From the NCBI GenBank assembly GCA_016867415.1, contig VGJO01000001.1, positions 7,823-71,822 on the forward strand: a stretch of DNA of 64,000 bases, read 5' to 3'. The translations under genes were made by a program, and so were the position numbers. Source of the stretch: Candidatus Harrisonbacteria bacterium. Its GTDB lineage: Bacteria; Patescibacteriota; Minisyncoccia; UBA6257; UBA11618. The notes under the pieces are model-generated. The model searched no databases. It had not been told where the DNA came from and saw nothing but the letters and a program-made list of their open reading frames with translations. Of this stretch, positions 1-64,000 are shown piece by piece. Positions within the stretch are counted from its first letter, which is position 1, and every line of letters begins with the position of its first letter.

Positions 1-1634
1 GAATAATTCTTATCACTAATCTCTCGACCGAGGAAAGTCATCTCGTCGTTTAGATATGCCACAGGACCAATCTTCTCAGACATCCCGTACCGAGCGACTA
101 AGTCCCGCGCAAGCATCGCCGCCTTCTTCAAATCATTTGACGCTCCTGTCGACATATCAGAAAACACCGTCTCCTCAGCCGCGTACCCACCCATAATCAT
201 AGTAAGATCTGAAAGAAACTGGGATCGCGTCCGTAATCTGTTCTCTTCATTTGGTAGTTTCAAGGTATACCCCCCGGCAAACCCTCGCGACACGATCGAG
301 ACCTTATGCACCGGATCTGAGTTCTCAAGTGATGCTGCCACCAGTGCATGCCCTGCCTCATGATATGCGGTCACCTTTCGCTCCTTGTCCGATATGATCC
401 GCCCCTTCCGCTCGGGCCCAAGCATCACTTTCTCGACCGATTCAAGCAAATCCACCTCGCTCACTTTTTGCTTTCCTATCCGAGCTGCAAGAATCGCCGC
501 CTCGTTTGCAAGATTCGCTAAGTCCGCCCCCGAAAACCCTGGAGTCCGAATCGCCACTTTCCGAAGAGAAAGTCCCTCCTCAATTGGCTTCCCCTTCAAA
601 TGAATCGCGAGAATCTCCTCCCGATCGTTCATGTCCGGCATATCCAAAACTACCCGCCGATCAAACCGCCCTGGTCGAAGTAAAGCCGCATCCAAAACAT
701 CTGGCCTATTAGTAGCCGCGAGCACAATGAGCTGCGTATCCCGCTCAAAGCCATCCATCTCCGTCAGGATCTGGTTCAGTGTCTGCTCCCGCTCGTCATT
801 GCCACCCCCCATCCCCACGCCACGCTGCCGACCCACCGCATCAATTTCATCAATAAAAAGAATCGCTGGCGCCGCCTTCTTAGCTGTAGCAAAAGCGTCT
901 CTCGTCCGCGCCGCGCCCACTCCCACAAACATCTCCACAAACTCCGATGCCGAAATCGAAAAGAAGGGGACTCCGCTCTCTCCAGCCACCGCTCGTGCGA
1001 GCAATGTCTTCCCCGTCCCTGGCGCCCCTACTAGAAGCACCCCGCGCGGAATCTTCGCTCCCATATCCAAAAACTTCTTTGGATTTTTCAAAAAATCCAC
1101 CACCTCAAAAAGCTCCTGCTTAGCCTCCTTGAGCCCCGCCACCTCGGCAAATGTCGTCTGATCTTTCTCCCCACCCGCAAATAAGCGGATATTAGACCGA
1201 CCAAAAGTAAAGGCCTGCGCCGCCCCCTGCCGCGCCTGCCGAAAAAGAAACCAAAAGATGAGCCCCATCACAAGAAGTGGCAACAAAGTCGGCACCACAA
1301 TCTCCCAAAGAAAACGTGCTCCGCTCTCATCCTTCACTGAGATCACAACCTCGGAGAGTCGCTCCGGCGCTACTCCATAATTGCGAAAAGTCGTCGACAA
1401 AGCCTCACCTTCCTCCTTCCGCCCTGTCGCCTCAGATTCATCTTTCATAGTAAGTGACAAATTACTCCCCGATATTTCAATCGATTTCACCTGACTTGCA
1501 TTCACCGCCGCCGCAATCTCCGAAATTGAAAGCTTTTTTTGCTCCACCATCGTGGAAAAAAGCATGGAAAACAAATATGCCGCCAAAAATAATCCAAAAA
1601 TAGCCCACAAAAAATTCTTCGTCAGTATCTTCAT
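1..1634 (-). CDS. ftsH: ATP-dependent zinc metalloprotease FtsH (N-terminal ~545 aa; the C-terminus runs off the window start)
   Basis: Minus-strand translation gives an N-terminal TM segment, Walker [19 protein letters not shown] second region of homology and the HEAGHA zinc-binding motif. The plus-strand ORFs 385-1161 in the track are overlapping artefacts. Confidence 0.9.
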
Positions 1635-1874
1635 ATGTCGCCAATAATAAAATATTTTTGCTCAGAGGTCAAAATAAAAAATCACCACGACCTCCATCTC
1701 TCATCTACATTTACCCCAAGATCCGTTGACTCTTCCGCCACGACTTTCTGCAAATAATAGAAATTCCAAAAAAATCCGGCGGTAAGGGACTGCCCTCCTC
1801 GCGCATCTGTGACTTCCCTGAAGTCAGTTTTCTATAAAAAAACTAAAAACCTTATTTTACTTGCTAAAAAAGAT

Positions 1875-1905
1875 TGTCGCACAATATTAATAATATTGTG
1901 CGACA
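1875..1905. promoter_or_regulatory. Perfect 15-bp-arm palindrome TGTCGCACAATATTA-A-TAATATTGTGCGACA flanked by A/T runs, in the divergent ftsH/xer intergenic region
   Basis: Read directly: the arms are exact reverse complements, with T-runs on both sides. It could be an operator or a bidirectional hairpin. Confidence 0.4.
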
Positions 1906-1940
1906 TTTTTTTAAAAAAAATGCTATCTTAAAGAAAAGAT

Positions 1941-2843
1941 ATGGGTCTCCGCCAAAGGTCCTCCCTCCGCGAACTCGCCGACGATTTTCTCACTCATCTC
2001 ACCTTAGAAAAAGGAAGGAGTAAAAAAACCATCGAAAATTACAATCGTTACCTCAACCACCTCTTCACTTTTACGGGAAGCGGTAAGGTAGGGGATATCA
2101 CCCTTGACTCAATCCGCCGCTTTCGCCTCCATCTAGAAAGTAAAGGCTTAAAAAAAATAACGCAAAACTACTATCTCATTGCCCTCCGCAGTTTCCTAAA
2201 GCATTTGCAAAAAAACGACCTCGACTGCCTCGCCCCCGAGAAGATTGATCTGCCCAAAGTCGAGTCCCGCACCCTCGACATCCTCCCCGTCCGCGACCTC
2301 GAACGCATTTTAGACTTCTTAAAGAAAAAAGATGATCTTATCGGCCGCCGCGACCACGCCTTAATCGAAACCTTCTTCTCTACCGGTCTTCGCCTCTCCG
2401 AGCTCGTCGCTCTCGACCGCTACCTTGACCTCGACCACCCCGAGCTCACTGTAAAAGGTAAAGGAGGCAAAGTCCGTCTCGTCTTCTTCTCTGATACGGC
2501 CATTACCGCAATTCGTCTCTACCTCGCGACCCGCGTCGACCTCGATCCCGCCCTCTTTATCTCAATAAAAGGCAAAAAAGTCTTAGGCCGCATCACCCCC
2601 CGCTCGGTGGAGCGCATCATCTCTCGCCGCGCCCGCGAAGCCGGCGTCATGCACCGCATCACCCCCCACATGCTCCGCCATGAATTCGCCACTGATCTCT
2701 TGAGTAACGGCGCCGACATCCGCTCCGTTCAGGAACTCCTGGGCCACAGCAGTATCACCACCACCCAGATCTACACCCACGTCACCAACCGCGCCCTAAA
2801 GCGCGTCCACACCTCCTACCACCGCCACCCCTCAGAAAAATAA
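1941..2843 (+). CDS. Tyrosine site-specific recombinase, XerC/XerD family (300 aa)
   Basis: C-terminal catalytic region ...HMLRHEFATDLLSNGADIRSVQELLGHSSITTTQIYTHV... with the R..H..R..Y pattern; the N-terminal core-binding domain is typical of Xer proteins. Confidence 0.85.
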   Translation: MGLRQRSSLRELADDFLTHLTLEKGRSKKTIENYNRYLNHLFTFTGSGKVGDITLDSIRRFRLHLESKGLKKITQNYYLIALRSFLKHLQKNDLDCLAPEKIDLPKVESRTLDILPVRDLERILDFLKKKDDLIGRRDHALIETFFSTGLRLSELVALDRYLDLDHPELTVKGKGGKVRLVFFSDTAITAIRLYLATRVDLDPALFISIKGKKVLGRITPRSVERIISRRAREAGVMHRITPHMLRHEFATDLLSNGADIRSVQELLGHSSITTTQIYTHVTNRALKRVHTSYHRHPSEK

Positions 2844-2887
2844 TTTCTCTTTTTCACTAAAAAATGCTTAAATAACCTAGATTTTAC

Positions 2888-2968
2888 GGGCAGGTGGTGA
2901 AACGGCAGACACGCCAGCTTTAGGAGCTGGTGCCGCAAGGCGTGGAGGTTCAAGTCCTCTCCTGCCCA
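2888..2968 (+). tRNA. tRNA-Leu (anticodon TAG), long variable arm
   Basis: Acceptor stem GGGCAGG/CCTGCCC, anticodon stem-loop CCAGC-TTTAGGA-GCTGG, long extra arm, T-arm GGAGGTTCAAGTCCTCT, discriminator A. Confidence 0.8.
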
Positions 2969-2997
2969 CAAAAAAAGTTTATTTAAAGAAACAAAAA

Positions 2998-3023
2998 ATC
3001 GCGCCTCACTGCGCGATTTTTTT
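2998..3023 (+). terminator. Intrinsic terminator hairpin ATCGCGC-CTCACT-GCGCGAT followed by TTTTTT
   Basis: GC stem plus T-run directly downstream of tRNA-Leu. Confidence 0.55.
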
Positions 3024-3063
3024 ACTGAATTTTCTTATAATACTGCACTTGGTAAAGACATAA

Positions 3064-3180
3064 GCACAGGATTTTTGAGAAGATTTTGGATTTTCTTTCT
3101 GAGTACGCATCGGAGCATACTAGTGCTCAAGTATGTGAGAAGCGAACGGAAGAAAAAAATTAAAAATCTTCCAAAATACC
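3064..3180 (+). repeat. Family-1 intergenic structured repeat, copy A
   Basis: Shares with the other copies the 5' AGGATTTTTGAGAAG, an internal CTGAGTAC...CGGAGCATACT-hairpin-AGTATGTGAG...AACGGAAGAAAAAAAT, and the 3' CCAAAATACC. The 5' GAAGATTTT is complementary to the 3' AAAATCTTC. Confidence 0.6.
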
Positions 3181-3184
3181 ATCG

Positions 3185-3538
3185 TTAGCGTACACCAAAA
3201 AAACTTCGGATAACGGGGATAACTGAATAGGAAAGCAATGCCACTATTATACCAATAATCGCGTACGTTAAAATTTTTCTAGCGTCTTCCGTCTTTCCAT
3301 TTCCCAACCAGTTAGCGCTCACGAAGAGAAATGCGGAATAGAGAATCGCTCCCACTGCGATTGTGAGCACAAACACGCGAAAAAAAGCAATGATTCGATC
3401 AATAAGTGAAAGAAATGCTCTCTCATCTTGCACCACCACTTGCCCGCTACTATTAAACTGCCCTGGAAGCTGAGCCATCGCTAACATAGGAAGCACCAAA
3501 TAGGCGCTCGTCATCAAACTAAAAAAAAACTTTTTCAT
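3185..3538 (-). CDS. TrbC/VirB2-like pilin candidate (117 aa; signal peptide plus two TM helices separated by a short charged loop)
   Basis: The signal peptide ends ...LAMA. It is followed by hydrophobic helix 1, the loop NWLGNGKTEDARK, and hydrophobic helix 2. This matches the architecture of T4SS pilins. Confidence 0.5.
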   Translation of the reverse strand: MKKFFFSLMTSAYLVLPMLAMAQLPGQFNSSGQVVVQDERAFLSLIDRIIAFFRVFVLTIAVGAILYSAFLFVSANWLGNGKTEDARKILTYAIIGIIVALLSYSVIPVIRSFFGVR

Positions 3539-3858
3539 TAATATAGCAATGAAAGTCTACGACCTTTATTATTATTCTCATTATACCAAATCCTCCTCAC
3601 CTCGTTGTGGAAAAAATATTATTTATAAAAAAATCACATGTCGTCACGCGAAGTAATTTTGAACTTCTTTTTGTTCTTCTTTCCTAAAAAGGTACTAAGA
3701 GCTACCTGCGGGAAGTTTATGAGAAACATCCTTAGAAAAAAAGATGGGCCTCCACTACTTCTAGATTAAAAAAAGAAGAAAGAGAAGCATCAGCTAAGAT
3801 GGGGTCGGCTACACAAGCAAAAGAAGGCAAAAGTATGAGCACGTCGCAAACAGAGAAA

Positions 3859-4209
3859 TTAACCACACTTCACCTGATACCACGGATATGGACTCCCTCC
3901 AGTAATAGCAAGGAAAAAAGAAGAGATAATCACCCACGATGCCATCACAATAATAAGGCCAATTAGAGCTGTCTTAATAATATTTTTACCAGCTTTTATA
4001 CGCTCTTGTGATTCACCACTAGTGAGAATGACAAGACCGCCCCACATCATAAACATCCCGGCGAGAATAGGTGCCAACGTGGCAAAAAGTTTTATAAAGT
4101 TATCGAGAAGTTTCAGGAGATCACAAAGAGTGCAAAAAGCTTCTCCATTTGGCAAAGGCCGGCCAGAACACTTAGGAAGAAGAGGTCCGACAAATTGAAA
4201 AAGAAACAT
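3859..4209 (-). CDS. TrbC/VirB2-like small membrane protein (116 aa)
   Basis: Cys-containing N-terminus, then TM1 - loop SGESQERIKAGK - TM2, the same core as the neighbouring genes. Confidence 0.4.
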   Translation of the reverse strand: MFLFQFVGPLLPKCSGRPLPNGEAFCTLCDLLKLLDNFIKLFATLAPILAGMFMMWGGLVILTSGESQERIKAGKNIIKTALIGLIIVMASWVIISSFFLAITGGSPYPWYQVKCG

Positions 4210-4261
4210 TATATTTATAGTATATCACAAAAAAAATTGTAAAATGATATACTAAAGAAAG

Positions 4262-4846
4262 ATGAAATACTTTTCTTTTTTAGCTTTTTTTCTTTTTTTT
4301 ATTTCTTTCCAAGCAGTTTTTGCTGAATCATATTTTCCAGGAGGAAGTTCTGGTAGAAGACCTTTCCAAGAAGTTCGGAATCCAAAGTATGACACTTCGA
4401 AAAATAGATTTGTACCAGTACCACAGCAAGATCCTTGGTATATTCAGGTTCCTAACATCCCTACCACCCAGCAATCAGGGCCAATGGGACCGGGAGTATT
4501 TACTCCAGGAGCAGGGATGAATACTCCAGGAGCAGGGATAAATACTCCAGGAGCAGGGATGCAAGATATCAATCTCTCGCAATCATTCCCATATTCATTC
4601 TCTAATATCGGAGAGCTCGCAACTAAATTAGCGAATTTTCTCTTCCTCCTCGCCGCCCCCCTTGTGATTATTACTATTCTCTATGGTTCGTTTGTCTTAA
4701 TTTTCGCAGGAGCAATTCCTGCAAACATTAGTAAAGGATGGAGCATAATCCGTTACGCCGTTTTAGGCTACGTCATCATTGTTGTCGCTCGCCTCATCGT
4801 CTCCTTCATCACCACCTTCTTCGCCACTGCAAACTATCTAAGCTAA
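4262..4846 (+). CDS. Secreted Gly/Pro-rich protein with a C-terminal VirB2/TrbC-like two-helix membrane domain (194 aa)
   Basis: N-terminal signal peptide, internal TPGAGMN tandem repeats, and a C-terminal TM1-loop(NISKGWS)-TM2. Confidence 0.45.
   Translation: MKYFSFLAFFLFFISFQAVFAESYFPGGSSGRRPFQEVRNPKYDTSKNRFVPVPQQDPWYIQVPNIPTTQQSGPMGPGVFTPGAGMNTPGAGINTPGAGMQDINLSQSFPYSFSNIGELATKLANFLFLLAAPLVIITILYGSFVLIFAGAIPANISKGWSIIRYAVLGYVIIVVARLIVSFITTFFATANYLS
4501..4563 (+). repeat. 21-bp tandem repeat x3 (TACTCCAGGAGCAGGGATGAA) encoding TPGAGMN repeats
   Basis: Direct reading of three near-identical adjacent 21-mers. Confidence 0.85.
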
Positions 4847-4878
4847 GCAATCTAAAGCAATATAGATTAAATAAAAAT

Positions 4879-6153
4879 ATGAAATGGAAGATAATTCTAT
4901 TTAGTGTATTTGGGTTAATAGCAATAACTTTACTCCTCGCATATTTGCAAATAATTCCCGGAATTTTCCGGAAGGACATCGAGCAGATCTCCCTCACCGT
5001 TGTCGGTCCGGAAGATAATCGTGCCATGTATGATGTCATTGATCTCTATCAAGCCGAGCACCCAAACGTAAAAATCACCTACCTTCAAAAAAATCCGGAT
5101 AATTACGAACAAGAGTTGCTAAATCTCCTCGCCTCCGGCGAAAAGGTAGACGCCATGTATTTCAAAAGTTCCTGGCTTTCCAAACATTTCAATAAAATCA
5201 TCCCAGCAAGAGAGGAGGAGATGACCCTTACCCGCTTCGAAAATATTTTCCCTACCGTAGTCCGCCAAGATTTTGCTCCTGACAACTATGTCTTTGGTCT
5301 TCCTCTCTATCTCGATACTCTGGGAGTCATCTACAACAAAAATCTCTTTGACGCCGCAAGTGTCGCCACTCGTCCCAAGACCTGGGTCGATTTCCAAGAT
5401 GCAATTCTCAAAGTCCGTAAACTCGGCAAGAAAAATATGATTGAAGTCGCCGGAGCCGCAATCGGCGGCAATGACACAAATACCCTCCGTGGACCCGAAG
5501 TCCTCCAGACGCTCATGATGCAATCTGGCGCCGTCATGGTAGATCGCGTGGGTGGGGGAGTCACTTTTGATCGCGAAGGTTTGCCCGGACTCAACTTCTA
5601 CCTTTCCTTCACTGACCCAAAAAACACCTACTATACCTGGAACTCAAAAGAGCTCGACGCCCCCACTCTCTTCTCCCAAGGTAAGCTCGGAATGCTCTTT
5701 GGTTACTTTGAAGACTACCGCACCCTCGCCCGCGCCTTCCCAAATATTGAGATAGGTTCTTTTGCCATGCCTCAACCCTTTAATACCGAGAAGCCTCTCA
5801 CTCTTGCTGATTACTATGGTCTCGCCGTCTCCGCCGCCTCCAAAAATCAAGCCGAAGCCTGGAAATTCATCGTCTTTGCCACCACTAATTCCTCCGCCAT
5901 CCAGAGCTACTTAAACGCCACCGGCCACATCCCCGCCCTCCGCGAATACTTGAGTCTCGCCGTCAACAATCCCGAAATGAGTGAGTTCGCTTCCCAAGCT
6001 TTAATAGCCCGAAGTTGGATCCGCCCCGATGACTCTGTCGTCCGCTCCGCCTTCAACAGGCTCATTCAAGAAGCCGGTAGTGGGAGAATTCGCGAAGATC
6101 AAGCCCTCGAACAAGCCGCCTCAACCATCTCCTCCTCCTTCCGCTATCAGTGA
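4879..6153 (+). CDS. Extracellular solute-binding protein (ABC transporter substrate-binding, family 1-like); the start is probably the MKWKIILFS internal ATG
   Basis: N-terminal signal/TM then a periplasmic-binding-protein-like fold (~420 aa). No adjacent permease or ATPase genes. Confidence 0.65.
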   Translation: MKWKIILFSVFGLIAITLLLAYLQIIPGIFRKDIEQISLTVVGPEDNRAMYDVIDLYQAEHPNVKITYLQKNPDNYEQELLNLLASGEKVDAMYFKSSWLSKHFNKIIPAREEEMTLTRFENIFPTVVRQDFAPDNYVFGLPLYLDTLGVIYNKNLFDAASVATRPKTWVDFQDAILKVRKLGKKNMIEVAGAAIGGNDTNTLRGPEVLQTLMMQSGAVMVDRVGGGVTFDREGLPGLNFYLSFTDPKNTYYTWNSKELDAPTLFSQGKLGMLFGYFEDYRTLARAFPNIEIGSFAMPQPFNTEKPLTLADYYGLAVSAASKNQAEAWKFIVFATTNSSAIQSYLNATGHIPALREYLSLAVNNPEMSEFASQALIARSWIRPDDSVVRSAFNRLIQEAGSGRIREDQALEQAASTISSSFRYQ

Positions 6154-6485
6154 CAGCCGCCGTTAGGCGGCTGTCATCCCAGACTTGATCTGGGATCCAA
6201 TCAATGTATTATTCCAAACACAAATATTCTGCTCGTTTCGCGAAGCGGATAATCAGAATATTTCCCTAATCTAATTCAGTGCAACCCCGATCTCTTTCTT
6301 AATTTGTATGTATTTCCATATCTCAACAATCCCTTATACGAACTAACCCATCTTTCATTGTCATCCAACCTTACATTTCTTATCATCCTCCTTTTTGTCA
6401 CCGTCCGCAGCACTCGATGATCCGGAAAATGCACCCAGCCTAAAAAATCCACTCCCGCCGCCACGGTCCGAATAAAAACCTTATC

Positions 6486-6737
6486 TGGATAAAGATTAAA
6501 AATCTTTTACTCAGCCCGCCTACTTCACCGCCCCCAACTAATTCTGGCATCACAAGAAATTATCACCTTACCCCTGAATGACCTTCTGGAGAAAAGAAGT
6601 ATGGCTTTTTTATGGTGTTGTTTTATCCTCTTGTTCCCCAAAAACAACACCATGAAAAATTCTTTTTGAGGACTGAATGAAAGTCCGCAGGGACTTTCAT
6701 GTGTCATGAAGGGGTAAGGTGAGAATTTCAAAAAAAC
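6486..6737 (+). repeat. Family-X structured element, copy X1 (candidate ncRNA, ~250 nt)
   Basis: Shares with X2 and X3 the blocks CTTCTGGAGAAAAGAAG.ATGG, a long hairpin ATGGTGTTGTTTT...AAAACAACACCAT, TCATGAAGGGG.AAG, and a terminal TTCAAAAAAA. Confidence 0.45.
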
Positions 6738-6781
6738 TATCCACCCGCGAAAGAAGAATAAAAAAAGGCTTTCGCCCTTTT

Positions 6782-9253
6782 TTATTCTTCTTTTCCGTTA
6801 ATTTCTTTTAAGCATATAGACCCGATAATATAATCTGCGTCGTTCAACGACATTAGTCGGACTCCCTGCGTCGCCCGCGACGCCTCCCGTACGCTCTCAA
6901 GGGTCGTCCGAATCATCTGCCCCTTCGCCGAGAGCACAAAAAGATCCTTCTCCTCGGTAATAAGATGCGCCGAAATCAATTTTCCCGTCTTATTGGTAAT
7001 CTTCGCCGTTAAGATTCCCGAGCCGCCTCTTCCTTGCGTCTTATACTCGCTCATCCTTGTCTTCTTCCCATACCCCTTATCCATAATCACGAGAAACTTG
7101 GCTTTCTTAGCTGCTTCTTTGTCAATCACAGTGAGCGAGCTCACCATGTCTCCCGCATGAAGCCGGATCCCCGTCACTCCCGCCGCTACTCTCCCCATTG
7201 CCCGGATATCATCCTCCGAAAATCGGATCGCCTGCCCAAGCACGGTTGTGAGCACCACCTCATCCTTCCCTGTTGATCGCTTCACAAAGTGGAGCATATC
7301 CCCCTCATGGAGACTGATCGCGATGATTCCGCCCCGCCGCACGTTGGCAAAATCCGACAACGCCGTCTTCTTTACGACTCCTTTTTCCGTCGTCATCACA
7401 AGATACCCATCTGATTCCTGATCCGAGTAAGAGACTAAAGCCGTCACCTCCTCTGAAGAGGGAATCTCAAGAAAGCTCTGAATTGCTTTTCCTTTTGAAG
7501 TCCGGAGCGCTACTGGAATCTCCCACACTTTGGTCTGAAAGACTCGTCCGCGGCTCGTAAAGAAAAGGATATTATCGTGCGTATTTGCGTGCGTGATATG
7601 TGAGATGAAGTCCTCCTCCGCTACCTCTGAGCCTATAAGCCCCTTCCCGCCCCGATGCTGTGATTTATATGTGTCCGGTGCTAGCCGCTTGATATACCCT
7701 CCGCGAGAAAGAGTGATAATCGCCTCCTCCTCCGCAATCAAGTCTGCCTCCGAAAATTCCTTAAGCCCCGACATGACGACCTTGGTCCGCCGTGCATCGG
7801 CAAATCGCTCCTTAAGATCCATCATCTCATCCTTGATGAGCGCCAAAATCTTTTTCTCACTTTTCAAAAGCGCTTCCAAGTCCGCAATCAGCTGATGCTT
7901 TTCCTTAAGTTCATCAATAATCTTTTGTACCTCGAGATTTGCGAGTGTTGAAAGCCGCATTTCAAGAATCGCCCCCGCCTGAATTTCCGTAAAGTCAAAC
8001 TTCTTCATGAGGTTAATACTCGCTTCCTCCCGATCCGCAGATTTCTTAATAGTCTTAATCACCGCGTCAATGTCATCGAGCGCCCGCTTGAGTCCCTCGA
8101 GAATATGAGCTCGCTCCTTTGCTTTTTTGAGATCAAACTCCGCCCGCCTGCGTACGACCACTTTCCTATGGCTAATATGCGCACCGATAATATCAAGAAG
8201 AGTGTGAATCCGTGGCTGGATCCCTTCATGAAGGGCCAGCATATTAAAGTGAAAACTCTTCTGCAAATCCGTGTGCTTATAAAGAAGATTGAGGATCTTC
8301 TGTGGCACCGCATCGCGCTTCAATTCAATCACGATCCGCACGCCATCCTTGTCTGTCTCATTACGCACATCCCGGATGCCCTCAATCTTCTTTTCATTGA
8401 CGAGCTCCGCGATCTTTATGAGAAAATCCGAAATATTCGTCTGATAGGGAAATTCCGAAATAATAATCTCCGAGTCCTCAATCTCCGTCACGCCACGGCA
8501 GACTACTGATCCGCGACCAGTGAGATACGCCTGCTGAATGTCTTTTTTATTGTAAATAATGCCTCCTGTAGGGAAATCTGGTCCCTTTACATATTGAAGT
8601 AAATCCTCGCCGGTACACTCTGGGTTTTCGATCATGTGTATAGTGGCATCGATTACTTCACCAAGATTGTGGGGCGGAATAGAGGTAGCCATTCCGACCG
8701 CAATACCAATACCACCGTTTATTAAAAGATTTGGCACCTTCGCTGGCAAAACTCTCGGCTCCTTGAGTCGTCCGTCATAATTATCTACCCAATCAACCGT
8801 CTCTTTCTCAATATCAATCAAGAGCTCCTCTGAGATCTTGCTCATCTTGCACTCGGTATACCGCATAGCGGCCGCGGCATCACCCTCTGGAGAGCCCCAA
8901 TTGCCCTGACCTACAAGAAGGGGATAACGTAGGGAAAAATCCTGCACCATTCTCGTTATCGTGTCATACACTGCCTGATCCCCATGTGGGTGATAGCTTC
9001 CAAGTACTTCTCCAACTACATTTGCCGACTTACGCAACTTGGCCGTGGAAGTAATCCCGAGACCCCACATCGCCCACAAGACTCTCCGGTGCACTGGCTT
9101 CATTCCATCTCGCACGTCAGGAAGCGCCCGCGAAACAATCACCGACATTGCATAGTCAAGATATGACTGTTTAAGCTCATCCGTAATCTCTCTTGGTTCA
9201 ATCCGTCCAAGAATAATCCCTTCCTCCTGCCCTTTTTCCTTCTTAATCGCCAT
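6782..9253 (-). CDS. gyrA: DNA gyrase subunit A
   Basis: 823 aa; N-terminal ...YAMSVIVSRALPDVRDGMKPVHRR... with the active-site Tyr region, and C-terminal beta-pinwheel repeats. No gyrB is adjacent. Confidence 0.95.
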   Translation of the reverse strand: MAIKKEKGQEEGIILGRIEPREITDELKQSYLDYAMSVIVSRALPDVRDGMKPVHRRVLWAMWGLGITSTAKLRKSANVVGEVLGSYHPHGDQAVYDTITRMVQDFSLRYPLLVGQGNWGSPEGDAAAAMRYTECKMSKISEELLIDIEKETVDWVDNYDGRLKEPRVLPAKVPNLLINGGIGIAVGMATSIPPHNLGEVIDATIHMIENPECTGEDLLQYVKGPDFPTGGIIYNKKDIQQAYLTGRGSVVCRGVTEIEDSEIIISEFPYQTNISDFLIKIAELVNEKKIEGIRDVRNETDKDGVRIVIELKRDAVPQKILNLLYKHTDLQKSFHFNMLALHEGIQPRIHTLLDIIGAHISHRKVVVRRRAEFDLKKAKERAHILEGLKRALDDIDAVIKTIKKSADREEASINLMKKFDFTEIQAGAILEMRLSTLANLEVQKIIDELKEKHQLIADLEALLKSEKKILALIKDEMMDLKERFADARRTKVVMSGLKEFSEADLIAEEEAIITLSRGGYIKRLAPDTYKSQHRGGKGLIGSEVAEEDFISHITHANTHDNILFFTSRGRVFQTKVWEIPVALRTSKGKAIQSFLEIPSSEEVTALVSYSDQESDGYLVMTTEKGVVKKTALSDFANVRRGGIIAISLHEGDMLHFVKRSTGKDEVVLTTVLGQAIRFSEDDIRAMGRVAAGVTGIRLHAGDMVSSLTVIDKEAAKKAKFLVIMDKGYGKKTRMSEYKTQGRGGSGILTAKITNKTGKLISAHLITEEKDLFVLSAKGQMIRTTLESVREASRATQGVRLMSLNDADYIIGSICLKEINGKEE

Positions 9254-9377
9254 AAAAATTAGGTAGCCCCATTATTACAAAAAAAACCTCTTTAGGCAAT
9301 CTACTCAAACCAATGCTTTATTAATCAAAAAAAGAATAAGTGGCCCAAACAGTAATAGTTTTTGAGAGTTTTCGGTT

Positions 9378-9406
9378 GTCATTCCGGCCTCCGAGCCGGA
9401 ATCCAG
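9378..9406. repeat. REP-like palindromic unit GTCATTCCGG-CCTCCGAG-CCGGAATCCAG
   Basis: Identical to the 17881-17909 copy. The stem is ATTCCGG/CCGGAAT. Confidence 0.6.
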
Positions 9407-9463
9407 TTCATTTCCTTTAAACTTCTTCTTAATATTATAAATCGAAAAAAGACCAAAAATTAT

Positions 9464-9862
9464 TTACGGAAGATTAGTATCTGGCACTTTCTCTAAACCA
9501 TCATAAGAAAAATCTAATTGATCAGCCTTCGGAAAAATCCGTGGACTTGATTTCTCAACGTTCACCTGTGGATCCAAAAAATCCTTAAAAAAAACAAAAC
9601 TATTCGCCAAGCCATAGCTTGTCGTCTCCGATATTTTTTGGAAACCAAAAGCTACAATTTTTACCGGATCCGGCCGCAGATCCGATTCCTTCACCACTCC
9701 ATTTTGGTCCGCCACCGCGAGCACCTTGTGATCCATCTGATAGAGGAAAATAACGAGCGCTAAAAGTCCTCCTAAAGTAGAAAAAGAGACAAGCCACAGC
9801 CACTTTGTCCTCTCATCCTGATCCCGCAACTCCTTTATATGCCGAATCACCGATCTCATCAC
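9464..9862 (-). CDS. Hypothetical single-pass membrane protein (132 aa)
   Basis: ORF with one hydrophobic helix (LWLVSFSTLGGLLALVIFLY); no recognisable domain. Confidence 0.4.
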   Translation of the reverse strand: MMRSVIRHIKELRDQDERTKWLWLVSFSTLGGLLALVIFLYQMDHKVLAVADQNGVVKESDLRPDPVKIVAFGFQKISETTSYGLANSFVFFKDFLDPQVNVEKSSPRIFPKADQLDFSYDGLEKVPDTNLP

Positions 9863-10065
9863 TTCTAATTGTACCTGATAATAAAAATCCTAAAAACACC
9901 CTCTCAAAAACCTTAACCCCAAATTTTTCATTTATCAGCTCAAATGTAGTAAATACAAAATTTTAAATAGGTAATACAGTGTACTTTCTATCAAATATTA
10001 GAAAAAATAGGCAAGAAAATCATCATATTTTGTCTTTTTCTAATAAAATTGCTACTTTGTAGGGC

Positions 10066-10569
10066 ATGGTTATGCAAACTTTTTCCGGCGACGGCGTAAG
10101 ACTTCAGTCCGGCGGGATTGATATCATATTCGAGCCCAAAGAAGGCGCTATTCCCGCCCGCACCAAAACCAACATTTTTATAAAATCAAAAAGACCCTTC
10201 GAGACCGATGAGCTAAAAGACATAGCAGACAGAGTGATTGCCGGTCCCGGCGAATATGATGTGAAAGGAATTGAGATGTGGGGGTCTCCCGACTGGAGCT
10301 ATCTTCTGCGCGCCGAAAATATCTATATAGGTTTCCTAGGAAGCGAAGAGGGAAATGAGTTGATCGCCAAGGCCGAAGTAATCTTCTTGAAGAACAAAGC
10401 TAAAATGGCCGCATTTAGCAAGCAATTTGAAGCTAAAGTCATAATTGTCCTCGACGACAAAGCTGATCAAGTAGAAAAAGAATTAGGCCTCAAAGCCGAA
10501 TCTTTAGAAAAAATCACCTTAAAAAAGAAAGACCTTGCAAGCGAAGTAAAGCTCTACATATTAAAATAA
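10066..10569 (+). CDS. Hypothetical protein (167 aa)
   Basis: ORF with coding-like composition; no motif I can assign. Confidence 0.4.
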   Translation: MVMQTFSGDGVRLQSGGIDIIFEPKEGAIPARTKTNIFIKSKRPFETDELKDIADRVIAGPGEYDVKGIEMWGSPDWSYLLRAENIYIGFLGSEEGNELIAKAEVIFLKNKAKMAAFSKQFEAKVIIVLDDKADQVEKELGLKAESLEKITLKKKDLASEVKLYILK

Positions 10570-11250
10570 AAAGTAAGAAAGATTTGCATCTAAAATACTT
10601 AAAAGCCTCATAAAAAAACTCCTTGCTCTCATAAAGAAAACAAGGAGTAATTCTATACATTCCGGGCAGAAGTATTTCTACTTCAATTAGATGAGAAAGT
10701 AAGAAAACTCGAAACACCCCTCTCACCCTAAACCCACATTTTTTGAACTAAGGAAGGGAAGACCAGAGTCCAAGAAAAACCTGCCGCGAGGCGAGTCGTT
10801 TCAATAAGAAAGGGTCATTCTTATCTATCCCTCGGAAGACCACTCTACGCCTTACATCGGGAAGTATATAGAATTTTTCACCAAAGAACTAAAAACACCC
10901 TTACTATTCTATAATTATTTTATTTAAAAAGTAAAAATGTACTATTTATAAAGGTTATTGACTATATTGAGAGATATGATATATTTATAAAGTTACTTGG
11001 AATCATGTAGCCGGGTTGGGGTGCTCAACTTCCTCTTTTAATAAAGGATATCCGTGTTGATCCGCGATCACCCGTAGTCGTTCCTTGGTTTCTCCCTCTT
11101 TTTTTTTGAATTCACCCAGCGCCCGAAATGGTGCCTCGGCCAAATAGTCAAATAAACAAAGATTTTGGTCGAGAGAATGAAGGCAGACCATGAAGATTCG
11201 TCGTCTCCTCATTCCTCCGTAGTACTTGACTGCGGACCCCCTCTTACCCT

Positions 11251-11296
11251 CCGCTTCACGTATTCCCCTCAAAGGAACGTGAAGCGGTATTTTTTT
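11251..11296 (+). terminator. Strong intrinsic terminator CCGCTTCACGT-(loop)-ACGTGAAGCGG followed by TTTTTTT
   Basis: 11-bp perfect stem plus T-run, ~680 bp from the nearest upstream plus-strand CDS. This implies an unannotated short transcript ending here. Confidence 0.6.
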
Positions 11297-11412
11297 AGCA
11301 AAAATCCCTTGCAAAACCCCCGAAAATACTCTATAATAAGCCCAACTTCTTTTTCTTTAGAAAATTTTCATAACAAACCTAATAAAAGAATAAAGAAGCC
11401 AATTACAAACCA

Positions 11413-12507
11413 ATGAAAATACTTTCCGCAAAGAAAAATGCCTCTCCCTTGGCCAAGATAGTAAAGGAGAATCCCAATGCAGTCGTGGTGCTCAAGACCG
11501 ATGAGCACGTTGAAGCCAAATATTTAAAAAAGACCAACAAAGCCGCTTTTTTTGATCTCGGTCGCCATGGCACTGGCGTCATCTATGGCTTTGAGCTCAT
11601 CAATTCTCAAGACGCACTCAAAGAAGTGAATCCTGGCGACACTCTCCTTGTGAAAGTGGTCGACGTGGAAAACGAAGATGGCTACATTGAGCTCTCCCTC
11701 CGCGAGACTCATAAGCAAAAGGCCTGGGACAAAGTGAAGGAACTCAAAGAAGTCGGCGAGCCGATCATGGTTCGTATTGAAGGTGCCAATACTGGCGGCC
11801 TCATCACCGATCTCCACGGCCTCAAAGCCTTCCTCCCTGTCTCCCAGCTCTCGGCCGAACATTACCCCGATATTGGCGAAGGTGATAAGAGTAAACTCCT
11901 CGAAGAGCTAAAAAAGTTTGTCGGCGAGACCTTCAAGGTCAAGATTCTTGATCTTAATCCTCGCACCAACAAGCTCATCATCTCCGAGCGCGCACTCATG
12001 GCAGTGAATCTCGTCGAGCGCCTCTCTACCTACAAAATAGGAGACATCATCGACGGCATCGTGACCGGCGTCGCTGACTTCGGCGCTTTTGTGAAGTTTG
12101 CAAACGACACCGATCTTGAAGGTCTCATTCACATCTCCGAGCTCTCCCACAGCCTTATCGAAAATCCGAAGGAGATCTTAAAGATTGACGATGTGGTCAA
12201 AGCCAAGATCGTCGATATCAAAGATGGCCGCGTCTCCCTTTCCTTAAAAGCCTTAGTGCCTAATCCTTGGGATGAAGTCGGGAGCAAGTTTAAAGCTGGT
12301 GACGTTGTGGAAGGTGTTGTGAATCGCTTCAATCCTTTTGGCGCCTTCATCGGCCTTAAAAAGAATATCCAGGGCTTGATCCACGTCTCTGAATTCGGAT
12401 CTGTGGAAGAGATGAAAAAGAAGCTCGAAATCGGCAAGAATTATCACTTCACCGTCGAAGTAGTGAAACCCGAAGAAAAAAGAATTGTGCTTAAATTAAA
12501 AAAATAA
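11413..12507 (+). CDS. rpsA: 30S ribosomal protein S1 (four S1 domains)
   Basis: Repeated S1-domain signatures (G-D/E...V...V..FGAFV...GL.H.SE.). Confidence 0.85.
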   Translation: MKILSAKKNASPLAKIVKENPNAVVVLKTDEHVEAKYLKKTNKAAFFDLGRHGTGVIYGFELINSQDALKEVNPGDTLLVKVVDVENEDGYIELSLRETHKQKAWDKVKELKEVGEPIMVRIEGANTGGLITDLHGLKAFLPVSQLSAEHYPDIGEGDKSKLLEELKKFVGETFKVKILDLNPRTNKLIISERALMAVNLVERLSTYKIGDIIDGIVTGVADFGAFVKFANDTDLEGLIHISELSHSLIENPKEILKIDDVVKAKIVDIKDGRVSLSLKALVPNPWDEVGSKFKAGDVVEGVVNRFNPFGAFIGLKKNIQGLIHVSEFGSVEEMKKKLEIGKNYHFTVEVVKPEEKRIVLKLKK

Positions 12508-12511
12508 ATTC

Positions 12512-12772
12512 ATGTTAAGTCCTCGACAAAAGAAAAACGTCATGAAAGACATTTCTATTCATGACAAAGATACTGGTTCTACTGGCGTCCAGATCGGCCT
12601 GATCACCAAGTCGGTCAACGAGCTCGTCTCTCACTTAAAGAAAAACCCAAAAGACAATCACTCCCGACGGGGCCTCTTGAAGATGGTTGGCAAGCGCCGC
12701 CGCCTCCTAAAGTATATGGAGACGCATGACGAAAAAGGCTACAAAGCCCTCATCAAAAAGCTCGATCTCTAA
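12512..12772 (+). CDS. rpsO: 30S ribosomal protein S15
   Basis: ...HLKKNPKDNHSRRGLLKMVGKRRRLLKYM... is the canonical S15 signature. The true start may be the internal MKDISI. Confidence 0.85.
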   Translation: MLSPRQKKNVMKDISIHDKDTGSTGVQIGLITKSVNELVSHLKKNPKDNHSRRGLLKMVGKRRRLLKYMETHDEKGYKALIKKLDL

Positions 12773-12975
12773 TTCTTTTTTTCTTCAGTAGATCTGTTTC
12801 ACCCAGGAATTTTTCCCTTCAGAAAAATTCCTGCCCCGTGACCGTTTTTTCAAGCTATTAATTTTCCCTTTTAAAACCTGAAAGAATTTTCATTAAAAAA
12901 AAATTATAAAATAATATCTGCATTACCTCCCTCATTTAAAAACATAAAAAAGGGGAAATAATGCGCGTACACATG

Positions 12976-13096
12976 CGAAGTAATTTTGGAGGACTTTTCG
13001 ATTTTATTTCTGAGCAGCGAACGGAACATACTGGAGCCAAGTCTGTGAGCACGCAACGCAAGAAAAAAATCGAAAAGAGCCCAAAAGTACGAGCAC
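12976..13096 (+). repeat. Family-1 structured repeat, copy B
   Basis: The 5' CTTTTCGATTT is perfectly complementary to the 3' AAATCGAAAAG. The internal CTGAGCAGCGAACGG / AACATACT hairpin / GTGAGCACGCAACGC block is conserved. Confidence 0.6.
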
Positions 13097-13103
13097 TAAA
13101 TAT

Positions 13104-13955
13104 ATGATAAAAAATCGTGAACAGAGAGTTGGAATTTTTATTGATATCCAAAACCTCTACCACTCCTCAAAAAACCTCTACTCTGCAAGAGTAAATTATA
13201 AAGAACTCATGGACACGCTTGTCGCAGATAGGAAGCTCGTCCGGGCTATTGGCTATGTCGTCAAGACCGAATCCACTCTTGGCGAATCCTCCTTCTTTGA
13301 TGCCTTGGTAAAGTCCGGTATTGATCTTCGGATGAAAGATATCCAGATCTTCCCTGATGGCATGAAAAAAGCCGACTGGGATGTCGGCCTCGCTATCGAT
13401 GCCGTCCGCTTAAGTAACGCCCTCGACGTCGTCGTCCTCGTGACCGGCGATGGCGACTTCGTCCCACTCGTCGAGTATCTCCGCTGGGGCCTTGGTAAGA
13501 CCGTTGAGGTCGCCGCTTTTGGTCGCAGCGCTTCAAGTAAGCTCAAAGAATCCGCCGACGAATTTATTAATATGGATGAGTTAAACAAAGTCGTCATGCG
13601 CCGACCTGATATCTTTAATAGCAGAAACAATAACAACCAAAACCAATCTTTTGATCGTTTTCCAAGACGCACAAGCTCTCTCCGAAATGAAGGAGGGGAT
13701 CTTTCTTTTGCTAAATCAAAATATCGGGAAGACATCTCTCGCCTTTCAAGAGATGATGAAGAGTATGTGAGAAAGATAGAGACCGGAGAAGCCTCTCAAG
13801 ATGCGGGAAATAAGAAAAAACCCGCCCGCCGTATCCGGGGAAAAAGTGCTCTCACAGAAAAAAAGTCTGAAGCTAAAAATCCCATCCGCACCCGCAAGAA
13901 AATAAATGAAGATAAAAAAACCAACGAATCATATCTCAATGAACGCAACAACTAA
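13104..13955 (+). CDS. NYN-domain (LabA-like) protein with a long basic, low-complexity C-terminal tail
   Basis: RVGIFIDIQNLY...VVLVTGDGDF.PLVEYLR..GK.VEV... is the LabA/NYN PIN-like fold. The tail is K/R/N-rich and overlaps the pnp start. Confidence 0.75.
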   Translation: MIKNREQRVGIFIDIQNLYHSSKNLYSARVNYKELMDTLVADRKLVRAIGYVVKTESTLGESSFFDALVKSGIDLRMKDIQIFPDGMKKADWDVGLAIDAVRLSNALDVVVLVTGDGDFVPLVEYLRWGLGKTVEVAAFGRSASSKLKESADEFINMDELNKVVMRRPDIFNSRNNNNQNQSFDRFPRRTSSLRNEGGDLSFAKSKYREDISRLSRDDEEYVRKIETGEASQDAGNKKKPARRIRGKSALTEKKSEAKNPIRTRKKINEDKKTNESYLNERNN

Positions 13956-16035
13956 AAAAGTTTTTAAGACTGAATTTGCCGGCCGACCTCTCGAATTTGA
14001 AGTGGGGGAACTCGCTTTTCGCGCCACCAAAGCCGTTCTTGGCCGATACGGTGACACCGAAGTTTTAGTCACCGTCGTGATGGGGGAGTTGGACACTAAT
14101 TTAGATTACATGCCTCTCACCGTAGATTTCGAAGAGCGTTTCTATGCCATCGGCAAGATCCTTGGGAGTCGTTACACTCGCCGCGAAGGAAAATCTTCTG
14201 ATGAAGCTGTCCTCTCCGGCCGGGTCATCGATCGCACCATTCGCCCCCTCTTTGATCAGCGCCTCCGCCGTGAGATCCAAGTCGTCGTCACCACTCTCGC
14301 TCTCGATGGCGAGAATGATCACAATTTTCTTTCTTTAGTAACTGCTTCTCTTGCCCTTCACCTCTCCTCTATTCCTTGGCAAGGACCAGTCGCCGGCGTA
14401 AATCTCGCCGAAGTTGATAACAAAATCCTCGTAAACCCCAAAAATTCAGAAAGCGTCGAAAATACCTTTGAGGGTTTTATCTCTGGTCCCAAAGGCCGGA
14501 TTAATATGATTGAGATCGAAGGCCTAAATGCTCATGAAGAAAAAATCCTCACTGCTTTCAAAGCGGGTCAGGAAGCTATTGATAGCTTGATCGATTTTCA
14601 GGAAAGTATTCGCAAAGAAATCGGCGATAAAAAAATAGATGCCGTACTTGCTTCTTCAAATGCTGATTTGAAAAAAGAAATAAAAGAAAAATTAGGCAAT
14701 GACCTAGAAGCCGCTCTCTTTTTAGGAAAGCGCGACGCAAGCGAAAAGGGAGTAAAAGAGCTTCTTGTAAATCTTATAAAAAGTTATGAAGACAATGGAG
14801 CCGATGAAAAAAGCATAAAAGAACTCTCGCATATTTTCGAAGAACTTTCTGATGAGCTCGTCCACCAAAACGCCTTAGAAAAAAATCTCCGCCCTGATAA
14901 CCGCGGCTTTGAGGAAATCCGCCCTCTAGAGGGGAAAGTCTCCGTCATCAAGCGTGCTCACGGCTCCGCTCTCTTCACGCGCGGCGAGACTCAATCTCTT
15001 GCAGTAGTCACCCTTGCTTCTCCCGACTCCGAAAAAATCGTCGAATCCATTGAAGGCATTCAAAACAAGAGCTTCATGCTTCACTATAATTTTCCGCCAT
15101 ATTCCACGGGTGAAGTCGGTCGGATGCGCGGCCCTGGTCGCCGCGAAATCGGTCATGGCTCTTTAGCCGAAAAAGCTCTCCGCCGCTTAATTCCAAAAAA
15201 AGAGCTCTTCCCATATATCATTCGAATAGTCTCTGAAATCCTTTCTTCCAACGGCTCCTCTTCCATGGCCTCAGTCTGCGCGGGCACGCTCGCGATGATG
15301 GACGCCGGCATTCCTCTTCTTGCTCCCGCCGCCGGTATTGCTATTGGCCTCATGAGTAATGAAAAAGGGGATTATAAGATTTTGACCGACATTCAAGGCG
15401 CAGAGGATCACTATGGAGATATGGACTTCAAAGTTGCCGGCACCGAAACTGGTATTACCGCCATCCAGCTTGATACTAAAGTTTCAGGCATCACTCTTAA
15501 TACCATAAAAGACGCCCTAGAAGCGGGGAAAAAAGCCCGTAAGGAAATTCTCGAAACAATCATCTCAACAATTAGTGCCCCCCGTGCCGCTCTTTCTCCC
15601 TTTGCCCCCTCAGTCTTTTCAGTCTCTATCAATCCCGACAAGATTGGCTTATTGATCGGCCCCGGCGGCAAGACTATTAATAGCATCATTGCCGATACTG
15701 GCATCGATAATATTGATGTGAATCAAGATGGTAAGATCTATGTCTACGCGAGCAACCAAGAAAAAGGCTGGCGCGCCAGAGAACGGATCGAACAACTAAC
15801 GAAAGACTATTCAATAGGCGACATCGTCACTGGCAAAATCGTCCGTATCTTTGAATTCGGCGCTATTCTCGAATTCGCTCCTGGTAAAGACGGTATGATC
15901 CACGTCTCCGAACTCAAAGATGGTTTCGTTAAAAAAGTAGAAGATGTGGTAAAGCTTGGCGAAGAAGTCACGGCCAAAATCGTAAAAATGGAAGGCGACA
16001 AAATCGGCCTCTCCCTCAAAGCCCTCAAAAAGTAG
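13906..16035 (+). CDS. pnp: Polynucleotide phosphorylase / polyadenylase
   Basis: Two RNase PH domains, the FxRxxGPGRREIGHG motif, and C-terminal KH and S1 domains. The start may be the internal MNATTKK. Confidence 0.95.
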   Translation: MKIKKPTNHISMNATTKKVFKTEFAGRPLEFEVGELAFRATKAVLGRYGDTEVLVTVVMGELDTNLDYMPLTVDFEERFYAIGKILGSRYTRREGKSSDEAVLSGRVIDRTIRPLFDQRLRREIQVVVTTLALDGENDHNFLSLVTASLALHLSSIPWQGPVAGVNLAEVDNKILVNPKNSESVENTFEGFISGPKGRINMIEIEGLNAHEEKILTAFKAGQEAIDSLIDFQESIRKEIGDKKIDAVLASSNADLKKEIKEKLGNDLEAALFLGKRDASEKGVKELLVNLIKSYEDNGADEKSIKELSHIFEELSDELVHQNALEKNLRPDNRGFEEIRPLEGKVSVIKRAHGSALFTRGETQSLAVVTLASPDSEKIVESIEGIQNKSFMLHYNFPPYSTGEVGRMRGPGRREIGHGSLAEKALRRLIPKKELFPYIIRIVSEILSSNGSSSMASVCAGTLAMMDAGIPLLAPAAGIAIGLMSNEKGDYKILTDIQGAEDHYGDMDFKVAGTETGITAIQLDTKVSGITLNTIKDALEAGKKARKEILETIISTISAPRAALSPFAPSVFSVSINPDKIGLLIGPGGKTINSIIADTGIDNIDVNQDGKIYVYASNQEKGWRARERIEQLTKDYSIGDIVTGKIVRIFEFGAILEFAPGKDGMIHVSELKDGFVKKVEDVVKLGEEVTAKIVKMEGDKIGLSLKALKK

Positions 16036-16087
16036 ATTGTCATTCCGGAATCTATAATCCTAAATAAAAAGGCTGGGACGTGGCACC

Positions 16088-16381
16088 GGCCCTCCAAAGG
16101 GGTGAATCTCTTTTATAAAAAAGTTGAAGACTTTTTATTCGCCCCTCCACCTCCCCTCTGATCTCCCTAATATCCCTTTTTCTCTAATAATGCGCTAAGA
16201 GAAACTTTTTATTTCCCTTGAATGGCTTTCTGGAGGAGAAAAGCATGGTTTTTTCATGATATTATTTTTTTCTTCTTATTCCCCAAAAATAACATCGTGA
16301 AAAATTTTCTCTGAAGCCTAAATAAAAAATTACTGGAGTTTTTATGGGTCATGAAGGGGAAAGAAAAAGTTTCTAAAAAAA
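16088..16381 (+). repeat. Family-X structured element, copy X2 (~290 nt)
   Basis: GGCCCTCCAAAGGGGTGAATCT..., hairpin AAAAAGTTGAAGACTTTTT, CCCCTCCACC, GGAGGAGAAAAGCATGG, hairpin ATGATATTATTTTT...AAAAATAACATCGT, TCATGAAGGGGAAAG, TTCTAAAAAAA. Confidence 0.5.
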
Positions 16382-16411
16382 TTTAAATAATATGATAAAA
16401 TAATTACTACT

Positions 16412-17878
16412 ATGGACATGGATCCCAAAAAAAATAATCCTGACCCAAGTTCTTGGGACTCTTTTTTCAAAGAAGGCACTGTTCCGCCGACTTCTCCTGC
16501 CTCTGAATCTCCTAAAGAAATCCTTCCCCAATCTACTGAAACATCCCCACCCTTCAATCCTTTCGCCTCAGTAAATAACACCTCTCAACCTTCTCCTGCT
16601 CCCACCCCTGAGCCCATGAAAGAAACTGCCGCTCCGCCTTCCCGAATTCCTTTTGAAAACAGTAAATTTTTCGATCCTAAGTCTATCTCTTCTACTCCTG
16701 AACCTATTAAACCTATTGAAGAATCTCATTCCGAACCTATCGAAGAAATAAAAATCACTCCTAAAGTTCCAAACGAGCATTCACCCTTCTTTGCTCCCGA
16801 AAATCCTTTCAACTTTCCTAATAGCTCAGTAAATAATCCATTTAAAGACGCTAAAGAAAATCAGCCTAAAGCCCAGAGCATTGAAGCCGGCCTTCCCGAA
16901 ACTCGCAGCCTTCCCGAAATGCAGCTTCGCACCATGAGTTCCGACCTTGCTTCAATAAAAAGCTCCGGCGGCAACCTCCCCGAAGCTCTCATAGTTAGCG
17001 AAAAAGAGCTCGACACTAAAAGCCCTCTTTTCAAACCCGAGACCACCATTCCCCAAAGTCCCGCGAATGACATTTTAGTAGAAAAAAAATCAGGCCTAAG
17101 TCTCCCGATAAAAACCCTCCTAATTTTCCTCGCACTGATCGTCCTAGGTGGTCTCGGCTTTATTATCTACTTCCTCATGAAAGACCTCTTCTTTCCCGAA
17201 ACCTTAGATCTTTCTCCTTCAGTTAATATCGAGCCAAATACTCCCGCAATGACTATTGATCGCATGCCGCCAGAGACAAGAGAGGAGCCGACCATGCTTC
17301 CTCACACCTCCGCCTTTGGCCTCACCCCCGAGTCAAAAGATCTCGCCGTTATTCAGATCAATAATTATAATCTCGTCGACATCCTATCCGCCTTCCAGGG
17401 TAAAGTTAACCTCACTCGCCCCGAAGACACTCTCCAAGAAATTGTCGTTGGTACTCCGGAAGGTCAGGCTATTTTCTCTAAATATTTCCTCACCCTCCTC
17501 CCCGAGCTCCAAGGCGCGCCCTTAAGCGCCGCTCTCGAGACCTACTTCGACAAAGACTTCACTGCCTTCCTCTACTACGAAAAAGGAAAAGCCTATCCAG
17601 GCCTCATCGCCAAAAAACTGCCCAATAGCAACTTCGATCCCGAACTTCTCAAAAATATCGAATCTGCTTCCTTAAAAAATCTCTACCTCGCTCTGCCCAA
17701 GGGAGAGATCAGCCCTTTCAAGGATAGTGTCATCGCTGGCGTCACCACCCGCTATGGAAGTTTCTTCGAAGATCGTCCCGCCGCGGTCAACTACGGTCTC
17801 TTCGGTGATAATCTCATTATCACTACTACCAACAAATCCCTCTTCAAAGTCCTCGATCTCCTCCGCGCCTCCAACTGA
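16412..17878 (+). CDS. Hypothetical Pro/Ser-rich membrane-anchored protein (488 aa)
   Basis: Long low-complexity P/S/E-rich N-terminal half, one TM helix (LLIFLALIVLGGLGFIIYFLM), and a globular C-terminal half. Confidence 0.5.
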   Translation: MDMDPKKNNPDPSSWDSFFKEGTVPPTSPASESPKEILPQSTETSPPFNPFASVNNTSQPSPAPTPEPMKETAAPPSRIPFENSKFFDPKSISSTPEPIKPIEESHSEPIEEIKITPKVPNEHSPFFAPENPFNFPNSSVNNPFKDAKENQPKAQSIEAGLPETRSLPEMQLRTMSSDLASIKSSGGNLPEALIVSEKELDTKSPLFKPETTIPQSPANDILVEKKSGLSLPIKTLLIFLALIVLGGLGFIIYFLMKDLFFPETLDLSPSVNIEPNTPAMTIDRMPPETREEPTMLPHTSAFGLTPESKDLAVIQINNYNLVDILSAFQGKVNLTRPEDTLQEIVVGTPEGQAIFSKYFLTLLPELQGAPLSAALETYFDKDFTAFLYYEKGKAYPGLIAKKLPNSNFDPELLKNIESASLKNLYLALPKGEISPFKDSVIAGVTTRYGSFFEDRPAAVNYGLFGDNLIITTTNKSLFKVLDLLRASN

Positions 17879-17880
17879 TT

Positions 17881-17909
17881 GTCATTCCGGCCTCCGAGCC
17901 GGAATCCAG
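17881..17909. repeat. REP-like palindromic unit GTCATTCCGG-CCTCCGAG-CCGGAATCCAG immediately after the stop codon
   Basis: Exact copy of the 9378-9406 unit. Confidence 0.6.
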
Positions 17910-18002
17910 TACATTTTCTATCAAATTAATTTTAAAAAGAAAAAAGCGGCGACCTTACAGCCACCGCTTGTTTGAGATTTTTCCGTCTTCCCGTGATGCG
18001 CC

Positions 18003-18716
18003 TCAGGTCGCGACGGTATCATTAGCTACAGCAGTTGCCGAAGCCACTTCTTCCGTCTCAGCGTCCTGAGCTTCTTTCGCCGCCTTGAGAATATCCCGCC
18101 GTGTGCAAGGCGAAATATGCTCCTTCTTGCGCAATCCTCGCACCTGGGAGACTCGGAGACCAGCGATTTTGGCGATCATCGTGTCCGGCAACTTGCCCAA
18201 GAACGGCCGAATCTTCTTTTCGATATCGACCACCTCCGGAAATCCGTAGATAATCCCAATCGAAGTAAACGCATTCCGAAGCGTCCCGTGATGCACGATG
18301 GTGCTGTGATAGAGCGCCGGATCCTCCCGCCTGAAAGCGTCAGGATCCAACACCTCTTTCCCACGCAATCGAGCGAGCGACTGGCTAGCGCAAAAAAAGG
18401 GCACTTCCATCGCCGACACCAACTCTTGCCACACAAGCTTCGGCGGAAAGCGATGGCCACATCTCGTACAAGTAGTGTTAAGATCGTTCGGATCATCCAC
18501 AAATCCTTTGAGGATCTCGGCCGGCGTCAAAGACCGATTGCATTTGGGACAAAGCGCCTGCGGCCGAAACTTCTCATGACCATGGATAGCGCCCACCAAT
18601 TCCAATCGCATACTGAGCATCTGCGCCTGGCAGAGCATCCGCTGTGCCTGCGTCATCCGCTGTGCCTGCGTCATCCGCTGTTCCATTGAATGGTGCTGAG
18701 AAAAAGTAAGCATCAT
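18003..18716 (-). CDS. Hypothetical protein with N-terminal QRMTQA tandem repeats, a CxxC...CxxC zinc-ribbon and a C-terminal HTH-like segment (237 aa); GC-rich relative to its surroundings
   Basis: CPKCNRS...CTRCGHRF; C-terminal ...TMIAKIAGLRVSQVRGLRKK... The locally elevated GC and an overlapping 190-aa plus-strand ORF make the frame assignment uncertain. Confidence 0.4.
   Translation of the reverse strand: MMLTFSQHHSMEQRMTQAQRMTQAQRMLCQAQMLSMRLELVGAIHGHEKFRPQALCPKCNRSLTPAEILKGFVDDPNDLNTTCTRCGHRFPPKLVWQELVSAMEVPFFCASQSLARLRGKEVLDPDAFRREDPALYHSTIVHHGTLRNAFTSIGIIYGFPEVVDIEKKIRPFLGKLPDTMIAKIAGLRVSQVRGLRKKEHISPCTRRDILKAAKEAQDAETEEVASATAVANDTVAT
18646..18691. repeat. 18-bp tandem repeat x2.5 (CATCCGCTGTGCCTGCGT)
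   Basis: Direct reading; encodes QRMTQAQRMTQAQRM on the minus strand. Confidence 0.85.
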
Positions 18717-18819
18717 AATTCAAATTCCTTCACAAAGAAGAAGAGGGGAGAAACCAACTTTTCAAAGTCCTTTCAGACTAACACACCTGTTATAGCACAC
18801 TAAAAATCCAATGTCAATA

Positions 18820-18838
18820 TTTTGTCAACTTGACAAAA
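18820..18838. promoter_or_regulatory. Operator-like palindrome TTTTGTCAA-C-TTGACAAAA
   Basis: 9-bp perfect inverted arms ~25 bp upstream of the -35 element below. Being symmetric, it could serve either divergent transcript. Confidence 0.4.
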
Positions 18839-18860
18839 ATAGATAAAAACCAATAGGGTA

Positions 18861-18888
18861 TTGACATAGGCTGTGGATATGCTATAAT
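18861..18888 (+). promoter_or_regulatory. Near-consensus sigma70 promoter: TTGACA, 16-nt spacer, TATAAT
   Basis: Exact -35 and -10 hexamers read directly. Confidence 0.55.
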
Positions 18889-18895
18889 AGTTTTA

Positions 18896-19500
18896 GAACT
18901 TAGAAATAAGACGCTTCTTACCTAATCCTAAAAAGCTTTCGCAGATCTACTCTTGAGATCTTTTTAGGATTAGGTAAGTTAGCGTAAAGACGAATGCTTG
19001 CTTTCCTGAATCTTTTCTTGAACCTACTTGTCACTGGTATTAGGCAACCGTTCTGGATAAGTCGATGAACTTATTCTCCCTGAGCGCGTCTCAGGCAAGA
19101 GAATACCCGTTCGCGGGGTACGGTGAAGACCATCTGTTCGGTTATAAGCTCCGCCAGGACCGACTGGTTAAGCGACAAGGCTTGAGGAAACTCGTACGCT
19201 ACTTGAATATTCTTTTTGTAAGTGGAACCGGTTTCACTTCAAAAAGGAGAGGTCAAGCAAAGCGCGGGTACAGCCGTTCTCCCCAGCAGGGTACAGAACG
19301 TACAAAGAAGTGGGAATCCTCAGAGAAAAATGCAGATCCCTCTGGATCTGCTAATACTCAATCCACTTTCAAAGGTGTGAAAGCACCATCCCAAAAGCTC
19401 ATCACGTGAGAGCATGGGAAAAGGGCACTGCCAAGCGTCGTCTTCTAGCGAAAGCTAGGCGAGCCGGTTTTGTGGGTAATCCCCAAAACCGGTTTTTTTA
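18896..19500 (+). ncRNA. Candidate ~600-nt structured non-coding RNA (family not identified)
   Basis: Starts just downstream of the consensus promoter. An 18-bp perfect stem CTTACCTAATCCTAAAAA/TTTTTAGGATTAGGTAAG sits near the 5' end, and GC content is higher than the genome background. It ends in the intrinsic terminator CCGGTTTTGTGGG-TAAT-CCCCAAAACCGG plus TTTTTTT. The only ORF (114 aa, 19065-19409) has no SD and a low-complexity composition. Confidence 0.35.
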
Positions 19501-19564
19501 TACTTAATTTTGTACAAAAATTATTTCAAGAAAAATATTCAAGTTCAACGTTGCGTTACGCCAA

Positions 19565-19683
19565 GCGCAGGATTTTTTCTTCAGGGCTAGGAGAAAGCGA
19601 GGCTTGCGAGGAAGCATACGTAAGCTGTATGTTGACGAGCAAACGGAGCTTTCGACAACGCCCTGGAGGAAAAAGACAAGCTC
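19565..19683 (+). repeat. Family-1 variant repeat, copy G
   Basis: 5' GCGCAGGATTTTTTCTTCAGGGCTAGGAGAAAG...GTATGTTGACGAGCAAACGGAGC...GCCCTGGAGGAAAAAGACAAGC. The closing stem is CAGGGC/GCCCTG. Confidence 0.5.
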
Positions 19684-19684
19684 A

Positions 19685-21700
19685 TCAATCTTTCTTATCA
19701 GCAGCCTTTCGGGGATCGGTCCACGTCGCATTGTCACATTGCGGATATCTACTACATCCAAAAAATAACCTCCTCCCTTTCTTCGTAAATCTCTTCATCA
19801 TCTCTCCCTCCCCGCACTTATCACACTTCACTCCCGTACTCCTATTATCTGCCTCCGGCTCAATCACCGCTCCCGATTCAGTTTTTACTTCTCCAGTAAT
19901 CTTCTTCGCATTCTTGCACTCCGGAAATCCTGAGCACGCTAAAAATTTTCCATACCGCCCCGCACGCACCACCATTTTTTTCCCGCACTTATCACAAATC
20001 TCATTTGTCTCAATTGGCTCCGGCCGCTCTGCCCGCGCTACCGACTCATACTTTTCCGCTAGATTCTTCGCAAACGGATCATAAAAATCTTTCAGGAGTT
20101 TTTTCCAAGCAATCTTTTTCTCCGCGACGTCATCCAAACCTTCCTCCATCCCTGCTGTAAAACCGACATCCACTATAGTCGGGAAGTGTTCTTCAAGAAG
20201 CGTTGTTACTTTTTCCCCGATCTCCGTCGGGTGAAATCGCCGCTCAATCTTCTCCACGTAGCCTCGCGCCTCAATCGTGCTGATCGTCGGCGCATAGGTC
20301 GACGGTCGCCCCACCCCATTCTCTTCCAAAGCTTTAATAAGAGTCGCTTCACTGTAGCGCGCCGCCGGCTCGGTGAAGTGTTCCTCATACTTCACTTCCT
20401 TTACATCCATCTCCTCCTTTTCTTCCAAAGTTGGCAAAATTACATCCTCTGTCTTTGATGGGTATACCTTAAGAAATCCCGGGAAAAGCATCTGGCTCCC
20501 AGTCGTCTTCAAGATGTGCGGCCCCGCCTCAAAAAGAATCGTCATCTGGTTAAATCGGGCCGGCGGCATCTGTGACGCCAAAAACCTCTTACTAATAAGG
20601 TCATACACCTTCCGCATCGAAGGCTCAAGCGCCTCAATATCCGCCGCGCTCCGATTGAGATGCGTCGGCCGGATCGCCTCGTGCGCTTCCTGCGCCCCTT
20701 TTGACTTCGTCGCGAATCGCCGCGGCGCGTCAGCCGCATACTCCGCTCCCAACTCTTTTTCTAAATATTCCTTCGCCATTGAAAGCGCTTCCGAGGCGAT
20801 ATTTACCGAGTCCGTTCTCATGTAAGTGATCCAACCATTTTCATACAACTTCTGCGCCGCAAACATTGTCTTCTTTGCCGCGTAGCCGAGCTTATTCGCC
20901 GCTGTCTGCGTAAGCGTGCTCGTAGTAAAAGGCGGTGACGGATGCCGTTTCACCTCTTTTTGGGTAATTTCTTTGACTCGTACCGTCGCCACCTTGATAT
21001 CGTCTACAATTTTCTTAGCCGCCGCTTCATCCTGCAGCTCCAGTCGATCCACCTGCTTTCCATACGCTGAAAAAAGCTCCGCAAGGCACGTTGCGGCCGG
21101 ATCTGTCTTCTTCGTAAGCTCCGCCACCACCGAAAAATATCTCGTCGGCACAAACGCCCGAATCTCCCGCTCCCGATCCACAATCAGCCGAAGAGTTACC
21201 GACTGCACCCGTCCCGCCGAGAGTCCTCGCGCCACCTTCTGCCATAAAAACGGCGAGAGTTTATATCCCACGATTCTATCCAAAATTCTTCGGGCTTGCT
21301 GAGCATCTACAAGGCTCATATCGATCCGCCGTGGCGACTTGAGCGCCTCCTGGATCGCTCGCTCCGTGATCTCATGAAAGACAATTCTCTCCGTCTTCTC
21401 TGCATCCAAGCCTAAAGCCGCGGCAAGATGCCAGGCAATCGCTTCTCCCTCTCGGTCTTCGTCAGTGGCAAGCACTACCGCGTCCGCTTTACCCGCCTCT
21501 TTTTTGAGCTTCTTCACCGTCTCTCGCGCTTTAGCTGGAATCATGTACTTCGGCTCAAAATCATTCTCAAGATCCACCCCGATTTTTGACTTTGGTAAAT
21601 CCCGAATGTGGCCAAAAGACGACAAGAGTTCATACCCCTTACCTAAAAATTTTCCGATCGTCTTTGCCTTTGTCGGACTCTCTACAATAATAAGTTTCAT
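19685..21700 (-). CDS. topA: DNA topoisomerase I
   Basis: TOPRIM N-terminus MKLIIVESPTKAKTI, the active-site Tyr region, and C-terminal C4 zinc ribbons (CDKCGKKM...CSGFPEC; CDKCGEGEM...CSRYPQC). Confidence 0.95.
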   Translation of the reverse strand: MKLIIVESPTKAKTIGKFLGKGYELLSSFGHIRDLPKSKIGVDLENDFEPKYMIPAKARETVKKLKKEAGKADAVVLATDEDREGEAIAWHLAAALGLDAEKTERIVFHEITERAIQEALKSPRRIDMSLVDAQQARRILDRIVGYKLSPFLWQKVARGLSAGRVQSVTLRLIVDREREIRAFVPTRYFSVVAELTKKTDPAATCLAELFSAYGKQVDRLELQDEAAAKKIVDDIKVATVRVKEITQKEVKRHPSPPFTTSTLTQTAANKLGYAAKKTMFAAQKLYENGWITYMRTDSVNIASEALSMAKEYLEKELGAEYAADAPRRFATKSKGAQEAHEAIRPTHLNRSAADIEALEPSMRKVYDLISKRFLASQMPPARFNQMTILFEAGPHILKTTGSQMLFPGFLKVYPSKTEDVILPTLEEKEEMDVKEVKYEEHFTEPAARYSEATLIKALEENGVGRPSTYAPTISTIEARGYVEKIERRFHPTEIGEKVTTLLEEHFPTIVDVGFTAGMEEGLDDVAEKKIAWKKLLKDFYDPFAKNLAEKYESVARAERPEPIETNEICDKCGKKMVVRAGRYGKFLACSGFPECKNAKKITGEVKTESGAVIEPEADNRSTGVKCDKCGEGEMMKRFTKKGRRLFFGCSRYPQCDNATWTDPRKAADKKD

Positions 21701-21794
21701 CGTGAAAATAAAAACAAAACAATTTCCTTCTATAGTAACATTCAGAGATTTTACCTACTCCAAAATAAATGCAGGATCTACAAAGATAAAAATC

Positions 21795-22679
21795 TTAGCG
21801 AACAAGATTATAGCCATTTCTCCCCTCAAAAACCTGATCATTAAGTATAAACTTTGATAAAATAACGCTAACTGAATGAGCCTCTAGTTTAGTAATTTCG
21901 CAAATTTTGTCAATCGATATATCATCCGAACTCTCCGAAAGGATAGTAAACACCAATCTCTCTTCCGGCGTAAAAAGCTCCAATTGTTTCGCATTCACCC
22001 CCTTCTTTTCCTTTTCTTTATCCGGCTTCACAATCCCTAAGCACTCCAGTATTTGAGTAGGGGAAAGGGCTACCTGCGCCCCATCCCGAATAAGCATATT
22101 TGACCCTTCGTAATTCCGATCAAAGATCTTCCCCGGCACCACAAAGACATCCAGCCCTATTTGCAAAGCATGGCTCGCCGTATTGAGCGCCCCTGACGCC
22201 TTCGGCGCTTCTATCACAATCACCGCCCGAGAGATCCCAGCCACGATCCGATTCCGTTCCAAGAAAGAATACACTCGAGCCGACTCCTTCGCCTCATACT
22301 CCGAAAGGGCCAAACCACCTCCTTTTACTATCTCTTGATAAAGCCGAAGATTTTCCTTGGGATATACATTGGAAAGACCACTAGGCAAAACCGCAATTGT
22401 TTTTCCCGAAGCCATAAGCGCCGCCCGATGCGCCGCCGCATCCACGCCATAAGCAAGGCCAGAAACGATCGTGATTCCCGCCTCAGCGAGCGTCCGCGAA
22501 AACCACTCCGTCGCCTTAAGCCCATACTCCGAGACCCGCCTCGTCCCCACGATCGCTACCCGGATTTCTTGCGGGGATAGCAATTCCACATTCCCTTCAA
22601 AACTCATTTTCCGCAATAGCGGAGTGATAATATCAAAGGCCGCCTCCTTAGAAATATCCCGCTTGCTTTCGTCAACCAT
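21795..22679 (-). CDS. dprA: DNA processing protein A (DprA/Smf)
   Basis: Rossmann-like DprA core ...VAIVGTRRVSEYG...IVSGLAYGVDAAAHRAAL...IAVLPSGL... Confidence 0.85.
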   Translation of the reverse strand: MVDESKRDISKEAAFDIITPLLRKMSFEGNVELLSPQEIRVAIVGTRRVSEYGLKATEWFSRTLAEAGITIVSGLAYGVDAAAHRAALMASGKTIAVLPSGLSNVYPKENLRLYQEIVKGGGLALSEYEAKESARVYSFLERNRIVAGISRAVIVIEAPKASGALNTASHALQIGLDVFVVPGKIFDRNYEGSNMLIRDGAQVALSPTQILECLGIVKPDKEKEKKGVNAKQLELFTPEERLVFTILSESSDDISIDKICEITKLEAHSVSVILSKFILNDQVFEGRNGYNLVR

Positions 22680-22733
22680 GATATACTTTGTATAAATGTA
22701 GGTACTTATAAAGCATCAAATATTTTTTGGCAA

Positions 22734-23258
22734 ATGACCTCTTTTTTTAAAACAAAAATTTCCCTATCTCTTCTTTATCCTTCCCTTATCGCTCTTTTTC
22801 TCATTCTCTGCTTTTTCTTTCTCGTAATTCTCACAAGAAACAGCGTAAAAAATATCTCTCTTCTCAAAGATGCGCTCGCTGCTCGCAAGTCCGATAATCA
22901 GTCTTTCCTCCTCCTCACTGCCTCCAAAGACGCTGCCGCTCTCACAAGCTCTCGCCTTGGTTCCATCCTTCCCATTACCGATAATTTGATCAAACTCCCC
23001 CAAGATATCAAAGCCCTTGGCGCTACACTCGGCGTAAATGCCGCTCTCATCTTTGGCAATGAACGCGAAGGGAAAGCGGCCGAACCCGGCTCCATCATTT
23101 TTACCCTCATTGCCGAAAGCTCCGATCCGCAAGCTCTTCTCGCCTTTCTGCATAAACTCGAGACTTCCCGCTACCTCATCCACTTTGACAAAGTAAACCG
23201 AGGAAAAAATGGAATAAACTACAAAATCATCGTCAATGGCCAAATTTACACTCAATAA
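22734..23258 (+). CDS. Hypothetical membrane-anchored protein (174 aa)
   Basis: N-terminal TM helix, ORF only. Confidence 0.35.
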   Translation: MTSFFKTKISLSLLYPSLIALFLILCFFFLVILTRNSVKNISLLKDALAARKSDNQSFLLLTASKDAAALTSSRLGSILPITDNLIKLPQDIKALGATLGVNAALIFGNEREGKAAEPGSIIFTLIAESSDPQALLAFLHKLETSRYLIHFDKVNRGKNGINYKIIVNGQIYTQ

Positions 23259-23451
23259 AAAAGAAACTCCTTATATAATAGGAAGCCTTGCCATAAGTGC
23301 AGGCTTGATTGCCTTTATTATCTTCTTCCTCTTCTTCCTCACCGAAAACATTAATTCTCTCGTCAGCTCTCGCTCCTTGAATAACTCACTAAAAAATGTT
23401 AGATTTAACCTCGAATCCGCCGAATCTATCCTAAAAAATCGAGGATTTTAG
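23236..23451 (+). CDS. Hypothetical small membrane protein (71 aa)
   Basis: One TM helix; overlaps the previous ORF by ~20 nt. Confidence 0.3.
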   Translation: MAKFTLNKKETPYIIGSLAISAGLIAFIIFFLFFLTENINSLVSSRSLNNSLKNVRFNLESAESILKNRGF

Positions 23452-23650
23452 TATGGTCATTCCAGGCTCGACCTAGAATCTATACAAACAAATAATCCTT
23501 CATTTACGTTTTTGATAAAGCAATAGCATCCCCAAGCATAAAAGCCCTAGGATTTTTTTCTTAGTACGAGGAGAAAATACAGTAAAGAAAAATATCCTTT
23601 GCATAAAAGCGAAGTGATGCCAAAATCCCTCTAAATATAACAATGCGTAA

Positions 23651-23770
23651 AGCGCCGGATTTTTGGAGGGCATTTCGTCTTTTCTTCTGAGTATGGGACG
23701 GAGCATACTGTGGAAAGTATGTGAGTACCTAACGGAAGAAAAAAGATAAAATGCACCCCAAAATACCAGC
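23651..23770 (+). repeat. Family-1 structured repeat, copy C (immediately upstream of tRNA-Ile)
   Basis: GCGCCGGATTTTTGGAGGGCATTT...CTGAGTATGGGACGGAGCATACT hairpin GTATGTGAGTACCTAACGGAAGAAAAAAGATAAAATGCACCCCAAAATACCAGCG. The closing stem is GCATTT/AAATGC. Confidence 0.6.
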
Positions 23771-23780
23771 GAAAACCAGA

Positions 23781-23853
23781 GGGGCGTGTAGCTCAGTGGT
23801 AGAGCACAGTCCTGATAAGACTGGGGTCGGAAGTTCGATCCTTCCCACGCCCA
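23781..23853 (+). tRNA. tRNA-Ile (anticodon GAT)
   Basis: GGGCGTG acceptor, GTAGCTCAGTGGTAGAGCAC D-arm, anticodon loop CTGATAA, T-arm GGAAGTTCGATCCTTCC, discriminator A. The 118-aa minus-strand ORF over it is spurious. Confidence 0.85.
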
Positions 23854-24009
23854 CAAAATAAAAATACCCGCAAGGGTATTTTTATTTGGCGTGGGAAGGG
23901 TCGGGAAGGGTATTTAATACCCTTCCCGTGTCAGATATATGTGAAACCGAGGGTTTCGCAAAATAAATATCTGCAAAATTTTATTTTTAATATTTCCTTC
24001 CCACGCCCA
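23838..24009. repeat. Copies of the tRNA-Ile 3' end (CCTTCCCACGCC), one inverted at 23888-23899 and one direct at 23996-24009, forming a long hairpin with the tRNA 3' end
   Basis: Direct reading. CCTTCCCACGCCCACAAAATAAAAATACCC-GCAA-GGGTATTTTTATTTGGCGTGGGAAGG is a ~27-bp hairpin, and a second hairpin GGGAAGGGTAT-TTAA-TACCCTTCCC follows. Confidence 0.7.
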
Positions 24010-24206
24010 TATTCCTTATTCCTCTTTTTTCTGATATCTAATAAGACTTGTCCGCTCTCCCGGCATTCCTTTTCTTTGTCCTAAAGGGGAAAAAATACTC
24101 GGCTTCTTATAGCTATTAGCGAAGATGGGTCACTTTTATGTACACAAAAAACAATGTATCGCGACAACGCAGAAAAAAATCGCAAAATCAGTCAAACAAG
24201 CTAGCT

Positions 24207-25160
24207 CTAAAAATGCTTAACTAGGGGATTCTCTGCGCCTAGTACTTCAAAATGCAAATGGCACCCCGTTACCCCATGTGTCTTACCTGTATTCCCCATG
24301 AGCCCCAACTTTTCCCCCTGAGAAACCTTAGTTCCTAAGACTACTTCCATATTTTTCAAGTGTGCATACCGAGTCTCAATTCCTTCCGGACTCATCACTA
24401 TTACAATAGTCCCATAGCCATTATTCCATCCCACCTCCGCTCGAATCACCTCTCCCTCTGTCGCTGCAAAGACCGGCGTCCCACACTCATTGGCAATATC
24501 CACCGCATTATTATAGTGAAGAGCGCCCCAGTTCCATCCCGAAGCGGGAATAGCAATCGTCGCCTTTCCATCCCGCACGAGAATCGTGTTTTCACTCACC
24601 AAAATTCCCTTTGGCACAAATATAGTTACCCCCTCTTTTATCTTCTGATTTTTATTGTACGCTTCAAGCTCTAAAAGAGTCAGTCCATACCGTGACGCGA
24701 TCATCACCGCATCCTCTCGACTTTTTACTGTATAAAAAATACCGTTCATCGGGGGAATTACCACTCTCTCCCCGCCTAAAGTCTTTGCCTCATGCATAAG
24801 TTCCGGATTCGCCGCTACAATCGTCTCAAGCGACACTCCGTATCGTGCCGCAATCTCTCCTGCTGTTTCTCCAGCTCTCGCCTTATAAAAAATAGTCCTC
24901 TCCCGTTCTGCTCCCTCACTCACTTCTCCACTTAAAAAAAATCCTGATCTAAGAGAAAAAACGCTTGTCGATAAAATTTGCTCTGAATTATCTTTTAAAA
25001 ACACCTCGGAAAAAAGAGCCTGCTCCTCCGGACCTCCTAAAATCTGACTCTCTGCCACTTTCGTAGGAAAATCTGTGATACAATCATATCCTATCAGTGC
25101 CGCAAACGCCGCAATGATTATGATGCGCCGACTCACCACTGCAAATGGCAAGCGCCGCAT
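24207..25160 (-). CDS. M23 family metallopeptidase with two LysM domains
   Basis: LysM-like segments (GETAGEIAARYGVSLETIVAANP; IASRYGLTLLELEAYN) and the M23 motifs H..AVDI...G.PV.A...G.V and GNTG.THG...HLHFEV. Confidence 0.85.
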   Translation of the reverse strand: MRRLPFAVVSRRIIIIAAFAALIGYDCITDFPTKVAESQILGGPEEQALFSEVFLKDNSEQILSTSVFSLRSGFFLSGEVSEGAERERTIFYKARAGETAGEIAARYGVSLETIVAANPELMHEAKTLGGERVVIPPMNGIFYTVKSREDAVMIASRYGLTLLELEAYNKNQKIKEGVTIFVPKGILVSENTILVRDGKATIAIPASGWNWGALHYNNAVDIANECGTPVFAATEGEVIRAEVGWNNGYGTIVIVMSPEGIETRYAHLKNMEVVLGTKVSQGEKLGLMGNTGKTHGVTGCHLHFEVLGAENPLVKHF

Positions 25161-25280
25161 ATATGTAAGGAATGTATCAATAGCTCAGCCATTCTAGCAC
25201 ATCCTAAACCCCTATTGCAAAGCCTAAAAAATAGCAGATTTTCTTCTAGATTTTGCCAATATAAACAGGCGTCTTCAGTT

Positions 25281-25405
25281 CCGAAAAATAATTTTTGATA
25301 AAGTTTCGTGATTCTTTTCGAGCAGCGAGCCGAAAATACATAGCGAACGGTATGCGAGCATACAGCACAGAAAAAACCGTGAAATTTGCCAAAAATACGA
25401 GCGCC
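25281..25405 (+). repeat. Family-1 structured repeat, copy D (5'-divergent), ending 15 nt before the uvrD start
   Basis: TCGAGCAGCGAGCC...CATAGCGAACGGTATGCGAGCATACAGCACAGAAAAAACCGTGAAATTTGCCAAAAATACGAGCGCC. Confidence 0.5.
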
Positions 25406-25419
25406 ATCAAAATCGTACA

Positions 25420-27219
25420 ATGCTCAAAAATCCCAAGTACAACGATAAGCAATTAGAAGCCATCAACCATGGAAATGGTCCTTTATTAATCCTCGCCGGC
25501 GCCGGTAGTGGCAAGACGAGCACCTTAGTCGGCCGGATCATCCACCTCCTCGAGCAGGGAACTCCGCCCGAAAGCATCTTAGCCATCACCTTCACTAATA
25601 AAGCCGCCCGAGAAATCCGCGAACGAGTAAAAAAAGTCCTCCACAATAAAGATCCTGAGATCGCCAGAAACATCTTCCTTGGCACCTTCCACTCCTTTGG
25701 TGCCCTCCTCCTTCGAAAACTTGCCCCCCACGCCCGCCGCACTCCCAGCTTCACCATCTATGACAGCTCCGACTCTGAAGGCCTGGTCAAAAAAATCCTA
25801 AAAGAACTCAATCTCCCCGAAAATCCCTCTCGCAAGCCCGCCAAAGTCCTTGGAGAATTTTCTCGCATCAAAAGCCGCCGCGAAGAATCTACCGACGAAC
25901 TCATAAACAATCTCTTTAAGACCTATGAAGAGCGCCTCGAGCGCAATAACGCCTTTGACTTTGATGACTTGATAGTAAAACCCATCGAGATTCTTGAGAG
26001 AGAAGAGAATCTCGCCGCCCGCTACCACTCTCTCTACGACTATATCCTGATCGATGAGTTTCAAGATACCAACACCGCCCAATATTCCTTAATTCGTCTC
26101 TTAGCCGGCAAAGGGAATGTAAATGTCGTCGGCGACGACGCTCAATCCATCTATGGCTGGCGCCACGCCGACTACCGTATTTTTCTAAATTTCGAATCCG
26201 ACTGGCCCGGCACAAAAATCGTCAAACTCGAAGAAAATTACCGCTCCACCGGCACCATCTTGAAAGCCGCCAATCATCTAATCGGTTTCAATAAATTCCA
26301 AAAAGAAAAAACTCTCTTCACTAAAAATCCCGAAGGAAAAGAAATTAAAGTGGTGATTGCCGATGGCCCCGAATCCGAAGCTGATTATATAGTAGGGGAG
26401 ATTCGCAATATGGTCCGCGATGGAGAAAGTATGCAGGAAATCGCCCTTCTCTACCGTACCAATGCCCAATCCCGCGCTCTTGAGCAAGCTCTCTTAGGTG
26501 AAGGTATTCCATACCAAATCTTTGGCGGCTTAAAATTTTACGAACGCATGGAAATCAAAGACATCTTAGCCGGCCTTCGGTTGATCGCGAATCCCACCGA
26601 CTCTGCCTCCTTCGACCGCCTCGAAAAAAACCTTGGCAAACGCATTACTAAAAAAGTAGTGGGACGCTTGAAAGAAAAATCTGGTGCCGACAGTCCCGCC
26701 CCTCTTATTAATTTCTTTCTTGAAGTTAGTGACTACGTCCAATCCTTAAAAACAGAAAAAAATGCCCTCGACCGCTTAGAAAACATCCAAGAGCTTATCA
26801 AGTATGCCGAAGGAAAGTCTGATCTTGTGAGTTTCTTAGAAGAGGTCAGCCTCGTCCAAAGCGTTGATGACCCTTCCGGGTCACGGCTCCCGGGCGTCAA
26901 TCTGCTCACCATTCATCTTGCAAAAGGCCTTGAGTTTAATCGCGTCTTTGTAGTCGGCTGCGTCGACGGCATCCTCCCGCACGAACGTTCCTTGAGCTCT
27001 CACATTGATATTGAGGAAGAACGTCGCCTTATGTATGTCGCGATCACTAGAGCCCGCCATGAGCTAGTGATCACCATCTATGGTATTCCCTCCCGCTTCC
27101 TAAATGAGCTCCCGCAAGAAGTCCTTTCTCTCCAAAGCCTCGCTCCCCGCCGCCGTTTCAGCGACTCCCGTTCCTTTGATGACCTCGAAGAAGACGCTTG
27201 GCTCTCCTATGATAATTAA
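25420..27219 (+). CDS. uvrD: ATP-dependent DNA helicase, UvrD/PcrA/Rep family (599 aa)
   Basis: Motif I AGAGSGKTSTLV, motif II-like DEFQDTN, and the remaining helicase motifs in order. Confidence 0.9.
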   Translation: MLKNPKYNDKQLEAINHGNGPLLILAGAGSGKTSTLVGRIIHLLEQGTPPESILAITFTNKAAREIRERVKKVLHNKDPEIARNIFLGTFHSFGALLLRKLAPHARRTPSFTIYDSSDSEGLVKKILKELNLPENPSRKPAKVLGEFSRIKSRREESTDELINNLFKTYEERLERNNAFDFDDLIVKPIEILEREENLAARYHSLYDYILIDEFQDTNTAQYSLIRLLAGKGNVNVVGDDAQSIYGWRHADYRIFLNFESDWPGTKIVKLEENYRSTGTILKAANHLIGFNKFQKEKTLFTKNPEGKEIKVVIADGPESEADYIVGEIRNMVRDGESMQEIALLYRTNAQSRALEQALLGEGIPYQIFGGLKFYERMEIKDILAGLRLIANPTDSASFDRLEKNLGKRITKKVVGRLKEKSGADSPAPLINFFLEVSDYVQSLKTEKNALDRLENIQELIKYAEGKSDLVSFLEEVSLVQSVDDPSGSRLPGVNLLTIHLAKGLEFNRVFVVGCVDGILPHERSLSSHIDIEEERRLMYVAITRARHELVITIYGIPSRFLNELPQEVLSLQSLAPRRRFSDSRSFDDLEEDAWLSYDN

Positions 27220-27302
27220 ATTTCCATAGGCCGCGTGGGCGTAATCGCCTTTACAGGCCCATAGGCGACGTGAGAATTATGTACTCATATTTCTTTTTCG
27301 TC

Positions 27303-27367
27303 GTCATTCCGGGCTTGTATTACCTCACCATATCATAATCGCAGCGGCGGGTTATTCCAGATGGCAG
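27303..27367. repeat. REP-like unit, long variant (GTCATTCCGGGC...GGGTTATTCCAGATGGCAG)
   Basis: Shares the GTCATTCCGG and TTCCAG ends with the short units. Confidence 0.4.
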
Positions 27368-27460
27368 ATTAAAAATATTGTCAAATACAAAAAAAAACTT
27401 TATTCTATAAAAAATTTCCTTGCGCCAACTACTAATTACTAAATACTAACTACTATTCTC

Positions 27461-28237
27461 ATGCCTCGTCTCGGCCAACATTTCCTCAAAAATAAAGAGG
27501 TGATCAAAAAAATCATCAATAGTCTTTCCTTACAAGCAGGGGGGACCGTGCTCGAAATCGGTCCTGGCGAAGGCGCGTTGACCGGTGAACTTCTCACAAA
27601 AAATATTCACCTTCTCGCTATCGAAAAAGACCGCGATCTCATCCACCACCTCACAAGAAACTTTAAAAAAAGTAATTTCGACCTAAAAAGCGGCGATGTT
27701 CGCGACCTTCTCTCCGAAGTTACAGAAAGTATAAGAGGGGAGTACAAACTTGTCGGCAATCTTCCGTATTATTTGACCGGCAGCCTTCTTCGCGATCTCG
27801 TCGACCTCAAAAACAAACCTACTCTTGCTATCTTTATGATCCAACGTGAAGTCGCTGATCGCCTCACAGCTCAAAAAGGCGAGCAAAATCTCCTCTCCGC
27901 CGCCATAAGCTACGCCTATGAATCCCACTTCCTCTTCTCCGTTCCCGCCCGAGATTTTACCCCTCCGCCCAAAGTCGATTCCGCCGTCATCTCCCTCACC
28001 CCTCGCGCAACTCCTCTCACCCCCGAAAAAGACCCTTATTTCAAACTTATTAAAGTCATCTTCAAACAACCTAGGAAAACCCTAGTAAACAATCTCTGTG
28101 ACGGCCTCCACCTTGGCAAAAACGACGTTTCCGAGCTCGTAAAAACCCATCACCTCGCCCTAAACGCCCGCCCCCAAGACCTCTCCCTCAATAATATCCT
28201 TGATTTACTTACCTCTCTCCTCTTCCTTTTAAAATAA
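27461..28237 (+). CDS. rsmA: 16S rRNA (adenine1518/1519-N6)-dimethyltransferase RsmA/KsgA
   Basis: MPRLGQHFL N-terminus, the SAM-binding VLEIGPGEGALT motif, and the NLPY motif. Confidence 0.9.
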   Translation: MPRLGQHFLKNKEVIKKIINSLSLQAGGTVLEIGPGEGALTGELLTKNIHLLAIEKDRDLIHHLTRNFKKSNFDLKSGDVRDLLSEVTESIRGEYKLVGNLPYYLTGSLLRDLVDLKNKPTLAIFMIQREVADRLTAQKGEQNLLSAAISYAYESHFLFSVPARDFTPPPKVDSAVISLTPRATPLTPEKDPYFKLIKVIFKQPRKTLVNNLCDGLHLGKNDVSELVKTHHLALNARPQDLSLNNILDLLTSLLFLLK

Positions 28238-28578
28238 AGGAATATTATCGTTCTGGATTTGTCCGCCGTAGCTTTAGCAGAGGCGAGTCATCCTAAACTT
28301 GCTTTACCCCGCTTTAACTTCAACACAAGTGGGATTCAGGATCCAGTAATTCACTTCTGGGAGGTACTTATAAATCCCTTTCCTTTTTCTGTATTTAACA
28401 TAAAAAAACCTTATTCTACCTAAATTATTGAGACTTTCCATCCTCCCTAAAAAGCAAGAGAAATGTCCGACACTGGTTAAAACTTCGGTTTTTTCTGACC
28501 TCCCTCATATCCCTATGAACTTGATCACTCGTGGGGATTTTTATTCTTTAAACAATAAAAAGGCCAGAGCGCAGCGAA

Positions 28579-28906
28579 GGCCCTCCAAAGAGGTGGATCT
28601 TTGTTTTCTAAACAGAGGATAGAAATATCGATTGAGTATAATCGACATTTCTATAAAAAGATTTTCAATCTTTTTATCTCCCCTCCACCCTCTTTTTTTC
28701 ATCACCTCTGAATCTCTACACTGCTAAAGAACCCTCACCCCTTCCATGAGTGACCTTTTGGAGAAAAGAAGCATAGTTTCTTGTAGTGATGTATTACCTG
28801 GATTCATCTCCTCAATACATAGCCATAAAAAATTATTTTCAAAAATTGCATGAAAGTTCGCTGGAACTTTCATGCATCTTGAAGGAAAGAGGTGAAGATT
28901 CTAAAA
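28579..28906 (+). repeat. Family-X structured element, copy X3 (~330 nt), immediately upstream of the T4SS-like cluster
   Basis: GGCCCTCCAAAGAGGTGGATCT, hairpin AAAAGATTTTCAATCTTTTT, CCCCTCCACC, TGGAGAAAAGAAGCATAG, hairpin GCATGAAAGTTCGCTGGAACTTTCATGC, TTGAAGGAAAG, TTCTAAAAAA. Confidence 0.5.
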
Positions 28907-28949
28907 AACACCCTAATCCCCATATCCATATATGCTAAAATACTAACTA

Positions 28950-29762
28950 ATGAAGCCGCCAAAAAAACTTATTTTTGGTATGGGAATTTTTTTAGCTGGT
29001 TTTGTATCCCTTATTATCTTCGGCAACCTCATTTCTCCTCCTCCCTCCACCCTTCCTTCCCAAAAATCCACTCAAGAAAATCATATAAATACTAAAAAAA
29101 TCTTCGAAAATTCATCTTCTTCCACCCCTCTCTATGAATCCCTCTCTGCCCTCAAAGAAGAGGGGACTAGCTCCACCCCCTCCGAGCTTAGCAAAGCCGA
29201 ATCCGCCATTAACCAAAAAATCGCCCAAGTTCTCACTTCCTTAAATCCCGAAGGGCCAATGAAATATGGAGATGAAGAGCTCTTGAAAGTCGAAGACCCT
29301 GAAGTCTTCGTAGATAAATATTTAAAAACCGAATTGAGCAAAATCACCGACATCATCGCTAAAGAATCCTTCCCCATAGTCTCTTTCCCTCAAGAAAAAA
29401 TTATTACAGCCTCCGATTCCTCTACTCTTCTTTCCTCTCTTCTCTTCCTCAAATCCTCGCTTGAAAAACATGAGCCAAAAGACGTGGATATGGAAAACAT
29501 TCTCACCGCCTACCAAAATCTGAAAATTGATTTGAAAAGTCGCCCCCTTTCCGAATCTCTCGTTCCTTTCTACGAACGCGAGCTCTCCCTGATCGAGCAA
29601 GATATAAAAAATATCATCCGCATCCAAAATGCCAAGCAGAGTCCCTTTGAAGCGATTATTGCTTATAAAAAACGAGAAGAAGTATTAAGTGCTTTCATGA
29701 CGCTAAAAAATGACATTAATACATTCGCCAAAAAAAATAAGCTTTCCTTTGAATGGCTATGA
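28950..29762 (+). CDS. Hypothetical membrane-anchored protein (270 aa), first gene of the T4SS-like cluster
   Basis: N-terminal TM helix LIFGMGIFLAGFVSLIIFGNLI, then a Ser/Glu-rich extracellular region. Confidence 0.45.
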   Translation: MKPPKKLIFGMGIFLAGFVSLIIFGNLISPPPSTLPSQKSTQENHINTKKIFENSSSSTPLYESLSALKEEGTSSTPSELSKAESAINQKIAQVLTSLNPEGPMKYGDEELLKVEDPEVFVDKYLKTELSKITDIIAKESFPIVSFPQEKIITASDSSTLLSSLLFLKSSLEKHEPKDVDMENILTAYQNLKIDLKSRPLSESLVPFYERELSLIEQDIKNIIRIQNAKQSPFEAIIAYKKREEVLSAFMTLKNDINTFAKKNKLSFEWL

Positions 29763-31147
29763 CCTCCACCCTTAAAAAAATTATTCTCTCCTTTCTTCTC
29801 TGTGGCCTTATCATTCCATTAGTTGTAAAGCCTCAAAAAGCGCACGCCATCTTCGGCCTCGGCATCGACGCCGTCGTTGAGCAGGTCTTTCGTAGTGCTT
29901 TGGAGGCTGCAAAGCGCCAAGCCCTCGCTCACATTACAAACAATATCATCGACTGGATTGAAAACGGTGGCTCCCCCCGCTTCATCACTAATTGGGAAAG
30001 CTTCTTCTCTGAAATCACTAATTCCATCACCACTCAATTTGTTGGCGAGCTCGGCCTCGGCTTCCTATGTTCTCCCTTTGGTTTCAATATCCAAATAAGC
30101 ATTAATCGCGCGCCCCGCTTTGCCACCTACGCCGCCTGTACTCTTGATACAGTCGTGAGCAACATTGAAAATTTTTATAATGATTTCCGAAATGGCGGCT
30201 GGATCGCCTTTGCTGAATCCTGGCAACCGCAAAATAATTACTATGGCTCCGTCCTTCTTGCTCTCCAGGAGCGTGATCGCCGCATTGCTCAGGAAGGTTT
30301 GACCGGCGCTATCAAATCCCTCGCCAATCAAGGCTTCCTATCCACGGAAAGCTGCCAAATCTTCAACGGCCGCGTGAATTGCCATATTACCACTCCCGGC
30401 CCTCAAGTCGCCGCCCTCTTATCCAAAGCCATGGGCACCGACATTGATTACATTGTTAATTCCCAGGAACTCTCCGTCTACGCCGCCGCCATCGCCGACG
30501 CCTTGATCAATCGCGCTATCCGTGCCGGCGCCGAAGGCATCTTAGGTCTTAAGGTCCAAAGGGCTGATGTCGTTACCGTCCTAAACACTGATCCCTGCTC
30601 CGGCCTCTCTGGTCCCAGCCTCCGTGATTGCCGCAAAGTCCCACCTCTTGAGCTCCAAGGCCTCTCTTTCGTCCAATCCGCATATATCCAAGAGATCGAC
30701 GCTACTCTCGCTCCTTTAAGCGAAGCGGAGTCCGCCTTGATCGACTCGGCCTACAGCACCGAAGAAGTAATAAATGATCTTACAAATCTCACCGCCTGCT
30801 CTACCCGCTACAATTTCACATCCAAAATAAATCTTATGGCGGAATTAATCTCAGAAACCACTAAACTTAATAATCTCCGTGCCGAAATCACTTCCCTCGA
30901 CGGCAACGTCCGCAGTCTCTTAAATGCCCGAGGATTTATCGGGAACGCTTCCCCGGGCGTCGGCGGCGCCGATGCAGTTGCCACCAATTTCTACAACGTC
31001 TCCGGCCTCCTCGATCCTAATCGGGCAATTTCTCTCTTGGAGACGAAGAGCGGCCAGTCTCTCAGCATCATCACTGAAAACAATCAGAAACTTATTAAAA
31101 TCCGAAGCGAGCTCAACGCCTGCCTCGCTTCTAGGCTAGGTCAATAA
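29753..31147 (+). CDS. Secreted cysteine-rich hypothetical protein (464 aa)
   Basis: Signal peptide ...KPQKAHA, 12 Cys residues, and a coiled-coil-like C-terminus. Confidence 0.5.
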   Translation: MAMTSTLKKIILSFLLCGLIIPLVVKPQKAHAIFGLGIDAVVEQVFRSALEAAKRQALAHITNNIIDWIENGGSPRFITNWESFFSEITNSITTQFVGELGLGFLCSPFGFNIQISINRAPRFATYAACTLDTVVSNIENFYNDFRNGGWIAFAESWQPQNNYYGSVLLALQERDRRIAQEGLTGAIKSLANQGFLSTESCQIFNGRVNCHITTPGPQVAALLSKAMGTDIDYIVNSQELSVYAAAIADALINRAIRAGAEGILGLKVQRADVVTVLNTDPCSGLSGPSLRDCRKVPPLELQGLSFVQSAYIQEIDATLAPLSEAESALIDSAYSTEEVINDLTNLTACSTRYNFTSKINLMAELISETTKLNNLRAEITSLDGNVRSLLNARGFIGNASPGVGGADAVATNFYNVSGLLDPNRAISLLETKSGQSLSIITENNQKLIKIRSELNACLASRLGQ

Positions 31148-31149
31148 CC

Positions 31150-33147
31150 ATGAAAACCATCTTCCGTTTTCTAAAAATATTCGCCCCCGCTCTCGCCCTC
31201 CTCCCTAATTTTGCCTTCGCCGCCCCGATGGATTGGTTTGGCAGCCAAATCTTGGCTGGTGGTATGGCTCTTGCGGTTCGCGTTATTCTCTTCATCTACT
31301 ATGTCTTAGGACAGATGGCCTCCGCCATCTTTGCCTTTAGCGCCGCCTTAGTTGAGCTTGCCGTTGACTTGAATTCCCGCATCATTCTCTCTCCTATAGT
31401 CCAAAACGGCTGGCTCATCATGCGTGACTTCACCAATCTCGGGATTGTGATCGCTCTTATCTTCATCGCCTTTGCCACGATGCTCAATATCGAAAATTAT
31501 GACCTGAAAAAAATCATCCCAAAGCTTGTCATCATCGGTATTCTTATTAATTTTTCCCTCTCCATCGCCGGTAGCTTAATCGATGGCACCGGCATCATCA
31601 GCAACTTCTTCGTTTATAAGATCAATGGGGGAGTAACGAGCACCGGCGGCCTAAGCAAGCTCACGGAAAATATTGGAACCGCTTTTCAACTTGAAAGCCT
31701 TCAGAAAACCACAACCCCCGAAGCCATTAAAAACTCTTCTTTTGATGATTTTTCCGCCGGCGCTCTTGGTCTCATCTTAAGCCTCTTTTTCGTCACCGCC
31801 TTCTCACTCTTAGGCGCTCTTGTAATGGGCATGATCGCCGCCCTCTTTATCGTCCGCTACATCTGGCTCATTCTTCTTTTAGTCGTCATGCCCATAGTCT
31901 GGCTTACTTTTGTCGTCCCTACCTGGAACAGGTACTGGAAAATCTGGTGGGAAAATTTTATCGGCCAACTTTTCTACGTACCGATCTCTCTCTTCTTTGT
32001 TTTCATCTCCATCCTTCTTGTCACTAATTATAAAAATGATCCTAATTCTATTATCCAGCTCTCTCAAGGTTTAAATATTAAAAATGAATTTTTCAATAAA
32101 AATTTCCTTATTAGAATTCAAGACTTCGCCGCCTCTGCCGGCCAAATGGTCATGGTTATGGGCCTTATGTATGGTAGTATTATTTTTTCCAAAAGTATTA
32201 GCAGTATGGGATCAGTAGCCATAGTTGGCGCTTTTGATCGAGCCGCTAAGTATGGCTTTAATAAGTCTAAGTCCTTTGCTAAAAATACCGCAATCGGCGC
32301 CGGCCGAGGAATTAAGACCTCCGTCTACAACACCACTGCGAAACCCTTTCTTCAATCCAATCTCGCCCAGTCTCTTGCAAATCGTTCTGCAGGTACGCCC
32401 GGACTCCGTGGCTTAGGCAGCTCCTTAAGCAACGCCATCACAAATCAGAAAGAAGCTGTAAATAGTCAGGTTACCGCCTATCAAAACAGCTATCTCAAAA
32501 ACCTTCCCTCAAGCAGCGCTGTCGCAAGTTATAGTGAAGGCACTGAAATAGAGCGTCTCGCTAAAGTTAGTGAGCTAAGCTCCCGTGAGAAAGGGGACAT
32601 AAGTGCCATCTTCGCCGGCCTAAAAGGCCCCGCCCTTAATAAAAAATTAACCTCCTACGTCGACTCCGCTAAAAATGCCGGAAATAAAGCCGCTGCCACC
32701 GCCCTCACTAAATTCTTCTTGAGAAACAAAACTCTTTTTGATGCAAAAACTCAGACTACTACCATGAATCGCCTTCTCGACCTTAATCGCGACCTAAAGA
32801 CCGACAAAGAGCTCTTAAAAACCAGCCCACATCTTGCAACCGAATTCGGCAAAAATATTGCCGAAGAAGTAAAGAAGATTAAACCGAGAGACATTATTGA
32901 GCTGGAGCGTGACGCCTTCGAAAATAATGAAGTGATCACCGCCCTCGAGAACTCTCAACTCTCCGAACTCGGTAAAAACGCCACTCCCGAAATCAAAGAT
33001 ATTATCCACACCCAGGTAAAAACCCTCCTTGCGAAAAAAGACACCATGACTCCCGAGCTCCAAGCTAAGCTTAATACTCTTGGCAAAATCATGAATACCC
33101 CCGCCTGGACCACTACAATCACAGTAGCTAAAAATCCTTCTCCTTAA
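31150..33147 (+). CDS. VirB6/TrbL-like polytopic membrane protein (665 aa) with a long hydrophilic C-terminal domain
   Basis: Signal/TM then at least 6 further TM helices in the first ~350 aa, followed by an ~300-aa soluble tail. The architecture and its position next to VirB3/VirB4-like genes are typical of the VirB6 family. Confidence 0.45.
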   Translation: MKTIFRFLKIFAPALALLPNFAFAAPMDWFGSQILAGGMALAVRVILFIYYVLGQMASAIFAFSAALVELAVDLNSRIILSPIVQNGWLIMRDFTNLGIVIALIFIAFATMLNIENYDLKKIIPKLVIIGILINFSLSIAGSLIDGTGIISNFFVYKINGGVTSTGGLSKLTENIGTAFQLESLQKTTTPEAIKNSSFDDFSAGALGLILSLFFVTAFSLLGALVMGMIAALFIVRYIWLILLLVVMPIVWLTFVVPTWNRYWKIWWENFIGQLFYVPISLFFVFISILLVTNYKNDPNSIIQLSQGLNIKNEFFNKNFLIRIQDFAASAGQMVMVMGLMYGSIIFSKSISSMGSVAIVGAFDRAAKYGFNKSKSFAKNTAIGAGRGIKTSVYNTTAKPFLQSNLAQSLANRSAGTPGLRGLGSSLSNAITNQKEAVNSQVTAYQNSYLKNLPSSSAVASYSEGTEIERLAKVSELSSREKGDISAIFAGLKGPALNKKLTSYVDSAKNAGNKAAATALTKFFLRNKTLFDAKTQTTTMNRLLDLNRDLKTDKELLKTSPHLATEFGKNIAEEVKKIKPRDIIELERDAFENNEVITALENSQLSELGKNATPEIKDIIHTQVKTLLAKKDTMTPELQAKLNTLGKIMNTPAWTTTITVAKNPSP

Positions 33148-33410
33148 AAACCTAACTCGAACAATAACCCCAGCCAATTCACCGACAAAGGCCTCGGCAT
33201 CTAACCATGAAGGCATTATAAGATCATTAAACGTTTTTCTTTTTTGCATTCTTAAATGTACTGGATTCCGGCTCGGTGGCCGGAATGACAATCCCTTCAA
33301 AACACTATATATGCCTTGTCTTGCCATAGCGTACTCACGAAGGAGGAGAGGATTTTACGATTTTCTTTATAAATAAATTAAAAATATAGCCCGTCGCCAA
33401 GCGCAGGATT

Positions 33411-33589
33411 TTTGAGTCGAGTTTACGATTTATTTCTGAGGACAAGCCCGGGAGCACTACTAAGAAAAAGGTATGTCGAAGGTATGGAGTACTCTCCGTA
33501 CCGGAGATCTCGAGTGCTCTCGAGGTGAAGGACTTACTGGAAGAAAAAATCGCAAAATTGGCCAAAAAGACAAGCGCCCTACAAGCTAA
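33411..33589 (+). repeat. Family-1 structured repeat, copy E (carries a ~60-nt internal insertion)
   Basis: GCGCAGGATTTTTGAGTCGAGTTTACGATTTATTTCTGAGGAC......GGAAGAAAAAATCGCAAAATTGGCCAAAAAGACAAGCGCC. CGATTT and AAATCG are complementary. Confidence 0.55.
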
Positions 33590-33612
33590 TCAAATATAGT
33601 ATAATACTACTA

Positions 33613-34515
33613 ATGAACCTCGCTTTAGCCTTCCTCTCCCTCCCCGAACCCGTAAAAGATTGGTTTGGCTCGCTCGAGCTCGCTGATCGGCTTTCTGATG
33701 TAAACAACTCTCTTGGTCTGGTAGGGGATAACGAATCTCTTTTAAGCAATCTTCTCCTCCGCATCATCACCCTTGATCTCGATATCCGCGACCTTATAAA
33801 CGAGCTTGGTCTTCTCCTGCAAATAAATGAAGGGAAAGCAAAAGAAATTGCCGCCACTCTCATAAAAACCACTCTCACCCCCATAGAAAAAGAATTAATT
33901 CCTTTAGGAATTAATGTGAGGGACGGACTCGCAAACCCCAGCCTTCCCGACTCCAGACTTTCCACTTTTGGTAATACCCCCCGCCCAATAACACCGGAAA
34001 TAAATCCGCTCGCTACCCCTCTTTCTCCTAAATCCGAAGCTTTCTTTAAAAACATTCCTCTTCCGCAATCTCCCCCTTCCTTTAAAGAAGGGGATTCTCC
34101 TTCTAAAGCCTTCTCCAAAACCCCGATTACTCTCCCTCCTATCTTCGAATTTAGCGAGAACAGACAAGAAGAAAAAAAAGAAAAAAATTTCACCCCTCCC
34201 GAAAATCTTCCCTTAGTTCACCAAAAAGAAGCCTCGCCCTTTATTCTCCATGAAGAGAAGGCAGAGCAAACAATAAATATCTCTCAAACCCCTTCGTTTA
34301 CATACACCCCTTCCATCACCGAAATCCCTAAAAAAGAAGAGGTAATAGTCAGCTCTATAGAAGGTTTAGCTCCCGTAATTCCGCCCACCGCCCAAAAAGT
34401 CATTCATTATACCTCCTACAAGACCGAGCTTAATCACGCCTTTTCCTCCATTCCATCCGCTAAAAAAGATCTGGAATCGAAAATAAAAAAACCTCTTTCT
34501 CATTGGTTTATATGA
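33613..34515 (+). CDS. Hypothetical Pro-rich protein (300 aa)
   Basis: ORF in the cluster; no TM helix and no domain recognised. Confidence 0.4.
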   Translation: MNLALAFLSLPEPVKDWFGSLELADRLSDVNNSLGLVGDNESLLSNLLLRIITLDLDIRDLINELGLLLQINEGKAKEIAATLIKTTLTPIEKELIPLGINVRDGLANPSLPDSRLSTFGNTPRPITPEINPLATPLSPKSEAFFKNIPLPQSPPSFKEGDSPSKAFSKTPITLPPIFEFSENRQEEKKEKNFTPPENLPLVHQKEASPFILHEEKAEQTINISQTPSFTYTPSITEIPKKEEVIVSSIEGLAPVIPPTAQKVIHYTSYKTELNHAFSSIPSAKKDLESKIKKPLSHWFI

Positions 34516-34994
34516 ATTTCCAAGTCCCTCAATTCATCGATATTGAAGATCGGATTATTGGTCCGCTCACATTAAAGCAATTCGGCTATCTCGCCATCGC
34601 TTTTCTTCTCTCTTTCTTCTCTTTTTTTATCTTCACTTTTCTTATCTGGGTACTCATCACTCTCCTTGTAGCCGCAATCAGCATTCTCTTCGCCTTCATC
34701 CGCTACAACGAGCGCCCTTTTTCTATTCTTTTCCTCTCCGTCGTTTCATTTGCCTTTCATAAAAAGAAATATCGCAAAAATATTAGCGGAGAAGAGGAGG
34801 GTAAAAAAGAGATTCCTCAAAGCCACCTCGGCGATCTCACTCTCGCCCTAGAGACGAGTACCGCCCCGATGAAAAACGAACGCTCCTTTTTAAAACCCTT
34901 CCTTGATTCCTTACGTGAAGAAAAAGACCGCTACGAAATCCTAAAAAAGATCACTGGAGAAAAAGAGGTCGCAAGAAGAATTGATTACCGATAA
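34503..34994 (+). CDS. PrgI/VirB3-like small membrane protein (163 aa)
   Basis: N-terminal ...VPQFIDIEDRIIGPLTLKQFGYLAIAFLL... followed by two TM helices. Its position directly before the VirB4-like ATPase is as in Gram-positive T4SS. Confidence 0.45.
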   Translation: MVYMNFQVPQFIDIEDRIIGPLTLKQFGYLAIAFLLSFFSFFIFTFLIWVLITLLVAAISILFAFIRYNERPFSILFLSVVSFAFHKKKYRKNISGEEEGKKEIPQSHLGDLTLALETSTAPMKNERSFLKPFLDSLREEKDRYEILKKITGEKEVARRIDYR

Positions 34995-35628
34995 AGTCAT
35001 GGACAATAAAAATACACTCGGATCAGCCTTTGATCTCTTCCCAATCAAAGAAATCAAAAATAACATCATCTTCCTCAATGATGGCGGTCTCCGTAAAATC
35101 CTCCTCGTCTCCGGCGTTAATTTTGAATTAAAGTCTGAACAAGACCAAAATGTCTTAATCTATACTTTCCAAGACTTTCTAAACTCTCTCAAATTCCCGC
35201 TTCAAATCATCATTCATTCCCGAAAATTAAACATTGCTTCATATCTCGAAAATATCCGCGCCGTTGAGAATATGGAAAAAAACAAACTCCTCCAAAGCAT
35301 CATGAAAGATTATGGGAACTTTGTCGGTGATTTTGTGAAAAATAATCCTATAATGGAAAAAACCTTTTTTGTCGTCGTTCCGTATGATTCCTTTTCGCTA
35401 AGTAGCGCTAAGGCTTCTTTAAAAACATTATTTGGTAAAAAAATAACAGCCACCGAAGAGTCTGAGAACGAACACAAAGAAAAGGTAAAAAATATCGGTC
35501 TTCGCATCGATGAAGTGATGGCTGGGTTAAGCCGTATTGGTCTCCGCTCCGTCGCCTTGGAAACTGAAGAGTTAATTGAATTATTTGAAAACTTTTCTCA
35601 TCCAAAAACTATCGAAAATCATTCTTAG
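34981..35628 (+). CDS. VirB4/TraC-like protein, N-terminal domain encoded as a separate ORF (215 aa)
   Basis: ...IKNNIIFLNDGGLRKILLVSGVNFELKSEQDQNVLIYTFQDFLNSL... resembles the VirB4 N-terminal domain. The ORF ends 218 bp before the ATPase ORF. Confidence 0.45.
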   Translation: MITDKVMDNKNTLGSAFDLFPIKEIKNNIIFLNDGGLRKILLVSGVNFELKSEQDQNVLIYTFQDFLNSLKFPLQIIIHSRKLNIASYLENIRAVENMEKNKLLQSIMKDYGNFVGDFVKNNPIMEKTFFVVVPYDSFSLSSAKASLKTLFGKKITATEESENEHKEKVKNIGLRIDEVMAGLSRIGLRSVALETEELIELFENFSHPKTIENHS

Positions 35629-35846
35629 AATTAATCTTAAAAATATTGTCCATCCAAAAGCCCATGAAACGCGAACCAAAAGATAAGTTTGAAATCAAAG
35701 AGAACCCTCGTTCATTAGGAAAGAAATGAATTCTTTTATCTAGGTTTAGTGAGCTGACGATGACAAAATAAAATAATGCTTCAAATAACTTCTGTTAAAA
35801 TACTTTATCTATTTTTTGTGGTATTTTTGAGATGAGTTCTAGATAA

Positions 35847-37538
35847 ATGGAAAATACAAACGAAGTAAAAAATAAAATCACTCCCGAATCTCTTGATATC
35901 TACTCGAGTAAGCTTAAGGTAGGGGATAAATTTGTAAAAATTATTTTCCTCTTAAATTATCCTCGCTACGTCAGCGTAGGCTGGTTTTCACCCATCGTAA
36001 ACGCACCGGAACTCATGGACATCTCCCTACATTTTGATCCGGTCGAAACTGCAGCCGCTCTAAAAAATCTCAAAAAAAAGACAGCGCAGATCGAAGCCCA
36101 GATCTTCGAACGGGAAGAGCAAGGCCTTATTCGCTCGCCCGAGCTGGAAACCGCCCACCACGATATTGAGACTCTTCGCGACGTTCTTCTCCAAGCCACG
36201 GAAAATCTTTTCAAAGTCAGCGCTTATATTGCTCTTTATGCGGACGATGAATCCTCATTAAACCGCCTGGAAAATAAAATCAGCAACATACTCGAAAGCC
36301 GCCTTATTAATGTAAAAACCGCTATCTTCGAACAACTCTCTGGCTTTCGCTCTATTCTCCCTTTAAATAAAAATGAATTAGAAGTTTCTGCTTTTTTCAA
36401 CTCCTCTCCCGCTTCCTCTTTCTTTCCGTTTGTGAGCGCCACTCTCACTTCTAATAAAGGTGTTCTGCAGGGTATTAATCTTGAAAATAATACTCTTATT
36501 ATTTTTGATCGCTTCTCTTTGGAAAATGCTAATAAAGTCATCTTCGCTACCTCCGGCTCCGGTAAATCCTACGCTGCCAAACTCGAAGCCCTCCGTGAGC
36601 TTATGTTTGGCACCGACGTCATCATCATTGATCCGGAAAATGAATATAAAAAACTCGCCGAATCCGTCGGCGGCACCTTTATTAATATTTCCTTAGCTAG
36701 TAAGGAACATGTAAACCCTTTTGATATTCCTATCATCCCCGAAGATGAAAATCCTGCCGACGTTCTAAAGTCTCACATAGTAAATCTCGCGGGCCTAATC
36801 AAGATGATGCTTGGTAAAATCGAGCCCGAAGAAGAAGCCTTAATCGACAGAGCTATCTCCGAGACCTATGCCGCTTTTGATATCTACCCCGGCAGCAACC
36901 TTAAGAATATTAAGACCCCCCTCCTTTCCGACCTCGAATCCGTCCTGAGAAATCTTGAAGGTGGAGAAAAAATCGCCAGCCGCCTCTACCGGTTTACGAA
37001 CGGCAGCTACGCCGGTTTTAGCAATAAAGAAACAAATATTAATATTAATAATCGGCTCGTCGTCTTCTCTATCCGAGATCTTGAGGAAGAACTCCGTCCG
37101 ATTGCTATGTATGTGATCTTAAACTACATCTGGAATCTTATTAAAAGCGAAAAGAAGAAACGTATCCTAATCGTTGATGAAGCCTGGTGGATGATGAAAT
37201 ATCCTGACGGTGCTTCCTTCCTCTTTGGTCTTGTAAAGCGCGCCCGCAAGTATTATCTAGGAGTCACCACCATCACCCAAGATGTTGAAGATTTCCTCCT
37301 CTCCTCATACGGCCGACCAATCCTGACCAACTCCTCTCAAAAGCTTCTGTTAAAGCAGCAGCCCGCTATGATTGACACTCTGGTTAAGACCTTCAATCTC
37401 ACCGAGAATGAAAAAATTCTCCTCCTCGACGCCGAGGTGGGGGAGGGCCTTTTTTTTGCCGGCTTAAAGCATGTGGTAATCAAAATTGTCGCCTCCGACC
37501 TTGAAGATGAAATAGTAAGCACTAAACCTGCCTCATGA
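35847..37538 (+). CDS. VirB4/TrbE/CagE-family T4SS ATPase, C-terminal ATPase portion (563 aa)
   Basis: Walker A FATSGSGKSYAAK, Walker B ILIVDEAWWMM, and ...GVTTITQDVEDF..., the conserved VirB4 C-terminal motif. Confidence 0.8.
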   Translation: MENTNEVKNKITPESLDIYSSKLKVGDKFVKIIFLLNYPRYVSVGWFSPIVNAPELMDISLHFDPVETAAALKNLKKKTAQIEAQIFEREEQGLIRSPELETAHHDIETLRDVLLQATENLFKVSAYIALYADDESSLNRLENKISNILESRLINVKTAIFEQLSGFRSILPLNKNELEVSAFFNSSPASSFFPFVSATLTSNKGVLQGINLENNTLIIFDRFSLENANKVIFATSGSGKSYAAKLEALRELMFGTDVIIIDPENEYKKLAESVGGTFINISLASKEHVNPFDIPIIPEDENPADVLKSHIVNLAGLIKMMLGKIEPEEEALIDRAISETYAAFDIYPGSNLKNIKTPLLSDLESVLRNLEGGEKIASRLYRFTNGSYAGFSNKETNININNRLVVFSIRDLEEELRPIAMYVILNYIWNLIKSEKKKRILIVDEAWWMMKYPDGASFLFGLVKRARKYYLGVTTITQDVEDFLLSSYGRPILTNSSQKLLLKQQPAMIDTLVKTFNLTENEKILLLDAEVGEGLFFAGLKHVVIKIVASDLEDEIVSTKPAS

Positions 37539-37828
37539 AGAAAATATTCTTAGCCGAAGCCGCCCCTCTCATTATCTTTTCTGTTATTATCGATCTTATT
37601 GAGCTCACCGCCGTTGGTGGCCTCTTTACCAGTATTCCCTCAATTATCCTATTCATTATTATTCGCGAGTATCTTAATATAAAAGGAGCAAAGAAAAATT
37701 ACCTCTTCTGGCTATCCTTCTTTGACTATTTCCCAATCATAAACATCCTCCCTTTAAAAACCACAGCACTTGTGATTTCCATAACCTTCCATAATCATGC
37801 GGCTGCTAAATTTAACTCTGCTTCCTAA
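37535..37828 (+). CDS. Small hydrophobic membrane protein (97 aa)
   Basis: Three predicted TM segments; start overlaps the upstream stop by 4 nt. Confidence 0.4.
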   Translation: MKKIFLAEAAPLIIFSVIIDLIELTAVGGLFTSIPSIILFIIIREYLNIKGAKKNYLFWLSFFDYFPIINILPLKTTALVISITFHNHAAAKFNSAS

Positions 37829-38453
37829 ATCACTCCTTTTTTTCACTATTCTTTCTTCCATTTTTTTGTTGCCAAAAAATAGCCTGGCCACTCCCTCCCT
37901 TTTTATTAATTGGAAAGCCTTAACCCTTTCCTCTGATTCCTATTCCGGTAAAAATCTTCCCACTCCCGGCTCTCAAGTAGAGCTTGGAATCTTTGCTTTA
38001 GATGGCAATCAACTAACAAATCTAAAAACCGCCGATGTTTTCTGGTACCAAAATGAAAATCTTATTAAGAAAGGCTCAGGCCTTTCTCATATCACCCTCA
38101 CTCTTGATGAGTCCGGCACCCCAACTACCATCAGAGTGAAAGTAAAAAAGGACGACACTATTATCGAAGGACTTACTATCATAAACCCGGTCTCATCCAA
38201 TCTCTACATTGAAGTGAAAAAAACTATCTCTAAAAGCTCCGTCTTTTTTGCTCGCCCTCTCTTCTTTAATGTTAATAATCTAGAAAATCTTTCCTTTGAA
38301 TGGGAAGCGGGCGGAAAGAAAGTGGTCGGACCCAGTTCTCTTACTCTAAGCGTCCCTCCGGAAATTGATTCTATTCTCTTAAAAAGCACGGTAAAAAATA
38401 AAACTCGCAAAGTGGAGCAAGTAAGTGAAACTATTTCCCTTAAAAATGGCTAA
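37797..38453 (+). CDS. Secreted hypothetical protein (218 aa)
   Basis: Signal peptide ...NSLATPS; beta-rich composition. Confidence 0.45.
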   Translation: MRLLNLTLLPKSLLFFTILSSIFLLPKNSLATPSLFINWKALTLSSDSYSGKNLPTPGSQVELGIFALDGNQLTNLKTADVFWYQNENLIKKGSGLSHITLTLDESGTPTTIRVKVKKDDTIIEGLTIINPVSSNLYIEVKKTISKSSVFFARPLFFNVNNLENLSFEWEAGGKKVVGPSSLTLSVPPEIDSILLKSTVKNKTRKVEQVSETISLKNG

Positions 38454-39243
38454 ACATTATCTTTATATACTTCTTTTTTGTCTTTCCTTTGCCCTAATGA
38501 ATCTAGGAGGGGTAGTCTTAGCCCAGACTAAAGCCTGCGGCCCTAATGGCTTAAACTACACGCTCTGTGTTCCTCTACCAGGTCAAAAATCCCCCACTGT
38601 ATCTGGTCTTGATCAATACATCGCCGCCATCTTCACCCTTGCCCTCTCTATTGCCGGCCTCCTCGCCTTCATGCGCCTCCTCTATGGTGGCATCATCTAT
38701 ATTATCTCTTCGAGTAGTGTGGTTAAAAAAGACTATGCCAGAGAGGTAATGAACAAATCCCTCTTGGGTCTCCTTCTTTTATTTGCCGGAACTCTCATTC
38801 TTTATTTTATTAATCCCGATCTTCTCTACGTCGGCCGTATTTTCTCCGACGCTAATCGTATTGGTATCACTGGTCTCGATGATCTAAAAGTAAAACGCAT
38901 TGAAGAATTTAAAGCCACTAATGAAGCGGCAAAAATACAAGAAGAGCAAGATCGGGCTGAATGGATGTTTCGCTACCAAAAAGAGACAGAGTCTCTTAGT
39001 CGGGAAAAAGAATCCTTAAGCGACAATCTTTCATATCTTATGAATAGCTATGGGCAAAATATAAGTAGTAGGGGGAGCGCCGCCGAACGTACCCGCCTCG
39101 AAAGCGAAATTAAGGCTCGCAACACCGAGCTCCTTAAGGTTCACTCCACTCTTCAAGGCATCGAGCAGGAATATCGTCTCTATAATAATAAAAAAGATTC
39201 TATCATTCCCATTGAATTCGACATTTCTAATATTCGGCCATAA
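38425..39243 (+). CDS. VirB2/TrbC-like pilin candidate with a C-terminal coiled-coil extension (272 aa)
   Basis: Signal peptide ...VLAQT, then TM1 (AAIFTLALSIAGLLAFMRLLYGGIIYI) - loop - TM2 (LLGLLLLFAGTLILYFI), then a heptad-like tail. Confidence 0.45.
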   Translation: MKLFPLKMAKHYLYILLFCLSFALMNLGGVVLAQTKACGPNGLNYTLCVPLPGQKSPTVSGLDQYIAAIFTLALSIAGLLAFMRLLYGGIIYIISSSSVVKKDYAREVMNKSLLGLLLLFAGTLILYFINPDLLYVGRIFSDANRIGITGLDDLKVKRIEEFKATNEAAKIQEEQDRAEWMFRYQKETESLSREKESLSDNLSYLMNSYGQNISSRGSAAERTRLESEIKARNTELLKVHSTLQGIEQEYRLYNNKKDSIIPIEFDISNIRP

Positions 39244-39245
39244 CC

Positions 39246-40361
39246 ATGAAAAAATATCTTATTAGTATCGGTTTCATAATAATCTTCCTTGGACTTCTTT
39301 ATTCTGCTTATCTTCTCACTAAAGAAACCTCAGAAAACACTTCAAAAGAAGACGTGGCAGTGATAGTGGAAGAAAAAAAAGAAGCTATTCCTACCGAAAA
39401 TATAATAAAACTTAAAGCTTCACTTCTCTCTGAGAGTCCTGTGGTCTGGTACTCTCCTTTCTCTTTTACCTCTACCCCCGGAACTACTACCATCGACACT
39501 CTCTCTCCCTCCGCCACTGATCAAAATATTCTTTCTTTATCCCGATCTCTACCAATATCCGACTTTACCTTAAGCCCTTCTGGCCGCTTCTCTCTTATTG
39601 AGCTGGGCAACAGCCCAATCCACACCCTGACCGTCTTCGACCGAAAAACAAACTCTCTTATCTCTCTTGGCGCGACCCCAATAAGCGCCGCCTTCATTCC
39701 CGGCTCCGATACCGAAGTTTTCGTCCTAGAAAAAAATATTGGAATAAAAAGAGTAAACCTCGAAAAAAAGACTGAAAAAATTCTCTTAAGCCTCGATCTT
39801 GTGGAAGCCGATATTACTCCGCTCTCCGTCTCCGAAATCCTTGTTTCTGAAAAAGCCGATCCTGACACAAAAGAAAAAACTTTTCTCGTAAACACAGTAA
39901 ATCAGACTGTCACCCTTATTAACGAAGCTCCTGTAAGCCTCTATAAAAATATCAACGCCTTCTATCTCGAGTATAAAGAGGCCGACAACACTCCCGAAAT
40001 CATTCTTAAAGATTCCATCACTAAAAAAGAAATTATCAACTTTAAAAACGCCCTAGGCGGCGAGAATAATTTCACCCTCCCCTCAAAATGTGCTGGTAAA
40101 GACGCGCTCGTCATCTGTGCCTTCCCTCAAGAAGTAATTAATAAAAATAATTTTAGCAACCGCTACACTCGTGGCGAAGAATACCCTAGAGACGATCTCT
40201 ACTCCTTCGAGATTCGCAAAGGAGAGGGGATAGTGAAACGCCACCTTATCTTCTCCTCCACCGACTCCGAATCCTACCAATTCAAAAATCTCTTCATCCT
40301 CAACTCCACTCTCTACTTCATTAACCACCAAACCGACCTCCTCCACTCCCTCCCCCTCTAA
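39246..40361 (+). CDS. Hypothetical membrane-anchored or lipoprotein-like protein (371 aa), last gene of the cluster
   Basis: N-terminal TM helix, Ser/Thr-rich linker, and a beta-rich C-terminal domain. Confidence 0.45.
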   Translation: MKKYLISIGFIIIFLGLLYSAYLLTKETSENTSKEDVAVIVEEKKEAIPTENIIKLKASLLSESPVVWYSPFSFTSTPGTTTIDTLSPSATDQNILSLSRSLPISDFTLSPSGRFSLIELGNSPIHTLTVFDRKTNSLISLGATPISAAFIPGSDTEVFVLEKNIGIKRVNLEKKTEKILLSLDLVEADITPLSVSEILVSEKADPDTKEKTFLVNTVNQTVTLINEAPVSLYKNINAFYLEYKEADNTPEIILKDSITKKEIINFKNALGGENNFTLPSKCAGKDALVICAFPQEVINKNNFSNRYTRGEEYPRDDLYSFEIRKGEGIVKRHLIFSSTDSESYQFKNLFILNSTLYFINHQTDLLHSLPL

Positions 40362-40438
40362 TAAAGTTAATATCCACCAGATATTACTCCAGTGGTCATT
40401 TACCTTTTATTATTCTAAAATTTATATAAATAAAAAAA

Positions 40439-40867
40439 CTAAATAGGCTTAATAACCACTCTTCTATTCTTACCCTCTCCTTCACTTTCCGTCTTCACAT
40501 CCGGCCGTATTGAAAGCTCCTCATGCACAATCCTCCTCTCATATGCATTCATCACCGGCAACTTCACTTCTCCTTTAGAAAACACTGCTTTCTTCGCCGC
40601 CGCTTTCGCAAGATCTGAAATAATCCGCTCCCGCTCTTTCCGATAATTATTCACATCAATCCGGATCGGCTCCCGATTTTCCTTAGTGGCCTTAAGTCGT
40701 TCTAAAAGCAATAAAGATCCCACAATCTCCGAAAGCCACCGCTTCAACCATTCTCCTTCATAAAGAAAGATGAGAAGCCTATTTTCTTCCAGATCAAAAT
40801 CAATCGAAAAATCGCTAAACCCCGCTTGTTGGAATAGATTCTGATAAAAGCCCTTGATCTTGTCCAT
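40439..40867 (-). CDS. Jag-like RNA-binding protein (KH/R3H domains)
   Basis: C-terminal R3H ...ERRIVHEELSIRPDVKTESEGEG.NRRVVIKP. It sits downstream of yidC as in the conserved yidC-jag pair. Confidence 0.75.
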   Translation of the reverse strand: MDKIKGFYQNLFQQAGFSDFSIDFDLEENRLLIFLYEGEWLKRWLSEIVGSLLLLERLKATKENREPIRIDVNNYRKERERIISDLAKAAAKKAVFSKGEVKLPVMNAYERRIVHEELSIRPDVKTESEGEGKNRRVVIKPI

Positions 40868-41546
40868 AAATTATTCTCGTAATATACACCTGTTGGACTA
40901 AAGAAAAAAGGGTGCTCGTAAGCCAATAAAGGCCCACTGCCGAAGGTAAGGTTCCTAAGATAAGTAAGGTAAGAATTGGTCCAATAACCATCATTTTCTT
41001 CGCTATATTCCGAGCTTGTGCACCCTCCTTGGTCCCAGTATCTTTTGGTAATGACACCATTCCTAAGAAGTATTGAGCCGCCGCGGTAATAAGAGTCAAC
41101 GCATAACTCCGTTCTGAAAGATTAAGAATAGATAAAAAATTAGTTATGATTATTTCTGGCCGGCTTATAAACGAGTATAAATTTTGATCCAGAGTCGCTG
41201 GAGTAACTCCCGCAAGAAATACATTATAAATAGCGATAAAAATAGGAATCTGAATAAGAATAATAAGAAAACCAGAAAAAGGGTTAATTTTATATTCTTT
41301 ATAAAGAGCCATGATTTTTTCCGTCTGCACCTGGCGATCATCTTTATGTTTTTCCTGAATCTCTTTAATCATCGGCTGAATCTTAGTTATTAAAACCTGA
41401 TTCTTCATACTCTTATAAAAGAGAGGGTAAAGAATCAGACGAATAAGGATAGTGATAAGAATAATTGCGAAGCCAAAATCACCTAAAAGATTATTAAGTA
41501 CTACAAGCGCATTAAATATTGGTTGAGTTAAAAGTTGATTAAACAT
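40815..41546 (-). CDS. yidC: Membrane protein insertase YidC (short form)
   Basis: ...ILIRLILYPLFYKSMKNQV...MALYKEYKINPFSGFL.ILIQIPIFIAIY... is the YidC/Oxa1 core. Confidence 0.85.
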   Translation of the reverse strand: MFNQLLTQPIFNALVVLNNLLGDFGFAIILITILIRLILYPLFYKSMKNQVLITKIQPMIKEIQEKHKDDRQVQTEKIMALYKEYKINPFSGFLIILIQIPIFIAIYNVFLAGVTPATLDQNLYSFISRPEIIITNFLSILNLSERSYALTLITAAAQYFLGMVSLPKDTGTKEGAQARNIAKKMMVIGPILTLLILGTLPSAVGLYWLTSTLFSLVQQVYITRIIYGQDQGLLSESIPTSGV

Positions 41547-41850
41547 AAAAGAGACTTGATAAGTCTTTAATTATTTCCTCTTGATTTCCAGTTTTCTGGA
41601 TAATAATAAAGTATTTTCCTGAAGGAAGCGATAGGAATTTTTCTTGAATAATCCTATAAATAAGTCGCTTTAAAATATTCCGATCAACCGCCTTTAAAAC
41701 CACTTTTTTCGCCACCGACACTGCAAATCTCGCTCGACCTTCTTTTTCAGGATACTTTTTTAACAAGAAAAAAGACGCCTTCGAATATTTTCTCTCAAAT
41801 CCTCGTAAAGGAAGAGATTGAATTGGAAAGCGCCTTTCTTTTGAAAGCAT
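41539..41850 (-). CDS. rnpA: Ribonuclease P protein component
   Basis: ...RFAVSVAKKVVLKAVDRNILKRLIYRII... is the RnpA signature, and the rpmH-rnpA-yidC order is conserved. Confidence 0.8.
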   Translation of the reverse strand: MLSKERRFPIQSLPLRGFERKYSKASFFLLKKYPEKEGRARFAVSVAKKVVLKAVDRNILKRLIYRIIQEKFLSLPSGKYFIIIQKTGNQEEIIKDLSSLFYV

Positions 41851-41853
41851 TTA

Positions 41854-41988
41854 TTAAACAGTAAGCTTTGCTCGACCCTTCGCCCGCCGTCGTGCTAAAA
41901 CCTTCTTACCACTCGCACTCTTTGAACGTTTTAAAAATCCGTGAGTCCGTGCTCGCTTCTTCTTTTTTGGTTGATATGTCGTTGACAT
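41854..41988 (-). CDS. rpmH: 50S ribosomal protein L34
   Basis: Translated by hand: [44 protein letters not shown]. It is not in the ORF track because it is under 60 aa. Confidence 0.9.
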
Positions 41989-42015
41989 AATAAAAGATTA
42001 TAGCATAAAAAAAAG

Positions 42016-42024
42016 TTTTCCACA
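42016..42024 (+). promoter_or_regulatory. DnaA-box-like 9-mer TTTTCCACA in the rpmH-dnaA intergenic region
   Basis: One mismatch from the TTATCCACA consensus. Confidence 0.4.
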
Positions 42025-42090
42025 AATAATCCCCAAAAAAATATTTTCTTCTTTTTTGACCTTATCTGAGTTCTATCTAAAATAGAGTCT

Positions 42091-43449
42091 ATGAACGAAA
42101 CCCAACTCTGGGAAAAGGCACTGAGCGATCTCGAACTAGAAATTCCTCGGCCGAACTTTCTTACGTGGTTAAAGAATAGCCAAATTGTAGAAATGACTGA
42201 TGGAGGAGTAAAAGTTGGACTCGCCAGTCGCTTTGCTCAAAGTTGGGTAGAAAAACATTATCCAATTATTATTTTAAAAGCTCTTCGGAATTTAAATGAT
42301 TCTATTAAGAGGGTAGAGTTTACTGTCATCACTAAGAATATAAATCGTTCCCAACTCCCAAAGGTAGAAACTCGCCTCGATGATTACCAACAAACTTTTG
42401 AGCCCGCCACCGATCCCGAAACTTCTCTTAATCCTAAATACACCCTAAAGTCCTATGCTGTTGGTTCTTCAAATGAAATGGCTTTTGCCGCTATAAATGC
42501 AATTATCGAAAACGTCGGAAAAAAATATAACCCCCTCCTTATCTATGGTGGTGTTGGTGTTGGTAAGACTCACCTTATTCAGGCAGCCGGTAATGAAATA
42601 AAAAATCGCTATGGCACTAAATGTAAGATTCGCTATGTTCACGCTGAAAAATTCATTAATGATGTAGTCCATGCGATGCGTACTCAAAATATGCATACAG
42701 TTAAAAGCCGTTACCGGGATATTAATGTTCTTATAATCGACGATATTCAATTCATCGCTGGTAAGGCAAAAACAGAAGAAGAATTCTTCTATACCTTCAA
42801 CACCCTTAAAGAAGATAATAAACAAATAATTATTTCCTCCGATCGACCTCCTAAATCCATGCCTAATCTCGAAGAACGCCTTCGTTCTCGTCTCGATTCT
42901 GGTATGATTATTGATATTTCCCCACCAGATTATGAGCTCCGCATTGCTGTTTTAAAAAATAAATTAGAAGAAAAAAACCTCTCTCTCGATCCAGTTATTA
43001 TTAGTGAAATTGCTACTAAAGCCGAAAAAAGCCTCCGAGATCTCGAAGGAATAGTAAATAAAATTCAGTTCTATAAAGATCATAAAAAAGCAGAGATTAC
43101 CTCTAAAGTTATTAATGAAATTATCGGAAATAGTTCTCTTCAAAAAATTAATAAACTCGCCAATCCTAATGAAATAATTAAAATTGTCTCTAATTATTTT
43201 GAAATCACCACCCAAGACATTATTGGTCGATCCCGAAAACAAGAAATAGTCGAGCCTAGGCAAATCGCTATTTTTCTCTTACGAGATATTCTTAATATGT
43301 CTTATCCCGCTATAGCCGGAAAATTAGGAAAACGCGATCACACGACCGCTATCTATGCCTACGACAAAATTAAAAAAGAAATTGAACAAAATCAGTCCCT
43401 TAACCAAAAAATAATCTCTATTAAAGATCTTATAGAATCCTCTTGTTAA
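42091..43449 (+). CDS. dnaA: Chromosomal replication initiator DnaA
   Basis: AAA+ Walker A GGVGVGKTHL, Walker B LIIDDIQF, and the C-terminal DNA-binding signature ...IAGKLGKRDHTTAIYAYDKI. Confidence 0.95.
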   Translation: MNETQLWEKALSDLELEIPRPNFLTWLKNSQIVEMTDGGVKVGLASRFAQSWVEKHYPIIILKALRNLNDSIKRVEFTVITKNINRSQLPKVETRLDDYQQTFEPATDPETSLNPKYTLKSYAVGSSNEMAFAAINAIIENVGKKYNPLLIYGGVGVGKTHLIQAAGNEIKNRYGTKCKIRYVHAEKFINDVVHAMRTQNMHTVKSRYRDINVLIIDDIQFIAGKAKTEEEFFYTFNTLKEDNKQIIISSDRPPKSMPNLEERLRSRLDSGMIIDISPPDYELRIAVLKNKLEEKNLSLDPVIISEIATKAEKSLRDLEGIVNKIQFYKDHKKAEITSKVINEIIGNSSLQKINKLANPNEIIKIVSNYFEITTQDIIGRSRKQEIVEPRQIAIFLLRDILNMSYPAIAGKLGKRDHTTAIYAYDKIKKEIEQNQSLNQKIISIKDLIESSC

Positions 43450-43780
43450 AAATTCTTATTTATTAATTATTTTTTCTTAATTATAAATGAAGATTTTTTT
43501 ATTTAATAAAGTACTTTTAATAAAAAATATAAGAAAAAAGAATGTTTGTACAAGTTGTTAATAAGAAGTATAGAAAGAAGGGAAAGTCTGGGGAAAAAAA
43601 AGAAAAGACCAAGATAATTTGAAAAAGAAAAGAGAATGTGGAAAAGTATCAGTAGTTATAGACAAGATACTTTTAGAAAAAACTTCGATTTTACAATAAA
43701 GAAAATCACTTTTCCACATATTCTCACCCCCTAATAATCCTAAAGTTTTAAAAATAAAAAAAACAAAAAATACGTAGAAA
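43450..43780. other. Putative oriC: AT-rich unwinding region plus two inverted TTTTCCACA DnaA-box-like motifs (43637-43645 reverse, 43710-43718 forward)
   Basis: Position between dnaA and dnaN, very high AT content for the first ~110 bp, and two boxes ~65 bp apart. The 167-aa minus-strand ORF here is spurious. Confidence 0.5.
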
Positions 43781-44890
43781 ATGAAAATTATTGTTTTAAA
43801 AAATAATCTTAAAGAAGCCTTATCGGTTATTGAACATGGCGTAGGAGATAATAATGCTCTCCCTATTCTTAAAAACGTTCTTATCCAAACAGAAAATGAA
43901 AAAATAGTCCTCCGGACCACTAATCTCGAATTAGCCATTAAAAAAACTCTTTCCGGAAAAATAATTGAACCAGGAGCTATTACCGTCCCTCTTTCTGTTT
44001 TATATTCAATTATTAGCAATCTTTCTGATGAAAAAGTTTCTCTTGATACGAAAGATACCACTCTCCTTATTAGTACAGAAAAATATCAAGCTAAAATTCA
44101 AGGAGTAAAAGATGATGAATTTCCGGTAATTCCCAAAATAGAGACAGAAAGTGTTCTTATTATCGCTTCTCAGGTTCTTAAGAAAGCTATTAGTAAGGTA
44201 TTTTATGCCGCTGAACTTTCCGAGATTCGCCCTGAGATTGGTGGTGTTTTATTTGATTTTCTTACCTCGAATCTTAAATTAGTTGCTACTGATAGTTTTC
44301 GCCTCGCGGAAATGATTGTAAAAAAAGAATTATTTTCTTTTTCCGGTACTTCGGGCTTTAAAGCTATTATCCCTTTAAAAACCGTTCAAGAAATTATCCG
44401 AATTTTTCCCGAAGATGAGATGATAAAAATTTCTTTTGATCCAACTCAGGTATTTCTTCAATCTTCTTCTATTGAACTTATTTCTCGTCTCTTAGAAGGA
44501 GAATATCCAGATTATGAGCAAATAATTCCCAAGACATTTATAACAGAAGTTATTCTTAAAAAAGAAGATTTAGGAAATGCGGTGAAGGTAGTAAGTACGT
44601 TTAGTGGTAAGAATAATGATGTAAATCTTTCATATAGTGATGCTGGTGATATGTCTTTATACTCCTTAAATCAGGTAATTGGTGAAAATAAGTATTCTTT
44701 TTCCGTTTCTGGAAAAGGAGAATCATTTGAAAATATTGCTTATAATTGGCGATTTATTCAAGATGGCCTACGTGCTCTTGAAGGCCCCACTATTTTTTTT
44801 GGTGTGAATGGTTCTGATCGTCCTTCGCTTATAAAAAGCACTGAAAGTGATATTTTTTTTTCATATATCGTAATGCCAATAAAAAAATAA
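43781..44890 (+). CDS. dnaN: DNA polymerase III beta sliding clamp
   Basis: 369 aa, three-domain clamp pattern, conserved position after dnaA. Confidence 0.9.
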   Translation: MKIIVLKNNLKEALSVIEHGVGDNNALPILKNVLIQTENEKIVLRTTNLELAIKKTLSGKIIEPGAITVPLSVLYSIISNLSDEKVSLDTKDTTLLISTEKYQAKIQGVKDDEFPVIPKIETESVLIIASQVLKKAISKVFYAAELSEIRPEIGGVLFDFLTSNLKLVATDSFRLAEMIVKKELFSFSGTSGFKAIIPLKTVQEIIRIFPEDEMIKISFDPTQVFLQSSSIELISRLLEGEYPDYEQIIPKTFITEVILKKEDLGNAVKVVSTFSGKNNDVNLSYSDAGDMSLYSLNQVIGENKYSFSVSGKGESFENIAYNWRFIQDGLRALEGPTIFFGVNGSDRPSLIKSTESDIFFSYIVMPIKK

Positions 44891-44904
44891 AAAGAGAGAT
44901 TTTT

Positions 44905-47319
44905 TTAACGATAAAGAATAAGGTTATTTTCTATTATCTTTTTATTAGAAGTGGTTAATCGTATAGTGAGTTGATTTTGACTTTCTATATTAGAAAGAGA
45001 TATTAATTCTGAAAAAGTAAAATCATTCCCATAATTTCTCATTTCAGTAAATAAGGTAAGTGAATTAAGAAGTATTTCTATAGATATTACAGGATTAATA
45101 CCTTTATAAGTGAATTGTATGGGAATTTGATTATTCTGGATGAAGATTCCAGTCTTAGGTGAAATAAGGGTAAGATTATTATTTCCGGAATTTTCAGAAG
45201 TATTTATATTTTCCCTCTGATTTCCTTGAAATCCTGGATGATTATCTAACCATTCTTGAAGAGATCCTTCCCAACCAGAAAATTGAGAGTCTCGTTCAGG
45301 GTTAGTAGGTGGTAATCCGCGGGGATCCGCTTTATTTATATAGTAAAGCGTATCATGGATTTCTCCATTAATTATATATTTTCCTTCTAAAATTGGCTTA
45401 CCAGTAATATCTTCTTGAGATTTAGGAAATATTTCACTCTCTTGGGTAAGTAAAGCTTCTTTCATAAACGCATTCCAGATAGGAAGTGCTGCTAAGATGC
45501 TTCCTCCTTGTTTTTGCATTGCGTTATTATTATTATTTCCCACCCATACCCCTGTTACTAATGAGGGAGTATAACCGATTGTCCAAGCATCTCTATAATC
45601 GTTTGTTGTTCCGGTCTTAATTGCTACCTCATAGCCCGGGAAAAGAGTTAGTCCTAGGCTTCCGTGATATAATTCTTTCCTTGCATTAATATCAGTTAAA
45701 ACATCATTGAGTTTTCGTATAGGTTCTGCGTCTACTACTCGTTCTTCTTTATCTTTATATTTTTCTAAGACTATTCCTTTAGTATCTTGGATTTCAAGAA
45801 TAATAGCTGGTTTATGTTTTACCCCATCATTAGAAAATACTGAGTATGCTCCAACGAGTTCAATAAGTTTTATTTCTCCGCCTCCGAGTGCTAGTGATAA
45901 ACCGTAGCGGTTTTTTTCAGTGAGAGTGGTGATACCTAATTTTTCCGCCATACTTAAGACATTATTAATTCCCGTAAGGTAAAGAGTTTTTACAGCGGGT
46001 ACGTTAAGGGATTGAGCTAGAGAGTGCCGCATATCCACTGGTCCTCGAAAAGTGTTATCAAAGTTTTGTGGAGTATATGGATTTATTCCAGAAGTATCAA
46101 AATCTGTTGGTGTATCAAAGAGAATAGTGTTTGGGGTATAACCTCGGGTAAAGGCAGTGAGGTAGACAATCGGCTTAATAGCTGATCCTGGCTGCCGTAA
46201 TCCTTGTGTTGCTACATTAAAATTTCCATCATTCTTAATATCAAAATAATCATATGATCCGACCATTACTAAGACCTCGCCCGTCTTAGAATTCATTACC
46301 ACCATCGAAGCGTTAGTGCCTTTATAAAGCCGAGTATTTCGTTCCGCCCCTTCTCTAACCGCCTTTTCTGCTATTTGCTGTAAATCATAATCTAGAGTAG
46401 AAATCACTTTTAATCCAGCTTTCCGGACATAATCTTCCCCATATTTATTTATTAAATATTCTTGAATAAGAATAGAAAAATGTGGCGCCTTTATTCCATA
46501 AGATTGTGGTGTAAACGATAATATTTCTACTTTCGCTTCCTGCCGCTCTTCACTTGTGATATACCCTTCTTTTTCCATTTGTAAAAGTACTATATCTCGC
46601 CGCCTTAAAAGCTGGTCTATATGGCTTCCATAAGGAGAATAGTAACTTGGTGCTTGCGGTAAACTTACAAGAAGTGCCGCTTCATTAAGAGTAAGATCCC
46701 GCGCGTTTTTATTAAAAAAAGTCTGACTCGCTGCTTGGATACCATACGCGTTTGACCCATAAGGAATCTGGTTAAGGTAGAAATTAAGAATCTCATCTTT
46801 AGAATATTTTCTTTCTAGTTGATAAGCGATCACTGCTTCTTTAAGTTTACGAGTTAAAGTTTTTTCCGTACTTAAGAAAGCATTTTTTGCTAACTGTTGG
46901 GTAATTGTTGATCCTCCTTGTGTTATTTCCCCGGAAGAAATATTAGTGAAGAGTGCTCGGAGAATAGATCGGTAATTAAGCGCGGAATGATTATAAAAAG
47001 TAGCGTCTTCAATTGCTACTGTCGCCCGCTTTACATTTTCTGGTATTTCCTCAAAGGGGATTACCGTTCTTTTTTCCTCTCCATAAATTTCATAAAGAAC
47101 CACTTTTCCAGTTCTATCTAAAATCTTTGTTGATTGGTTTATTTGTCGGGTATCAAAAAGTTCTGGTCGAGGTAAATCTTTTAGAATAAAAAAAACATAA
47201 GCCGTTCCCGAAGCCCCTAAAAATAAAAGAATACTAATAAGGAGTGGTGTCTTCTTTAAAAAATTATACATCCTAGTTTTTATAGGATATATAATAACAC
47301 ACCTTATTTTTATTGACAA
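44905..47319 (-). CDS. Class A penicillin-binding protein (bifunctional glycosyltransferase/transpeptidase, PBP1A-like) with an ~180-aa C-terminal extension
   Basis: GT51 motifs (EDATFY.H, GGSTITQQLAKN), and transpeptidase SAIKP (SxxK), SLN and KTGTT. The probable start is the internal MYNFLKK at ~47271. Confidence 0.9.
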   Translation of the reverse strand: MSIKIRCVIIYPIKTRMYNFLKKTPLLISILLFLGASGTAYVFFILKDLPRPELFDTRQINQSTKILDRTGKVVLYEIYGEEKRTVIPFEEIPENVKRATVAIEDATFYNHSALNYRSILRALFTNISSGEITQGGSTITQQLAKNAFLSTEKTLTRKLKEAVIAYQLERKYSKDEILNFYLNQIPYGSNAYGIQAASQTFFNKNARDLTLNEAALLVSLPQAPSYYSPYGSHIDQLLRRRDIVLLQMEKEGYITSEERQEAKVEILSFTPQSYGIKAPHFSILIQEYLINKYGEDYVRKAGLKVISTLDYDLQQIAEKAVREGAERNTRLYKGTNASMVVMNSKTGEVLVMVGSYDYFDIKNDGNFNVATQGLRQPGSAIKPIVYLTAFTRGYTPNTILFDTPTDFDTSGINPYTPQNFDNTFRGPVDMRHSLAQSLNVPAVKTLYLTGINNVLSMAEKLGITTLTEKNRYGLSLALGGGEIKLIELVGAYSVFSNDGVKHKPAIILEIQDTKGIVLEKYKDKEERVVDAEPIRKLNDVLTDINARKELYHGSLGLTLFPGYEVAIKTGTTNDYRDAWTIGYTPSLVTGVWVGNNNNNAMQKQGGSILAALPIWNAFMKEALLTQESEIFPKSQEDITGKPILEGKYIINGEIHDTLYYINKADPRGLPPTNPERDSQFSGWEGSLQEWLDNHPGFQGNQRENINTSENSGNNNLTLISPKTGIFIQNNQIPIQFTYKGINPVISIEILLNSLTLFTEMRNYGNDFTFSELISLSNIESQNQLTIRLTTSNKKIIENNLILYR

Positions 47320-47505
47320 TTAATAGTTATCTCCCCCTTCTTCAAATGAAGGTTCTACATCATCATCATCATCATATAAATCAATCTCATCTTCCTCGTC
47401 ATCCTCTCCATCATCTATATCATCATCTTCCTCCTCCTCTTCTTCTATCGCTTCATCTTCCTGTAAAGTAAGCAGCTCTCGCGTATATAATTCTAATGGA
47501 TTCAT
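47320..47505 (-). CDS. Tiny hyper-acidic protein (61 aa, ~60% Asp/Glu) immediately upstream of and abutting the PBP gene
   Basis: MNPLELYTRELLTLQEDEAIEEEEEEDDDIDDGEDDEEDEIDLYDDDDDVEPSFEEGGDNY. Its stop abuts the PBP start. It could be a real acidic peptide, or low-complexity DNA read through. Confidence 0.3.
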   Translation of the reverse strand: MNPLELYTRELLTLQEDEAIEEEEEEDDDIDDGEDDEEDEIDLYDDDDDVEPSFEEGGDNY

Positions 47506-47607
47506 TTTTGTAAAATGCTTTTTTATAAAGTGTAAAAAAAGTATATTCGATGAAAATTGTCTGTCAAGATAAAAAAAGAGTGGAAAAAAGAATATTTTTT
47601 ATATTTA

Positions 47608-48075
47608 TTATCTTTCCTGAAATGCCGCTGAAATAGCGATAGCAATCGCATCAGTGGTGTCATCAATATAATTAAATCTTGGCAATCCTAAGAGCCTCGC
47701 TGTCATTATAGCTACTGCTTTCTTATCTGCTGATCCATAATTAGTTACCGCCGCCTTGATTTGATTTGGAGTGAATTCTACCACCTTTGCTCCACTTCGA
47801 TACGCTAAAAAAAGAATTACTCCCCGCGCCTGGGCAACCTCGATCGCTGTTTTAATATTCCGTTGAAAAAAAATCTTTTCAATTGCAATCACATCCGGTC
47901 GTATTTCTGTAAATAATAATTCAAACGCTGTGCCGATATGCCGGATCTTCCCTTCCATATCTTGTTTTTTATTTTCAATAATATCCGCCATAGTAAGCGT
48001 TATCTTCCCTTTTTCTTTAGTAAGTAAGGCATATCCTGCCCGCGCGCTCCCCGGATCAATTCCTAATATTTTCAT
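47608..48075 (-). CDS. ruvC: Holliday junction resolvase RuvC
   Basis: MKILGIDPGSARAGYALL... contains the catalytic Asp; 155 aa. Confidence 0.85.
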   Translation of the reverse strand: MKILGIDPGSARAGYALLTKEKGKITLTMADIIENKKQDMEGKIRHIGTAFELLFTEIRPDVIAIEKIFFQRNIKTAIEVAQARGVILFLAYRSGAKVVEFTPNQIKAAVTNYGSADKKAVAIMTARLLGLPRFNYIDDTTDAIAIAISAAFQER

Positions 48076-48182
48076 TTAATTAAGCGAAGTGAAATACAAT
48101 TATTTCGTAATAATAATTAAATAGATTATTCCATATCTATTATTATGAAGTCACCTTTATTTTAGAATCGAAGTAGGTTACC

Positions 48183-48725
48183 TTATTCTTCCCCAGTTAT
48201 TTCTTTATATTGGGCAGGATCTATATTCATTTTTATTTCCTGGGTGTCTGGATATTCGTGAAGAGCTTCGTAAAGTTTGCTGAATTTTTGTAGATCCACC
48301 TCAGGAAGAGTTTGAAAAAACTGTGGCGCTTCTCCCTGAAAAATCCATTGTACTGATCCTTGTTCCGCCATCCGTGCTCCAAAATCCGAGAGAAGTTTCC
48401 GGAGTTCTGATATTGTCCGATTACTATTATCGGTAATACAGGGGATAAGAAGAGCTACACCCCCCGTTCCATATGCTTCGATAATAATCTCTAAAAGTGG
48501 CCGTTCACTCATCTTATGAATAGCCCGCTCAATATTATCTTGAGGAAGAGATGCCGCCCGCGCCTTCTCAATCAAGCTCCGGAGCCGAGGATTAAACTGC
48601 GGATTTTTTTCTTCTCGAGCCGCTAAAGTAATCGCCGCTAAGATCTTGGAAAAAACCCTATTTTTCTTTTTATCCACTACTTCTTTCCGGTTTTTTATCT
48701 GTTTCCATTTATTATGCCCCGCCAT
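48183..48725 (-). CDS. YebC/PmpR-family transcriptional regulator (short, 180 aa)
   Basis: N-terminal MAGHNKWKQIKNRK signature; classic yebC-ruvC linkage. Confidence 0.8.
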   Translation of the reverse strand: MAGHNKWKQIKNRKEVVDKKKNRVFSKILAAITLAAREEKNPQFNPRLRSLIEKARAASLPQDNIERAIHKMSERPLLEIIIEAYGTGGVALLIPCITDNSNRTISELRKLLSDFGARMAEQGSVQWIFQGEAPQFFQTLPEVDLQKFSKLYEALHEYPDTQEIKMNIDPAQYKEITGEE

Positions 48726-48962
48726 ATCTCTTAAAAAGTATCCTACTTTAAATTATAAATCCGCTTCTTAATCTGTTTCTTCTTTATTTCGAGCGAGCCG
48801 CTTTTTCTGAAGCGAAGTACTACCAAATAAAAAAAGGTAACATAAACTGAAGAAAAAGATGGCGCAGCCGAAAGAAGTAGAAATAGGTAAGAATAGGATC
48901 TTGTAATTCAAAGTATAATAATGAGGCCAAAAAGAAAAGCGTAATAAGGTATAATAGTGTAA

Positions 48963-50714
48963 ATGGGAGTTATCGAAGAAAAGTTAAAGCGCATGAAGCG
49001 TGAAGCCGAAGAGCGCCAAGTCGCCTATCTTGCTCTTACTCATAATTTTAATTATCAAGATCCGAAGGATTTGATTATTAAAACCGAAATAAAAAATATT
49101 TTTGAAAAAAATAGAGAAAGCTTTACTCATGCTCTTCCCTTGCAATTCGCCGACAATCGTCTCGTCTGTGCAATAAAAAATCCATCCGATTGGCAAGCCG
49201 TTTCTATTCCTACCCATATTCTCCCTTTAGGCGCCCCGCCTACTGCCGTCCTCGTCTCCACGACTACCTTCACGGAATTAAAAAATCAATTATCCGATGA
49301 GCCTAATGGAGGATCAGAAGAAAAATCAGAAAGTGAGACACATAATGAGGAAAAACCCGTTCTTCTTCCCGACACTCTTCTTCCCGCTTCAAAAGAGACG
49401 CCTTCGGAAGGAGAGTTAGAAAAAGAAAAGGAATATGAGTTTAATCCAAAAAATCTTTTCGCTTCCATTAAAAGCCTTTTTGATCTCCGCGATTTCTTTG
49501 CCCGGGAAAAAAATGTAATTTCCATCACCGATCTTGTTGGTATTCTTCTTGTAAGCGGAGTTTCTTTAGGCGCCTCTGATATTCACCTTGAAGCGGGAAG
49601 AGATGCTTTTAAAGTTCGCTACCGCCTCGATGGCCGCCTCCTCGACGCTCTTGATAATCTTGAGTACAACTATCACAATCTTGTCACCCGTATAAAACTT
49701 CTCGGTGGGCTTAAAATTGATATCACTGCCCGTCCCCAAGATGGCCACTTCTCTTTCAGTATTGGTGATCGCGCCGTTGATTTCCGCGTCTCCTCGATTC
49801 CTACCGAACTTGGTGAAAATATTGTTCTCCGCATTCTCGATCCGCAATCGATTAAAGTATCCTTAAACGATCTTGGTCTCCGCCCTGATGATCTCATAAT
49901 TATCAAAAAATATATTAAGGCGCCCAATGGCTTGATTGCTCTCACTGGACCTACTGGTTCTGGTAAGACTACTACTCTCTACAGTTTCTTAGAGGAACGT
50001 AAAACTGATTCGGTAAAAATTATCACCATTGAAGATCCAATCGAGTATCATGTAGGCGGTATTGAGCAGACTGAAGTGAATATCTCCTCGGGTTATACCT
50101 TCGCTTCCGGCCTTTCCGCCATCCTCCGCCAGGATCCTGATATTATCTTCGTCGGTGAGATTCGCGACAATAAGACCGCTGATATTGCTCTCCAAGCCGC
50201 TCTCACTGGTCACCTTGTCTTTACGACCGTCCACGCCAACGATGCTGCAGGCGCGATTCCTCGTTTTATAAATCTTGGCGCCATTCCACTCGTCTTAGGG
50301 CCAGCTCTTAGGATTATAATTGCCGAACGTCTCCTCCGTCGCCTCTGTCCTTATTGTAAAAAAGAGCAGGTACTTTCTCCGGAGTTTTTGGCTCAGTTAC
50401 AATCTTTAATAAAAGGATTACCATCTAGGGTAATTCGATCTCACGATAGTCCTTTTTCAGTATTTGAGCCCGTTGGTTGTGATAAGTGTAATGGCGAAGG
50501 TTTTAAAGGCCGCATCGGCATCTTCGAGCTCATCGAGCGCACGCCCGATCTTGAATCAGCGATTGAGCGTGGAGCAGGGGAGTCCGAACTTCGCATTATT
50601 GCCAAGAAAAATAGTTTCGTCAGCATGCAGGAAGATGGCCTCCTTAAAGTTCTCTCAGGTATCACAAGCCTCTCCGAACTCGAACTCACAACCGGCCCCC
50701 TTTCCCTCGAATAA
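48963..50714 (+). CDS. Type II/IV secretion system ATPase, PilB/GspE family
   Basis: N-terminal GspE_N-like region, Walker A GPTGSGKTTTL, Asp box, Walker B IIFVGEIRD, His box TVHAND, and a tetracysteine CPYC...CDKC motif. Confidence 0.85.
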   Translation: MGVIEEKLKRMKREAEERQVAYLALTHNFNYQDPKDLIIKTEIKNIFEKNRESFTHALPLQFADNRLVCAIKNPSDWQAVSIPTHILPLGAPPTAVLVSTTTFTELKNQLSDEPNGGSEEKSESETHNEEKPVLLPDTLLPASKETPSEGELEKEKEYEFNPKNLFASIKSLFDLRDFFAREKNVISITDLVGILLVSGVSLGASDIHLEAGRDAFKVRYRLDGRLLDALDNLEYNYHNLVTRIKLLGGLKIDITARPQDGHFSFSIGDRAVDFRVSSIPTELGENIVLRILDPQSIKVSLNDLGLRPDDLIIIKKYIKAPNGLIALTGPTGSGKTTTLYSFLEERKTDSVKIITIEDPIEYHVGGIEQTEVNISSGYTFASGLSAILRQDPDIIFVGEIRDNKTADIALQAALTGHLVFTTVHANDAAGAIPRFINLGAIPLVLGPALRIIIAERLLRRLCPYCKKEQVLSPEFLAQLQSLIKGLPSRVIRSHDSPFSVFEPVGCDKCNGEGFKGRIGIFELIERTPDLESAIERGAGESELRIIAKKNSFVSMQEDGLLKVLSGITSLSELELTTGPLSLE

Positions 50715-50906
50715 AAAAATCCCCAAGAAACTTCTTCTAAGAAGGGAAATCTTTTTGATAAATCCACCGAGAAAATTTTATTTTTTCTTTCGTCACATCA
50801 TCACCCAGCGTAAGCGAAGTATTTTTATTTTATCTTCTCGTATTTATATGAACATAAAAGAATTTTCAATTTATTTCATCAGTGCTGGCGTACAATACGT
50901 AAAAGT

Positions 50907-51070
50907 ATAGGATTTTTCCTTAGGGCTAGGGGAAAGAGAATAATAAGAGGAGGTATACTGGGCTAATGTATTTACTGCAAGTAGTGAGTGCTCTCTCTGG
51001 TGTAGGCCCCAAGTACTCGAGGTATAAGACGAGAAATCAGAGCCTCTGATAATGCCCTAAAGAAAAAAAT
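50907..51070 (+). repeat. Family-1 variant repeat, copy I
   Basis: TAGGATTTTTCCTTAGGGCTAGGGGAAAG...GCCCTAAAGAAAAAAAT, with closing stem TTAGGGC/GCCCTAA. Related to copy G. Confidence 0.45.
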
Positions 51071-51092
51071 AGTAAAGATGAATAAAGGCCAT

Positions 51093-51246
51093 TGATCTGT
51101 GGGCACAGTCACGAAATATAAATATATGTGACATAACCAATTCCCTTTTAATAAATAAAAGAGTTAGAATCTCCTTGAGGAGTAGCCCAGCCGAAACCAA
51201 GCTATCCGGGTGCTAAAAGAAATTCCCGCCCACAGATCAATAGCCT
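51093..51246. repeat. Element bounded by a perfect 14-bp inverted repeat (ATTGATCTGTGGGC ... GCCCACAGATCAAT) within the 710-bp pilB-ruvB intergenic region
   Basis: Direct reading. It has an internal hairpin GTCACGAAATATAAATATATGTGAC and no ORF. Confidence 0.45.
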
Positions 51247-51425
51247 CTATTTCTAGTGATTTTCAAGCTCCTAACCATTTGATCATAGCATAGTAAAATT
51301 CATTTGTCAATAATTCCGCCTTTTTTTAAAAAAAACTATAAAAACTGGAAAATGAGTTTTTCCTTCATTTCTTCCTTAATTTTCCTAAAAACATTACACT
51401 CTAAAAAAGCCGAAGCGGAGAAAAC

Positions 51426-52460
51426 GTGATTTTTTGTAATCAAAATATTTTTCGTTCTACGAGCACTAAAAAGGAAAACATGGATAACATAACTGTTGAT
51501 ACCCTTTTAAGGCCTACCGACTGGAATGACTACATTGGCCAAGAAAAAGTGAAAAAAAACCTCCGGATCATCATCGACGCCGCCAAAAAACGCGGTGAAT
51601 CCGCCGACCACCTTCTCTTTCATGGTCAAGCCGGCTTAGGCAAGACTACCTTGGCTCACCTTGTTGCTCATGATCTTCAGGCTAATTTAAAGATCACCAC
51701 CGGCCCCGCCTTAGAAAAAATGGGAGATCTTGCCGCTGTGCTAAGCAATCTTGAAGATCGCGATGTCCTTTTTATCGACGAGATTCACCGACTCAACAAA
51801 TCAATTGAAGAGGTGCTCTACCCGGCCATGGAGAGCCGCAAGCTTCATATTATTGTTGGAAAGGGTCCTGGCGCCCGCACCGTCTCCCTTGATCTCCCTC
51901 CTTTCACCATCATCGCCGCTACGACCAAGCCCCATCTTGTCTCCGGGCCACTCCGTTCTCGCTTTGGCGCCAGCTTCAAACTCGATTTTTACGAACTTAC
52001 TGATATTGAGCGGATTATCGCTCGCTCCGCTGAGACTCTTTCCTTATCTATCGACCCTGAGGCTATTCATGAGCTTGCACTTGCTTCCCGAGCTACTCCT
52101 CGCGTTGCCAACCGGCTCTTAAAGCGCGTCCGTGACTACGCCGAGGTCCATAACCATTCCATAATTAATAAAGAAGTAGTAAGAAAAACTCTTGAAGTTC
52201 TTGATATTGATTCTATTGGCCTCGAGCCTATGGACCGGCGTCTCATCGAGCTTATTATCTCTAATTTCAACGGCGGGCCCGTCGGCGTTAATTCTCTTGC
52301 CGCCGCCTTGAACGATGACGTGGGAAATATCGAAGACGTCTATGAGCCTTTCCTTATTTCTCTTGGATTTCTTATCCGTACCCCTTCTGGAAGGATTGCG
52401 ACCGACGCCGCCTATCACCACCTTGGTCTTCCCGAGAAAGAAAATCGCTTCATTAAATAA
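51426..52460 (+). CDS. ruvB: Holliday junction branch-migration helicase RuvB (likely start at MDNITVD, ~51480)
   Basis: Walker A GQAGLGKTTLA, Walker B LFIDEIHRL, sensor motifs, and a C-terminal winged helix. Confidence 0.9.
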   Translation: MIFCNQNIFRSTSTKKENMDNITVDTLLRPTDWNDYIGQEKVKKNLRIIIDAAKKRGESADHLLFHGQAGLGKTTLAHLVAHDLQANLKITTGPALEKMGDLAAVLSNLEDRDVLFIDEIHRLNKSIEEVLYPAMESRKLHIIVGKGPGARTVSLDLPPFTIIAATTKPHLVSGPLRSRFGASFKLDFYELTDIERIIARSAETLSLSIDPEAIHELALASRATPRVANRLLKRVRDYAEVHNHSIINKEVVRKTLEVLDIDSIGLEPMDRRLIELIISNFNGGPVGVNSLAAALNDDVGNIEDVYEPFLISLGFLIRTPSGRIATDAAYHHLGLPEKENRFIK

Positions 52461-52471
52461 ATACTTCCCAC

Positions 52472-52900
52472 ATGATAAAAAATTTCCACTCTGATTCTCT
52501 TTCTGACACTGATGTAATTGCCGGGGAAATCCTCTCCGAATTTCCCGCTCGTATCTACGCACTTATTGGTGACCTTGGTTCCGGTAAGACCACTCTTGCT
52601 AAATCCCTTCTCTACAGAGCTGGAGTAAAAGACGAGGTCACGAGCCCTACCTTTATTATCTTTAAAAAATATCCAGTCGGCGACCGTATATACCTGCACA
52701 TGGATTGTTACCGTCTAGAGTCCCTTGAAGAACTCAAGCCTCTTCACTTTAAAAAAGAATTGGCCGACCCTAAAAATATCTGTATTATTGAGTGGGCTGA
52801 TAAAATAGAAGAAATTCTCCCCAAAGACCGAGTGGAAATCCGTTGCACCCCCGGCCCCCACCCCGACTCCCGAATCTTCACAGTTATTCAACTTCCTTAA
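52472..52900 (+). CDS. tsaE: tRNA threonylcarbamoyladenosine biosynthesis protein TsaE (YjeE-like P-loop)
   Basis: P-loop GDLGSGKTT, ...SPTF.I...Y...H.D.YRL motif. Confidence 0.7.
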   Translation: MIKNFHSDSLSDTDVIAGEILSEFPARIYALIGDLGSGKTTLAKSLLYRAGVKDEVTSPTFIIFKKYPVGDRIYLHMDCYRLESLEELKPLHFKKELADPKNICIIEWADKIEEILPKDRVEIRCTPGPHPDSRIFTVIQLP

Positions 52901-52963
52901 TTCGCTACATTTTTAGACAAGTTTAAATTAGAGGAGGTATTTAAAAATCGTTGCATCACACAT

Positions 52964-53081
52964 GCGCAGGATTTTTGAGAAGAGTTTGGATTTTCTTTAC
53001 GAGTACCGAACGGAGCATGCTCTAAAAGTCTGTGAGTACGGAACACAGTAAAAAAATTCAAAATATTCCAAAAATACAAGC
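52964..53081 (+). repeat. Family-1 structured repeat, copy F (directly upstream of the polA 5'-3' exonuclease ORF)
   Basis: ~85% identical to copy A: GCGCAGGATTTTTGAGAAGAGTTTGGATTTTCTTTACGAGTACCGAACGGAGCATGCT...GTCTGTGAGTACGGAACACAGTAAAAAAATTCAAAATATTCCAAAAATACAAGC. Confidence 0.6.
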
Positions 53082-53089
53082 TTAACCCC

Positions 53090-53962
53090 ATGAAAAAGAC
53101 TCTTATTTTAATAGATACTTTCGGCCTAGTCTTTCGCTTCTTCTTCGCCCTGCCGCCCTTAAGTACCAAAGATGGCCGCGTCGTAAATGTCGTCTTCGGC
53201 CTCGCCAATCTCCTCCTTAAAATTCGCAAAGAACAGCACCCTGATTATTTAGCCGCCGCCTTTGATCTCCCTGCCCCTACTTTCCGGGATAAGCTCTATG
53301 ATCAGTATAAGATTCACCGTCCCACTCCGCCGAATGATCTGATTTCTCAAATTCCGCTCGTACGCAAACTTCTCGAGATTTTCCGTATCCCCATCCTTTC
53401 TGCTGAGGGTTTTGAAGCTGATGATGTTTTAGGGAGTGTTACTGAAAAATTTCTCTCCGAGCCGAATCTTATTCAGATTATTTTCTCTGGCGACAAAGAT
53501 CTTCTTCAGCTTATTAAGGACGATAAAGTGCTGGTTAAATTTTTAAAAAAAGGTATTTCGGACAGCGATTTATATAATGAATCTTCCGTAGTCAGTCACT
53601 TAGGTGTCGCCCCGAAAGCCATCCCTGATCTTAAAGGTCTTCTAGGGGACTCTTCCGATAATCTTCCTGGTGTAAAAGGAATAGGGGATAAGACCGCCGT
53701 CCCACTCATCCTTAAATATGGATCCTTAGAAAAAGTATACGAAAATCTCTGGGAAATTCCGGAAAAAATCAGTAAGAAACTCGAAGTTGGTAAAGAATCC
53801 GCTTTTATTACTAAAGAACTTGCTACTATAAGAAAAGATGTCCCACTCTCTTTATCTTTAGAGAATCTTAAAAATTATCCACTTGATAAGGCAGCTCTCG
53901 GTACCTTTTTTCATGAACTCGATTTCATTAGTCTTGAAAATAAGTTGTCTTTTACAGATTAA
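53090..53962 (+). CDS. polA: 5'-3' exonuclease (FEN-like; equivalent to the DNA polymerase I N-terminal domain) as a stand-alone ORF
   Basis: MKKTLILIDTFGLVFRFFFA..., acidic metal-binding residues, and the H3TH motif ...IPGVKGIGDKTA... Confidence 0.85.
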   Translation: MKKTLILIDTFGLVFRFFFALPPLSTKDGRVVNVVFGLANLLLKIRKEQHPDYLAAAFDLPAPTFRDKLYDQYKIHRPTPPNDLISQIPLVRKLLEIFRIPILSAEGFEADDVLGSVTEKFLSEPNLIQIIFSGDKDLLQLIKDDKVLVKFLKKGISDSDLYNESSVVSHLGVAPKAIPDLKGLLGDSSDNLPGVKGIGDKTAVPLILKYGSLEKVYENLWEIPEKISKKLEVGKESAFITKELATIRKDVPLSLSLENLKNYPLDKAALGTFFHELDFISLENKLSFTD

Positions 53963-53979
53963 ATTCTATATTCAAATAA

Positions 53980-55278
53980 ATGTTTGAAGAAGAAAAACAA
54001 AAAATAGCTAATTGGCTTTTAAACCCCGATCATCCAGAGTCTCTTTCTTTAGAAGAAGCGGAGGAAAGGCTTCGCACTCTTTCTCTGTGGAAAGTGTACG
54101 AAGAAATTGAAGTGCCTTTATTCCCGATTTTAAAAGACATGTCAGCGACCGGCATTCGTCTCGATCATAGTCGTCTTGCTTCGCTCGCTAAAGAATTAAA
54201 AGATGAGATTGCTAAAGAAACCAAGGAGATTTTTGCCTTAGCTGGTGGGGAATTTAATCTTAATTCTCCCAAGCAGGTTGCAGATATCCTTTTTACTAAT
54301 CTCGGCTTAAAGCCGTTGAAAAAAAACAGTAAATCCGGCACCTCCTCCACCGATTATGAAACTTTAGTGAGTCTTAAGGCTGCCCACCCCATCGTCGAGC
54401 ATCTCCTTAAATCCCGAGAGCTTATAAAAATAGAAGGCACGTACGTAAGTAAACTCCTTTCTGCTCCCGAGCGCATTCATGCGGTTTTTAATCAGATGGG
54501 CGCCGCTACTGGCCGCTTCAGTTCCCACGACCCTAACATGCAAAATATTCCTCCAGTAGTGAAGCAGGTGTTTATTCCTAGCGATGGCTTTACTTTTGTC
54601 TCCCTCGATTATTCTCAAATCGAACTTCGCTTAATCGCTAGTCTTTCAGGGGATGAGACGATGATTGCTGCTTTCAAGAAAGGCATAGATATTCATCGCC
54701 TTACCGCCTCTAAGATATTCAAAATTCCCCTGCAAGAAGTAGATGATAGAATGCGCGGGATGGCGAAGACTTTAAACTTTGGCATTATCTATGGCATGGG
54801 CAGCGTTGCTTTTAGTAAACAAGCTGGCGTCACCCGCAAGGAAGCCGAAGCATTCATTAAAGAATATTTCAAAAATTTCAGCGCCATTAAAAACTATGAA
54901 GAAGATATTGTGATGCAAGCCTTGCAAGTCGGTTATACCGAGAATATTCATGGTCGTAAACGTTTCCTTCCTGACCTGGCTTCAAGAAATTCTTTCTTGG
55001 CAAATAATGCTCGCCGAGCCGCTATTAATATGCCGGTCCAAAGTCTTGGTGCTGATGTCATCAAGCTCGCCATGATTAAGTTTTGGGAAAAGTACCATGC
55101 CAACAGCTCAGTAAAACTTCTTCTTTCTATTCACGATGAACTTCTTTTTGAAATAAAAGACAGCAAGATAGATTTAGTGATTCCTGATCTAATAAAAATT
55201 ATGGAAAGCGTCCTCTCTCTTTCTGTTCCTCTAAAAGTAGATGTAGCTAAAGGAAAACGCTGGTCTGATCTCTCGTAA
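53980..55278 (+). CDS. polA: DNA polymerase I polymerase domain only (432 aa), with no 3'-5' exonuclease domain
   Basis: Motif A ...LVSLDYSQIELR.., motif B RRAAINMPVQSLGADVIK, motif C SIHDELLFE. It starts 17 bp after the exonuclease ORF stop. Confidence 0.85.
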   Translation: MFEEEKQKIANWLLNPDHPESLSLEEAEERLRTLSLWKVYEEIEVPLFPILKDMSATGIRLDHSRLASLAKELKDEIAKETKEIFALAGGEFNLNSPKQVADILFTNLGLKPLKKNSKSGTSSTDYETLVSLKAAHPIVEHLLKSRELIKIEGTYVSKLLSAPERIHAVFNQMGAATGRFSSHDPNMQNIPPVVKQVFIPSDGFTFVSLDYSQIELRLIASLSGDETMIAAFKKGIDIHRLTASKIFKIPLQEVDDRMRGMAKTLNFGIIYGMGSVAFSKQAGVTRKEAEAFIKEYFKNFSAIKNYEEDIVMQALQVGYTENIHGRKRFLPDLASRNSFLANNARRAAINMPVQSLGADVIKLAMIKFWEKYHANSSVKLLLSIHDELLFEIKDSKIDLVIPDLIKIMESVLSLSVPLKVDVAKGKRWSDLS

Positions 55279-55389
55279 TAATCTGGTACAATACAAGGTG
55301 AACTAGTTTTTTTCATTCCGGACTCGCTGTGCTCCGCTGAAGCTTCAGCGTAAGTAGGATTAGGAATCTATGTAAATAATTAACTCCAC

Positions 55390-56511
55390 ATGAGTTTTTT
55401 TTCTAAAAAATCCCCCCCTTCCCCTCCTTGGAGCTTTGAAAAAGGTGCTCTTCTCTCTCTTCTTGAAGCGCTCGATGTAAACGCCGCCATTGTCTATGCG
55501 CCGGATTTTACCATTCTTTCTGTAAACTCCACCGCCGAAAAAATTTTTTCCATTAAAAAAGAAGATCTTGTTGGTAAGATTTTTTCTCTTGATATTGCAA
55601 AGAATTTTCCTTCTAGGCTCTTTGCCGAGGTTATGTATATCTCTTTGGCACCAAGCGTTATCCGACATTCTGATCCAGGAGTTTTCCCACAAATTCTTGA
55701 GCTTTCCTTAGAAAATCCGCAAAGAAATCTGAGAGTTGTGACGAGCGAGATTCGTGATGGAGAGGGAAGACTCTGGGGTTTTGTGAAGGTGGTGAGTGAT
55801 AGCACGGAGACCGTGGCCTTGAGCCGGGCAAAGAGTGACTTTATTGCCATTGCCGCTCACCAACTTCGGACGCCTACGATTGCCGTCAGTTGGGCTATTG
55901 ATTCTCTTATCTCCGCTTTAGGGAATCCCGCTGACAAGGAAATCGCTATGATAGCCAAGACTGCTACGCAAAATCTCTTAAAGATCATCAATGATCTCCT
56001 TCGTGCCGCCGAGATTGATGAGGGTCGTTTCGGCTACGAGTTTGCCGAGTTTGATCTTATTCCTTTCTTAGAAAAAATTCTTTTAGACGCCGAGCTCATT
56101 AGTCGGGAATTTGGCGTGAGACTCTACTTTAAAAAAGCTATTGAAGATAAAGTGCTTATAAAAGGGAACAGTACTCAGCTTGGTCTCTGCTTTGCCTCCT
56201 TGATCGATAATGCGATTAAGTACAATGTGAAAAATGGCGAGGTCTGGGTTGGAGCTAGACCTACTCCCGATAATAAGTACATTGAAGTCGCTATCAAAGA
56301 CACTGGCGTGGGTATCTCTGATGAAGATCAGAAAAAAATCTTTACTAAATTTTTCCGAGCTCCAAGCGTAGTCAAAGCGGAAACTACCGGCAGCGGACTC
56401 GGCCTCTATTTAGCCAAAAATATCATTGAGCGCCATGGTGGTACAATCTCTTTTACTTCCATCCTCGGCCGAGGCACCACCTTCTTGATTAAGTTGCCCT
56501 TAGCCTTATAA
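55390..56511 (+). CDS. Sensor histidine kinase (PAS-like sensor + HisKA + HATPase_c); no response regulator adjacent
   Basis: H-box AAHQLRTPT, N-box, and G boxes DTGVGISDED and GSGLGLYLAK. Confidence 0.85.
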   Translation: MSFFSKKSPPSPPWSFEKGALLSLLEALDVNAAIVYAPDFTILSVNSTAEKIFSIKKEDLVGKIFSLDIAKNFPSRLFAEVMYISLAPSVIRHSDPGVFPQILELSLENPQRNLRVVTSEIRDGEGRLWGFVKVVSDSTETVALSRAKSDFIAIAAHQLRTPTIAVSWAIDSLISALGNPADKEIAMIAKTATQNLLKIINDLLRAAEIDEGRFGYEFAEFDLIPFLEKILLDAELISREFGVRLYFKKAIEDKVLIKGNSTQLGLCFASLIDNAIKYNVKNGEVWVGARPTPDNKYIEVAIKDTGVGISDEDQKKIFTKFFRAPSVVKAETTGSGLGLYLAKNIIERHGGTISFTSILGRGTTFLIKLPLAL

Positions 56512-56521
56512 TTCCAGGGCA

Positions 56522-57373
56522 ATGCCCGAGCTTCCCGAAGTTGAAACCACTGTCCGTGACCTAAAAAGAATTCTCATCGGCCGGAAAATTACCTCCGTCT
56601 GGTTTGATGTGCCTAAATTCAAATCCATCGCTAAGACCAAAGGCTTAAAGATCGAAGGAATCACTCGCCAAGGGAAAAACATCCTCTTTTCTTTAAGTGG
56701 AGGTCATGTCCTTCTCGTCCATATGAAGATGACCGGCCATCTCCTTCTAGGGAAGTGGCGGATAGGCAAAAAAGGCGTTGAGCCCATCTCACCTGCCGTT
56801 ATTAAAGAGCGGGTGAATAGCTATATTCACTTCATCCTCTCCTTTGATAAAGGGCCGATGCTCGGCTTTTCTGATCTTAGAAAATTTGGGAATGTTAAAT
56901 TTGGCAAGGCTGATAGTGTTGCTGCTGGAAAAGATCTCACCTCTCTCGGTCCCGACGTTCTTATAGTTGATTCTAAAGTATTCAGTGATCGTATCCGCGC
57001 TCGCAAGAAAAAGATCTACCAAATCCTCCTCGATCAGACCGTCATCTCCGGCCCGGGAAATATTTATGTGAACGAATCCCTTTTTCTTTCCGGCATTCAT
57101 CCGGAGACCGTGTCTTCTCAAATTTCTCCAGCGCTCCTAAAGCGCCTCCATAGTAAGCTCGCTGAGATTCTTACAGTGGGAGTCAATCTCGGCGGTACCT
57201 CTCTTGATGATTATCGCCGCCCAAACGGAGAAAGGGGATTCTTTGGTAATAAAATCCAGATCTATGGCCGAGAAAAGCTTCCTTGTATGGTTTGCGGTAC
57301 TATTATTATGAGAAAAAAGATCGGCGCCCGCTCTGCCTTCTTCTGTCTCAAATGCCAAAAACCAAAAAGATAA
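56522..57373 (+). CDS. mutM: Formamidopyrimidine-DNA glycosylase (Fpg/MutM)
   Basis: N-terminal MPELPEVET (catalytic Pro2/Glu3), H2TH, and the C-terminal zinc finger C.VCG......C..CQ. Confidence 0.9.
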   Translation: MPELPEVETTVRDLKRILIGRKITSVWFDVPKFKSIAKTKGLKIEGITRQGKNILFSLSGGHVLLVHMKMTGHLLLGKWRIGKKGVEPISPAVIKERVNSYIHFILSFDKGPMLGFSDLRKFGNVKFGKADSVAAGKDLTSLGPDVLIVDSKVFSDRIRARKKKIYQILLDQTVISGPGNIYVNESLFLSGIHPETVSSQISPALLKRLHSKLAEILTVGVNLGGTSLDDYRRPNGERGFFGNKIQIYGREKLPCMVCGTIIMRKKIGARSAFFCLKCQKPKR

Positions 57374-57377
57374 TGAT

Positions 57378-57405
57378 CATTCCGGACTCCGAGCCGGAAT
57401 CTAGT
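57378..57405. repeat. REP-like unit TCATTCCGG-ACTCCGAG-CCGGAATCTAG immediately after the mutM stop
   Basis: Same family as 9378 and 17881. Confidence 0.6.
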
Positions 57406-57416
57406 TCTTACTTAAT

Positions 57417-58184
57417 ATGATTTTCCTTCTCTACGGCACCGACTCTTATAAAAAAGAGGAAAACCTCCAAGTCATAGTCTCGGAGTTTAAGCGCCGCCAC
57501 GGCAACCCCCTCACCATCAACTTCTTTGACGACAAAAATACCGATCTCGAGTCCGAGCTTCTCTCTCATGCCCGGAGCCAATCCCTCTTCAGCGCTCCGC
57601 GGGCTCTTATCCTTCGCGAGCCCTTTGCCCTCAAAAAAGACGCGCTTCTTATTCCTATATTCAAGCAAGCGATTGATGACCCTAAGCTCATCCTGATTCT
57701 AGTAAGCGAAGCCGCTCCTGATAAAAAATTATCCTTCCTCTTAGAAAAGCCAGTGGTGGTAAAAAGCTACGAGATCCCCGAAGGCAAAGCCTGGCTTGAT
57801 TATGTTCTCCGCGAGATGAAAAAAAGAGGAGTAGAGCCAAAGAAGGGGATAGAGAGGACTCTTGCCACCTATTTTGTGGGCGACCCTTGGGGTCTCGTGA
57901 CCGAGCTTGATAAGCTCTCCCTTGGCGCCTCTCTCGGTAATTATGAGCTTGATACCGCCGGCCTTTTTAACCAAATATTCAGCCTCCGCCCCAGTGCCCG
58001 CTCTCCTCGCAGCCGCCTCGCCACCCTTTACAAGCTATTAAAAAAAGAAGACGCCGCCAAAGTCTTCAATCTCCTCGCCTATCAAAAAGGTGGTCTCCCA
58101 AAAAGCTTTTTCGCCCACGAAGACGTCCTAATCAAGCTCGGTAAGACCGATCACTCCCTCTCCCTCCTTAAAGCCATTTTATAG
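57417..58184 (+). CDS. holA: DNA polymerase III delta subunit-like (HolA family), short form
   Basis: N-terminal MIFLLYGTDSYKKEE... pattern typical of delta subunits; convergent with rpsT as in many bacteria. Confidence 0.55.
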   Translation: MIFLLYGTDSYKKEENLQVIVSEFKRRHGNPLTINFFDDKNTDLESELLSHARSQSLFSAPRALILREPFALKKDALLIPIFKQAIDDPKLILILVSEAAPDKKLSFLLEKPVVVKSYEIPEGKAWLDYVLREMKKRGVEPKKGIERTLATYFVGDPWGLVTELDKLSLGASLGNYELDTAGLFNQIFSLRPSARSPRSRLATLYKLLKKEDAAKVFNLLAYQKGGLPKSFFAHEDVLIKLGKTDHSLSLLKAIL

Positions 58185-58194
58185 AAACAAAAAA

Positions 58195-58213
58195 CCCGCA
58201 CACAAGGTGCGGG
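58195..58213. terminator. Bidirectional terminator hairpin CCCGCAC-ACAAG-GTGCGGG with A/T runs on both sides, between holA and rpsT
   Basis: Direct reading. Confidence 0.6.
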
Positions 58214-58236
58214 GAAAAACGAAAGTCTGAACTCTT

Positions 58237-58500
58237 TTACTTAATCTTCGAAATAGCCTTAGTCAGACGAGATTTCAATCTTGCCGCCTTATTCTTCTTA
58301 ATAAGATTCGTCTTCGCCGCCTTATCGAGCTTCTTATAGACTATTGGCAAGTTCTTTAAAGCCTCATCTTTCTTAGAAGAAGCTGTACTCTTGCGCACTT
58401 CTCGGATTAAGTCTTTCAAGACCTTCCGCTGGCTGTCATTATGCTCTCTCCGGGTCTTATTTTTCCGGATATTCTTTTTCGCTGTTCGTGTATTTGGCAT
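58237..58500 (-). CDS. rpsT: 30S ribosomal protein S20
   Basis: MPNTRTAKKNIRKNKTRREHNDSQRK...KNKAARLKSRL... matches the S20 signature. Confidence 0.9.
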   Translation of the reverse strand: MPNTRTAKKNIRKNKTRREHNDSQRKVLKDLIREVRKSTASSKKDEALKNLPIVYKKLDKAAKTNLIKKNKAARLKSRLTKAISKIK

Positions 58501-58584
58501 TTGTCCAATATAATAAACATCTTTCTCTAAAAAATCAAGCTTCCTTTAATTTCTAATTATTTTCCAGTAAAGTTAGTCATAATA

Positions 58585-59172
58585 ATGATCTATAGTCTTT
58601 CTGGTAAAATAACAAAAATAACCGATTCCTACGCCGTTATAAATGTCTCCGGTGTCGGCTATAAAGTTTTCATTCCCAAGCGCACCGCCGACTTTTTACG
58701 CTCCTCCGCCCTTTCCGAAACCACGCTCTATACCTATCTTGCCGTAAAAGATGATGCCCTTGACCTCTATGGCTTTCTCGAAGACTATGAACTCGCTTTT
58801 TTTGAAAAGCTCATCTCGGTAAATGGCGTTGGTCCCAAAAGCGCGCAGGGGATAATGTCTATCTCGAGCGTCGATGAGCTTGTTGGCGCGATTGTGAGCG
58901 AGAGAGTTGAGCTTCTCACCCGCGCCTCCGGCATCGGAAAGAAGACCGCCGAGCGCATTATTCTCGAGCTTCGCGGTCGTCTCGAGCATCTCGGAGAGCA
59001 AGCCTCCGTCACCTCTCTTGAAAACGATCTTGAGCTCGAAGAAGTGCTTTCTGGCCTAGGTTACAGCCGCTTTGATATAAAGAAACTCCTTAGTGAAAAT
59101 AAAGAAAAAATTACCGGCGACACCCTCCAAATCCGCTTAAAGTCCGCCTTAAAGCTTCTTAAAAAACAATGA
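58585..59172 (+). CDS. ruvA: Holliday junction DNA helicase RuvA
   Basis: MIYSLSGKI...VNGVGYKVFIP OB domain, two HhH motifs (GVGPKSAQ; GIGKKTAERI), and a C-terminal domain. Confidence 0.9.
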   Translation: MIYSLSGKITKITDSYAVINVSGVGYKVFIPKRTADFLRSSALSETTLYTYLAVKDDALDLYGFLEDYELAFFEKLISVNGVGPKSAQGIMSISSVDELVGAIVSERVELLTRASGIGKKTAERIILELRGRLEHLGEQASVTSLENDLELEEVLSGLGYSRFDIKKLLSENKEKITGDTLQIRLKSALKLLKKQ

Positions 59173-60371
59173 TCCTCATAAACTTTTTGCGCAAAATCGC
59201 TCGCAAGACCGGCCTCATTAGTCTCTATCATTACGCGTGGGCGCTTGGCTCCGCCATCCTCTATGGCTTCCCTGGCAAGGACCTCGTCGTGATCGGTGTC
59301 ACGGGTACGAAAGGCAAGACTACTACCATCTCCCTTCTTAAGCATATCTTTGAATATGCCGGCCACCCCTCCGCCATGGTTACTTCCTCCGATATCTGCA
59401 TAGAGGATCAGTGTGAAAAAAATCTTCTGGGTAATTCCATGCCCGGCCGATTTTTTCTCCAAAAATTTCTCGCTCGCGCCAAGCGCGCCGGCGTAGAATA
59501 TGTCTTCGTCGAAGTCACTTCCGAAGGTGTCCGTTTCTTTCGTAATTATTTCCTCCACTTTTCTGGAGCGGTCTTTCTAAATCTTACTAAAGAACACATT
59601 GAGTCTCATGGTTCTTTTGAAAAATATAAAGACGCCAAACTCTCTTTTTTCCGCCGGGCCAAAAAAGAAAATTCCTCTACCAAATTTTTCATAAACAAAA
59701 ATGACTATTTTTCCTCCAAGTTTCTTCTCGCCGCGGGAGGCCAAGCTTTTATTTTTGAAAAAAGCGATCTAGAAAGCCAGCTCTTTGGTGAGCATAATAA
59801 GTGTAATATCGGCGCGGCTACGAGTGTCGCTCACGCCTTTGATATTAATGAATCCCTTATCGAAGAAGCCACCGCAAGTTTTCCTGGAGTCTCTGGCCGG
59901 ATGGATCTTGTCTTTAATAAAGATTTCAAGGTCTTTGTAGATTATGCCCACACCCCAGATTCTCTCTGGGCCGCTTTAGTAGCTGGAGAGGAACAGGCGA
60001 AAAAAAATATTCTAGTAGTAATCGGTGCCGCCGGTGGTGGTCGGGATCGTTGGAAGCGAAAAGAAATTGGTAAAGTAGCCGCTACGTTTGCTAATACTGT
60101 CGTGATCACGAATGAAGATCCTTTTGATGAAGATCCTCGTGCCATCATGGAAGAAATTAATGCCGGTGCCCTTGAGGTCATCGAGAAAAAAGACCACGTC
60201 CGAATAATCGAAGACCGTAAAGAGGCAATTCTCTTTGCCCTTAAAGAAGCGAAAAAAGGTGACGTTGTCCTCGTGACTGGTAAAGGCAGCGAACCCTGGA
60301 TCCGGGTAAAAAATGGTAAAAAAATCCCCTGGAGCGACCATCAAATTATCCACGACTTTTTCAAAAAATAG
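59169..60371 (+). CDS. Mur ligase family protein (MurE/MurF/MurT-like; short, 400 aa)
   Basis: ATP-binding GVTGTKGKTTT, DYAHTPDSL, and a C-terminal ...TGKGSE... block. Confidence 0.6.
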   Translation: MILINFLRKIARKTGLISLYHYAWALGSAILYGFPGKDLVVIGVTGTKGKTTTISLLKHIFEYAGHPSAMVTSSDICIEDQCEKNLLGNSMPGRFFLQKFLARAKRAGVEYVFVEVTSEGVRFFRNYFLHFSGAVFLNLTKEHIESHGSFEKYKDAKLSFFRRAKKENSSTKFFINKNDYFSSKFLLAAGGQAFIFEKSDLESQLFGEHNKCNIGAATSVAHAFDINESLIEEATASFPGVSGRMDLVFNKDFKVFVDYAHTPDSLWAALVAGEEQAKKNILVVIGAAGGGRDRWKRKEIGKVAATFANTVVITNEDPFDEDPRAIMEEINAGALEVIEKKDHVRIIEDRKEAILFALKEAKKGDVVLVTGKGSEPWIRVKNGKKIPWSDHQIIHDFFKK

Positions 60372-60544
60372 TTTTTGTTTCACTGAAAATTTTATTTAAT
60401 AAGGATAATCGTTTCAGCTCCGCGCATGATTTTTTGTCCCTATGATGAGTCTCCGCTAGGAATAGTAGGCTTTAAAAGAAAAAATCAAAGCTTTATTTAA
60501 GAATGAATAAAAAAAGATAAAGTGAACGAAAATAAGTAAGTATT

Positions 60545-60624
60545 AGCAGGAGGTATACATAATCAGTATGTTGACGAGCAAACGAAAGCTTAGACATGCG
60601 TCAGAGGAAAAAAAGACAAGCGCC
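60545..60624 (+). repeat. Family-1 variant (3' half), copy H
   Basis: GTATGTTGACGAGCAAACGAAAGCTT...GAGGAAAAAAAGACAAGCGCC shares its 3' half with copy G. It overlaps the 5' extension of the RNase J ORF, so the real rnj start is probably MKLRFIGG at ~60653. Confidence 0.45.
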
Positions 60625-62002
60625 TAAAATAGCTCATGGTAAAATTAAGGAGATGAAACTCAGATTTATTGGAGGAGCCGGCGAGGTCACTGGTGCCTGC
60701 TATCTTCTCGAAGGTACAGCAACCAAAATCCTAATCGACTGTGGCCTCCGTCAAGGCAGCGCCGAGACAGAAATAAAAAACTGGAATCCTTTCCCTTTTC
60801 CACCCGAATCCCTTGATGCGGTTCTAATCACTCACTCTCATATTGATCACATAGGCCTTCTTCCGCGACTTTCTCGTGGTAATTTTCGTGCCAAGATTTT
60901 TTCCACCGAACCCTGCCGGGAGTTTTCTGAAATCCTCCTCTTTGATTCTATGCGTCTTATTAATGAAGATGGTCTTCGTCGCGGCCTCGGTGAGCTTTAT
61001 ACAGAATCCAATATTTATAAAGCCATGGATCACTGGCAAGCCGTGGAGTATTACAAGACTTTCACGATTGGAGAGTTTTCTATCACTTTTTATAATGCCG
61101 GCCACATTCTTGGCTCTTCTTTTATTCTTGTGACCGATGGGAAAAAAAGGATCGTCTTTTCTGGAGATCTGGGTAATAGCCCCGCTCCACTTATCGGTAG
61201 CAAAGATTCCCTTCCCTATTGTGACTACTGCTTGATCGAATCCGCATATGGCGATCGCCTCCACGAAAATTCTCTTTCCCGCCGCGAAATAATTGAGGAC
61301 GTTATCGAAGATGTGGTTCTGAGTAAGGGTGTTCTCCTTATTCCGTCCTTCGCTATGGAACGCACCCAGCAACTCTTATTTGAAATAGATCAGCTCTTTG
61401 AAGAGGGAAGAGTGCCTCGCGTCCCGGTGTATGTCGATAGCCCTCTTGCCTTAAAGCTTACCGAAGTCTACAAGCGCTTTAAGAAATATTGGAGCGGCGA
61501 AACGCAGATGTTAAAATCCTCCGATGGATCGCTCTTTAGTTTTTCTGGTCTCCATAAATCATTTTCTAGTGAAGATTCAAAAAGAATTGACACTGCTCCG
61601 AATCCTAAAGTAATTATTGCTGGTTCTGGTATGTCTCATGGCGGCCGGATCCTCCGTCATGAAAAACTCTATCTCAATAATCCTCGAACATTTCTCTTCA
61701 TTGTCGGCTATCAAGGAATTGGTTCTATTGGCCGCGCTATTTTAGAAGGAAAAAAATCCATTAAAATCCAAGGTGAGGAAGTATCTATTCAGGCCAAAGT
61801 AGTAGCAACGAGCGGCTATAGCGCTCACGCCGATCAAGCCCAGCTTCTTGCATGGTTAAAGCCCCAGAGTCAGGGTATGCGCCAAGTATTTATTGTCCAA
61901 GGAGAGGCTTTGAGTGGTGTTGCTCTCGCAGTAAAGATTAGAGATGAACTTGCTCTTGATGCTATTATCCCCAAAGAAAATGAAGTCCGTGATATTATCT
62001 AA
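60596..62002 (+). CDS. Metallo-beta-lactamase/beta-CASP ribonuclease (RNase J / CPSF-like family)
   Basis: HSHIDHIG motif 2, Asp/His motifs, and beta-CASP motif C ...SGYSAHADQAQLLAWL... Confidence 0.75.
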   Translation: MRQRKKRQAPKIAHGKIKEMKLRFIGGAGEVTGACYLLEGTATKILIDCGLRQGSAETEIKNWNPFPFPPESLDAVLITHSHIDHIGLLPRLSRGNFRAKIFSTEPCREFSEILLFDSMRLINEDGLRRGLGELYTESNIYKAMDHWQAVEYYKTFTIGEFSITFYNAGHILGSSFILVTDGKKRIVFSGDLGNSPAPLIGSKDSLPYCDYCLIESAYGDRLHENSLSRREIIEDVIEDVVLSKGVLLIPSFAMERTQQLLFEIDQLFEEGRVPRVPVYVDSPLALKLTEVYKRFKKYWSGETQMLKSSDGSLFSFSGLHKSFSSEDSKRIDTAPNPKVIIAGSGMSHGGRILRHEKLYLNNPRTFLFIVGYQGIGSIGRAILEGKKSIKIQGEEVSIQAKVVATSGYSAHADQAQLLAWLKPQSQGMRQVFIVQGEALSGVALAVKIRDELALDAIIPKENEVRDII

Positions 62003-62025
62003 GTAAAATATTTCCATTTATTATC

Positions 62026-62631
62026 ATGCCTTCTACCAAAGGTCTCCCATCTCTCAAAAAAGTAATTCGGGAAGTGAATCGCAGTAAATATAAGATCTGT
62101 GTCTCCGGTGCCGCGGAGACTGGTCACTGCAGCGCCGAAGCCTTAAAAAATGCTGAGCTTATTGGTCGAGAGATTGCCAAAGCCGGTATTGTCTTAGTGA
62201 CCGGCGCCACCACTGGCACCCCTTATTGGGCTGCCAAAGGTGCTAAAAGCGAAGGTGGATTTGTTGTTGGTATTTCTCCAGCCACCTCCGAAGCCGCCCA
62301 TATCAAGTCTTACCGCCTTCCTATCGACTACCATGATATGATTATCTATACTGGTTTTGATTACTCCGGTCGCAATCTCCTTCTTACTCGTTCCGCCGAC
62401 GCCATCATCACGATCTGCGGTCGCGTAGGCACGCTCAATGAATTCACTATCGGCTTTGAAGATAATAAACCCGCTGGCGTCTTAGAAGGTTCTGGTGGCG
62501 CCGCCGATCATATTCAGTCCTGGCTGAAAGAGCTCCATCGAGGATTAGGTAAGACCGTTTTTTCTAGTGATCCAAAAGAGCTTCTTCGTTTAGTGATTGG
62601 GATGATTGATGAAGAAAAAATCCGAGAGTAA
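62026..62631 (+). CDS. TIGR00725/LOG-like (SLOG) Rossmann-fold protein
   Basis: ...KICVSGAAETG...GIVLVTGATTGTPYWAAKGAKSEGGFVVGISPA... and ...ICGRVGTLNEF... are typical of this family. Confidence 0.6.
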   Translation: MPSTKGLPSLKKVIREVNRSKYKICVSGAAETGHCSAEALKNAELIGREIAKAGIVLVTGATTGTPYWAAKGAKSEGGFVVGISPATSEAAHIKSYRLPIDYHDMIIYTGFDYSGRNLLLTRSADAIITICGRVGTLNEFTIGFEDNKPAGVLEGSGGAADHIQSWLKELHRGLGKTVFSSDPKELLRLVIGMIDEEKIRE

Positions 62632-63759
62632 ATGACTCCTTTCGTAAAGGATAAGGTATTGCCCACTTCAATCATGGTTAGCTCCTTGATTGGCGCTGGT
62701 ATTTTTTCACTGCCCTATATTGTAAGTCAAATTGGTTTTTTATTTTCTCTTCTTCTTCTCCTCATCGCTTTCATTACCATGCTCTCTTCCTCGTTCTTTT
62801 ATGCCGAGCTCCTTAAAAATAATGTTGATTCGGGAAATATTATTAGCCTAGCTCATCGCTACTTCGGCCGAGAGGGGAGTATTATCGCTTTCTGTATCTC
62901 TGTTTTTCAGATGATTATTGGTCTTATGATTTATCTTGTCCTTGGAGAAAAATTTCTCTCTGTAATTATCCCGGGCAATCCTTTTAATTGGACATATCTC
63001 TATATTTTAGCCACTCCATTAATCTTCATTTCTCTTCGCCGATTAGAAGAATTAGAGTTTGTTATTGCTTTTGGAAAAGTAAGTGTAATTTTCCTTATCT
63101 TTTTTTTCTCTCTCTCACTTGTAAATCCCGCAACTTATTTCCCTGTGGAGATTCAACTGCCTTTCTCGCGCCTCTTCCTTTTTTTAGGGCCAATGCTTTT
63201 TGCCTTAAATGGGCGCGTTGCCATCGCTGAAATTTTAAGAGTGGTTAATAAACGTCTTTATCTTACGAAAGCGGCAATTGGTAAGGGTTTATGCATTGTA
63301 GCTCTAGCATATCTTATCTTCTCCTATGCAGTAGTGATCGGAAGCCCGATCGTTTCAAGTGATACCATCACTGGTCTTACCACATCTTTCCCTCTTGTTA
63401 TTTTTGTTATCATTGCGGCTTTGGGTTGGTGCAATATGTGGAGTTCATATGTTCTTTTTGGATATGAAATAAACGATGTTTTAAAACTCGATTTCAAATT
63501 CCGTCCTCTCCTCCGCTTTTTTCTTATTGCCACGTTGCCCATATTTTTCTTTTATCTGGGTTTTAAAGACTTTTTAGGATTAGTTGGTTTTGCTGGTGGT
63601 ATCCTAGGCTCCTGTGAAGGTTTTTTCATCGGCTGCATGTACCTGAAGCATAAAAAGTATCAATTTTCTCCCGCTCTCGCTTTCACTCTTATTGTTTTCT
63701 CTTCGGTTTTCCTAGTAGAAATAGCAAATTATCTAGGATATTTTCCCCAGGTGGGGTAA
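62632..63759 (+). CDS. Polytopic membrane transporter, amino-acid (aromatic amino acid/tyrosine-type) permease-like
   Basis: ~11 TM helices; N-terminal ...SLIGAGIFSLPY... motif. Confidence 0.5.
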   Translation: MTPFVKDKVLPTSIMVSSLIGAGIFSLPYIVSQIGFLFSLLLLLIAFITMLSSSFFYAELLKNNVDSGNIISLAHRYFGREGSIIAFCISVFQMIIGLMIYLVLGEKFLSVIIPGNPFNWTYLYILATPLIFISLRRLEELEFVIAFGKVSVIFLIFFFSLSLVNPATYFPVEIQLPFSRLFLFLGPMLFALNGRVAIAEILRVVNKRLYLTKAAIGKGLCIVALAYLIFSYAVVIGSPIVSSDTITGLTTSFPLVIFVIIAALGWCNMWSSYVLFGYEINDVLKLDFKFRPLLRFFLIATLPIFFFYLGFKDFLGLVGFAGGILGSCEGFFIGCMYLKHKKYQFSPALAFTLIVFSSVFLVEIANYLGYFPQVG

Positions 63760-64000
63760 ACTAAAGAAAGTTATGAGTCTTTACTTAGTTGGTATTTTTC
63801 TCATTCGGAGTTTTGTATTCAGGATTTTTGGGTTCTTTCATCACTGGTATGGCCATACTTTTATCATTCTCCGACGCATAATTGACCGCTTCCCTTCAGG
63901 AAGTGCTTCTCGTTTTTGCGTCTCAATTCTCCTTTTCTTTTTTTATTGTCTCTGGTCGATGATTCCTCTGTATCTCATCCTCCGTTTTTTCTATGAGGTA

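Follow-up and report, generated by a model that had tools for sequence, protein, structure and literature searches.

The hairpin of the Correia (NEMIS) elements of Neisseria is a substrate for RNase III. The ERIC (or IRU) elements of the Enterobacteriaceae and Vibrio are imperfect palindromes of ~127 bp for which orientation-dependent effects on mRNA stability have been reported, and in bcr1 of the Bacillus cereus group (~155 bp, transcribed), as in some Borrelia stem-loop repeats, compensatory base changes keep the hairpin at the level of the RNA; ERIC, Correia, and bcr1 are the precedents for the repeats described here (PMC3184786). Replication-linked orientation bias is also known from transposable elements (PMC3971601, PMC5027513). 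Our repeats, Family-1, were analyzed in a stretch of 64,000 nucleotides (the window) from a Candidatus Harrisonbacteria (Patescibacteria/CPR) with a tiny genome, recovered from a lake metagenome. They probably form a new MITE/ERIC/bcr1-like family, specific to this lineage, whose short, non-coding palindromic units have spread into spacers, and we read them as inserted copies of a small selfish element, of a type already well known, and not as a new regulatory RNA.

The family totals 16 copies or fragments, 11 in the window (Table 1), of which the six copies A-F are clear, and five (J1-J5) on contig Ga0194121_10001821 of the same population. All of the copies listed in a preliminary description are present, within a few bases of where it placed them, and the fragment it reported near 24165-24205 is a true 3' half, with a local score of 37 vs. 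a shuffle maximum of 29; the decayed copy A2 (nhmmer E=1.3e-6) was absent from that list. A degenerate pattern derived from the core matched five times in the window and not once in 100 shuffles. Identity between copies is low, at about 65-84%, and Rfam contains no match for Family-1. Placement is strictly intergenic, every copy lying in a spacer between called genes on the gene map. Coding density is 83.5% in the window vs. 94.4% in the relative L013. The same genome also has many other hairpins between genes, as well as two further repeat families, and contigs from other assemblies of the same population break at A2, at F (where they begin at 52969, inside the copy), and at other repeat families.

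Table 1. Family-1 copies in the window. CM, bit scores for copies A-F from a + strand scan of the window with covariance model R1; folds are RNA folds in kcal/mol.
Copy	Position	Strand	CM (bits) at	Fold; z	Character and surroundings
A	3058-3190	+	116.8 at 3066-3182	-37.8; -4.9	Full-length hairpin; 2 nt from stop codon of convergent gene 3185-3538(-); followed by 14-nt 5'-end-like fragment CGTTAGCGTACACC
A2	3643-3745	+		no significant fold	J3/J4 subtype, decayed; flanked by two minus-strand genes
B	12964-13101	+	122.8 at 12977-13093	-38.7; -4.6	rpsO (S15)/NYN gene spacer, NYN ATG 10 nt away; small 5' hairpin CGCGTACACATGCG then T-run, flagged terminator-like
G	19551-19687	+		-56.1; -5.2	Sister subfamily; termini as in E, interior unrelated; adjoins topA stop codon, convergent orientation
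C	23646-23777	+	114.6 at 23654-23769	-49.4; -6.3	12 nt upstream of tRNA-Ile(GAT), 23782-23854
Fragment	24164-24206	+			3' half only (5'-truncated), by local alignment to B; adjoins stop codon of M23 peptidase gene 24207-25160(-)
D	25277-25409	+	100.4 at 25285-25401	z -0.04	Divergent M23/uvrD spacer, uvrD ATG 18 nt away; pairing decayed, sequence motifs retained
E	33390-33600	+	51.6 at 33403-33574	-65.6 (antisense -51.6)	Full termini; apical loop replaced by ~55-nt extra hairpin; 8-nt direct repeat AAATATAG on both flanks
H	50905-51075	+		no significant fold	Degenerate G-type; first 32 nt retained
F	52958-53088	+	114.0 at 52966-53080	-31.0; -3.9 (antisense -21.4)	tsaE/5'-3' exonuclease gene spacer, exonuclease ATG 9 nt away
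I	60547-60625	+			5'-truncated G-type copy; ~25 nt 5' of likely true start (AAGGAG-ATG, ~60650) of RNase J-like gene

The unit is ~125-135 nt long (117-135 nt is also given). Working from left to right, its 5' part consists of a small GC hairpin (CGT...GCG), AGGATTTTTG, a T-rich arm, GAGNA, 3 bp, and (A)ACGGA; the center is a 6-7 bp apical stem, GCATAC/GTATG; and the 3' part has GAGNA, 3 bp, AACG(G/C)AG, an A-rich arm, and CAAAAATAC(G/A)AGCGCC. Good copies each form one long imperfect hairpin of ~50 bp, interrupted by two conserved, pseudo-symmetric, purine-rich internal loops. Copies G, H, and I are interrelated (I vs. G scores 61, null maximum 25; H vs. G 42, null maximum 26) and have no overall similarity to B, the score of 15 being the null mean. 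Exact termini are common to G and E (CGCCAAGCGCAGGATTTTT, 19/19, and AAAAAGACAAGC, 12/12), the 3' terminus of I equals that of E over 15/15 positions (AAAAAGACAAGCGCC), and H shares a 10-nt block, GAGTGCTCTC, with the insert in E; across subfamilies, the ends are more conserved than the interior. Truncation and nesting are also seen: the fragment and I lack their 5' parts, end fragments lie beside A and J1, and the insert in E is nested.

Pairing is maintained by compensatory changes. The complementary segments quoted in the preliminary description are visible in the folds, and the helix covariation it reported is real, with compensatory double changes in 15 of 39 pairs over five copies. In a 10-copy set, double changes affected 18/39 pairs (58 cells) and 89.2% of cells were paired, vs. 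38-54% with slid partners; none of 500 shuffles matched any measure. The loop motifs are at least 80% conserved while the stems covary. Folds went beyond those of shuffles in A, B, C, and F (z -3.9 to -6.3) and in G, and were no better than shuffles in D, A2, H, and I. Of 12 copies compared, 10 have a more stable fold as sense than as antisense RNA, the difference being 1-16 kcal/mol; in G it is 19 kcal/mol, the minus strand giving -37.0 kcal/mol (z -1.5). There are 35 G-U cells vs. 14 A-C, and DNA parameters make the sense-strand advantage smaller, G not being significant as DNA. Selection would act on the fold of the sense single strand, and more likely on RNA than on DNA, because the advantage depends on G-U pairs and shrinks with DNA parameters. 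Covariation had been taken to argue against plain transposon copies; however, this is a false dichotomy, as covarying MITE-like repeats are already known (bcr1, some Borrelia stem-loops).

Within each contig, all copies point the same way and occupy the C-rich strand (16 of 16), whereas relative to the gene at the 3' end only 8/16 are co-directional. The statement that most copies sit 5' of genes, all on the plus strand, needs correcting: A, A2, G, and the fragment each adjoin a minus-strand gene at its 3' end. An operon of HlyD, ABC ATPase, and MacB permease genes runs antisense to J2 and J3, with one copy lying within this macAB-like operon, and the genes flanking J1-J3 (DUF4015, MacB, ABC ATPase, HlyD) are real and on the opposite strand. 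A distance of 0-18 nt separates the 3' end from a start or stop codon in 11 of the 16 copies, and no consistently placed promoter was found at the copies. The earlier interpretation thus holds as to a real family, a structured hairpin, covariation, and the term "mobile", the last because copies are missing from syntenic sites in relatives; a common leader or promoter role is not supported, because orientation tracks the DNA strand and not the genes. A link to replication is unproven because the strand bias is known from two contigs only and GC skew shows no sign change at dnaA.

The family was not found in related genomes: the covariance model had no match in the syntenic relatives L013, L016, L017, and L022. 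The S15-NYN spacer, the site of copy B, is 2 nt in relatives vs. 331 in the window; the M23-uvrD spacer, the site of copy D, is 13-36 nt in three relatives and 158 nt in L017, vs. 259; the uvrD-ksgA spacer is 64 vs. 241 nt; and the spacer from ksgA to the next gene is 9 vs. 712 nt. The lack of copies and the short spacers in the relatives point to lineage-specific insertions, with "insertion" inferred across a long time span because these element-free relatives are distant (their UvrD is about 52-53% identical). No consistent target-site duplication was seen, flanking 5-mer repeats numbering 53 vs. 59.5 +/- 10 in mismatched flanks, and candidate direct repeats vary in length (8 nt in E, 6 in J3, 5 in B, and 4 in F). 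Terminal inverted repeats are weak (GCGC-N4/5-TTTTT), and no transposase, reverse transcriptase, or RAYT gene was seen in roughly 100 kb of readable sequence. The sampled strains, all at least 99.8% identical, showed neither presence/absence polymorphism nor recent near-identical copies. The low identity between copies and the decay of D, A2, H, and I suggest that the family is old and probably inactive now.

Under the selfish-insertion reading, copies would have been inserted by a trans-acting machinery that recognizes the termini together with the sense strand in its folded form, and an insertion process tied to replication could have produced the strand bias. Nearly all copies would be co-transcribed with a neighbor, as a 5' leader, 3' trailer, or intercistronic hairpin, because their 3' ends so often adjoin a start or stop codon. 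Any effects on mRNA processing or stability would then be a by-product and not the raison d'etre of the family. Counting against this reading are the lack of a consistent target-site duplication, the weak terminal inverted repeats, the absence of a transposase gene from the readable sequence, the lack of near-identical or polymorphic copies, and the fact that a purely selfish model explains neither why the loop motifs are conserved nor why the 3' ends lie flush.

RNase III cleaves such substrates as long AU-rich duplexes that span ~50 bp and contain internal loops. The Family-1 hairpin resembles such a substrate by analogy, and it is conceivable, though rather unlikely, that repeats of selfish origin are now domesticated mRNA punctuation: RNase III-type sites, 3' stabilizers, or weak terminators that uncouple once-overlapping genes. 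Copies are flush with start and stop codons, the 5' mini-hairpin and T-run of B and G were flagged as terminator-like, pairing has been kept despite the divergence of the copies, the genome has its other intergenic hairpins and repeat families, and ERIC and Correia elements show such effects (PMC3184786). However, the fold advantage of J2 and J3 is still in the sense strand, though only the antisense can be co-transcribed there; no U-tract follows the main hairpin; and the decayed D and A2 mean that pairing is not kept everywhere. The possibility that each copy is a 5' leader or mobile promoter module, its hairpin controlling translation or stability of the downstream gene, we consider unlikely. 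B, C, D, and F terminate 9-18 nt 5' of a co-directional gene or tRNA start and would therefore be part of its 5' leader, B, D, and F have no Shine-Dalgarno sequence between element and ATG, and a promoter-like site (TTTAAA-16-AATAAT, 12935-12962) is directly 5' of B; the better sense-strand fold and strong covariation also fit. But half of the copies (A, A2, G, the fragment, J1, J2, J3, and J5) either point at the 3' end of a gene converging on them or lie antisense in an operon, the same genes are expressed in relatives whose spacers there are 2-36 nt long and lack the element, and the downstream genes are unrelated in function. Promoter-like sites, moreover, are not in excess (28 vs. 24.5 +/- 5.2 in shuffles) or at a fixed distance, and pairing has been lost in D, which alone lies in a divergent promoter region.

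The sense-strand fold regardless of neighboring genes, the uniform orientation, the conserved loops within covarying stems, and AT-rich -10-like hexamers 17-31 nt 5' of most copies would suit independent multi-copy small RNA genes with their own promoters, acting in trans, e.g., through a dimeric protein on the symmetric GAGNA/ACGGA loops. This is distinctly improbable: no terminator lies 3' of the hairpin, only 37 nt separate the 5' end of J3 from the start of a gene transcribed in the opposite direction, the hexamers are at varying distances within AT-rich DNA, Rfam is silent, and the loop geometry, as judged by inspecting the folds, is not that of a canonical K-turn. Least credible, and already disfavored, are site-specific recombination sites (integron attC-like or Xer-type) acting as single-stranded hairpins, the chance of which we judge to be slight indeed. 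The copies are imperfect palindromes about the size of attC sites, they are conserved at the ends and variable inside, they all point the same way, and A adjoins a tyrosine recombinase gene (1941-2843); however, that gene is at the same place in relatives without the repeats, what lies between copies is a syntenic set of housekeeping genes and not cassettes, and the termini are unlike the attC core sites RYYYAAC/GTTRRRY.

Rickettsia palindromic elements (RPE), together with the L007 hairpin, a putative RPE, are grouped among the closest systems. This hairpin (~130 nt, -58.6 kcal/mol, z -6.9) has a core, GAGTAGCGTAACGGGCATAC...GTATGCGAGTAACGCAACGCAGAAAAA, laid out as in Family-1 and matched via a Family-1-built pattern; homology is unproven because of that pattern and because the scores (39 bits by CM, 23 bits by nhmmer) are at chance level in 596 Gb. 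IS200/IS605-derived and REP/RAYT elements are alike in that the folded single strand matters, not the duplex sequence, and in their replication-strand orientation bias (PMC5027513, PMC3971601, PMC6006769). They carry a short subterminal hairpin at either end, or else GC-rich REPs of 20-40 nt, and use a specific tetra- or pentanucleotide target, whereas Family-1 is one ~50-bp AU-rich hairpin over the whole unit, with no conserved target seen, no Y1/HUH gene found, and a fold for which RNA has better support than DNA. Correia elements, of comparable size (100-155 bp), are likewise hairpin-forming repeats found at gene boundaries and, as Family-1 would be, are co-transcribed, but their insertions occur in both orientations, and their 26-bp terminal inverted repeats, TA duplications, IHF site, and outward promoters were not found in Family-1. 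ERIC has no sequence relationship to Family-1 and belongs to another host phylum; Family-1 is AT-rich, with two conserved purine-rich internal loops, a single strand orientation, and no TA flanks or target duplications seen. Family-1 does resemble ERIC in size, in being one long imperfect palindrome with divergent copies, in its strictly intergenic position at gene ends, which would entail co-transcription, and in internal-insert variants (cf. copy E). The sequence of bcr1 is unrelated, bcr1 has flanking 5-bp direct repeats, none of which are consistent in Family-1, and it is known to be transcribed. [quoted passage not shown]

The copies of Family-1, the ~125-nt intergenic hairpin repeat, that were listed in the preliminary description are real. 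Copies A through F were recovered by a direct-repeat search, by nhmmer and by a covariance model of the family (CM R1), all lying on the + strand with scores of 51-123 bits; a degenerate core pattern gave five matches in the window versus none in shuffles. The piece at ~24165-24205 is a genuine 3' half of the element. Counting fragments, Family-1 has 16 members spread over two contigs, 11 in the window and five (J1-J5) on Ga0194121_10001821, a 20.7-kb contig from the same sample that was found by a metagenome pattern scan and rebuilt from two pieces (L008 and L011); since it carries five Family-1 copies and a Family-2 repeat, it is of the same or a sibling genome. The evidence base for the family is these two contigs plus ~18 kb of additional flank. 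No further copies occurred in the ~18 kb beyond the window, and no young copies of Family-1 were seen.

Coordinates of repeat copies (window numbering unless a locus is named)
Feature	Position	Strand	Basis
Copy A	3066-3182	+	CM R1
Copy A2, decayed, overlooked in the preliminary description	3643-3745	+	nhmmer
Copy B	12977-13093	+	CM R1
Copy C	23654-23769	+	CM R1
Copy D	25285-25401	+	CM R1
Copy E	33403-33574	+	CM R1
Copy F	52966-53080	+	CM R1
Copy G	19551-19687	+	G/H/I subfamily
Family-2, structured repeat, ~175 nt	6563-6736, 16207-16381, 28735-28909; also L009:938-1068	+ (window copies)	
Family-3, GC hairpin ATTCCGGCCTCCGAGCCGGAAT directly past gene ends	9376-9451, 17879-17946, 57374-57439; 33254-33293	+ (first three); - (last)	

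The unit is 117-135 nt long (172 nt in E, including an insert) with a GC content of 35-45%. The copies share no conserved reading frame, and the JGI-called ORFs of 28-50 amino acids over several of them were judged spurious, neither their frames nor their stops being conserved. Elsewhere in the window, a 176 amino acid ORF at 631-1161 (+) is also spurious, lying antisense within ftsH (minus strand, running off the left window end), and the NYN protein (13104-13955) has 283 amino acids against ~166-225 in its homologues, its C-terminal extension overlapping the start of the PNPase gene. G, H and I, which had been described as divergent variants, are indeed related to one another, but the overall similarity to B is absent. 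The 5' terminus CGCCAAGCGCAGGATTTTT is identical in G and E (19/19), as is the 3' terminus AAAAAGACAAGC (12/12), and I matches E at 15 of 15 positions of the 3' end; having E-type ends and a different interior, G/H/I thus form a sister subfamily. In E an extra hairpin of ~55 nt (33470-33530) replaces the apical loop, and H has a segment in a like place (50985-51035) with the block GAGTGCTCTC in common; either a nested mini-insert or an expanded apical variant could account for it.

The fold of copies A, B, C and F is a single long imperfect hairpin of ~50 bp (z -3.9 to -6.3), and G folds likewise (z -5.2); no advantage over shuffles remains in D, A2, H and I. The covariation proposed from the closing helix was borne out: among five copies, compensatory double changes occurred in 15 of 39 consensus pairs, and in an alignment of ten copies 89.2% of cells were paired versus 38-54% with slid partners. 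Double changes in the latter alignment affected 18 pairs and 58 cells, and none of 500 shuffles matched any of these measures; even A and F, the closest pair, differ at several compensated pairs, as read from the alignment. Conserved in at least 80% of copies are GAGNA, CGGA-CAT-C, GT-TGTGAG-A and an A-run. In the fold, GAGNA on one arm lies opposite (A)ACGGA on the other, an arrangement that occurs twice with the polarity reversed and so yields two pseudo-symmetric purine-rich internal loops flanking a covarying 3-bp helix. Most copies also have a small GC hairpin (CGT...GCG) 5' of AGGATTTTTG.

The main hairpin is AU-rich and followed by ACNAGCGCC instead of a U-tract, and an intrinsic terminator was rejected; a terminator-like flag fell only, in B and G, on the small hairpin at the 5' side, and such sites numbered 28 versus a shuffle expectation of 24.4, which is the level of chance. 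A K-turn was rejected for the GA-rich loops on inspection of the folds, the bulge being 1 nt rather than 3 and the GA dinucleotides misplaced. Rfam 15, run over the whole window at gathering thresholds, returned two tRNAs only and no match to Family-1; with copy B and permissive E-values, the best sub-threshold match scored 18.5 bits versus a threshold of 55.

In RNA folds the sense strand outdoes the antisense in stability for 10 of 12 copies, the gap being 1-16 kcal/mol, and the sense strand of G is favored by 19 kcal/mol. The structural alignment contains 35 G-U cells versus 14 A-C cells, 13 of the former coming from two conserved positions; on a C-rich strand, the usual deamination bias would yield A-C mismatches, not G-U. 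With DNA parameters, the strand asymmetry is smaller and the fold of G loses significance. Taken together, the sense-strand advantage, the G-U excess and the weaker asymmetry in DNA argue that selection acts on the fold of the sense single strand, with RNA more plausible than DNA. J1-J3 retain this advantage despite neighboring genes on the opposite strand, so it is a property of the element itself and does not derive from co-transcription with neighbors.

All 11 window copies lie on the + strand and all five copies of the second contig on one strand. In both contigs it is the C-rich strand (skew -0.165 and about -0.13), and the skew is negative for genes of either orientation. Along the window, + strand GC skew is strongly negative (-0.2 to -0.35) over genes of both orientations alike; at ~42 kb, beside dnaA (42091-43449) and dnaN (43781-44890), it steps from about -0.22 to -0.08, the sign never changing, and GC content falls to 0.33-0.36 at 42-48 kb. 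The orientation of the copies may be linked to replication; the skew, having no change of sign at dnaA, placed neither the origin nor the replication strand of the copies.

Relative to genes, orientation is evenly split, and the common leader or promoter role suggested in the preliminary description fails on this context. B, C, D and F have their 3' ends 9-18 nt upstream of a co-directional gene or tRNA; for E and I this distance is 25-38 nt, and for H and J4 it is larger. A, G, the fragment, J1, J2, J3 and J5 each adjoin a convergent gene and end 0-9 nt past its stop codon, and A2 is flanked by two minus-strand genes. For J1-J3, Pfam matches confirm genuine neighboring genes on the opposite strand, namely DUF4015, a permease of MacB type, an ABC ATPase and an HlyD-type adaptor, J3 lying inside the HlyD/ABC ATPase/MacB operon and antisense to it.

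The window is part of a 97.8-kb contig (Ga0194121_10000231) of JGI metagenome 3300020200. Its proteins are also found at NCBI in a Candidatus Harrisonbacteria MAG with contigs of up to 227,960 bp (proteins MBM3281149.1, MBM3281157.1 and MBM3281183.1; locus tags FJY91_), and its gene content is Patescibacteria-like (T4SS-type pilins, NYN, DprA, a split PolA, PNPase, and dnaA/dnaN at 42-45 kb). Contigs at least 99.8% identical are present in several further assemblies, and cluster members at 90% identity or above represent the same population as the window; among the sampled strains (all at least 99.8% identical), presence/absence polymorphism was not seen. Contigs of other assemblies of this population end at Family-1, Family-2 and Family-3 repeats (window positions about 3656-3797, 6735, 9378, 16257 and 52969), so that these repeats have the practical effect of breaking metagenome assemblies of this organism.

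Four relatives (L013, L016 and L017, with NYN 77-78% identical, and L022, with UvrD 53% identical) keep the order S1-S15-NYN-PNPase ... topA-dprA ... M23-uvrD-ksgA-T4SS, and a CM search of their loci gave no match. The S15-NYN spacer is 331 nt here versus 2 nt in the relatives, M23-uvrD 259 nt versus 158 nt in L017 and 13-36 nt in the other three, uvrD-ksgA 241 versus 64 nt, and the spacer from ksgA to the next gene 712 versus 9 nt. Beside M23 the ancestral GTATCAATA(A/G)C is still visible, with ~230 nt of new DNA before the uvrD ATG. Coding density is 83.5% here versus 94.4% in L013, and 30 of the 57 spacers reach 100 nt or more, compared with 1-60 nt spacers or overlapping genes in the relatives. 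The tiny spacers and the lack of a CM match indicate that Family-1 was gained in this lineage, albeit over a long time span, as the relatives are distant (UvrD 52-53% identical, and 53% for the best homologue in databases).

The core pattern was found once among 185,579 species genomes, with no enterobacterial match, in JGI metagenomes only in contigs of the same lake, apparently Lake Tanganyika (JGI 3300020197-3300020214), and not at all in IMG/VR viral contigs. The sole outside match (L007:6725-6865; contig JAPYLE010000241.1) is from a MAG labelled Rickettsia endosymbiont of Ixodes persulcatus. This hairpin of 130 nt (-58.6 kcal/mol, z -6.9) lies downstream of a gene resembling UDP-GlcNAc 2-epimerase genes and has a core laid out like that of Family-1 (GAGTA-GCG-TAACGG-GCATAC ... 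GTATGC-GAGTAA-CGC-AACGCAG-AAAAA), and its scores of 39 bits (CM) and 23 bits (nhmmer) are at chance level in 596 Gb.

Intergenic hairpins are unusually abundant in this genome. The closing helix of Family-2 covaries (TCACCTTACCCCTGAATGAC ... GTCATGAAGGGGTAAGGTGA in copy 1), and the repeat has two internal hairpins; its copies all have the orientation of Family-1, with a gene boundary 31-46 nt from their ends, and 16063-16121 and 28554-28612, upstream of two of them, have a unit in common. Family-3 is possibly a terminator module. Long near-perfect palindromes or strong folds also occur at 1868-1912, 6750-6793, 18917-18978, 23836-23928, 11172-11290, 19390-19540 and 27200-27350, and the segment just past tRNA-Ile folds at -67 kcal/mol (z about -9).

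With the anatomy, covariation, strand co-orientation and absence from relatives observed here, Family-1 is probably a new family within a known kind of palindromic intergenic repeat, restricted to this lineage. Its copies would move via the folded sense single strand and be passively co-transcribed with their neighbors, with possible side effects on mRNA processing. Domestication by the host as mRNA punctuation is unlikely. A true leader or promoter role is very unlikely in view of the even split relative to genes, despite the copies just upstream of starts, and independent sRNA genes are slightly less likely still. Mobile palindromes covary too, and covariation among copies of a single genome is alone no proof of a host-functional RNA.

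It is also quite unlikely that Family-1 is a strand-specific mobile hairpin element of a type undescribed in Patescibacteria, spread via its folded sense strand as RNA or single-stranded DNA, with the symmetric GAGNA/ACGGA loops as the site of a dimeric mobilizing protein. The RNA route could be that of a SINE-like retroposon using the reverse transcriptase of a host group II intron or of DGR type; the DNA route could use single-stranded DNA at the replication fork. Such an element would explain the G-U-dependent sense advantage even where copies are antisense to their neighbors, the co-orientation of 16 of 16 copies, the 5' truncation of I and of the fragment, the sharp 3' ends flush with gene boundaries versus ragged 5' sides, and the common termini of subfamilies with unrelated interiors. 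Strict co-orientation, if genome-wide, would indicate replication-coupled or RNA-mediated insertion in an uncultured lineage.

Patescibacteria genomes are very small and tightly packed. About 1/6 of an 82-kb stretch here is nevertheless spacer, much of it hairpin repeats absent from relatives; repeat invasion can thus loosen even such compact genomes and can split genes that used to overlap, as with S15-NYN-PNPase and M23/uvrD.

Among known systems, Family-1 conforms to bacterial MITEs in size (<300-400 bp) and in being non-coding, multi-copy and dispersed, and the 2-64 nt spacers of the four distant relatives are the empty sites. Beyond copy number, mobility is suggested by termini conserved between subfamilies with unrelated interiors, by the apical insert in E, which may be nested, by incomplete copies (the fragment, I, and 5'-end fragments directly after A and directly before J1) and by the breaks of assemblies at the repeats. 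The terminal inverted repeats and target-site duplications that were to mark a MITE are, respectively, weak and not consistently present. The whole unit is an imperfect palindrome, but its very ends are inverted only as GCGC-N4/5-TTTTT, and the terminal CAAGCGC is a direct, not an inverted, repeat. Flanking direct repeats showed no excess (53 versus 59.5 +/- 10 for mismatched flanks), although four copies have candidates of 4, 5, 6 and 8 nt; as the copies are old, target-site duplications may have eroded. No transposase was found in the ~100 kb read. REP/BIME elements are GC-rich palindromes of 20-40 nt that carry a conserved tetranucleotide at the 5' end and are accompanied by a RAYT (Y1) gene, whereas the Family-1 unit is 3-4 times longer at 35-45% GC, and no Y1_Tnp match occurred among the proteins scanned. 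Judged by description, the enterobacterial and vibrio ERIC/IRU elements are not matched, given the Candidatus Harrisonbacteria host and the AT-rich T-arm/A-arm consensus. Integron attC sites (R''/R' core sites, cassettes and IntI) were rejected, as the termini are AAGCGCAGGATTTTT ... AAAAAGACAAGCGCC and the intervening genes are syntenic housekeeping genes; the nearby recombinase also occurs in relatives without the element. Xer sites were likewise rejected on the basis of termini and gene content. TIGR-Tas arrays consist of tandem ~36-nt units, in contrast to dispersed 125-nt hairpins. In IS200/IS605 and further IS families, orientation is biased relative to replication (PMC5027513, PMC3971601, PMC6006769). 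ERIC, Correia and RUP are MITE-like repeats of similar size, located at the ends of genes; they are transcribed along with these and change the fate of the mRNA. In bcr1 and some Borrelia repeats compensatory changes are reported to preserve an RNA hairpin (PMC3184786); given these last precedents, covariation does not distinguish a structured RNA from a mobile repeat.

Follow-up and report, generated by a model that had tools for sequence, protein, structure and literature searches.

A covarying intergenic element in three copies in Candidatus Harrisonbacteria: probably a new non-coding RNA rather than a switch for neighbouring surface-protein genes

An intergenic element, here termed X, is present in three copies (X1, X2 and X3) in a Candidatus Harrisonbacteria MAG, from an ultra-small bacterium of the Parcubacteria (Paceibacteria, Candidate Phyla Radiation [CPR]). 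X probably represents a new non-coding RNA (ncRNA) rather than a switch of the surface-protein genes beside it, because its copies share a fold with paired changes, two distant relatives carry it, and it matches no catalogued family. The fullest version of this account, to which we give about an even chance, is that X is a previously uncatalogued, independent, lineage-specific ncRNA family of Parcubacteria, read from the + strand and represented here by three paralogues. Positions are those of the window, the whole stretch of 64,000 nucleotides (nt) that was analysed.

Copies and extent of the element

The original prediction described a ~300-nt element at 6486-6737 (X1), 16088-16381 (X2) and 28579-28906 (X3), and MAFFT and blastn confirmed three homologous copies at these positions. 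By blastn, X1 matched X2 with 73.5% identity over 170 nt (E 1e-22) and X3 with 72.5% identity over 167 nt (E 8e-18), and the direct match between X2 and X3 comprised the 5' block only (E 1e-4). A unit of ~300 nt fits less well than an intergenic conserved core of 175 to 190 nt that X2 and X3 extend at the 5' end by locus-specific additions; mean column identity in the MAFFT alignment was 67% for the whole intergenic stretches and 81% for the core. Among the blocks said to recur in order in all copies, GGCCCTCCAAAG.GGTG.ATCT and CCCCTCCACC are indeed common to X2 and X3 but absent from X1, where their position is occupied by a reverse-transcriptase (RT) pseudogene remnant, and X3 departs from the predicted blocks at two places (TGGAGAAAAGAAGCATAG, and TCTTGAAGGAAAGAG where TCATGAAGGGG.AAG was expected). 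The features are as follows.

6490..6506, + strand: hairpin 1 of X1 (AAAGATT/AATCTTT), at the left edge of X1 and overlapping the end of the RT remnant
6556..6729, + strand: X1 core RNA, with 63 of 63 model pairs formed; P1 6556-6575/6710-6729, GA/GA internal loop 6576-77/6708-09, P1b 6578-6582/6703-6707, P2 6585-6587/6670-6672, unpaired GGA 6588-6590, P3 6591-6598/6660-6667, P4 (the predicted hairpin 2) 6606-6624/6641-6659, P5 (a third hairpin) 6677-6686/6691-6700 with loop GCAG
6749..6795, unstranded: hairpin of 17-20 bp directly 3' of X1, overlapping the gyrA stop codon (6782)
16063..16199, + strand: X2 5' extension, common to X3 only (repeats D6 and D8), with an A-run and GC hairpin 16071-16091, mini-hairpin GCCCTCCAAAGGGG 16089-16103, TATAAA 16113-16118, hairpin 1 at ~16119-16136, CCCCTCCACC 16142-16151 and a C/T-rich linker
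16200..16374, + strand: X2 core RNA; P1 16200-16219/16355-16374, P1b 16222-16226/16348-16352, P2 16229-16231/16315-16317, GGA 16232-16234, P3 16235-16242/16305-16312, P4 16250-16269/16286-16304, P5 16322-16331/16336-16345 with loop ACUG
16396..16414, + strand: TAAAAT box, 10 nt 5' of the ATG of the gene for a 488-amino-acid (aa) Pro-rich membrane protein
28554..28727, + strand: X3 5' extension, with a terminator-like block 28554-28612 as in X2, an X3-specific extra hairpin 28619-28654, TATAAA 28652-28657, hairpin 1 at ~28655-28675 and CCCCTCCACC 28680-28689
28728..28902, + strand: X3 core RNA; P1 28728-28747/28883-28902, P1b 28750-28754/28876-28880, P2 28757-28759/28843-28845, GGA 28760-28762, P3 28763-28770/28833-28840, P4 28777-28795/28814-28832, P5 28850-28859/28864-28873 with loop GCUG
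28936..28952, + strand: TAAAAT box, 8 nt 5' of the start ATG of the T4SS-like cluster's first gene

Neither nhmmer nor a covariance model run with filters off, which scored X1, X2 and X3 at 213.9, 184.6 and 180.3 bits, detected further full copies in the window plus 10 kb past each end (~84 kb). X2 was identical or near-identical in seven other assemblies covering the site, with three single-base differences in total. Five Logan assemblies were broken within X2, with an overlap of k-1, the pattern of a repeat or variant and a hint of another copy or a variant.

Fold and covariation

The core folds into three arms, which meet at a small three-way junction where a GGA is left unpaired: a closing helix of ~24 bp that joins the core ends, a hairpin that is long and variable, and a third hairpin whose loop is RCWG. 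Across X1 to X3 the fold comprises 63 pairs, with 93.7% of cells paired and 22 pairs altered on both sides. Shuffled controls had a mean of 7.7 doubly changed pairs and reached 22 in 0 of 500, and structures slid by 1 to 3 columns had just 1 to 4, so that the proposed conserved RNA fold with compensatory changes stands. Hairpin 1 (AAAGATT/AATCTTT in X1, AAAAGT/ACTTTT in X2 and AAAGAT/ATCTTT in X3) and hairpin 2 were found as described in the three copies; they make up only part of the fold, since the prediction had overlooked both a third hairpin, also covarying (X1 6677-6700), and the long closing helix, in which the two core ends pair (X1 6556-6582 with 6703-6729). P2 covaries as well (CG to UA, UA to CG), which indicates a closed three-way junction of P1b, P2 and P5 in the core centre.

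A protein-coding origin for these blocks, as the remnant of a duplicated gene or as a type I toxin-antitoxin locus with a small hydrophobic peptide in a folded mRNA, is barely credible. Short ORFs do occur in X1 (MTFWRKEVW..., 25 aa) and X2 (MAFWRRKAW..., 30 aa), and the pairing of 5' and 3' ends resembles that of hok. However, no ORF is conserved: the X3 frame stops after 8 codons, a frameshift separates X1 from X2, and in the best X1/X2 frame 8 of 9 differing codons are non-synonymous, the substitutions being compensatory in helices. The copies in the relatives described below have quite different sequences, and a full-length related RT used as a tblastn query had zero matches in X. The conserved small hydrophobic ORF of a type I toxin-antitoxin system is thus lacking, with X3 truncated and X1/X2 frameshifted. 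We also rejected X as part of a diversity-generating retroelement (DGR; TR/VR or spacer RNA): the differences between X1, X2 and X3 are mostly transitions, occur at all four bases and are not adenine-specific, the RT beside X is a remnant of ~70 aa to which X has no homology, and the X model had no match in an intact DGR locus (L005).

Homologues in other Parcubacteria

The covariance model recovered the same architecture in two other Parcubacteria, with PNPases 56-57% identical, at L036 18537-18688 (39.5 bits, E about 1e-7, three-sequence model) and L037 4547-4698 (24.4 bits, E about 1e-3, four-sequence model). Since the model also gives plain hairpins 20 to 32 bits (window 1862-1919, L039 12590-12640), homology of the L037 element rests on topology, motifs and synteny. 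When folded independently by minimum free energy (MFE), both L036 (-77 kcal/mol, z -7.3) and L037 (-92.8 kcal/mol, z -9.3) took up the X topology, with the GGA unpaired and a loop of GCUG. In an alignment extended by the L036 homologue and fitted to the model, compensatory pairs numbered 40 of 63 and 93.4% of cells paired. The modelling shows a core of 150 to 190 nt with a common architecture in five sequences, which come from three genera and include three paralogues of one genome. This architecture consists of a long closing helix (interrupted in four of five by an internal loop, GA/GA or AGA/GA), a 3-bp helix, the unpaired GGA, a long hairpin with a length-variable tip, a second hairpin with an RCWG loop, and then GGA/GAG. 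The helices are almost wholly different in sequence among the five but retain pairing; even P1, which differs in all five copies, covaries. The 5' extension of X2 and X3 is absent from X1 and from both homologues.

The L037 element adjoins the gyrA 3' end and is the positional counterpart of X1 (the PNPase of this relative being 57% identical), within the order pilins-SBP-[element]-gyrA-S1-S15-NYN-pnp common to the window and L037. A terminator lies upstream of it and a U-tract follows its closing helix. The L036 element is antisense within a pair of co-oriented genes, dksA-like and comM; in L038 and L039 these two genes adjoin each other, with 0-18 nt between them. Pattern scans of genome, metagenome and viral collections returned chance matches only.

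Elaborate transcription terminators or insulator hairpins between genes seem a very unlikely explanation for these elements. Every copy sits at gene ends, that of L037 combines an A-tract, long helix and U-tract and lies between convergent genes, and the model also catches plain terminator hairpins. Against this, the helix of X1 to X3 is followed on the + strand by an A-run, not a U-run, a separate ordinary terminator adjoins both X1 and the L037 element, and a three-way junction with unpaired motifs conserved across genera goes far beyond the needs of termination.

Strand and transcription

G-U pairs and folding energies favour reading X from the + strand. On this strand the model pairs comprise 60 Watson-Crick and 3 G-U in X1 and 55 Watson-Crick and 5 G-U in X2, where zero pairs would be G-U on the - strand; the ratio of G-U to A-C is 3:0 in X1 and 5:0 in X2, against a composition skew expected to favour A-C on the + strand. 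The X1 MFE was -77.4 kcal/mol (z -8.15) on the + strand versus -68.3 kcal/mol on the - strand, and the model strand was the stabler one in four of five elements. In X3, the most degenerate copy (51 Watson-Crick, 3 G-U and 9 mismatches on the + strand), G-U count and energy both point to the - strand, 6 of its 9 mismatches becoming G-U when read from there. This counts against the ncRNA reading, as does the result that no convincing sigma-70-type promoter was found before the cores. The strand, the ends and the transcription of the RNA itself are deduced from sequence features. The 6749..6795 hairpin (-24.3 kcal/mol on the + strand, -29.6 kcal/mol on the - strand, z about -6 to -7) is likely a bidirectional terminator that would end an X1 transcript.

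Neighbouring genes

As predicted, X2 precedes the Pro-rich gene (ending 38 nt 5' of the ATG at 16412) and X3 precedes the T4SS-like cluster (ending 48 nt 5' of the ATG at 28950), which encodes PrgI, a VirB4/TraG-type ATPase and T4SS-pilin domains. The functional tie suggested from this, with X as a leader or riboswitch of surface-protein and T4SS-like genes, found no support. For a cis-acting 5' leader of the Pro-rich gene and the T4SS-like operon, riboswitch-like or mRNA-stabilising, transcription would begin close to the TATAAA that precedes hairpin 1, and the leaders would be ~287 nt long. The co-orientation of X2 and X3 with the genes that they directly precede would suit such a leader, and so would the equal TATAAA-to-ATG distance for both genes, the favoured + strand and the interval between X and ATG, in which no + strand terminator was found for X2 or X3; the C/U-rich upstream segments could alternatively pair with the purine-rich 3' strand of P1, and in L036 the element and the orthologue of the Pro-rich protein are 490 nt apart. 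We nevertheless consider a leader improbable. Only two of the five copies (X2 and X3) are upstream of and co-oriented with a gene: no gene lies downstream of X1, which runs into the terminator hairpin and the gyrA 3' end, the L037 element is likewise convergent with gyrA, and the L036 element is antisense to both neighbours. The proteins encoded downstream of X2 and X3 are unrelated to each other, the TATAAA-bearing 5' extension is missing from the homologues, the predicted folds leave the start-codon region unpaired, and no conserved terminator or start-codon-sequestering alternative structure was found. Shine-Dalgarno sequences are absent from all genes of the window, and -10-like TAAAAT boxes lie 8 to 10 nt 5' of the two ATGs, so the mRNAs may start downstream of X; similar boxes also precede the ATGs at 33613 and 48963. 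The box at 16396..16414 is likely a promoter of a leaderless or short-leader mRNA downstream of X2.

Comparison with known RNA families

In the Rfam comparison X matched no known family, RNase P, tmRNA, SRP and 6S RNA included, as the original prediction had judged by eye. Rfam 15 (4227 models, riboswitches, HEARO/IS605 RNAs and RT-associated motifs among them) at gathering thresholds identified two tRNAs only in the whole window, and E-value scans of X1 to X3 and the L036 and L037 elements gave scattered sub-threshold matches, none recurring across copies.

6S RNA (RF00013) is a long rod whose closing and apical stems are separated by a large, open and asymmetric central bubble; it binds the sigma-70 RNA polymerase holoenzyme, templates pRNA and has two or more paralogues in some bacteria. 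X resembles it in size (150-190 nt), in the long closing stem of its 5' and 3' ends, in the long apical stem and in a 3'-side hairpin by the central region, as in gamma-proteobacterial 6S RNA. Unlike 6S RNA, X has a tight three-way junction with a covarying 3-bp helix at its centre, which P1b, P2 and P5 fill in place of a large open bubble, and X had no Rfam match to 6S RNA even at E<=10; these differences speak against this identity. With CsrB/RsmZ-type protein-sequestering small RNAs X shares exposed GGA motifs, which in X lie in a junction and a hairpin loop and could bind a dimeric protein, but X has only two conserved GGA sites (3-6 in all) and not many repeats. RF00166 gave one weak, chance-level match on the opposite strand beside X1, and a motif search found no CsrA-like ORF in ~185 kb (the window, L006, L011 and L036 to L039).

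Comparative genomics has identified orphan structured RNA motifs. Those such as raiA, ROOL/GOLLD/OLE and the Weinberg/Breaker motifs in Rfam are, like X, intergenic and >150 nt with a covarying multi-helix fold, belong to one bacterial lineage and sometimes occur in several copies per genome. X differs from them in having no Rfam 15 match and in being known so far from Parcubacteria (CPR) only, with five members.

Discussion

The serious rival to an ncRNA is an ERIC-, BIME- or MITE-like element, whether a structured repeat between genes or a non-autonomous mobile element, with no dedicated cellular function and a fold kept through transcription in neighbouring mRNAs or through the need for its own propagation; we consider it possible, if on the unlikely side. 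ERIC/BIME and MITEs are, like X, multi-copy intergenic imperfect palindromes with maintained pairing, found in operons and in either orientation. The patchy multi-copy distribution of X (three copies in 84 kb here versus 0-1 per 22 kb in the relatives) and its insertion inside an operon look mobile-repeat-like: the L036 copy splits the otherwise adjacent dksA-like/comM pair in opposite orientation, and sites are lineage-specific, with only 9-128 nt after pnp in relatives. Empty sites are from distant genera only, and the X2 site is filled in the eight assemblies reaching it. In addition, the closing helix resembles terminal inverted repeats, CTAA flanks both sides of X2, X3 and the L036 copy (not clearly X1 and L037), the Logan assembly breaks within X2 resemble those at a repeat or a variant, and the window has two more covarying or repeated hairpin families (Y at 3062/12973/23650 and TTGTCATTCCGG... 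at 9376/17879).

Several observations stand against a mobile repeat. Unlike ERIC, BIME or MITEs, X has a low copy number and no conserved terminal sequences: the helix ends covary but are not conserved in sequence from copy to copy, which means that they could not all be recognised by one transposase. This speaks against a MITE, since P1 differs in all five copies in place of sequence-conserved terminal inverted repeats. No transposase was found near X, where the sole mobile-element trace is the DGR RT remnant. The X1/L037 site is kept across genera, which points to long vertical inheritance under selection, and so are the unpaired motifs of junction and loop (GGA, RCWG).

As an ncRNA, X would be a unit in itself, a small RNA that is either transcribed independently or processed; we infer this independence from its neighbours from the antisense placement in L036, the flanking terminator and U-tract in L037 and the terminator hairpin after X1. 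X may have been inherited vertically at the gyrA site, and amplification in the host genome could then have given rise to X2 and X3, placed between a gene end and the next promoter. Read-through could put X2 and X3 into the 5' part of downstream mRNAs, which would not define the family. The two conserved, exposed GGA-containing motifs, which the junction geometry would hold in fixed positions, suggest that the X RNA may serve as a protein-binding scaffold or decoy in these Parcubacteria.

Homologous elements in the window

The window represents ordinary chromosome, with genes for a solute-binding protein (SBP), gyrA, S1, pnp, topA, dprA, uvrD, and ksgA, and further carries a PrgI/VirB4/pilin T4SS-like cluster and, at 42-45 kb, dnaA-dnaN. 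The PNPase gene (13906-16035) matches a protein of a Candidatus Harrisonbacteria MAG at 100% identity; its next-best match among 5.8 billion proteins shows 57%, and the host lineage is thus isolated. The replication origin is marked by dnaA (42091) and dnaN (43781; region 41900-44900), where the + strand GC skew is strongly negative on the left (−0.2 to −0.3) and weakly negative on the right, an asymmetric switch.

Alignment and blastn analyses showed that the three stretches named X1, X2, and X3 in the original prediction are genuine homologues, with 73.5% identity over 170 nt between X1 and X2 (E value of 1e-22) and 72.5% over 167 nt between X1 and X3 (E value of 8e-18). An additional 5' block of ∼60 nt is common to X2 and X3 in the blastn alignments. 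The blocks GGCCCTCCAAAG.GGTG.ATCT and CCCCTCCACC, which had been listed as shared by all three copies, are present in X2 and X3 and absent from X1. The core common to all three copies is as follows:

6556-6729, X1, flanked by the solute-binding-protein gene (+) and the gyrA 3' end (−)
16200-16374, X2, flanked by pnp and the gene for a 488-aa Pro-rich membrane protein
28728-28902, X3, flanked by ksgA and the first gene of the T4SS-like cluster

No further full copy was found with a profile hidden Markov model (HMM) or a covariance model (filters off) in the 64-kb window and 10 kb past each end, which by our estimate covers ∼12% of the host genome. Copies of X2 in other assemblies, representing strain variation, are virtually identical and thus provide no additional covariation.

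A conserved fold with compensatory changes

RNAalifold predicted 63 base pairs over the three cores, arranged as follows from the closing helix inward:

P1, closing helix of ∼19 bp that pairs both core ends
Symmetric GA/GA internal loop
P1b (5 bp) and P2 (3 bp), followed by an unpaired GGA
P3 and P4, together the second hairpin of the original prediction, capped by a variable loop
P5, a third hairpin with a four-base loop, which had been overlooked

In the three-core alignment, 93.7% of cells were paired and 22 of the 63 pairs showed two-sided changes, a number reached in 0 of 500 shuffled controls (mean, 7.7); shifting the 3' partners by 1 to 3 columns left 1 to 4 such pairs. Each of the three copies by itself also folded far better than its shuffled versions (z-scores of −3.5 to −8.2). 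The proposal of a conserved RNA fold is thus borne out by compensatory changes well above both types of control.

Over these 63 pairs, X1 contains three G-U pairs on the + strand versus none on the − strand, and X2 five versus none; X3, the copy with the most mismatches, has three versus six. The + strand is strongly C-rich in this region (GC skew of about −0.25), and mutational drift would be expected to generate A-C mismatches on this strand. The 8:0 ratio in the two intact copies therefore points to selection acting on an RNA made from the + strand. In X1, X2, and the two homologues from relatives described below, the model strand had the better folding energy; in X3, the opposite strand did.

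Homologues in related genomes

Exact-pattern scans of genome, metagenome, and viral collections yielded chance matches only, the pattern being too strict for diverged copies and the collections evidently not including the host's contigs; one match (L001) was a tRNA gene, and those in L014 to L025 did not match the model. Loci flanking the PNPase genes in the closest relatives, which keep the gene order pilins, SBP, gyrA, S1, S15, NYN, pnp, were more informative. Two Parcubacteria loci contained one candidate each: L036 (Parcubacteria bacterium Gr01-1014_3) at 18537-18688, with 39.5 bits and an E value of about 1e-7 in the three-sequence model, and L037 at 4547-4698, with 24.4 bits and an E value of about 1e-3 in the four-sequence model. 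The E values of these home-built covariance models are approximate. Two further relatives' loci (L038 and L039) contained no copy in 22 kb each.

Both candidates self-fold into the X topology, with a closing helix, small helices, an unpaired GGA, and a long hairpin, and the second hairpin carries a GCUG loop in each (folding z-scores of −7.3 for L036 and −9.3 for L037). Adding L036 raised the pairs with two-sided changes to 40 of 63, a figure that leans toward the model because the alignment was fitted to it. The L037 score is unconvincing by itself, since plain hairpins reach 20 to 32 bits; the element has the full topology and motifs and lies at the site equivalent to X1, directly past the gyrA stop codon and with the same orientation to that gene. 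A further hit in the window, X0 (1862-1919), reached 32 bits. It consists of no more than a perfectly paired 14-bp hairpin flanked by A/T, and L039 contains an ordinary terminator with a similar score in the X model; X0 was therefore rejected as a plain hairpin or terminator. The X0 hairpin lies 22 nt upstream of an xerC-like integrase gene.

Known families, coding remnants, and the adjacent reverse transcriptase

An Rfam 15 scan of the window at gathering thresholds reported two tRNAs and nothing else, permissive E-value scans of X1, X2, and X3 gave no recurring or credible match, and scans of the L036 and L037 elements matched no family. None of the five elements thus matches an Rfam family.

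The possibility that X is a coding or toxin-antitoxin remnant is less likely. Short ORFs inside X lack conservation; the one frame with which both X1 and X2 start shows a frameshift from one copy to the other and meets a stop after 8 codons in X3, and substitutions within it are almost all nonsynonymous. A gene remnant does lie next to X1:

6276-6506, − strand, C-terminal pseudogene remnant (reading frame of 62 to 76 aa at 6291-6500, no internal stop) of a reverse transcriptase (RT) of the diversity-generating retroelement (DGR) type, abutting X1

This remnant is 60 to 70% identical to many Parcubacteria RTs, with the Bordetella phage DGR RT (8ub7) as the nearest solved structure, and breaks off precisely at X1's left boundary. 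In tblastn searches with the full-length RT of a relative (L005), homology ended at this boundary and none was found in X1, X2, or X3 beyond the remnant. Reading X as a DGR TR/VR pair fails, because the differences between copies are transitions at all bases and not adenine specific. We regard the contact between X1 and the remnant as a junction within decaying sequence and not as a functional link.

The L005 locus (2426-4381) is an intact DGR with the hallmark motif, a 123-nt TR/VR pair, and a 329-aa RT split by the gene caller. L002 (3630-4375) contains a decayed DGR, in which an in-frame fusion joins a TR copy and RT motif 4 (…VNWNGG joined to NLTSQ…). Database entries of this RT family are mostly C-terminal fragments of ∼75 to 133 aa, many starting from MNEFDQF; in L005, the sole intact locus checked, this pattern is a gene-calling artefact.

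Genomic contexts and the leader question

X had been suggested as a possible leader or riboswitch, with X2 and X3 upstream of the genes at 16412 and 28950. The proteins encoded downstream of X2 and X3 are unrelated to each other; no paralogy was found, and neither had a match in Pfam or NCBIfam. X1 is followed by a strong hairpin overlapping the gyrA stop. In L037, the upstream gene's ordinary terminator precedes the element, which has an A-rich stretch before the closing helix and UUUUAUUUUU after it. On the opposite strand, the L036 element occupies the 175 nt that separate a DksA/TraR-type gene from comM, two genes spaced by 18 nt in L038 and 0 nt in L039. Taken together, these contexts mean that three of the five copies cannot be leaders of downstream genes. 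A terminator role is also a less likely explanation.

No Shine-Dalgarno sequence was detected upstream of any of 42 ORFs in the window, and many ATGs, including those at 16412, 28950, 33613, and 48963, lie 6 to 10 nt past a TATAAT-like box, suggesting leaderless mRNAs. Judged from these sequence features, the mRNAs of 16412 and 28950 may start downstream of X, and leaderless mRNAs may be widespread in this organism. The start regions of both genes are open in predicted folds, and no terminator lies between X2 or X3 and the respective ATG. A sigma-70 promoter scan gave no conserved candidate before the X cores. With most copies unable to act as leaders, unrelated downstream proteins, and mRNAs that may begin past X, the leader or riboswitch model is less likely.

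The 5' extension of X2 and X3 consists of an A-run, a GC hairpin, a mini-hairpin, TATAAA, hairpin 1 of the original prediction, and a C-rich block. Its absence from X1, L036, and L037 marks it as locus furniture outside the conserved RNA. X3 has a hairpin of its own (28619-28654, 14 to 15 bp) between a terminator-like block and hairpin 1, whose one A-C mismatch on the + strand would be a G-U pair on the − strand. The 488-aa Pro-rich membrane protein of the window has an orthologue in L036 (16822-18048), encoded at a distance of ∼490 nt from the X-like element and on the strand opposite to it; the DksA-like gene separates the two, and their proximity may be coincidence.

Other repeats and an assembly branch

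Two other hairpin repeat families are present in the window:

3062-3176, 12973-13086, and 23650-23762, repeat family Y, ∼115 nt, 68 to 79% identity
9376-9441 and 17879-17944, third motif TTGTCATTCCGGCCTCCGAGCCGGAATCCAG, a GC hairpin after TTGTCA, at gene ends

Y folds into one long imperfect hairpin with nine compensatory pairs. One copy is next to tRNA-Leu, whereas the other two precede the NYN-pnp operon and tRNA-Ile; Y-related A-rich tails are located before the ATGs at 25420 and 53090. Shorter versions of the third motif occur at ∼16036-16062 and ∼57380-57410; in the copy just past the pnp stop, the hairpin is collapsed and followed by a perfect TATAAT.

Contigs of five independent Logan assemblies (L028 to L033 and L035) stop at the same X2 base (∼16229-16257), and the next contig from one such sample (SRR7990525) begins 29 to 30 nt earlier, corresponding to a k-1 overlap. 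This graph branch indicates either that X2 has a near-identical counterpart at another site or that hairpin P4 varies within the population.

The main rival explanation is that X is a structured, possibly mobile, intergenic repeat, as suggested by its patchy, multicopy distribution, the insertion of the L036 element into an operon, CTAA on both flanks of three copies, the two other hairpin families, and the assembly breaks inside X2 in five samples. However, the termini of X lack conservation, synteny is kept across genera, and the junction and loop motifs are conserved.

Discussion

The best-supported interpretation is that X is a lineage-specific noncoding RNA with a conserved three-way-junction core; the family comprises five genomic sequences. 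The RNA would have been inherited at the gyrA locus and then amplified in the host genome. The junction GGA and the P5 RCWG-GGA/GAG loop are its conserved single-stranded parts, presented by helices that are free to vary in sequence, a pattern typical of a protein- or RNA-binding scaffold, and X may act as one. More speculatively, and with some doubt on our part, X could be the founding member of a conserved class of three-way-junction small RNAs in the Candidate Phyla Radiation (CPR). It would be a trans-acting regulator that binds protein, either as a functional counterpart of 6S or CsrB-type RNAs or as the RNA component of an undescribed ribonucleoprotein, with its ancestral locus by gyrA and extra paralogues before cell-surface and T4SS-like genes in the host's episymbiont-type genome. 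No CsrA was found by motif when the window and six loci were translated in all six frames.

CPR/Patescibacteria genomes are tiny and have very little spare DNA. As far as we know, the literature describes few regulatory RNAs that are specific to these lineages, and full-text searching returned nothing on X, nor on 6S RNA from these bacteria. An RNA of 150 to 190 nt whose fold is kept across genera and which was multiplied in one genome probably matters to the cells. The covariance model, the conserved motifs, and the syntenic gyrA anchor now provide a concrete handle with which a survey of the group and a search for protein partners can proceed. If X instead turns out to be selfish, it would add one of the rare documented examples of structured repeats that shape promoters and intergenic sequence in streamlined genomes.

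Follow-up and report, generated by a model that had tools for sequence, protein, structure and literature searches.

Genomic setting of the candidate locus

The window analysed here, a 64-kb stretch of DNA, comes from a metagenome-assembled genome of Candidatus Harrisonbacteria (Patescibacteria/CPR), whose TopA is NCBI entry MBM3281153.1. The candidate RNA locus sits amid housekeeping genes: its left-hand neighbours are, in order, the genes for S1, S15, an NYN-domain protein, PNPase, a membrane protein and a 237-aa Zn-ribbon protein, and on its right follow a convergent topA, dprA, tRNA-Ile, uvrD and ksgA. Between the gene for the 237-aa protein and topA lies a gene-free gap of ~970 nt (18717-19684), and the corresponding gap after topA in related Patescibacteria is mostly shorter than 150 nt. 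Such a lineage-specific gain of sequence would be expected if the segment were neutral or selfish acquired DNA, a reading to which we return below together with the sister-strain data.

The 237-aa Zn-ribbon/helical protein is encoded on the minus strand (18003-18716), divergently from the candidate RNA. Its structural model is confident (pLDDT 86) and retrieves only weak helix-turn-helix matches, with no Nop or Cas fold; the protein belongs to a small conserved CPR family that is not covered by Pfam and lacks clear structural relatives. The loci around its eight homologs are unrelated contexts, none of which has a comparable adjacent gap except that of the sister strain. In one lineage (L166/L167, 983-5648) the homolog lies ~2.3 kb from a Ro60/TROVE and vWA gene, the products of which normally partner with Y RNAs. 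Within the 237-aa gene itself, an 18-nt tandem repeat of 2.6 copies (18636-18681) encodes a QRMTQA repeat, whose copy number differs in the sister strain, where the protein has 231 residues.

A consensus promoter downstream of a perfect palindrome

The gap contains a plus-strand sigma-70 promoter, TTGACA-16-TGcTATAAT (18861..18888), which matches the consensus at 12 of 12 positions and carries an extended -10 element, with TG at 18880-18881. It is the single 12/12 match on both strands of the 64-kb window, where the runners-up reach 11/12 and where, by our own estimate, ~0.02 such matches would be expected by chance; an earlier reading made from the sequence alone (hereafter the sequence-only reading) had singled it out as the cleanest promoter, TTGACA-16nt-TATAAT at 18861-18888, and this description is exact. 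A consensus extended -10 promoter of this kind would be expected to drive high-level RNA synthesis.

The same reading had pointed to a palindrome upstream of the promoter, and we indeed find a perfect 9-1-9 palindrome, TTTTGTCAA-C-TTGACAAAA, at 18820..18838, which is kept in the sister strain and whose 15-nt core occurs once in the window. By inspection, it consists of two back-to-back TTGACA hexamers that separate two divergent promoters, those of the RNA and of the 237-aa gene, and could represent either an operator or a pair of -35 boxes. A DNA-binding protein that uses the palindrome would fit the locus; it might control the RNA through this element, and the neighbouring Zn-ribbon/HTH protein is the candidate for such a role. 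The 19-nt palindrome is also found once in an IMG/VR viral contig (L177, 10916-10934), in an unrelated promoter-like context, and we judge that match to be due to chance.

A strand-specific, highly folded transcript with an intrinsic terminator

The predicted non-coding transcript extends over ~605 nt on the plus strand (18895..19499), its start being placed from the position of the -10 element. Close to its 5' end lies a hairpin, H1 (18911..18985), in which 18917-18935 pair with 18960-18978 to give 19 perfect base pairs, prolonged to ~26 bp by an extension through ACGCU/AGCGU at 18911-18985 and enclosing a 24-nt apical part; the perfect opening helix proposed earlier is thus present, at a length of 19 rather than 18 bp. 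Some 470 nt of further hairpins separate H1 from an intrinsic terminator at 19464..19499, which combines a G+C-rich stem of 12 bp (19464-19476 with 19481-19492, with one bulged U), a UAAU loop and a T7 tail (19493-19499). A consensus terminator scanner missed this element because of the bulge; stem, loop and tail are nevertheless all present, in line with the 'textbook terminator' of the sequence-only reading.

The terminator ends 185 nt from the stop codon of topA, towards which the transcript runs convergently. This geometry is what would recommend a cis-acting element, either a regulator of topA that works by antisense or convergent transcription, or the long leader of a downstream gene. 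We consider such a role very unlikely: there is no downstream gene on the plus strand, the topA coding sequence is not overlapped, and three elements set the RNA apart from topA: the terminator, a second hairpin of terminator type (19551-19570) and a further hairpin of ~130 nt. These same elements, namely the Rho-independent terminator, the second terminator-like hairpin and the long hairpin repeat, would rather insulate the convergent gene.

To quantify folding, we scored 638 stretches of 200 nt that together cover both strands of the whole 64-kb window. Ranks 1 and 2 for over-folding both fall within the candidate transcript on the plus strand, at 18896-19095 (z -9.3) and 19296-19495 (z -8.9) respectively, and the 605-nt transcript as a whole has an MFE z of -8.6 on the plus strand versus -5.6 on the minus strand. 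Even without H1 and the terminator, the core retains z values of -3.15 (plus) versus -1.36 (minus). Furthermore, GNRA/UUCG tetraloops (GAAA or UUCG) cap 4 of the 13 hairpins predicted on the plus strand, where shuffled sequences yield 0.12 on average and 0 of 60 shuffles reach four; no tetraloop-capped hairpin is found on the minus strand. Of the evidence internal to the sequence, this RNA-type signal on one strand is the strongest indication that it is in RNA, and not in DNA, that the fold matters. Selection on DNA palindromes alone would not produce a folding excess and GNRA/UUCG loops on the very strand that carries promoter and terminator, which argues against the hairpins being DNA-level features of acquired sequence. 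The folding excess is, on the other hand, owed largely to a few long perfect helices, which are equally typical of DNA palindromic elements and of functional RNAs, and the presence of very long perfect helices in both alleles of the site (see below) counts in favour of the neutral or selfish reading.

Elsewhere in the window, other intergenic stretches likewise rank near the top of the 200-nt scan for over-folding, with z values of -5 to -6.6 (28496-28895 on both strands, 23896-24095 and 6496-6895); none of these three regions has an Rfam match at the gathering threshold.

Base composition adds little to this picture. The sequence-only reading took the RNA to be GC-richer than its flanking DNA in an AT-rich genome, which does not hold: at 46.3% G+C, compared with 43.2% for the window and 50.8-54.5% for the flanking genes, the candidate RNA exceeds only the immediately adjacent spacers (17-33%).

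Open reading frames within the transcript

Two open reading frames on the plus strand raise the question of coding capacity: one of 114 aa (19065..19409) and, overlapping its start by ATGA, one of 24 aa (18994-19068), which is hydrophobic (GRAVY 1.0). The sequence-only reading had noted that no ORF of the region is preceded by a Shine-Dalgarno (SD) sequence. This is true and carries no weight, since only 2 of the 32 long ORFs of the window have an SD-like motif upstream and most starts are preceded by A/T-rich sequence; translation initiation in this organism appears, from its sequence, to proceed largely without SD pairing, so that a missing SD is uninformative here.

Taken at face value, the ATGA coupling of the two ORFs, the normality of SD-less genes (2/32 with SD) and the fact that both the JGI and the Logan gene callers do call the 114-aa ORF would be consistent with a strain-specific coding cassette, in which the 24-aa peptide is coupled to the basic 114-aa product as a toxin/immunity-like or type I toxin-like pair on a structured mRNA; strain variability, too, is typical of orphan accessory genes. 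Most of the evidence points the other way, and we rate such a cassette as improbable. Conservation of the 114-aa ORF at the protein level had been named as the observation that would speak against an RNA, and what we find is an ORF with no homologs and with codon usage that is not gene-like. Among 5.8 billion cluster sequences it matches only itself, and HMMER, run in full against 1.84 billion representatives, returns three weak, partial matches to long unrelated proteins and no full-length relative; across 15 billion proteins in all, no homolog emerges. The ORF belongs to no Pfam, NCBIfam or PHROG family. When the window's long genes are cut into in-frame chunks of 114 codons, the codon score of these chunks averages 0.35 per codon and in every case exceeds that of the ORF, whose -0.04 lies beyond what real genes show and within the upper tail of the off-frame distribution. 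AlphaFold (AF2) run without an alignment gives a pLDDT of 60 and no confident fold. The hydrophobicity of the 24-aa peptide is equalled by 8% of random small ORFs, the sister-strain allele has no comparable ORFs, and the numbering of NCBI accessions leaves a single protein between the 488-aa gene and topA, suggesting that PGAP skipped the ORF. On homologs, codon usage, fold and sister allele together, we judge the 114-aa ORF to be probably non-coding. A pseudogene remnant or decayed gene is likewise unlikely, given that six-frame fragments of the block, as of both alleles, have no match in Pfam.

Like the candidate, type I toxin mRNAs are strain-variable, intergenic and highly structured, with a 5' hairpin and a small hydrophobic ORF (here of 24 aa). 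In contrast to them, the candidate is two to three times the typical length, no antisense promoter of at least 9/12 is present inside it, its peptide is unexceptional in hydrophobicity and the sister-strain allele lacks such an ORF.

Comparison with known RNA families and arrays

A cmscan of the window with all 4227 families of Rfam 15 reports only two tRNAs at the gathering threshold and nothing at the candidate locus, and a permissive scan of 18700-19700 at E<=10 yields only chance miRNA-type hairpin matches to H1 and similar noise. The suggestion that the locus might encode RNase P RNA or a member of a large ornate RNA class is therefore not borne out, with neither a match at the gathering threshold nor a real one at E<=10, whereas the exclusion of tmRNA and 6S RNA holds. 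Specifically, the bacterial type A and B RNase P models (RNaseP_bact_a/b) have no match in the window, nor at E<=10 in 18700-19700. For tmRNA there is no Rfam match, and ARAGORN, too, finds only the two tRNAs in the window. 6S RNA gives no match at E<=10, and its architecture, a ~180-nt irregular hairpin with a central bubble, is not seen in the ~600-nt candidate. OLE, ROOL, GOLLD, HEARO and raiA are absent from the E<=10 results, as they are from a scan of the sister-strain allele at E<=1. An ORF-less group II intron was rejected for want of any match to the corresponding Rfam models (Intron_gpII and D1-D4); the likeness of the terminator to domain V is confined to its GAGCCG...CGGUU ends, its loop being UAAU and its bulge lying on the 5' side.

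Several of these classes nonetheless share features with the candidate. Large ornate RNAs (OLE, ROOL, GOLLD, raiA, HEARO) likewise measure 350-800 nt and contain many hairpins, some of them GNRA-capped, possess their own promoter and terminator, and are often accessory and patchy in distribution; they differ in that the candidate has no covariance-model match, homologs or conserved core, is dominated in its folding by a few long perfect helices, and has its sequence swapped wholesale between strains. Protein-sequestering sRNAs of the CsrB/RsmZ type and 6S RNA similarly combine a strong promoter and an upstream palindrome (cf. the GacA box) with a multi-hairpin body and a Rho-independent terminator, and their sequences, like that of the candidate, are poorly kept between taxa. 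A CsrA sponge of the CsrB/RsmZ type was rejected, however, as GGA motifs are not enriched: the candidate has 9 versus 9.5 expected, and the sister-strain allele 10 versus 7.7.

Arrays of guide RNAs were considered as well. CPR lineages are known hosts of TIGR arrays, which are composed of variable palindromes that form stem-loops (PMC12045711), and, like CRISPR and TIGR arrays, the candidate would be a non-coding locus that is hypervariable, transcribed and closed by a terminator, here in a CPR genome; it differs from them in lacking repeat-spacer periodicity. Tandem Repeats Finder and direct-repeat scans of 18880-19560 detect no periodic unit of a CRISPR, TIGR or ToxI-type array, and for a TIGR-Tas system there is neither a nearby Nop-domain or Cas protein nor any box C/D-flanked dual spacer in large loops.

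A known family that has diverged past detection (RNase P RNA, tmRNA, 6S, OLE, ROOL, GOLLD, HEARO or an ORF-less group II intron), or a CRISPR or TIGR guide-RNA array, would be compatible with a size in the range of large ornate RNAs and with the divergence of CPR lineages, which are established TIGR hosts (PMC12045711). Against it stand the complete lack of Rfam matches even at E<=10 with permissive filters and of an ARAGORN tmRNA, the absence of tandem or interspaced periodicity, a neighbouring protein with no Nop or Cas fold and, for an essential housekeeping RNA, its replacement in the sister strain. We regard this reading as largely refuted already and grant it hardly any credence.

An unrelated sequence at the same site in a sister strain

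The most informative comparison comes from Logan contig L165, which encodes a relative of the 237-aa protein with 96% identity. This contig is 97.2% identical to the window over 17900-18883 and 98.9% identical over 19671-20693; between these flanks lies a strain-variable block of 787 nt (18884..19670), whose counterpart in L165 is 696 nt of sequence that does not align with it. Local alignment of the two blocks gives a z of 0.4 and global alignment a z of 2.95, with 2 of 200 shuffles scoring as well; we accordingly rejected the two alleles as diverged homologs and treat them as unrelated. An inversion (inverton) was rejected too, as BLAST on both strands shows that the two blocks are not reverse complements of each other. 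The fixed sequences on either side can be described by a left anchor, TTGACATAGGCTGTGGATATGCT, and a right anchor, AACGTTGCGYTACGCCA (or the 3' end of topA).

On the left, the shared sequence stops within the promoter: both strains have the -35 element and the spacer, as well as the T at 18883 that begins the -10 element, and the rest of TATAAT belongs to the window allele. In its place L165 has TCTTCT and no recognisable -10 element, so that its allele may not be expressed. In its overall layout, L165 nonetheless parallels the window, with a near-perfect hairpin of ~21 bp that begins at a distance of 30 nt from the junction (27 nt for that of the window), followed by a multi-hairpin core and a 16-bp perfect terminator on the same strand as that of the window. 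The L165 block has a z of -11.4 as a whole, and its core one of -4.85 versus -3.33 on the opposite strand; it contains no same-strand ORF longer than 41 aa and none comparable to those of the window.

Since a strain with 97-99% identical flanks carries unrelated sequence at this site, the locus cannot encode RNase P RNA or any other essential housekeeping RNA; it is accessory, not housekeeping. By the same token, cells can do without the RNA, and the block could be acquired DNA that is neutral. Indeed, the main rival to an RNA gene is that the block is neutral or selfish, either a horizontally exchanged intergenic segment or what is left of a mobile element rich in palindromes (of a MITE-, REP- or Correia-like type), with hairpins that are features of the DNA and a promoter and terminator that are incidental or were carried along by the element. 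The full replacement of the block between nearly identical flanks speaks for this reading, as does the failure to find homologs in any collection searched; we consider it unlikely, if by no means negligible. It would predict traces that are not seen: by inspection, neither terminal inverted repeats nor a target duplication are evident at the junctions, the block is single-copy in the 64-kb window, and no phage, plasmid or IMG/VR sequence matches it.

A synteny set of 160 topA loci from GTDB genomes and JGI metagenomes, with a best TopA identity of 55%, contains no RNA homolog detectable by nhmmer or blastn, and queries with both alleles against phages, plasmids and IMG/VR, including k-mer scans, returned nothing meaningful. 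A search for strain fragments by the TopA C-terminus found only relatives of at most 57% identity, and an exact TopA look-up only contigs that are 100% identical to the window; the window allele has no second copy within the 64 kb. It does recur in seven other contigs from other samples and assemblies, all 100% identical; the source community is JGI 3300020200, and sequencing runs with this allele are SRR7052762, SRR7990525, SRR7990526 and SRR7985589. We thus have two alleles with no informative variation within either, and, with homologs of either allele unfound, there is no support from covariation or conservation for a selected structure. The four short Logan contigs with the window allele (L001-L004) all have their left end at exactly 17881, just past the stop codon of the 488-aa gene, which suggests another assembly-graph branch point, caused by strain variation or a repeat.

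A dispersed hairpin repeat and a second ORF-free unit

Beyond the terminator, the space up to the stop codon of topA is filled by a diverged copy of a ~130-nt long-hairpin repeat on the plus strand (19547..19685), which contains the terminator-like hairpin at 19551-19570. The repeat family, with units of ~125-135 nt, has at least eight copies in the 64 kb, each with its best nhmmer match on the plus strand: 3060-3180, 3641-3742, 12961-13104, 19547-19685, 23646-23771, 25271-25406, 33389-33580 and 52951-53081. A further copy lies on the minus strand of L165 (1005-1150). The consensus reads ...GCGCAGGATTTTTGGAG...CGGAGCATACT...AAGTATGTGAG...GGAAGAAAAAA...CCAAAAxTACGAGCG, every copy opens with a small terminator-like hairpin, and RNAalifold detects compensatory changes in 17 of 30 predicted pairs. 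The family has no Rfam match and could be either REP/MITE-like or an RNA-level element.

One copy of this repeat forms the right border of the strain-variable block, and the contact of the block with a dispersed family of at least eight hairpin copies in 64 kb lends the neutral or selfish reading some support. Palindromic repeats and MITEs (REP/BIME, Correia, RPE) share with the candidate their long near-perfect hairpins, strain-variable presence and intergenic position, and the candidate adjoins a real dispersed family of this kind. The candidate itself differs from such elements, being single-copy in 64 kb and ~600 nt long, with many different hairpins, no TIR or TSD and strand-specific, RNA-type loops. 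That no second copy exists in the 64-kb window or the fetched loci, and that no TIR or TSD was seen at the junctions, speaks against a MITE or REP-like repeat.

At some distance, the window contains a second ORF-free unit (10958-11297), with a promoter-like TTGACT-16-TGaTATATT, ~300 nt of sequence and a strong terminator hairpin at 11250-11297. Its MFE z is -4.2, it has no Rfam match at E<=1, and from its sequence features it is another candidate ncRNA of the same genome.

Discussion

Because promoter, terminator and folding excess all lie on one strand, we read the locus as an independently transcribed, structured ncRNA, and the earlier proposal of a structured ncRNA with its own promoter is upheld by these three features together with the tetraloops. 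On balance, we think it probable that the locus is a stand-alone gene for a ~600-nt, highly structured non-coding RNA specific to one strain lineage of Candidatus Harrisonbacteria. Its promoter would be very strong, and its synthesis would stop efficiently ahead of topA. Among candidates for bacterial stand-alone structured ncRNAs, it would plausibly stand as an orphan without a known family.

As to how such an RNA might work, its hairpins at both ends would stabilise it, and it would then act in trans as a stable RNA, most likely through protein binding rather than translation. The ~26-bp helix of H1 would be long enough to be the target of a dsRNA-binding protein or of RNase III; our guess is that the RNA binds or scaffolds proteins, H1 being either its dsRNA handle or a site for RNase III. 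In the sister strain, the whole block has been swapped for an unrelated sequence with a matching layout of leader, long hairpin, core and terminator.

This parallel layout also allows a more speculative view, which we hold to be rather doubtful: that the site is a hypervariable 'RNA cassette', where strains of one CPR species carry unrelated structured RNAs of ~500-600 nt in one common layout. Equally doubtful are the bounds that such a cassette might have, a fixed -35/palindrome module on one side and the conserved hairpin repeat on the other. We know of no class of hypervariable RNA cassettes. If true, the arrangement would imply diversifying selection on RNA, for instance for strain-specific immunity, decoy or host-interaction functions.

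Small CPR genomes have little space for useless DNA, and in this one no other sequence of the 64 kb has as strong a promoter, or is as over-folded, as the ~970-nt gap without genes; to our knowledge, hardly any work has been done on the non-coding RNAs of CPR/Patescibacteria. Should the block prove non-functional, it would show how exchanged intergenic DNA can come to contain a strong promoter, a terminator and extreme folding scores, and would call for caution in RNA-gene screens that rely on such scores. Should the RNA be real, it would be a large structured RNA without relatives, which, given its perfect sigma-70 consensus promoter, could be expressed and probed directly in E. coli, and the two unrelated alleles would amount to a natural swap experiment.
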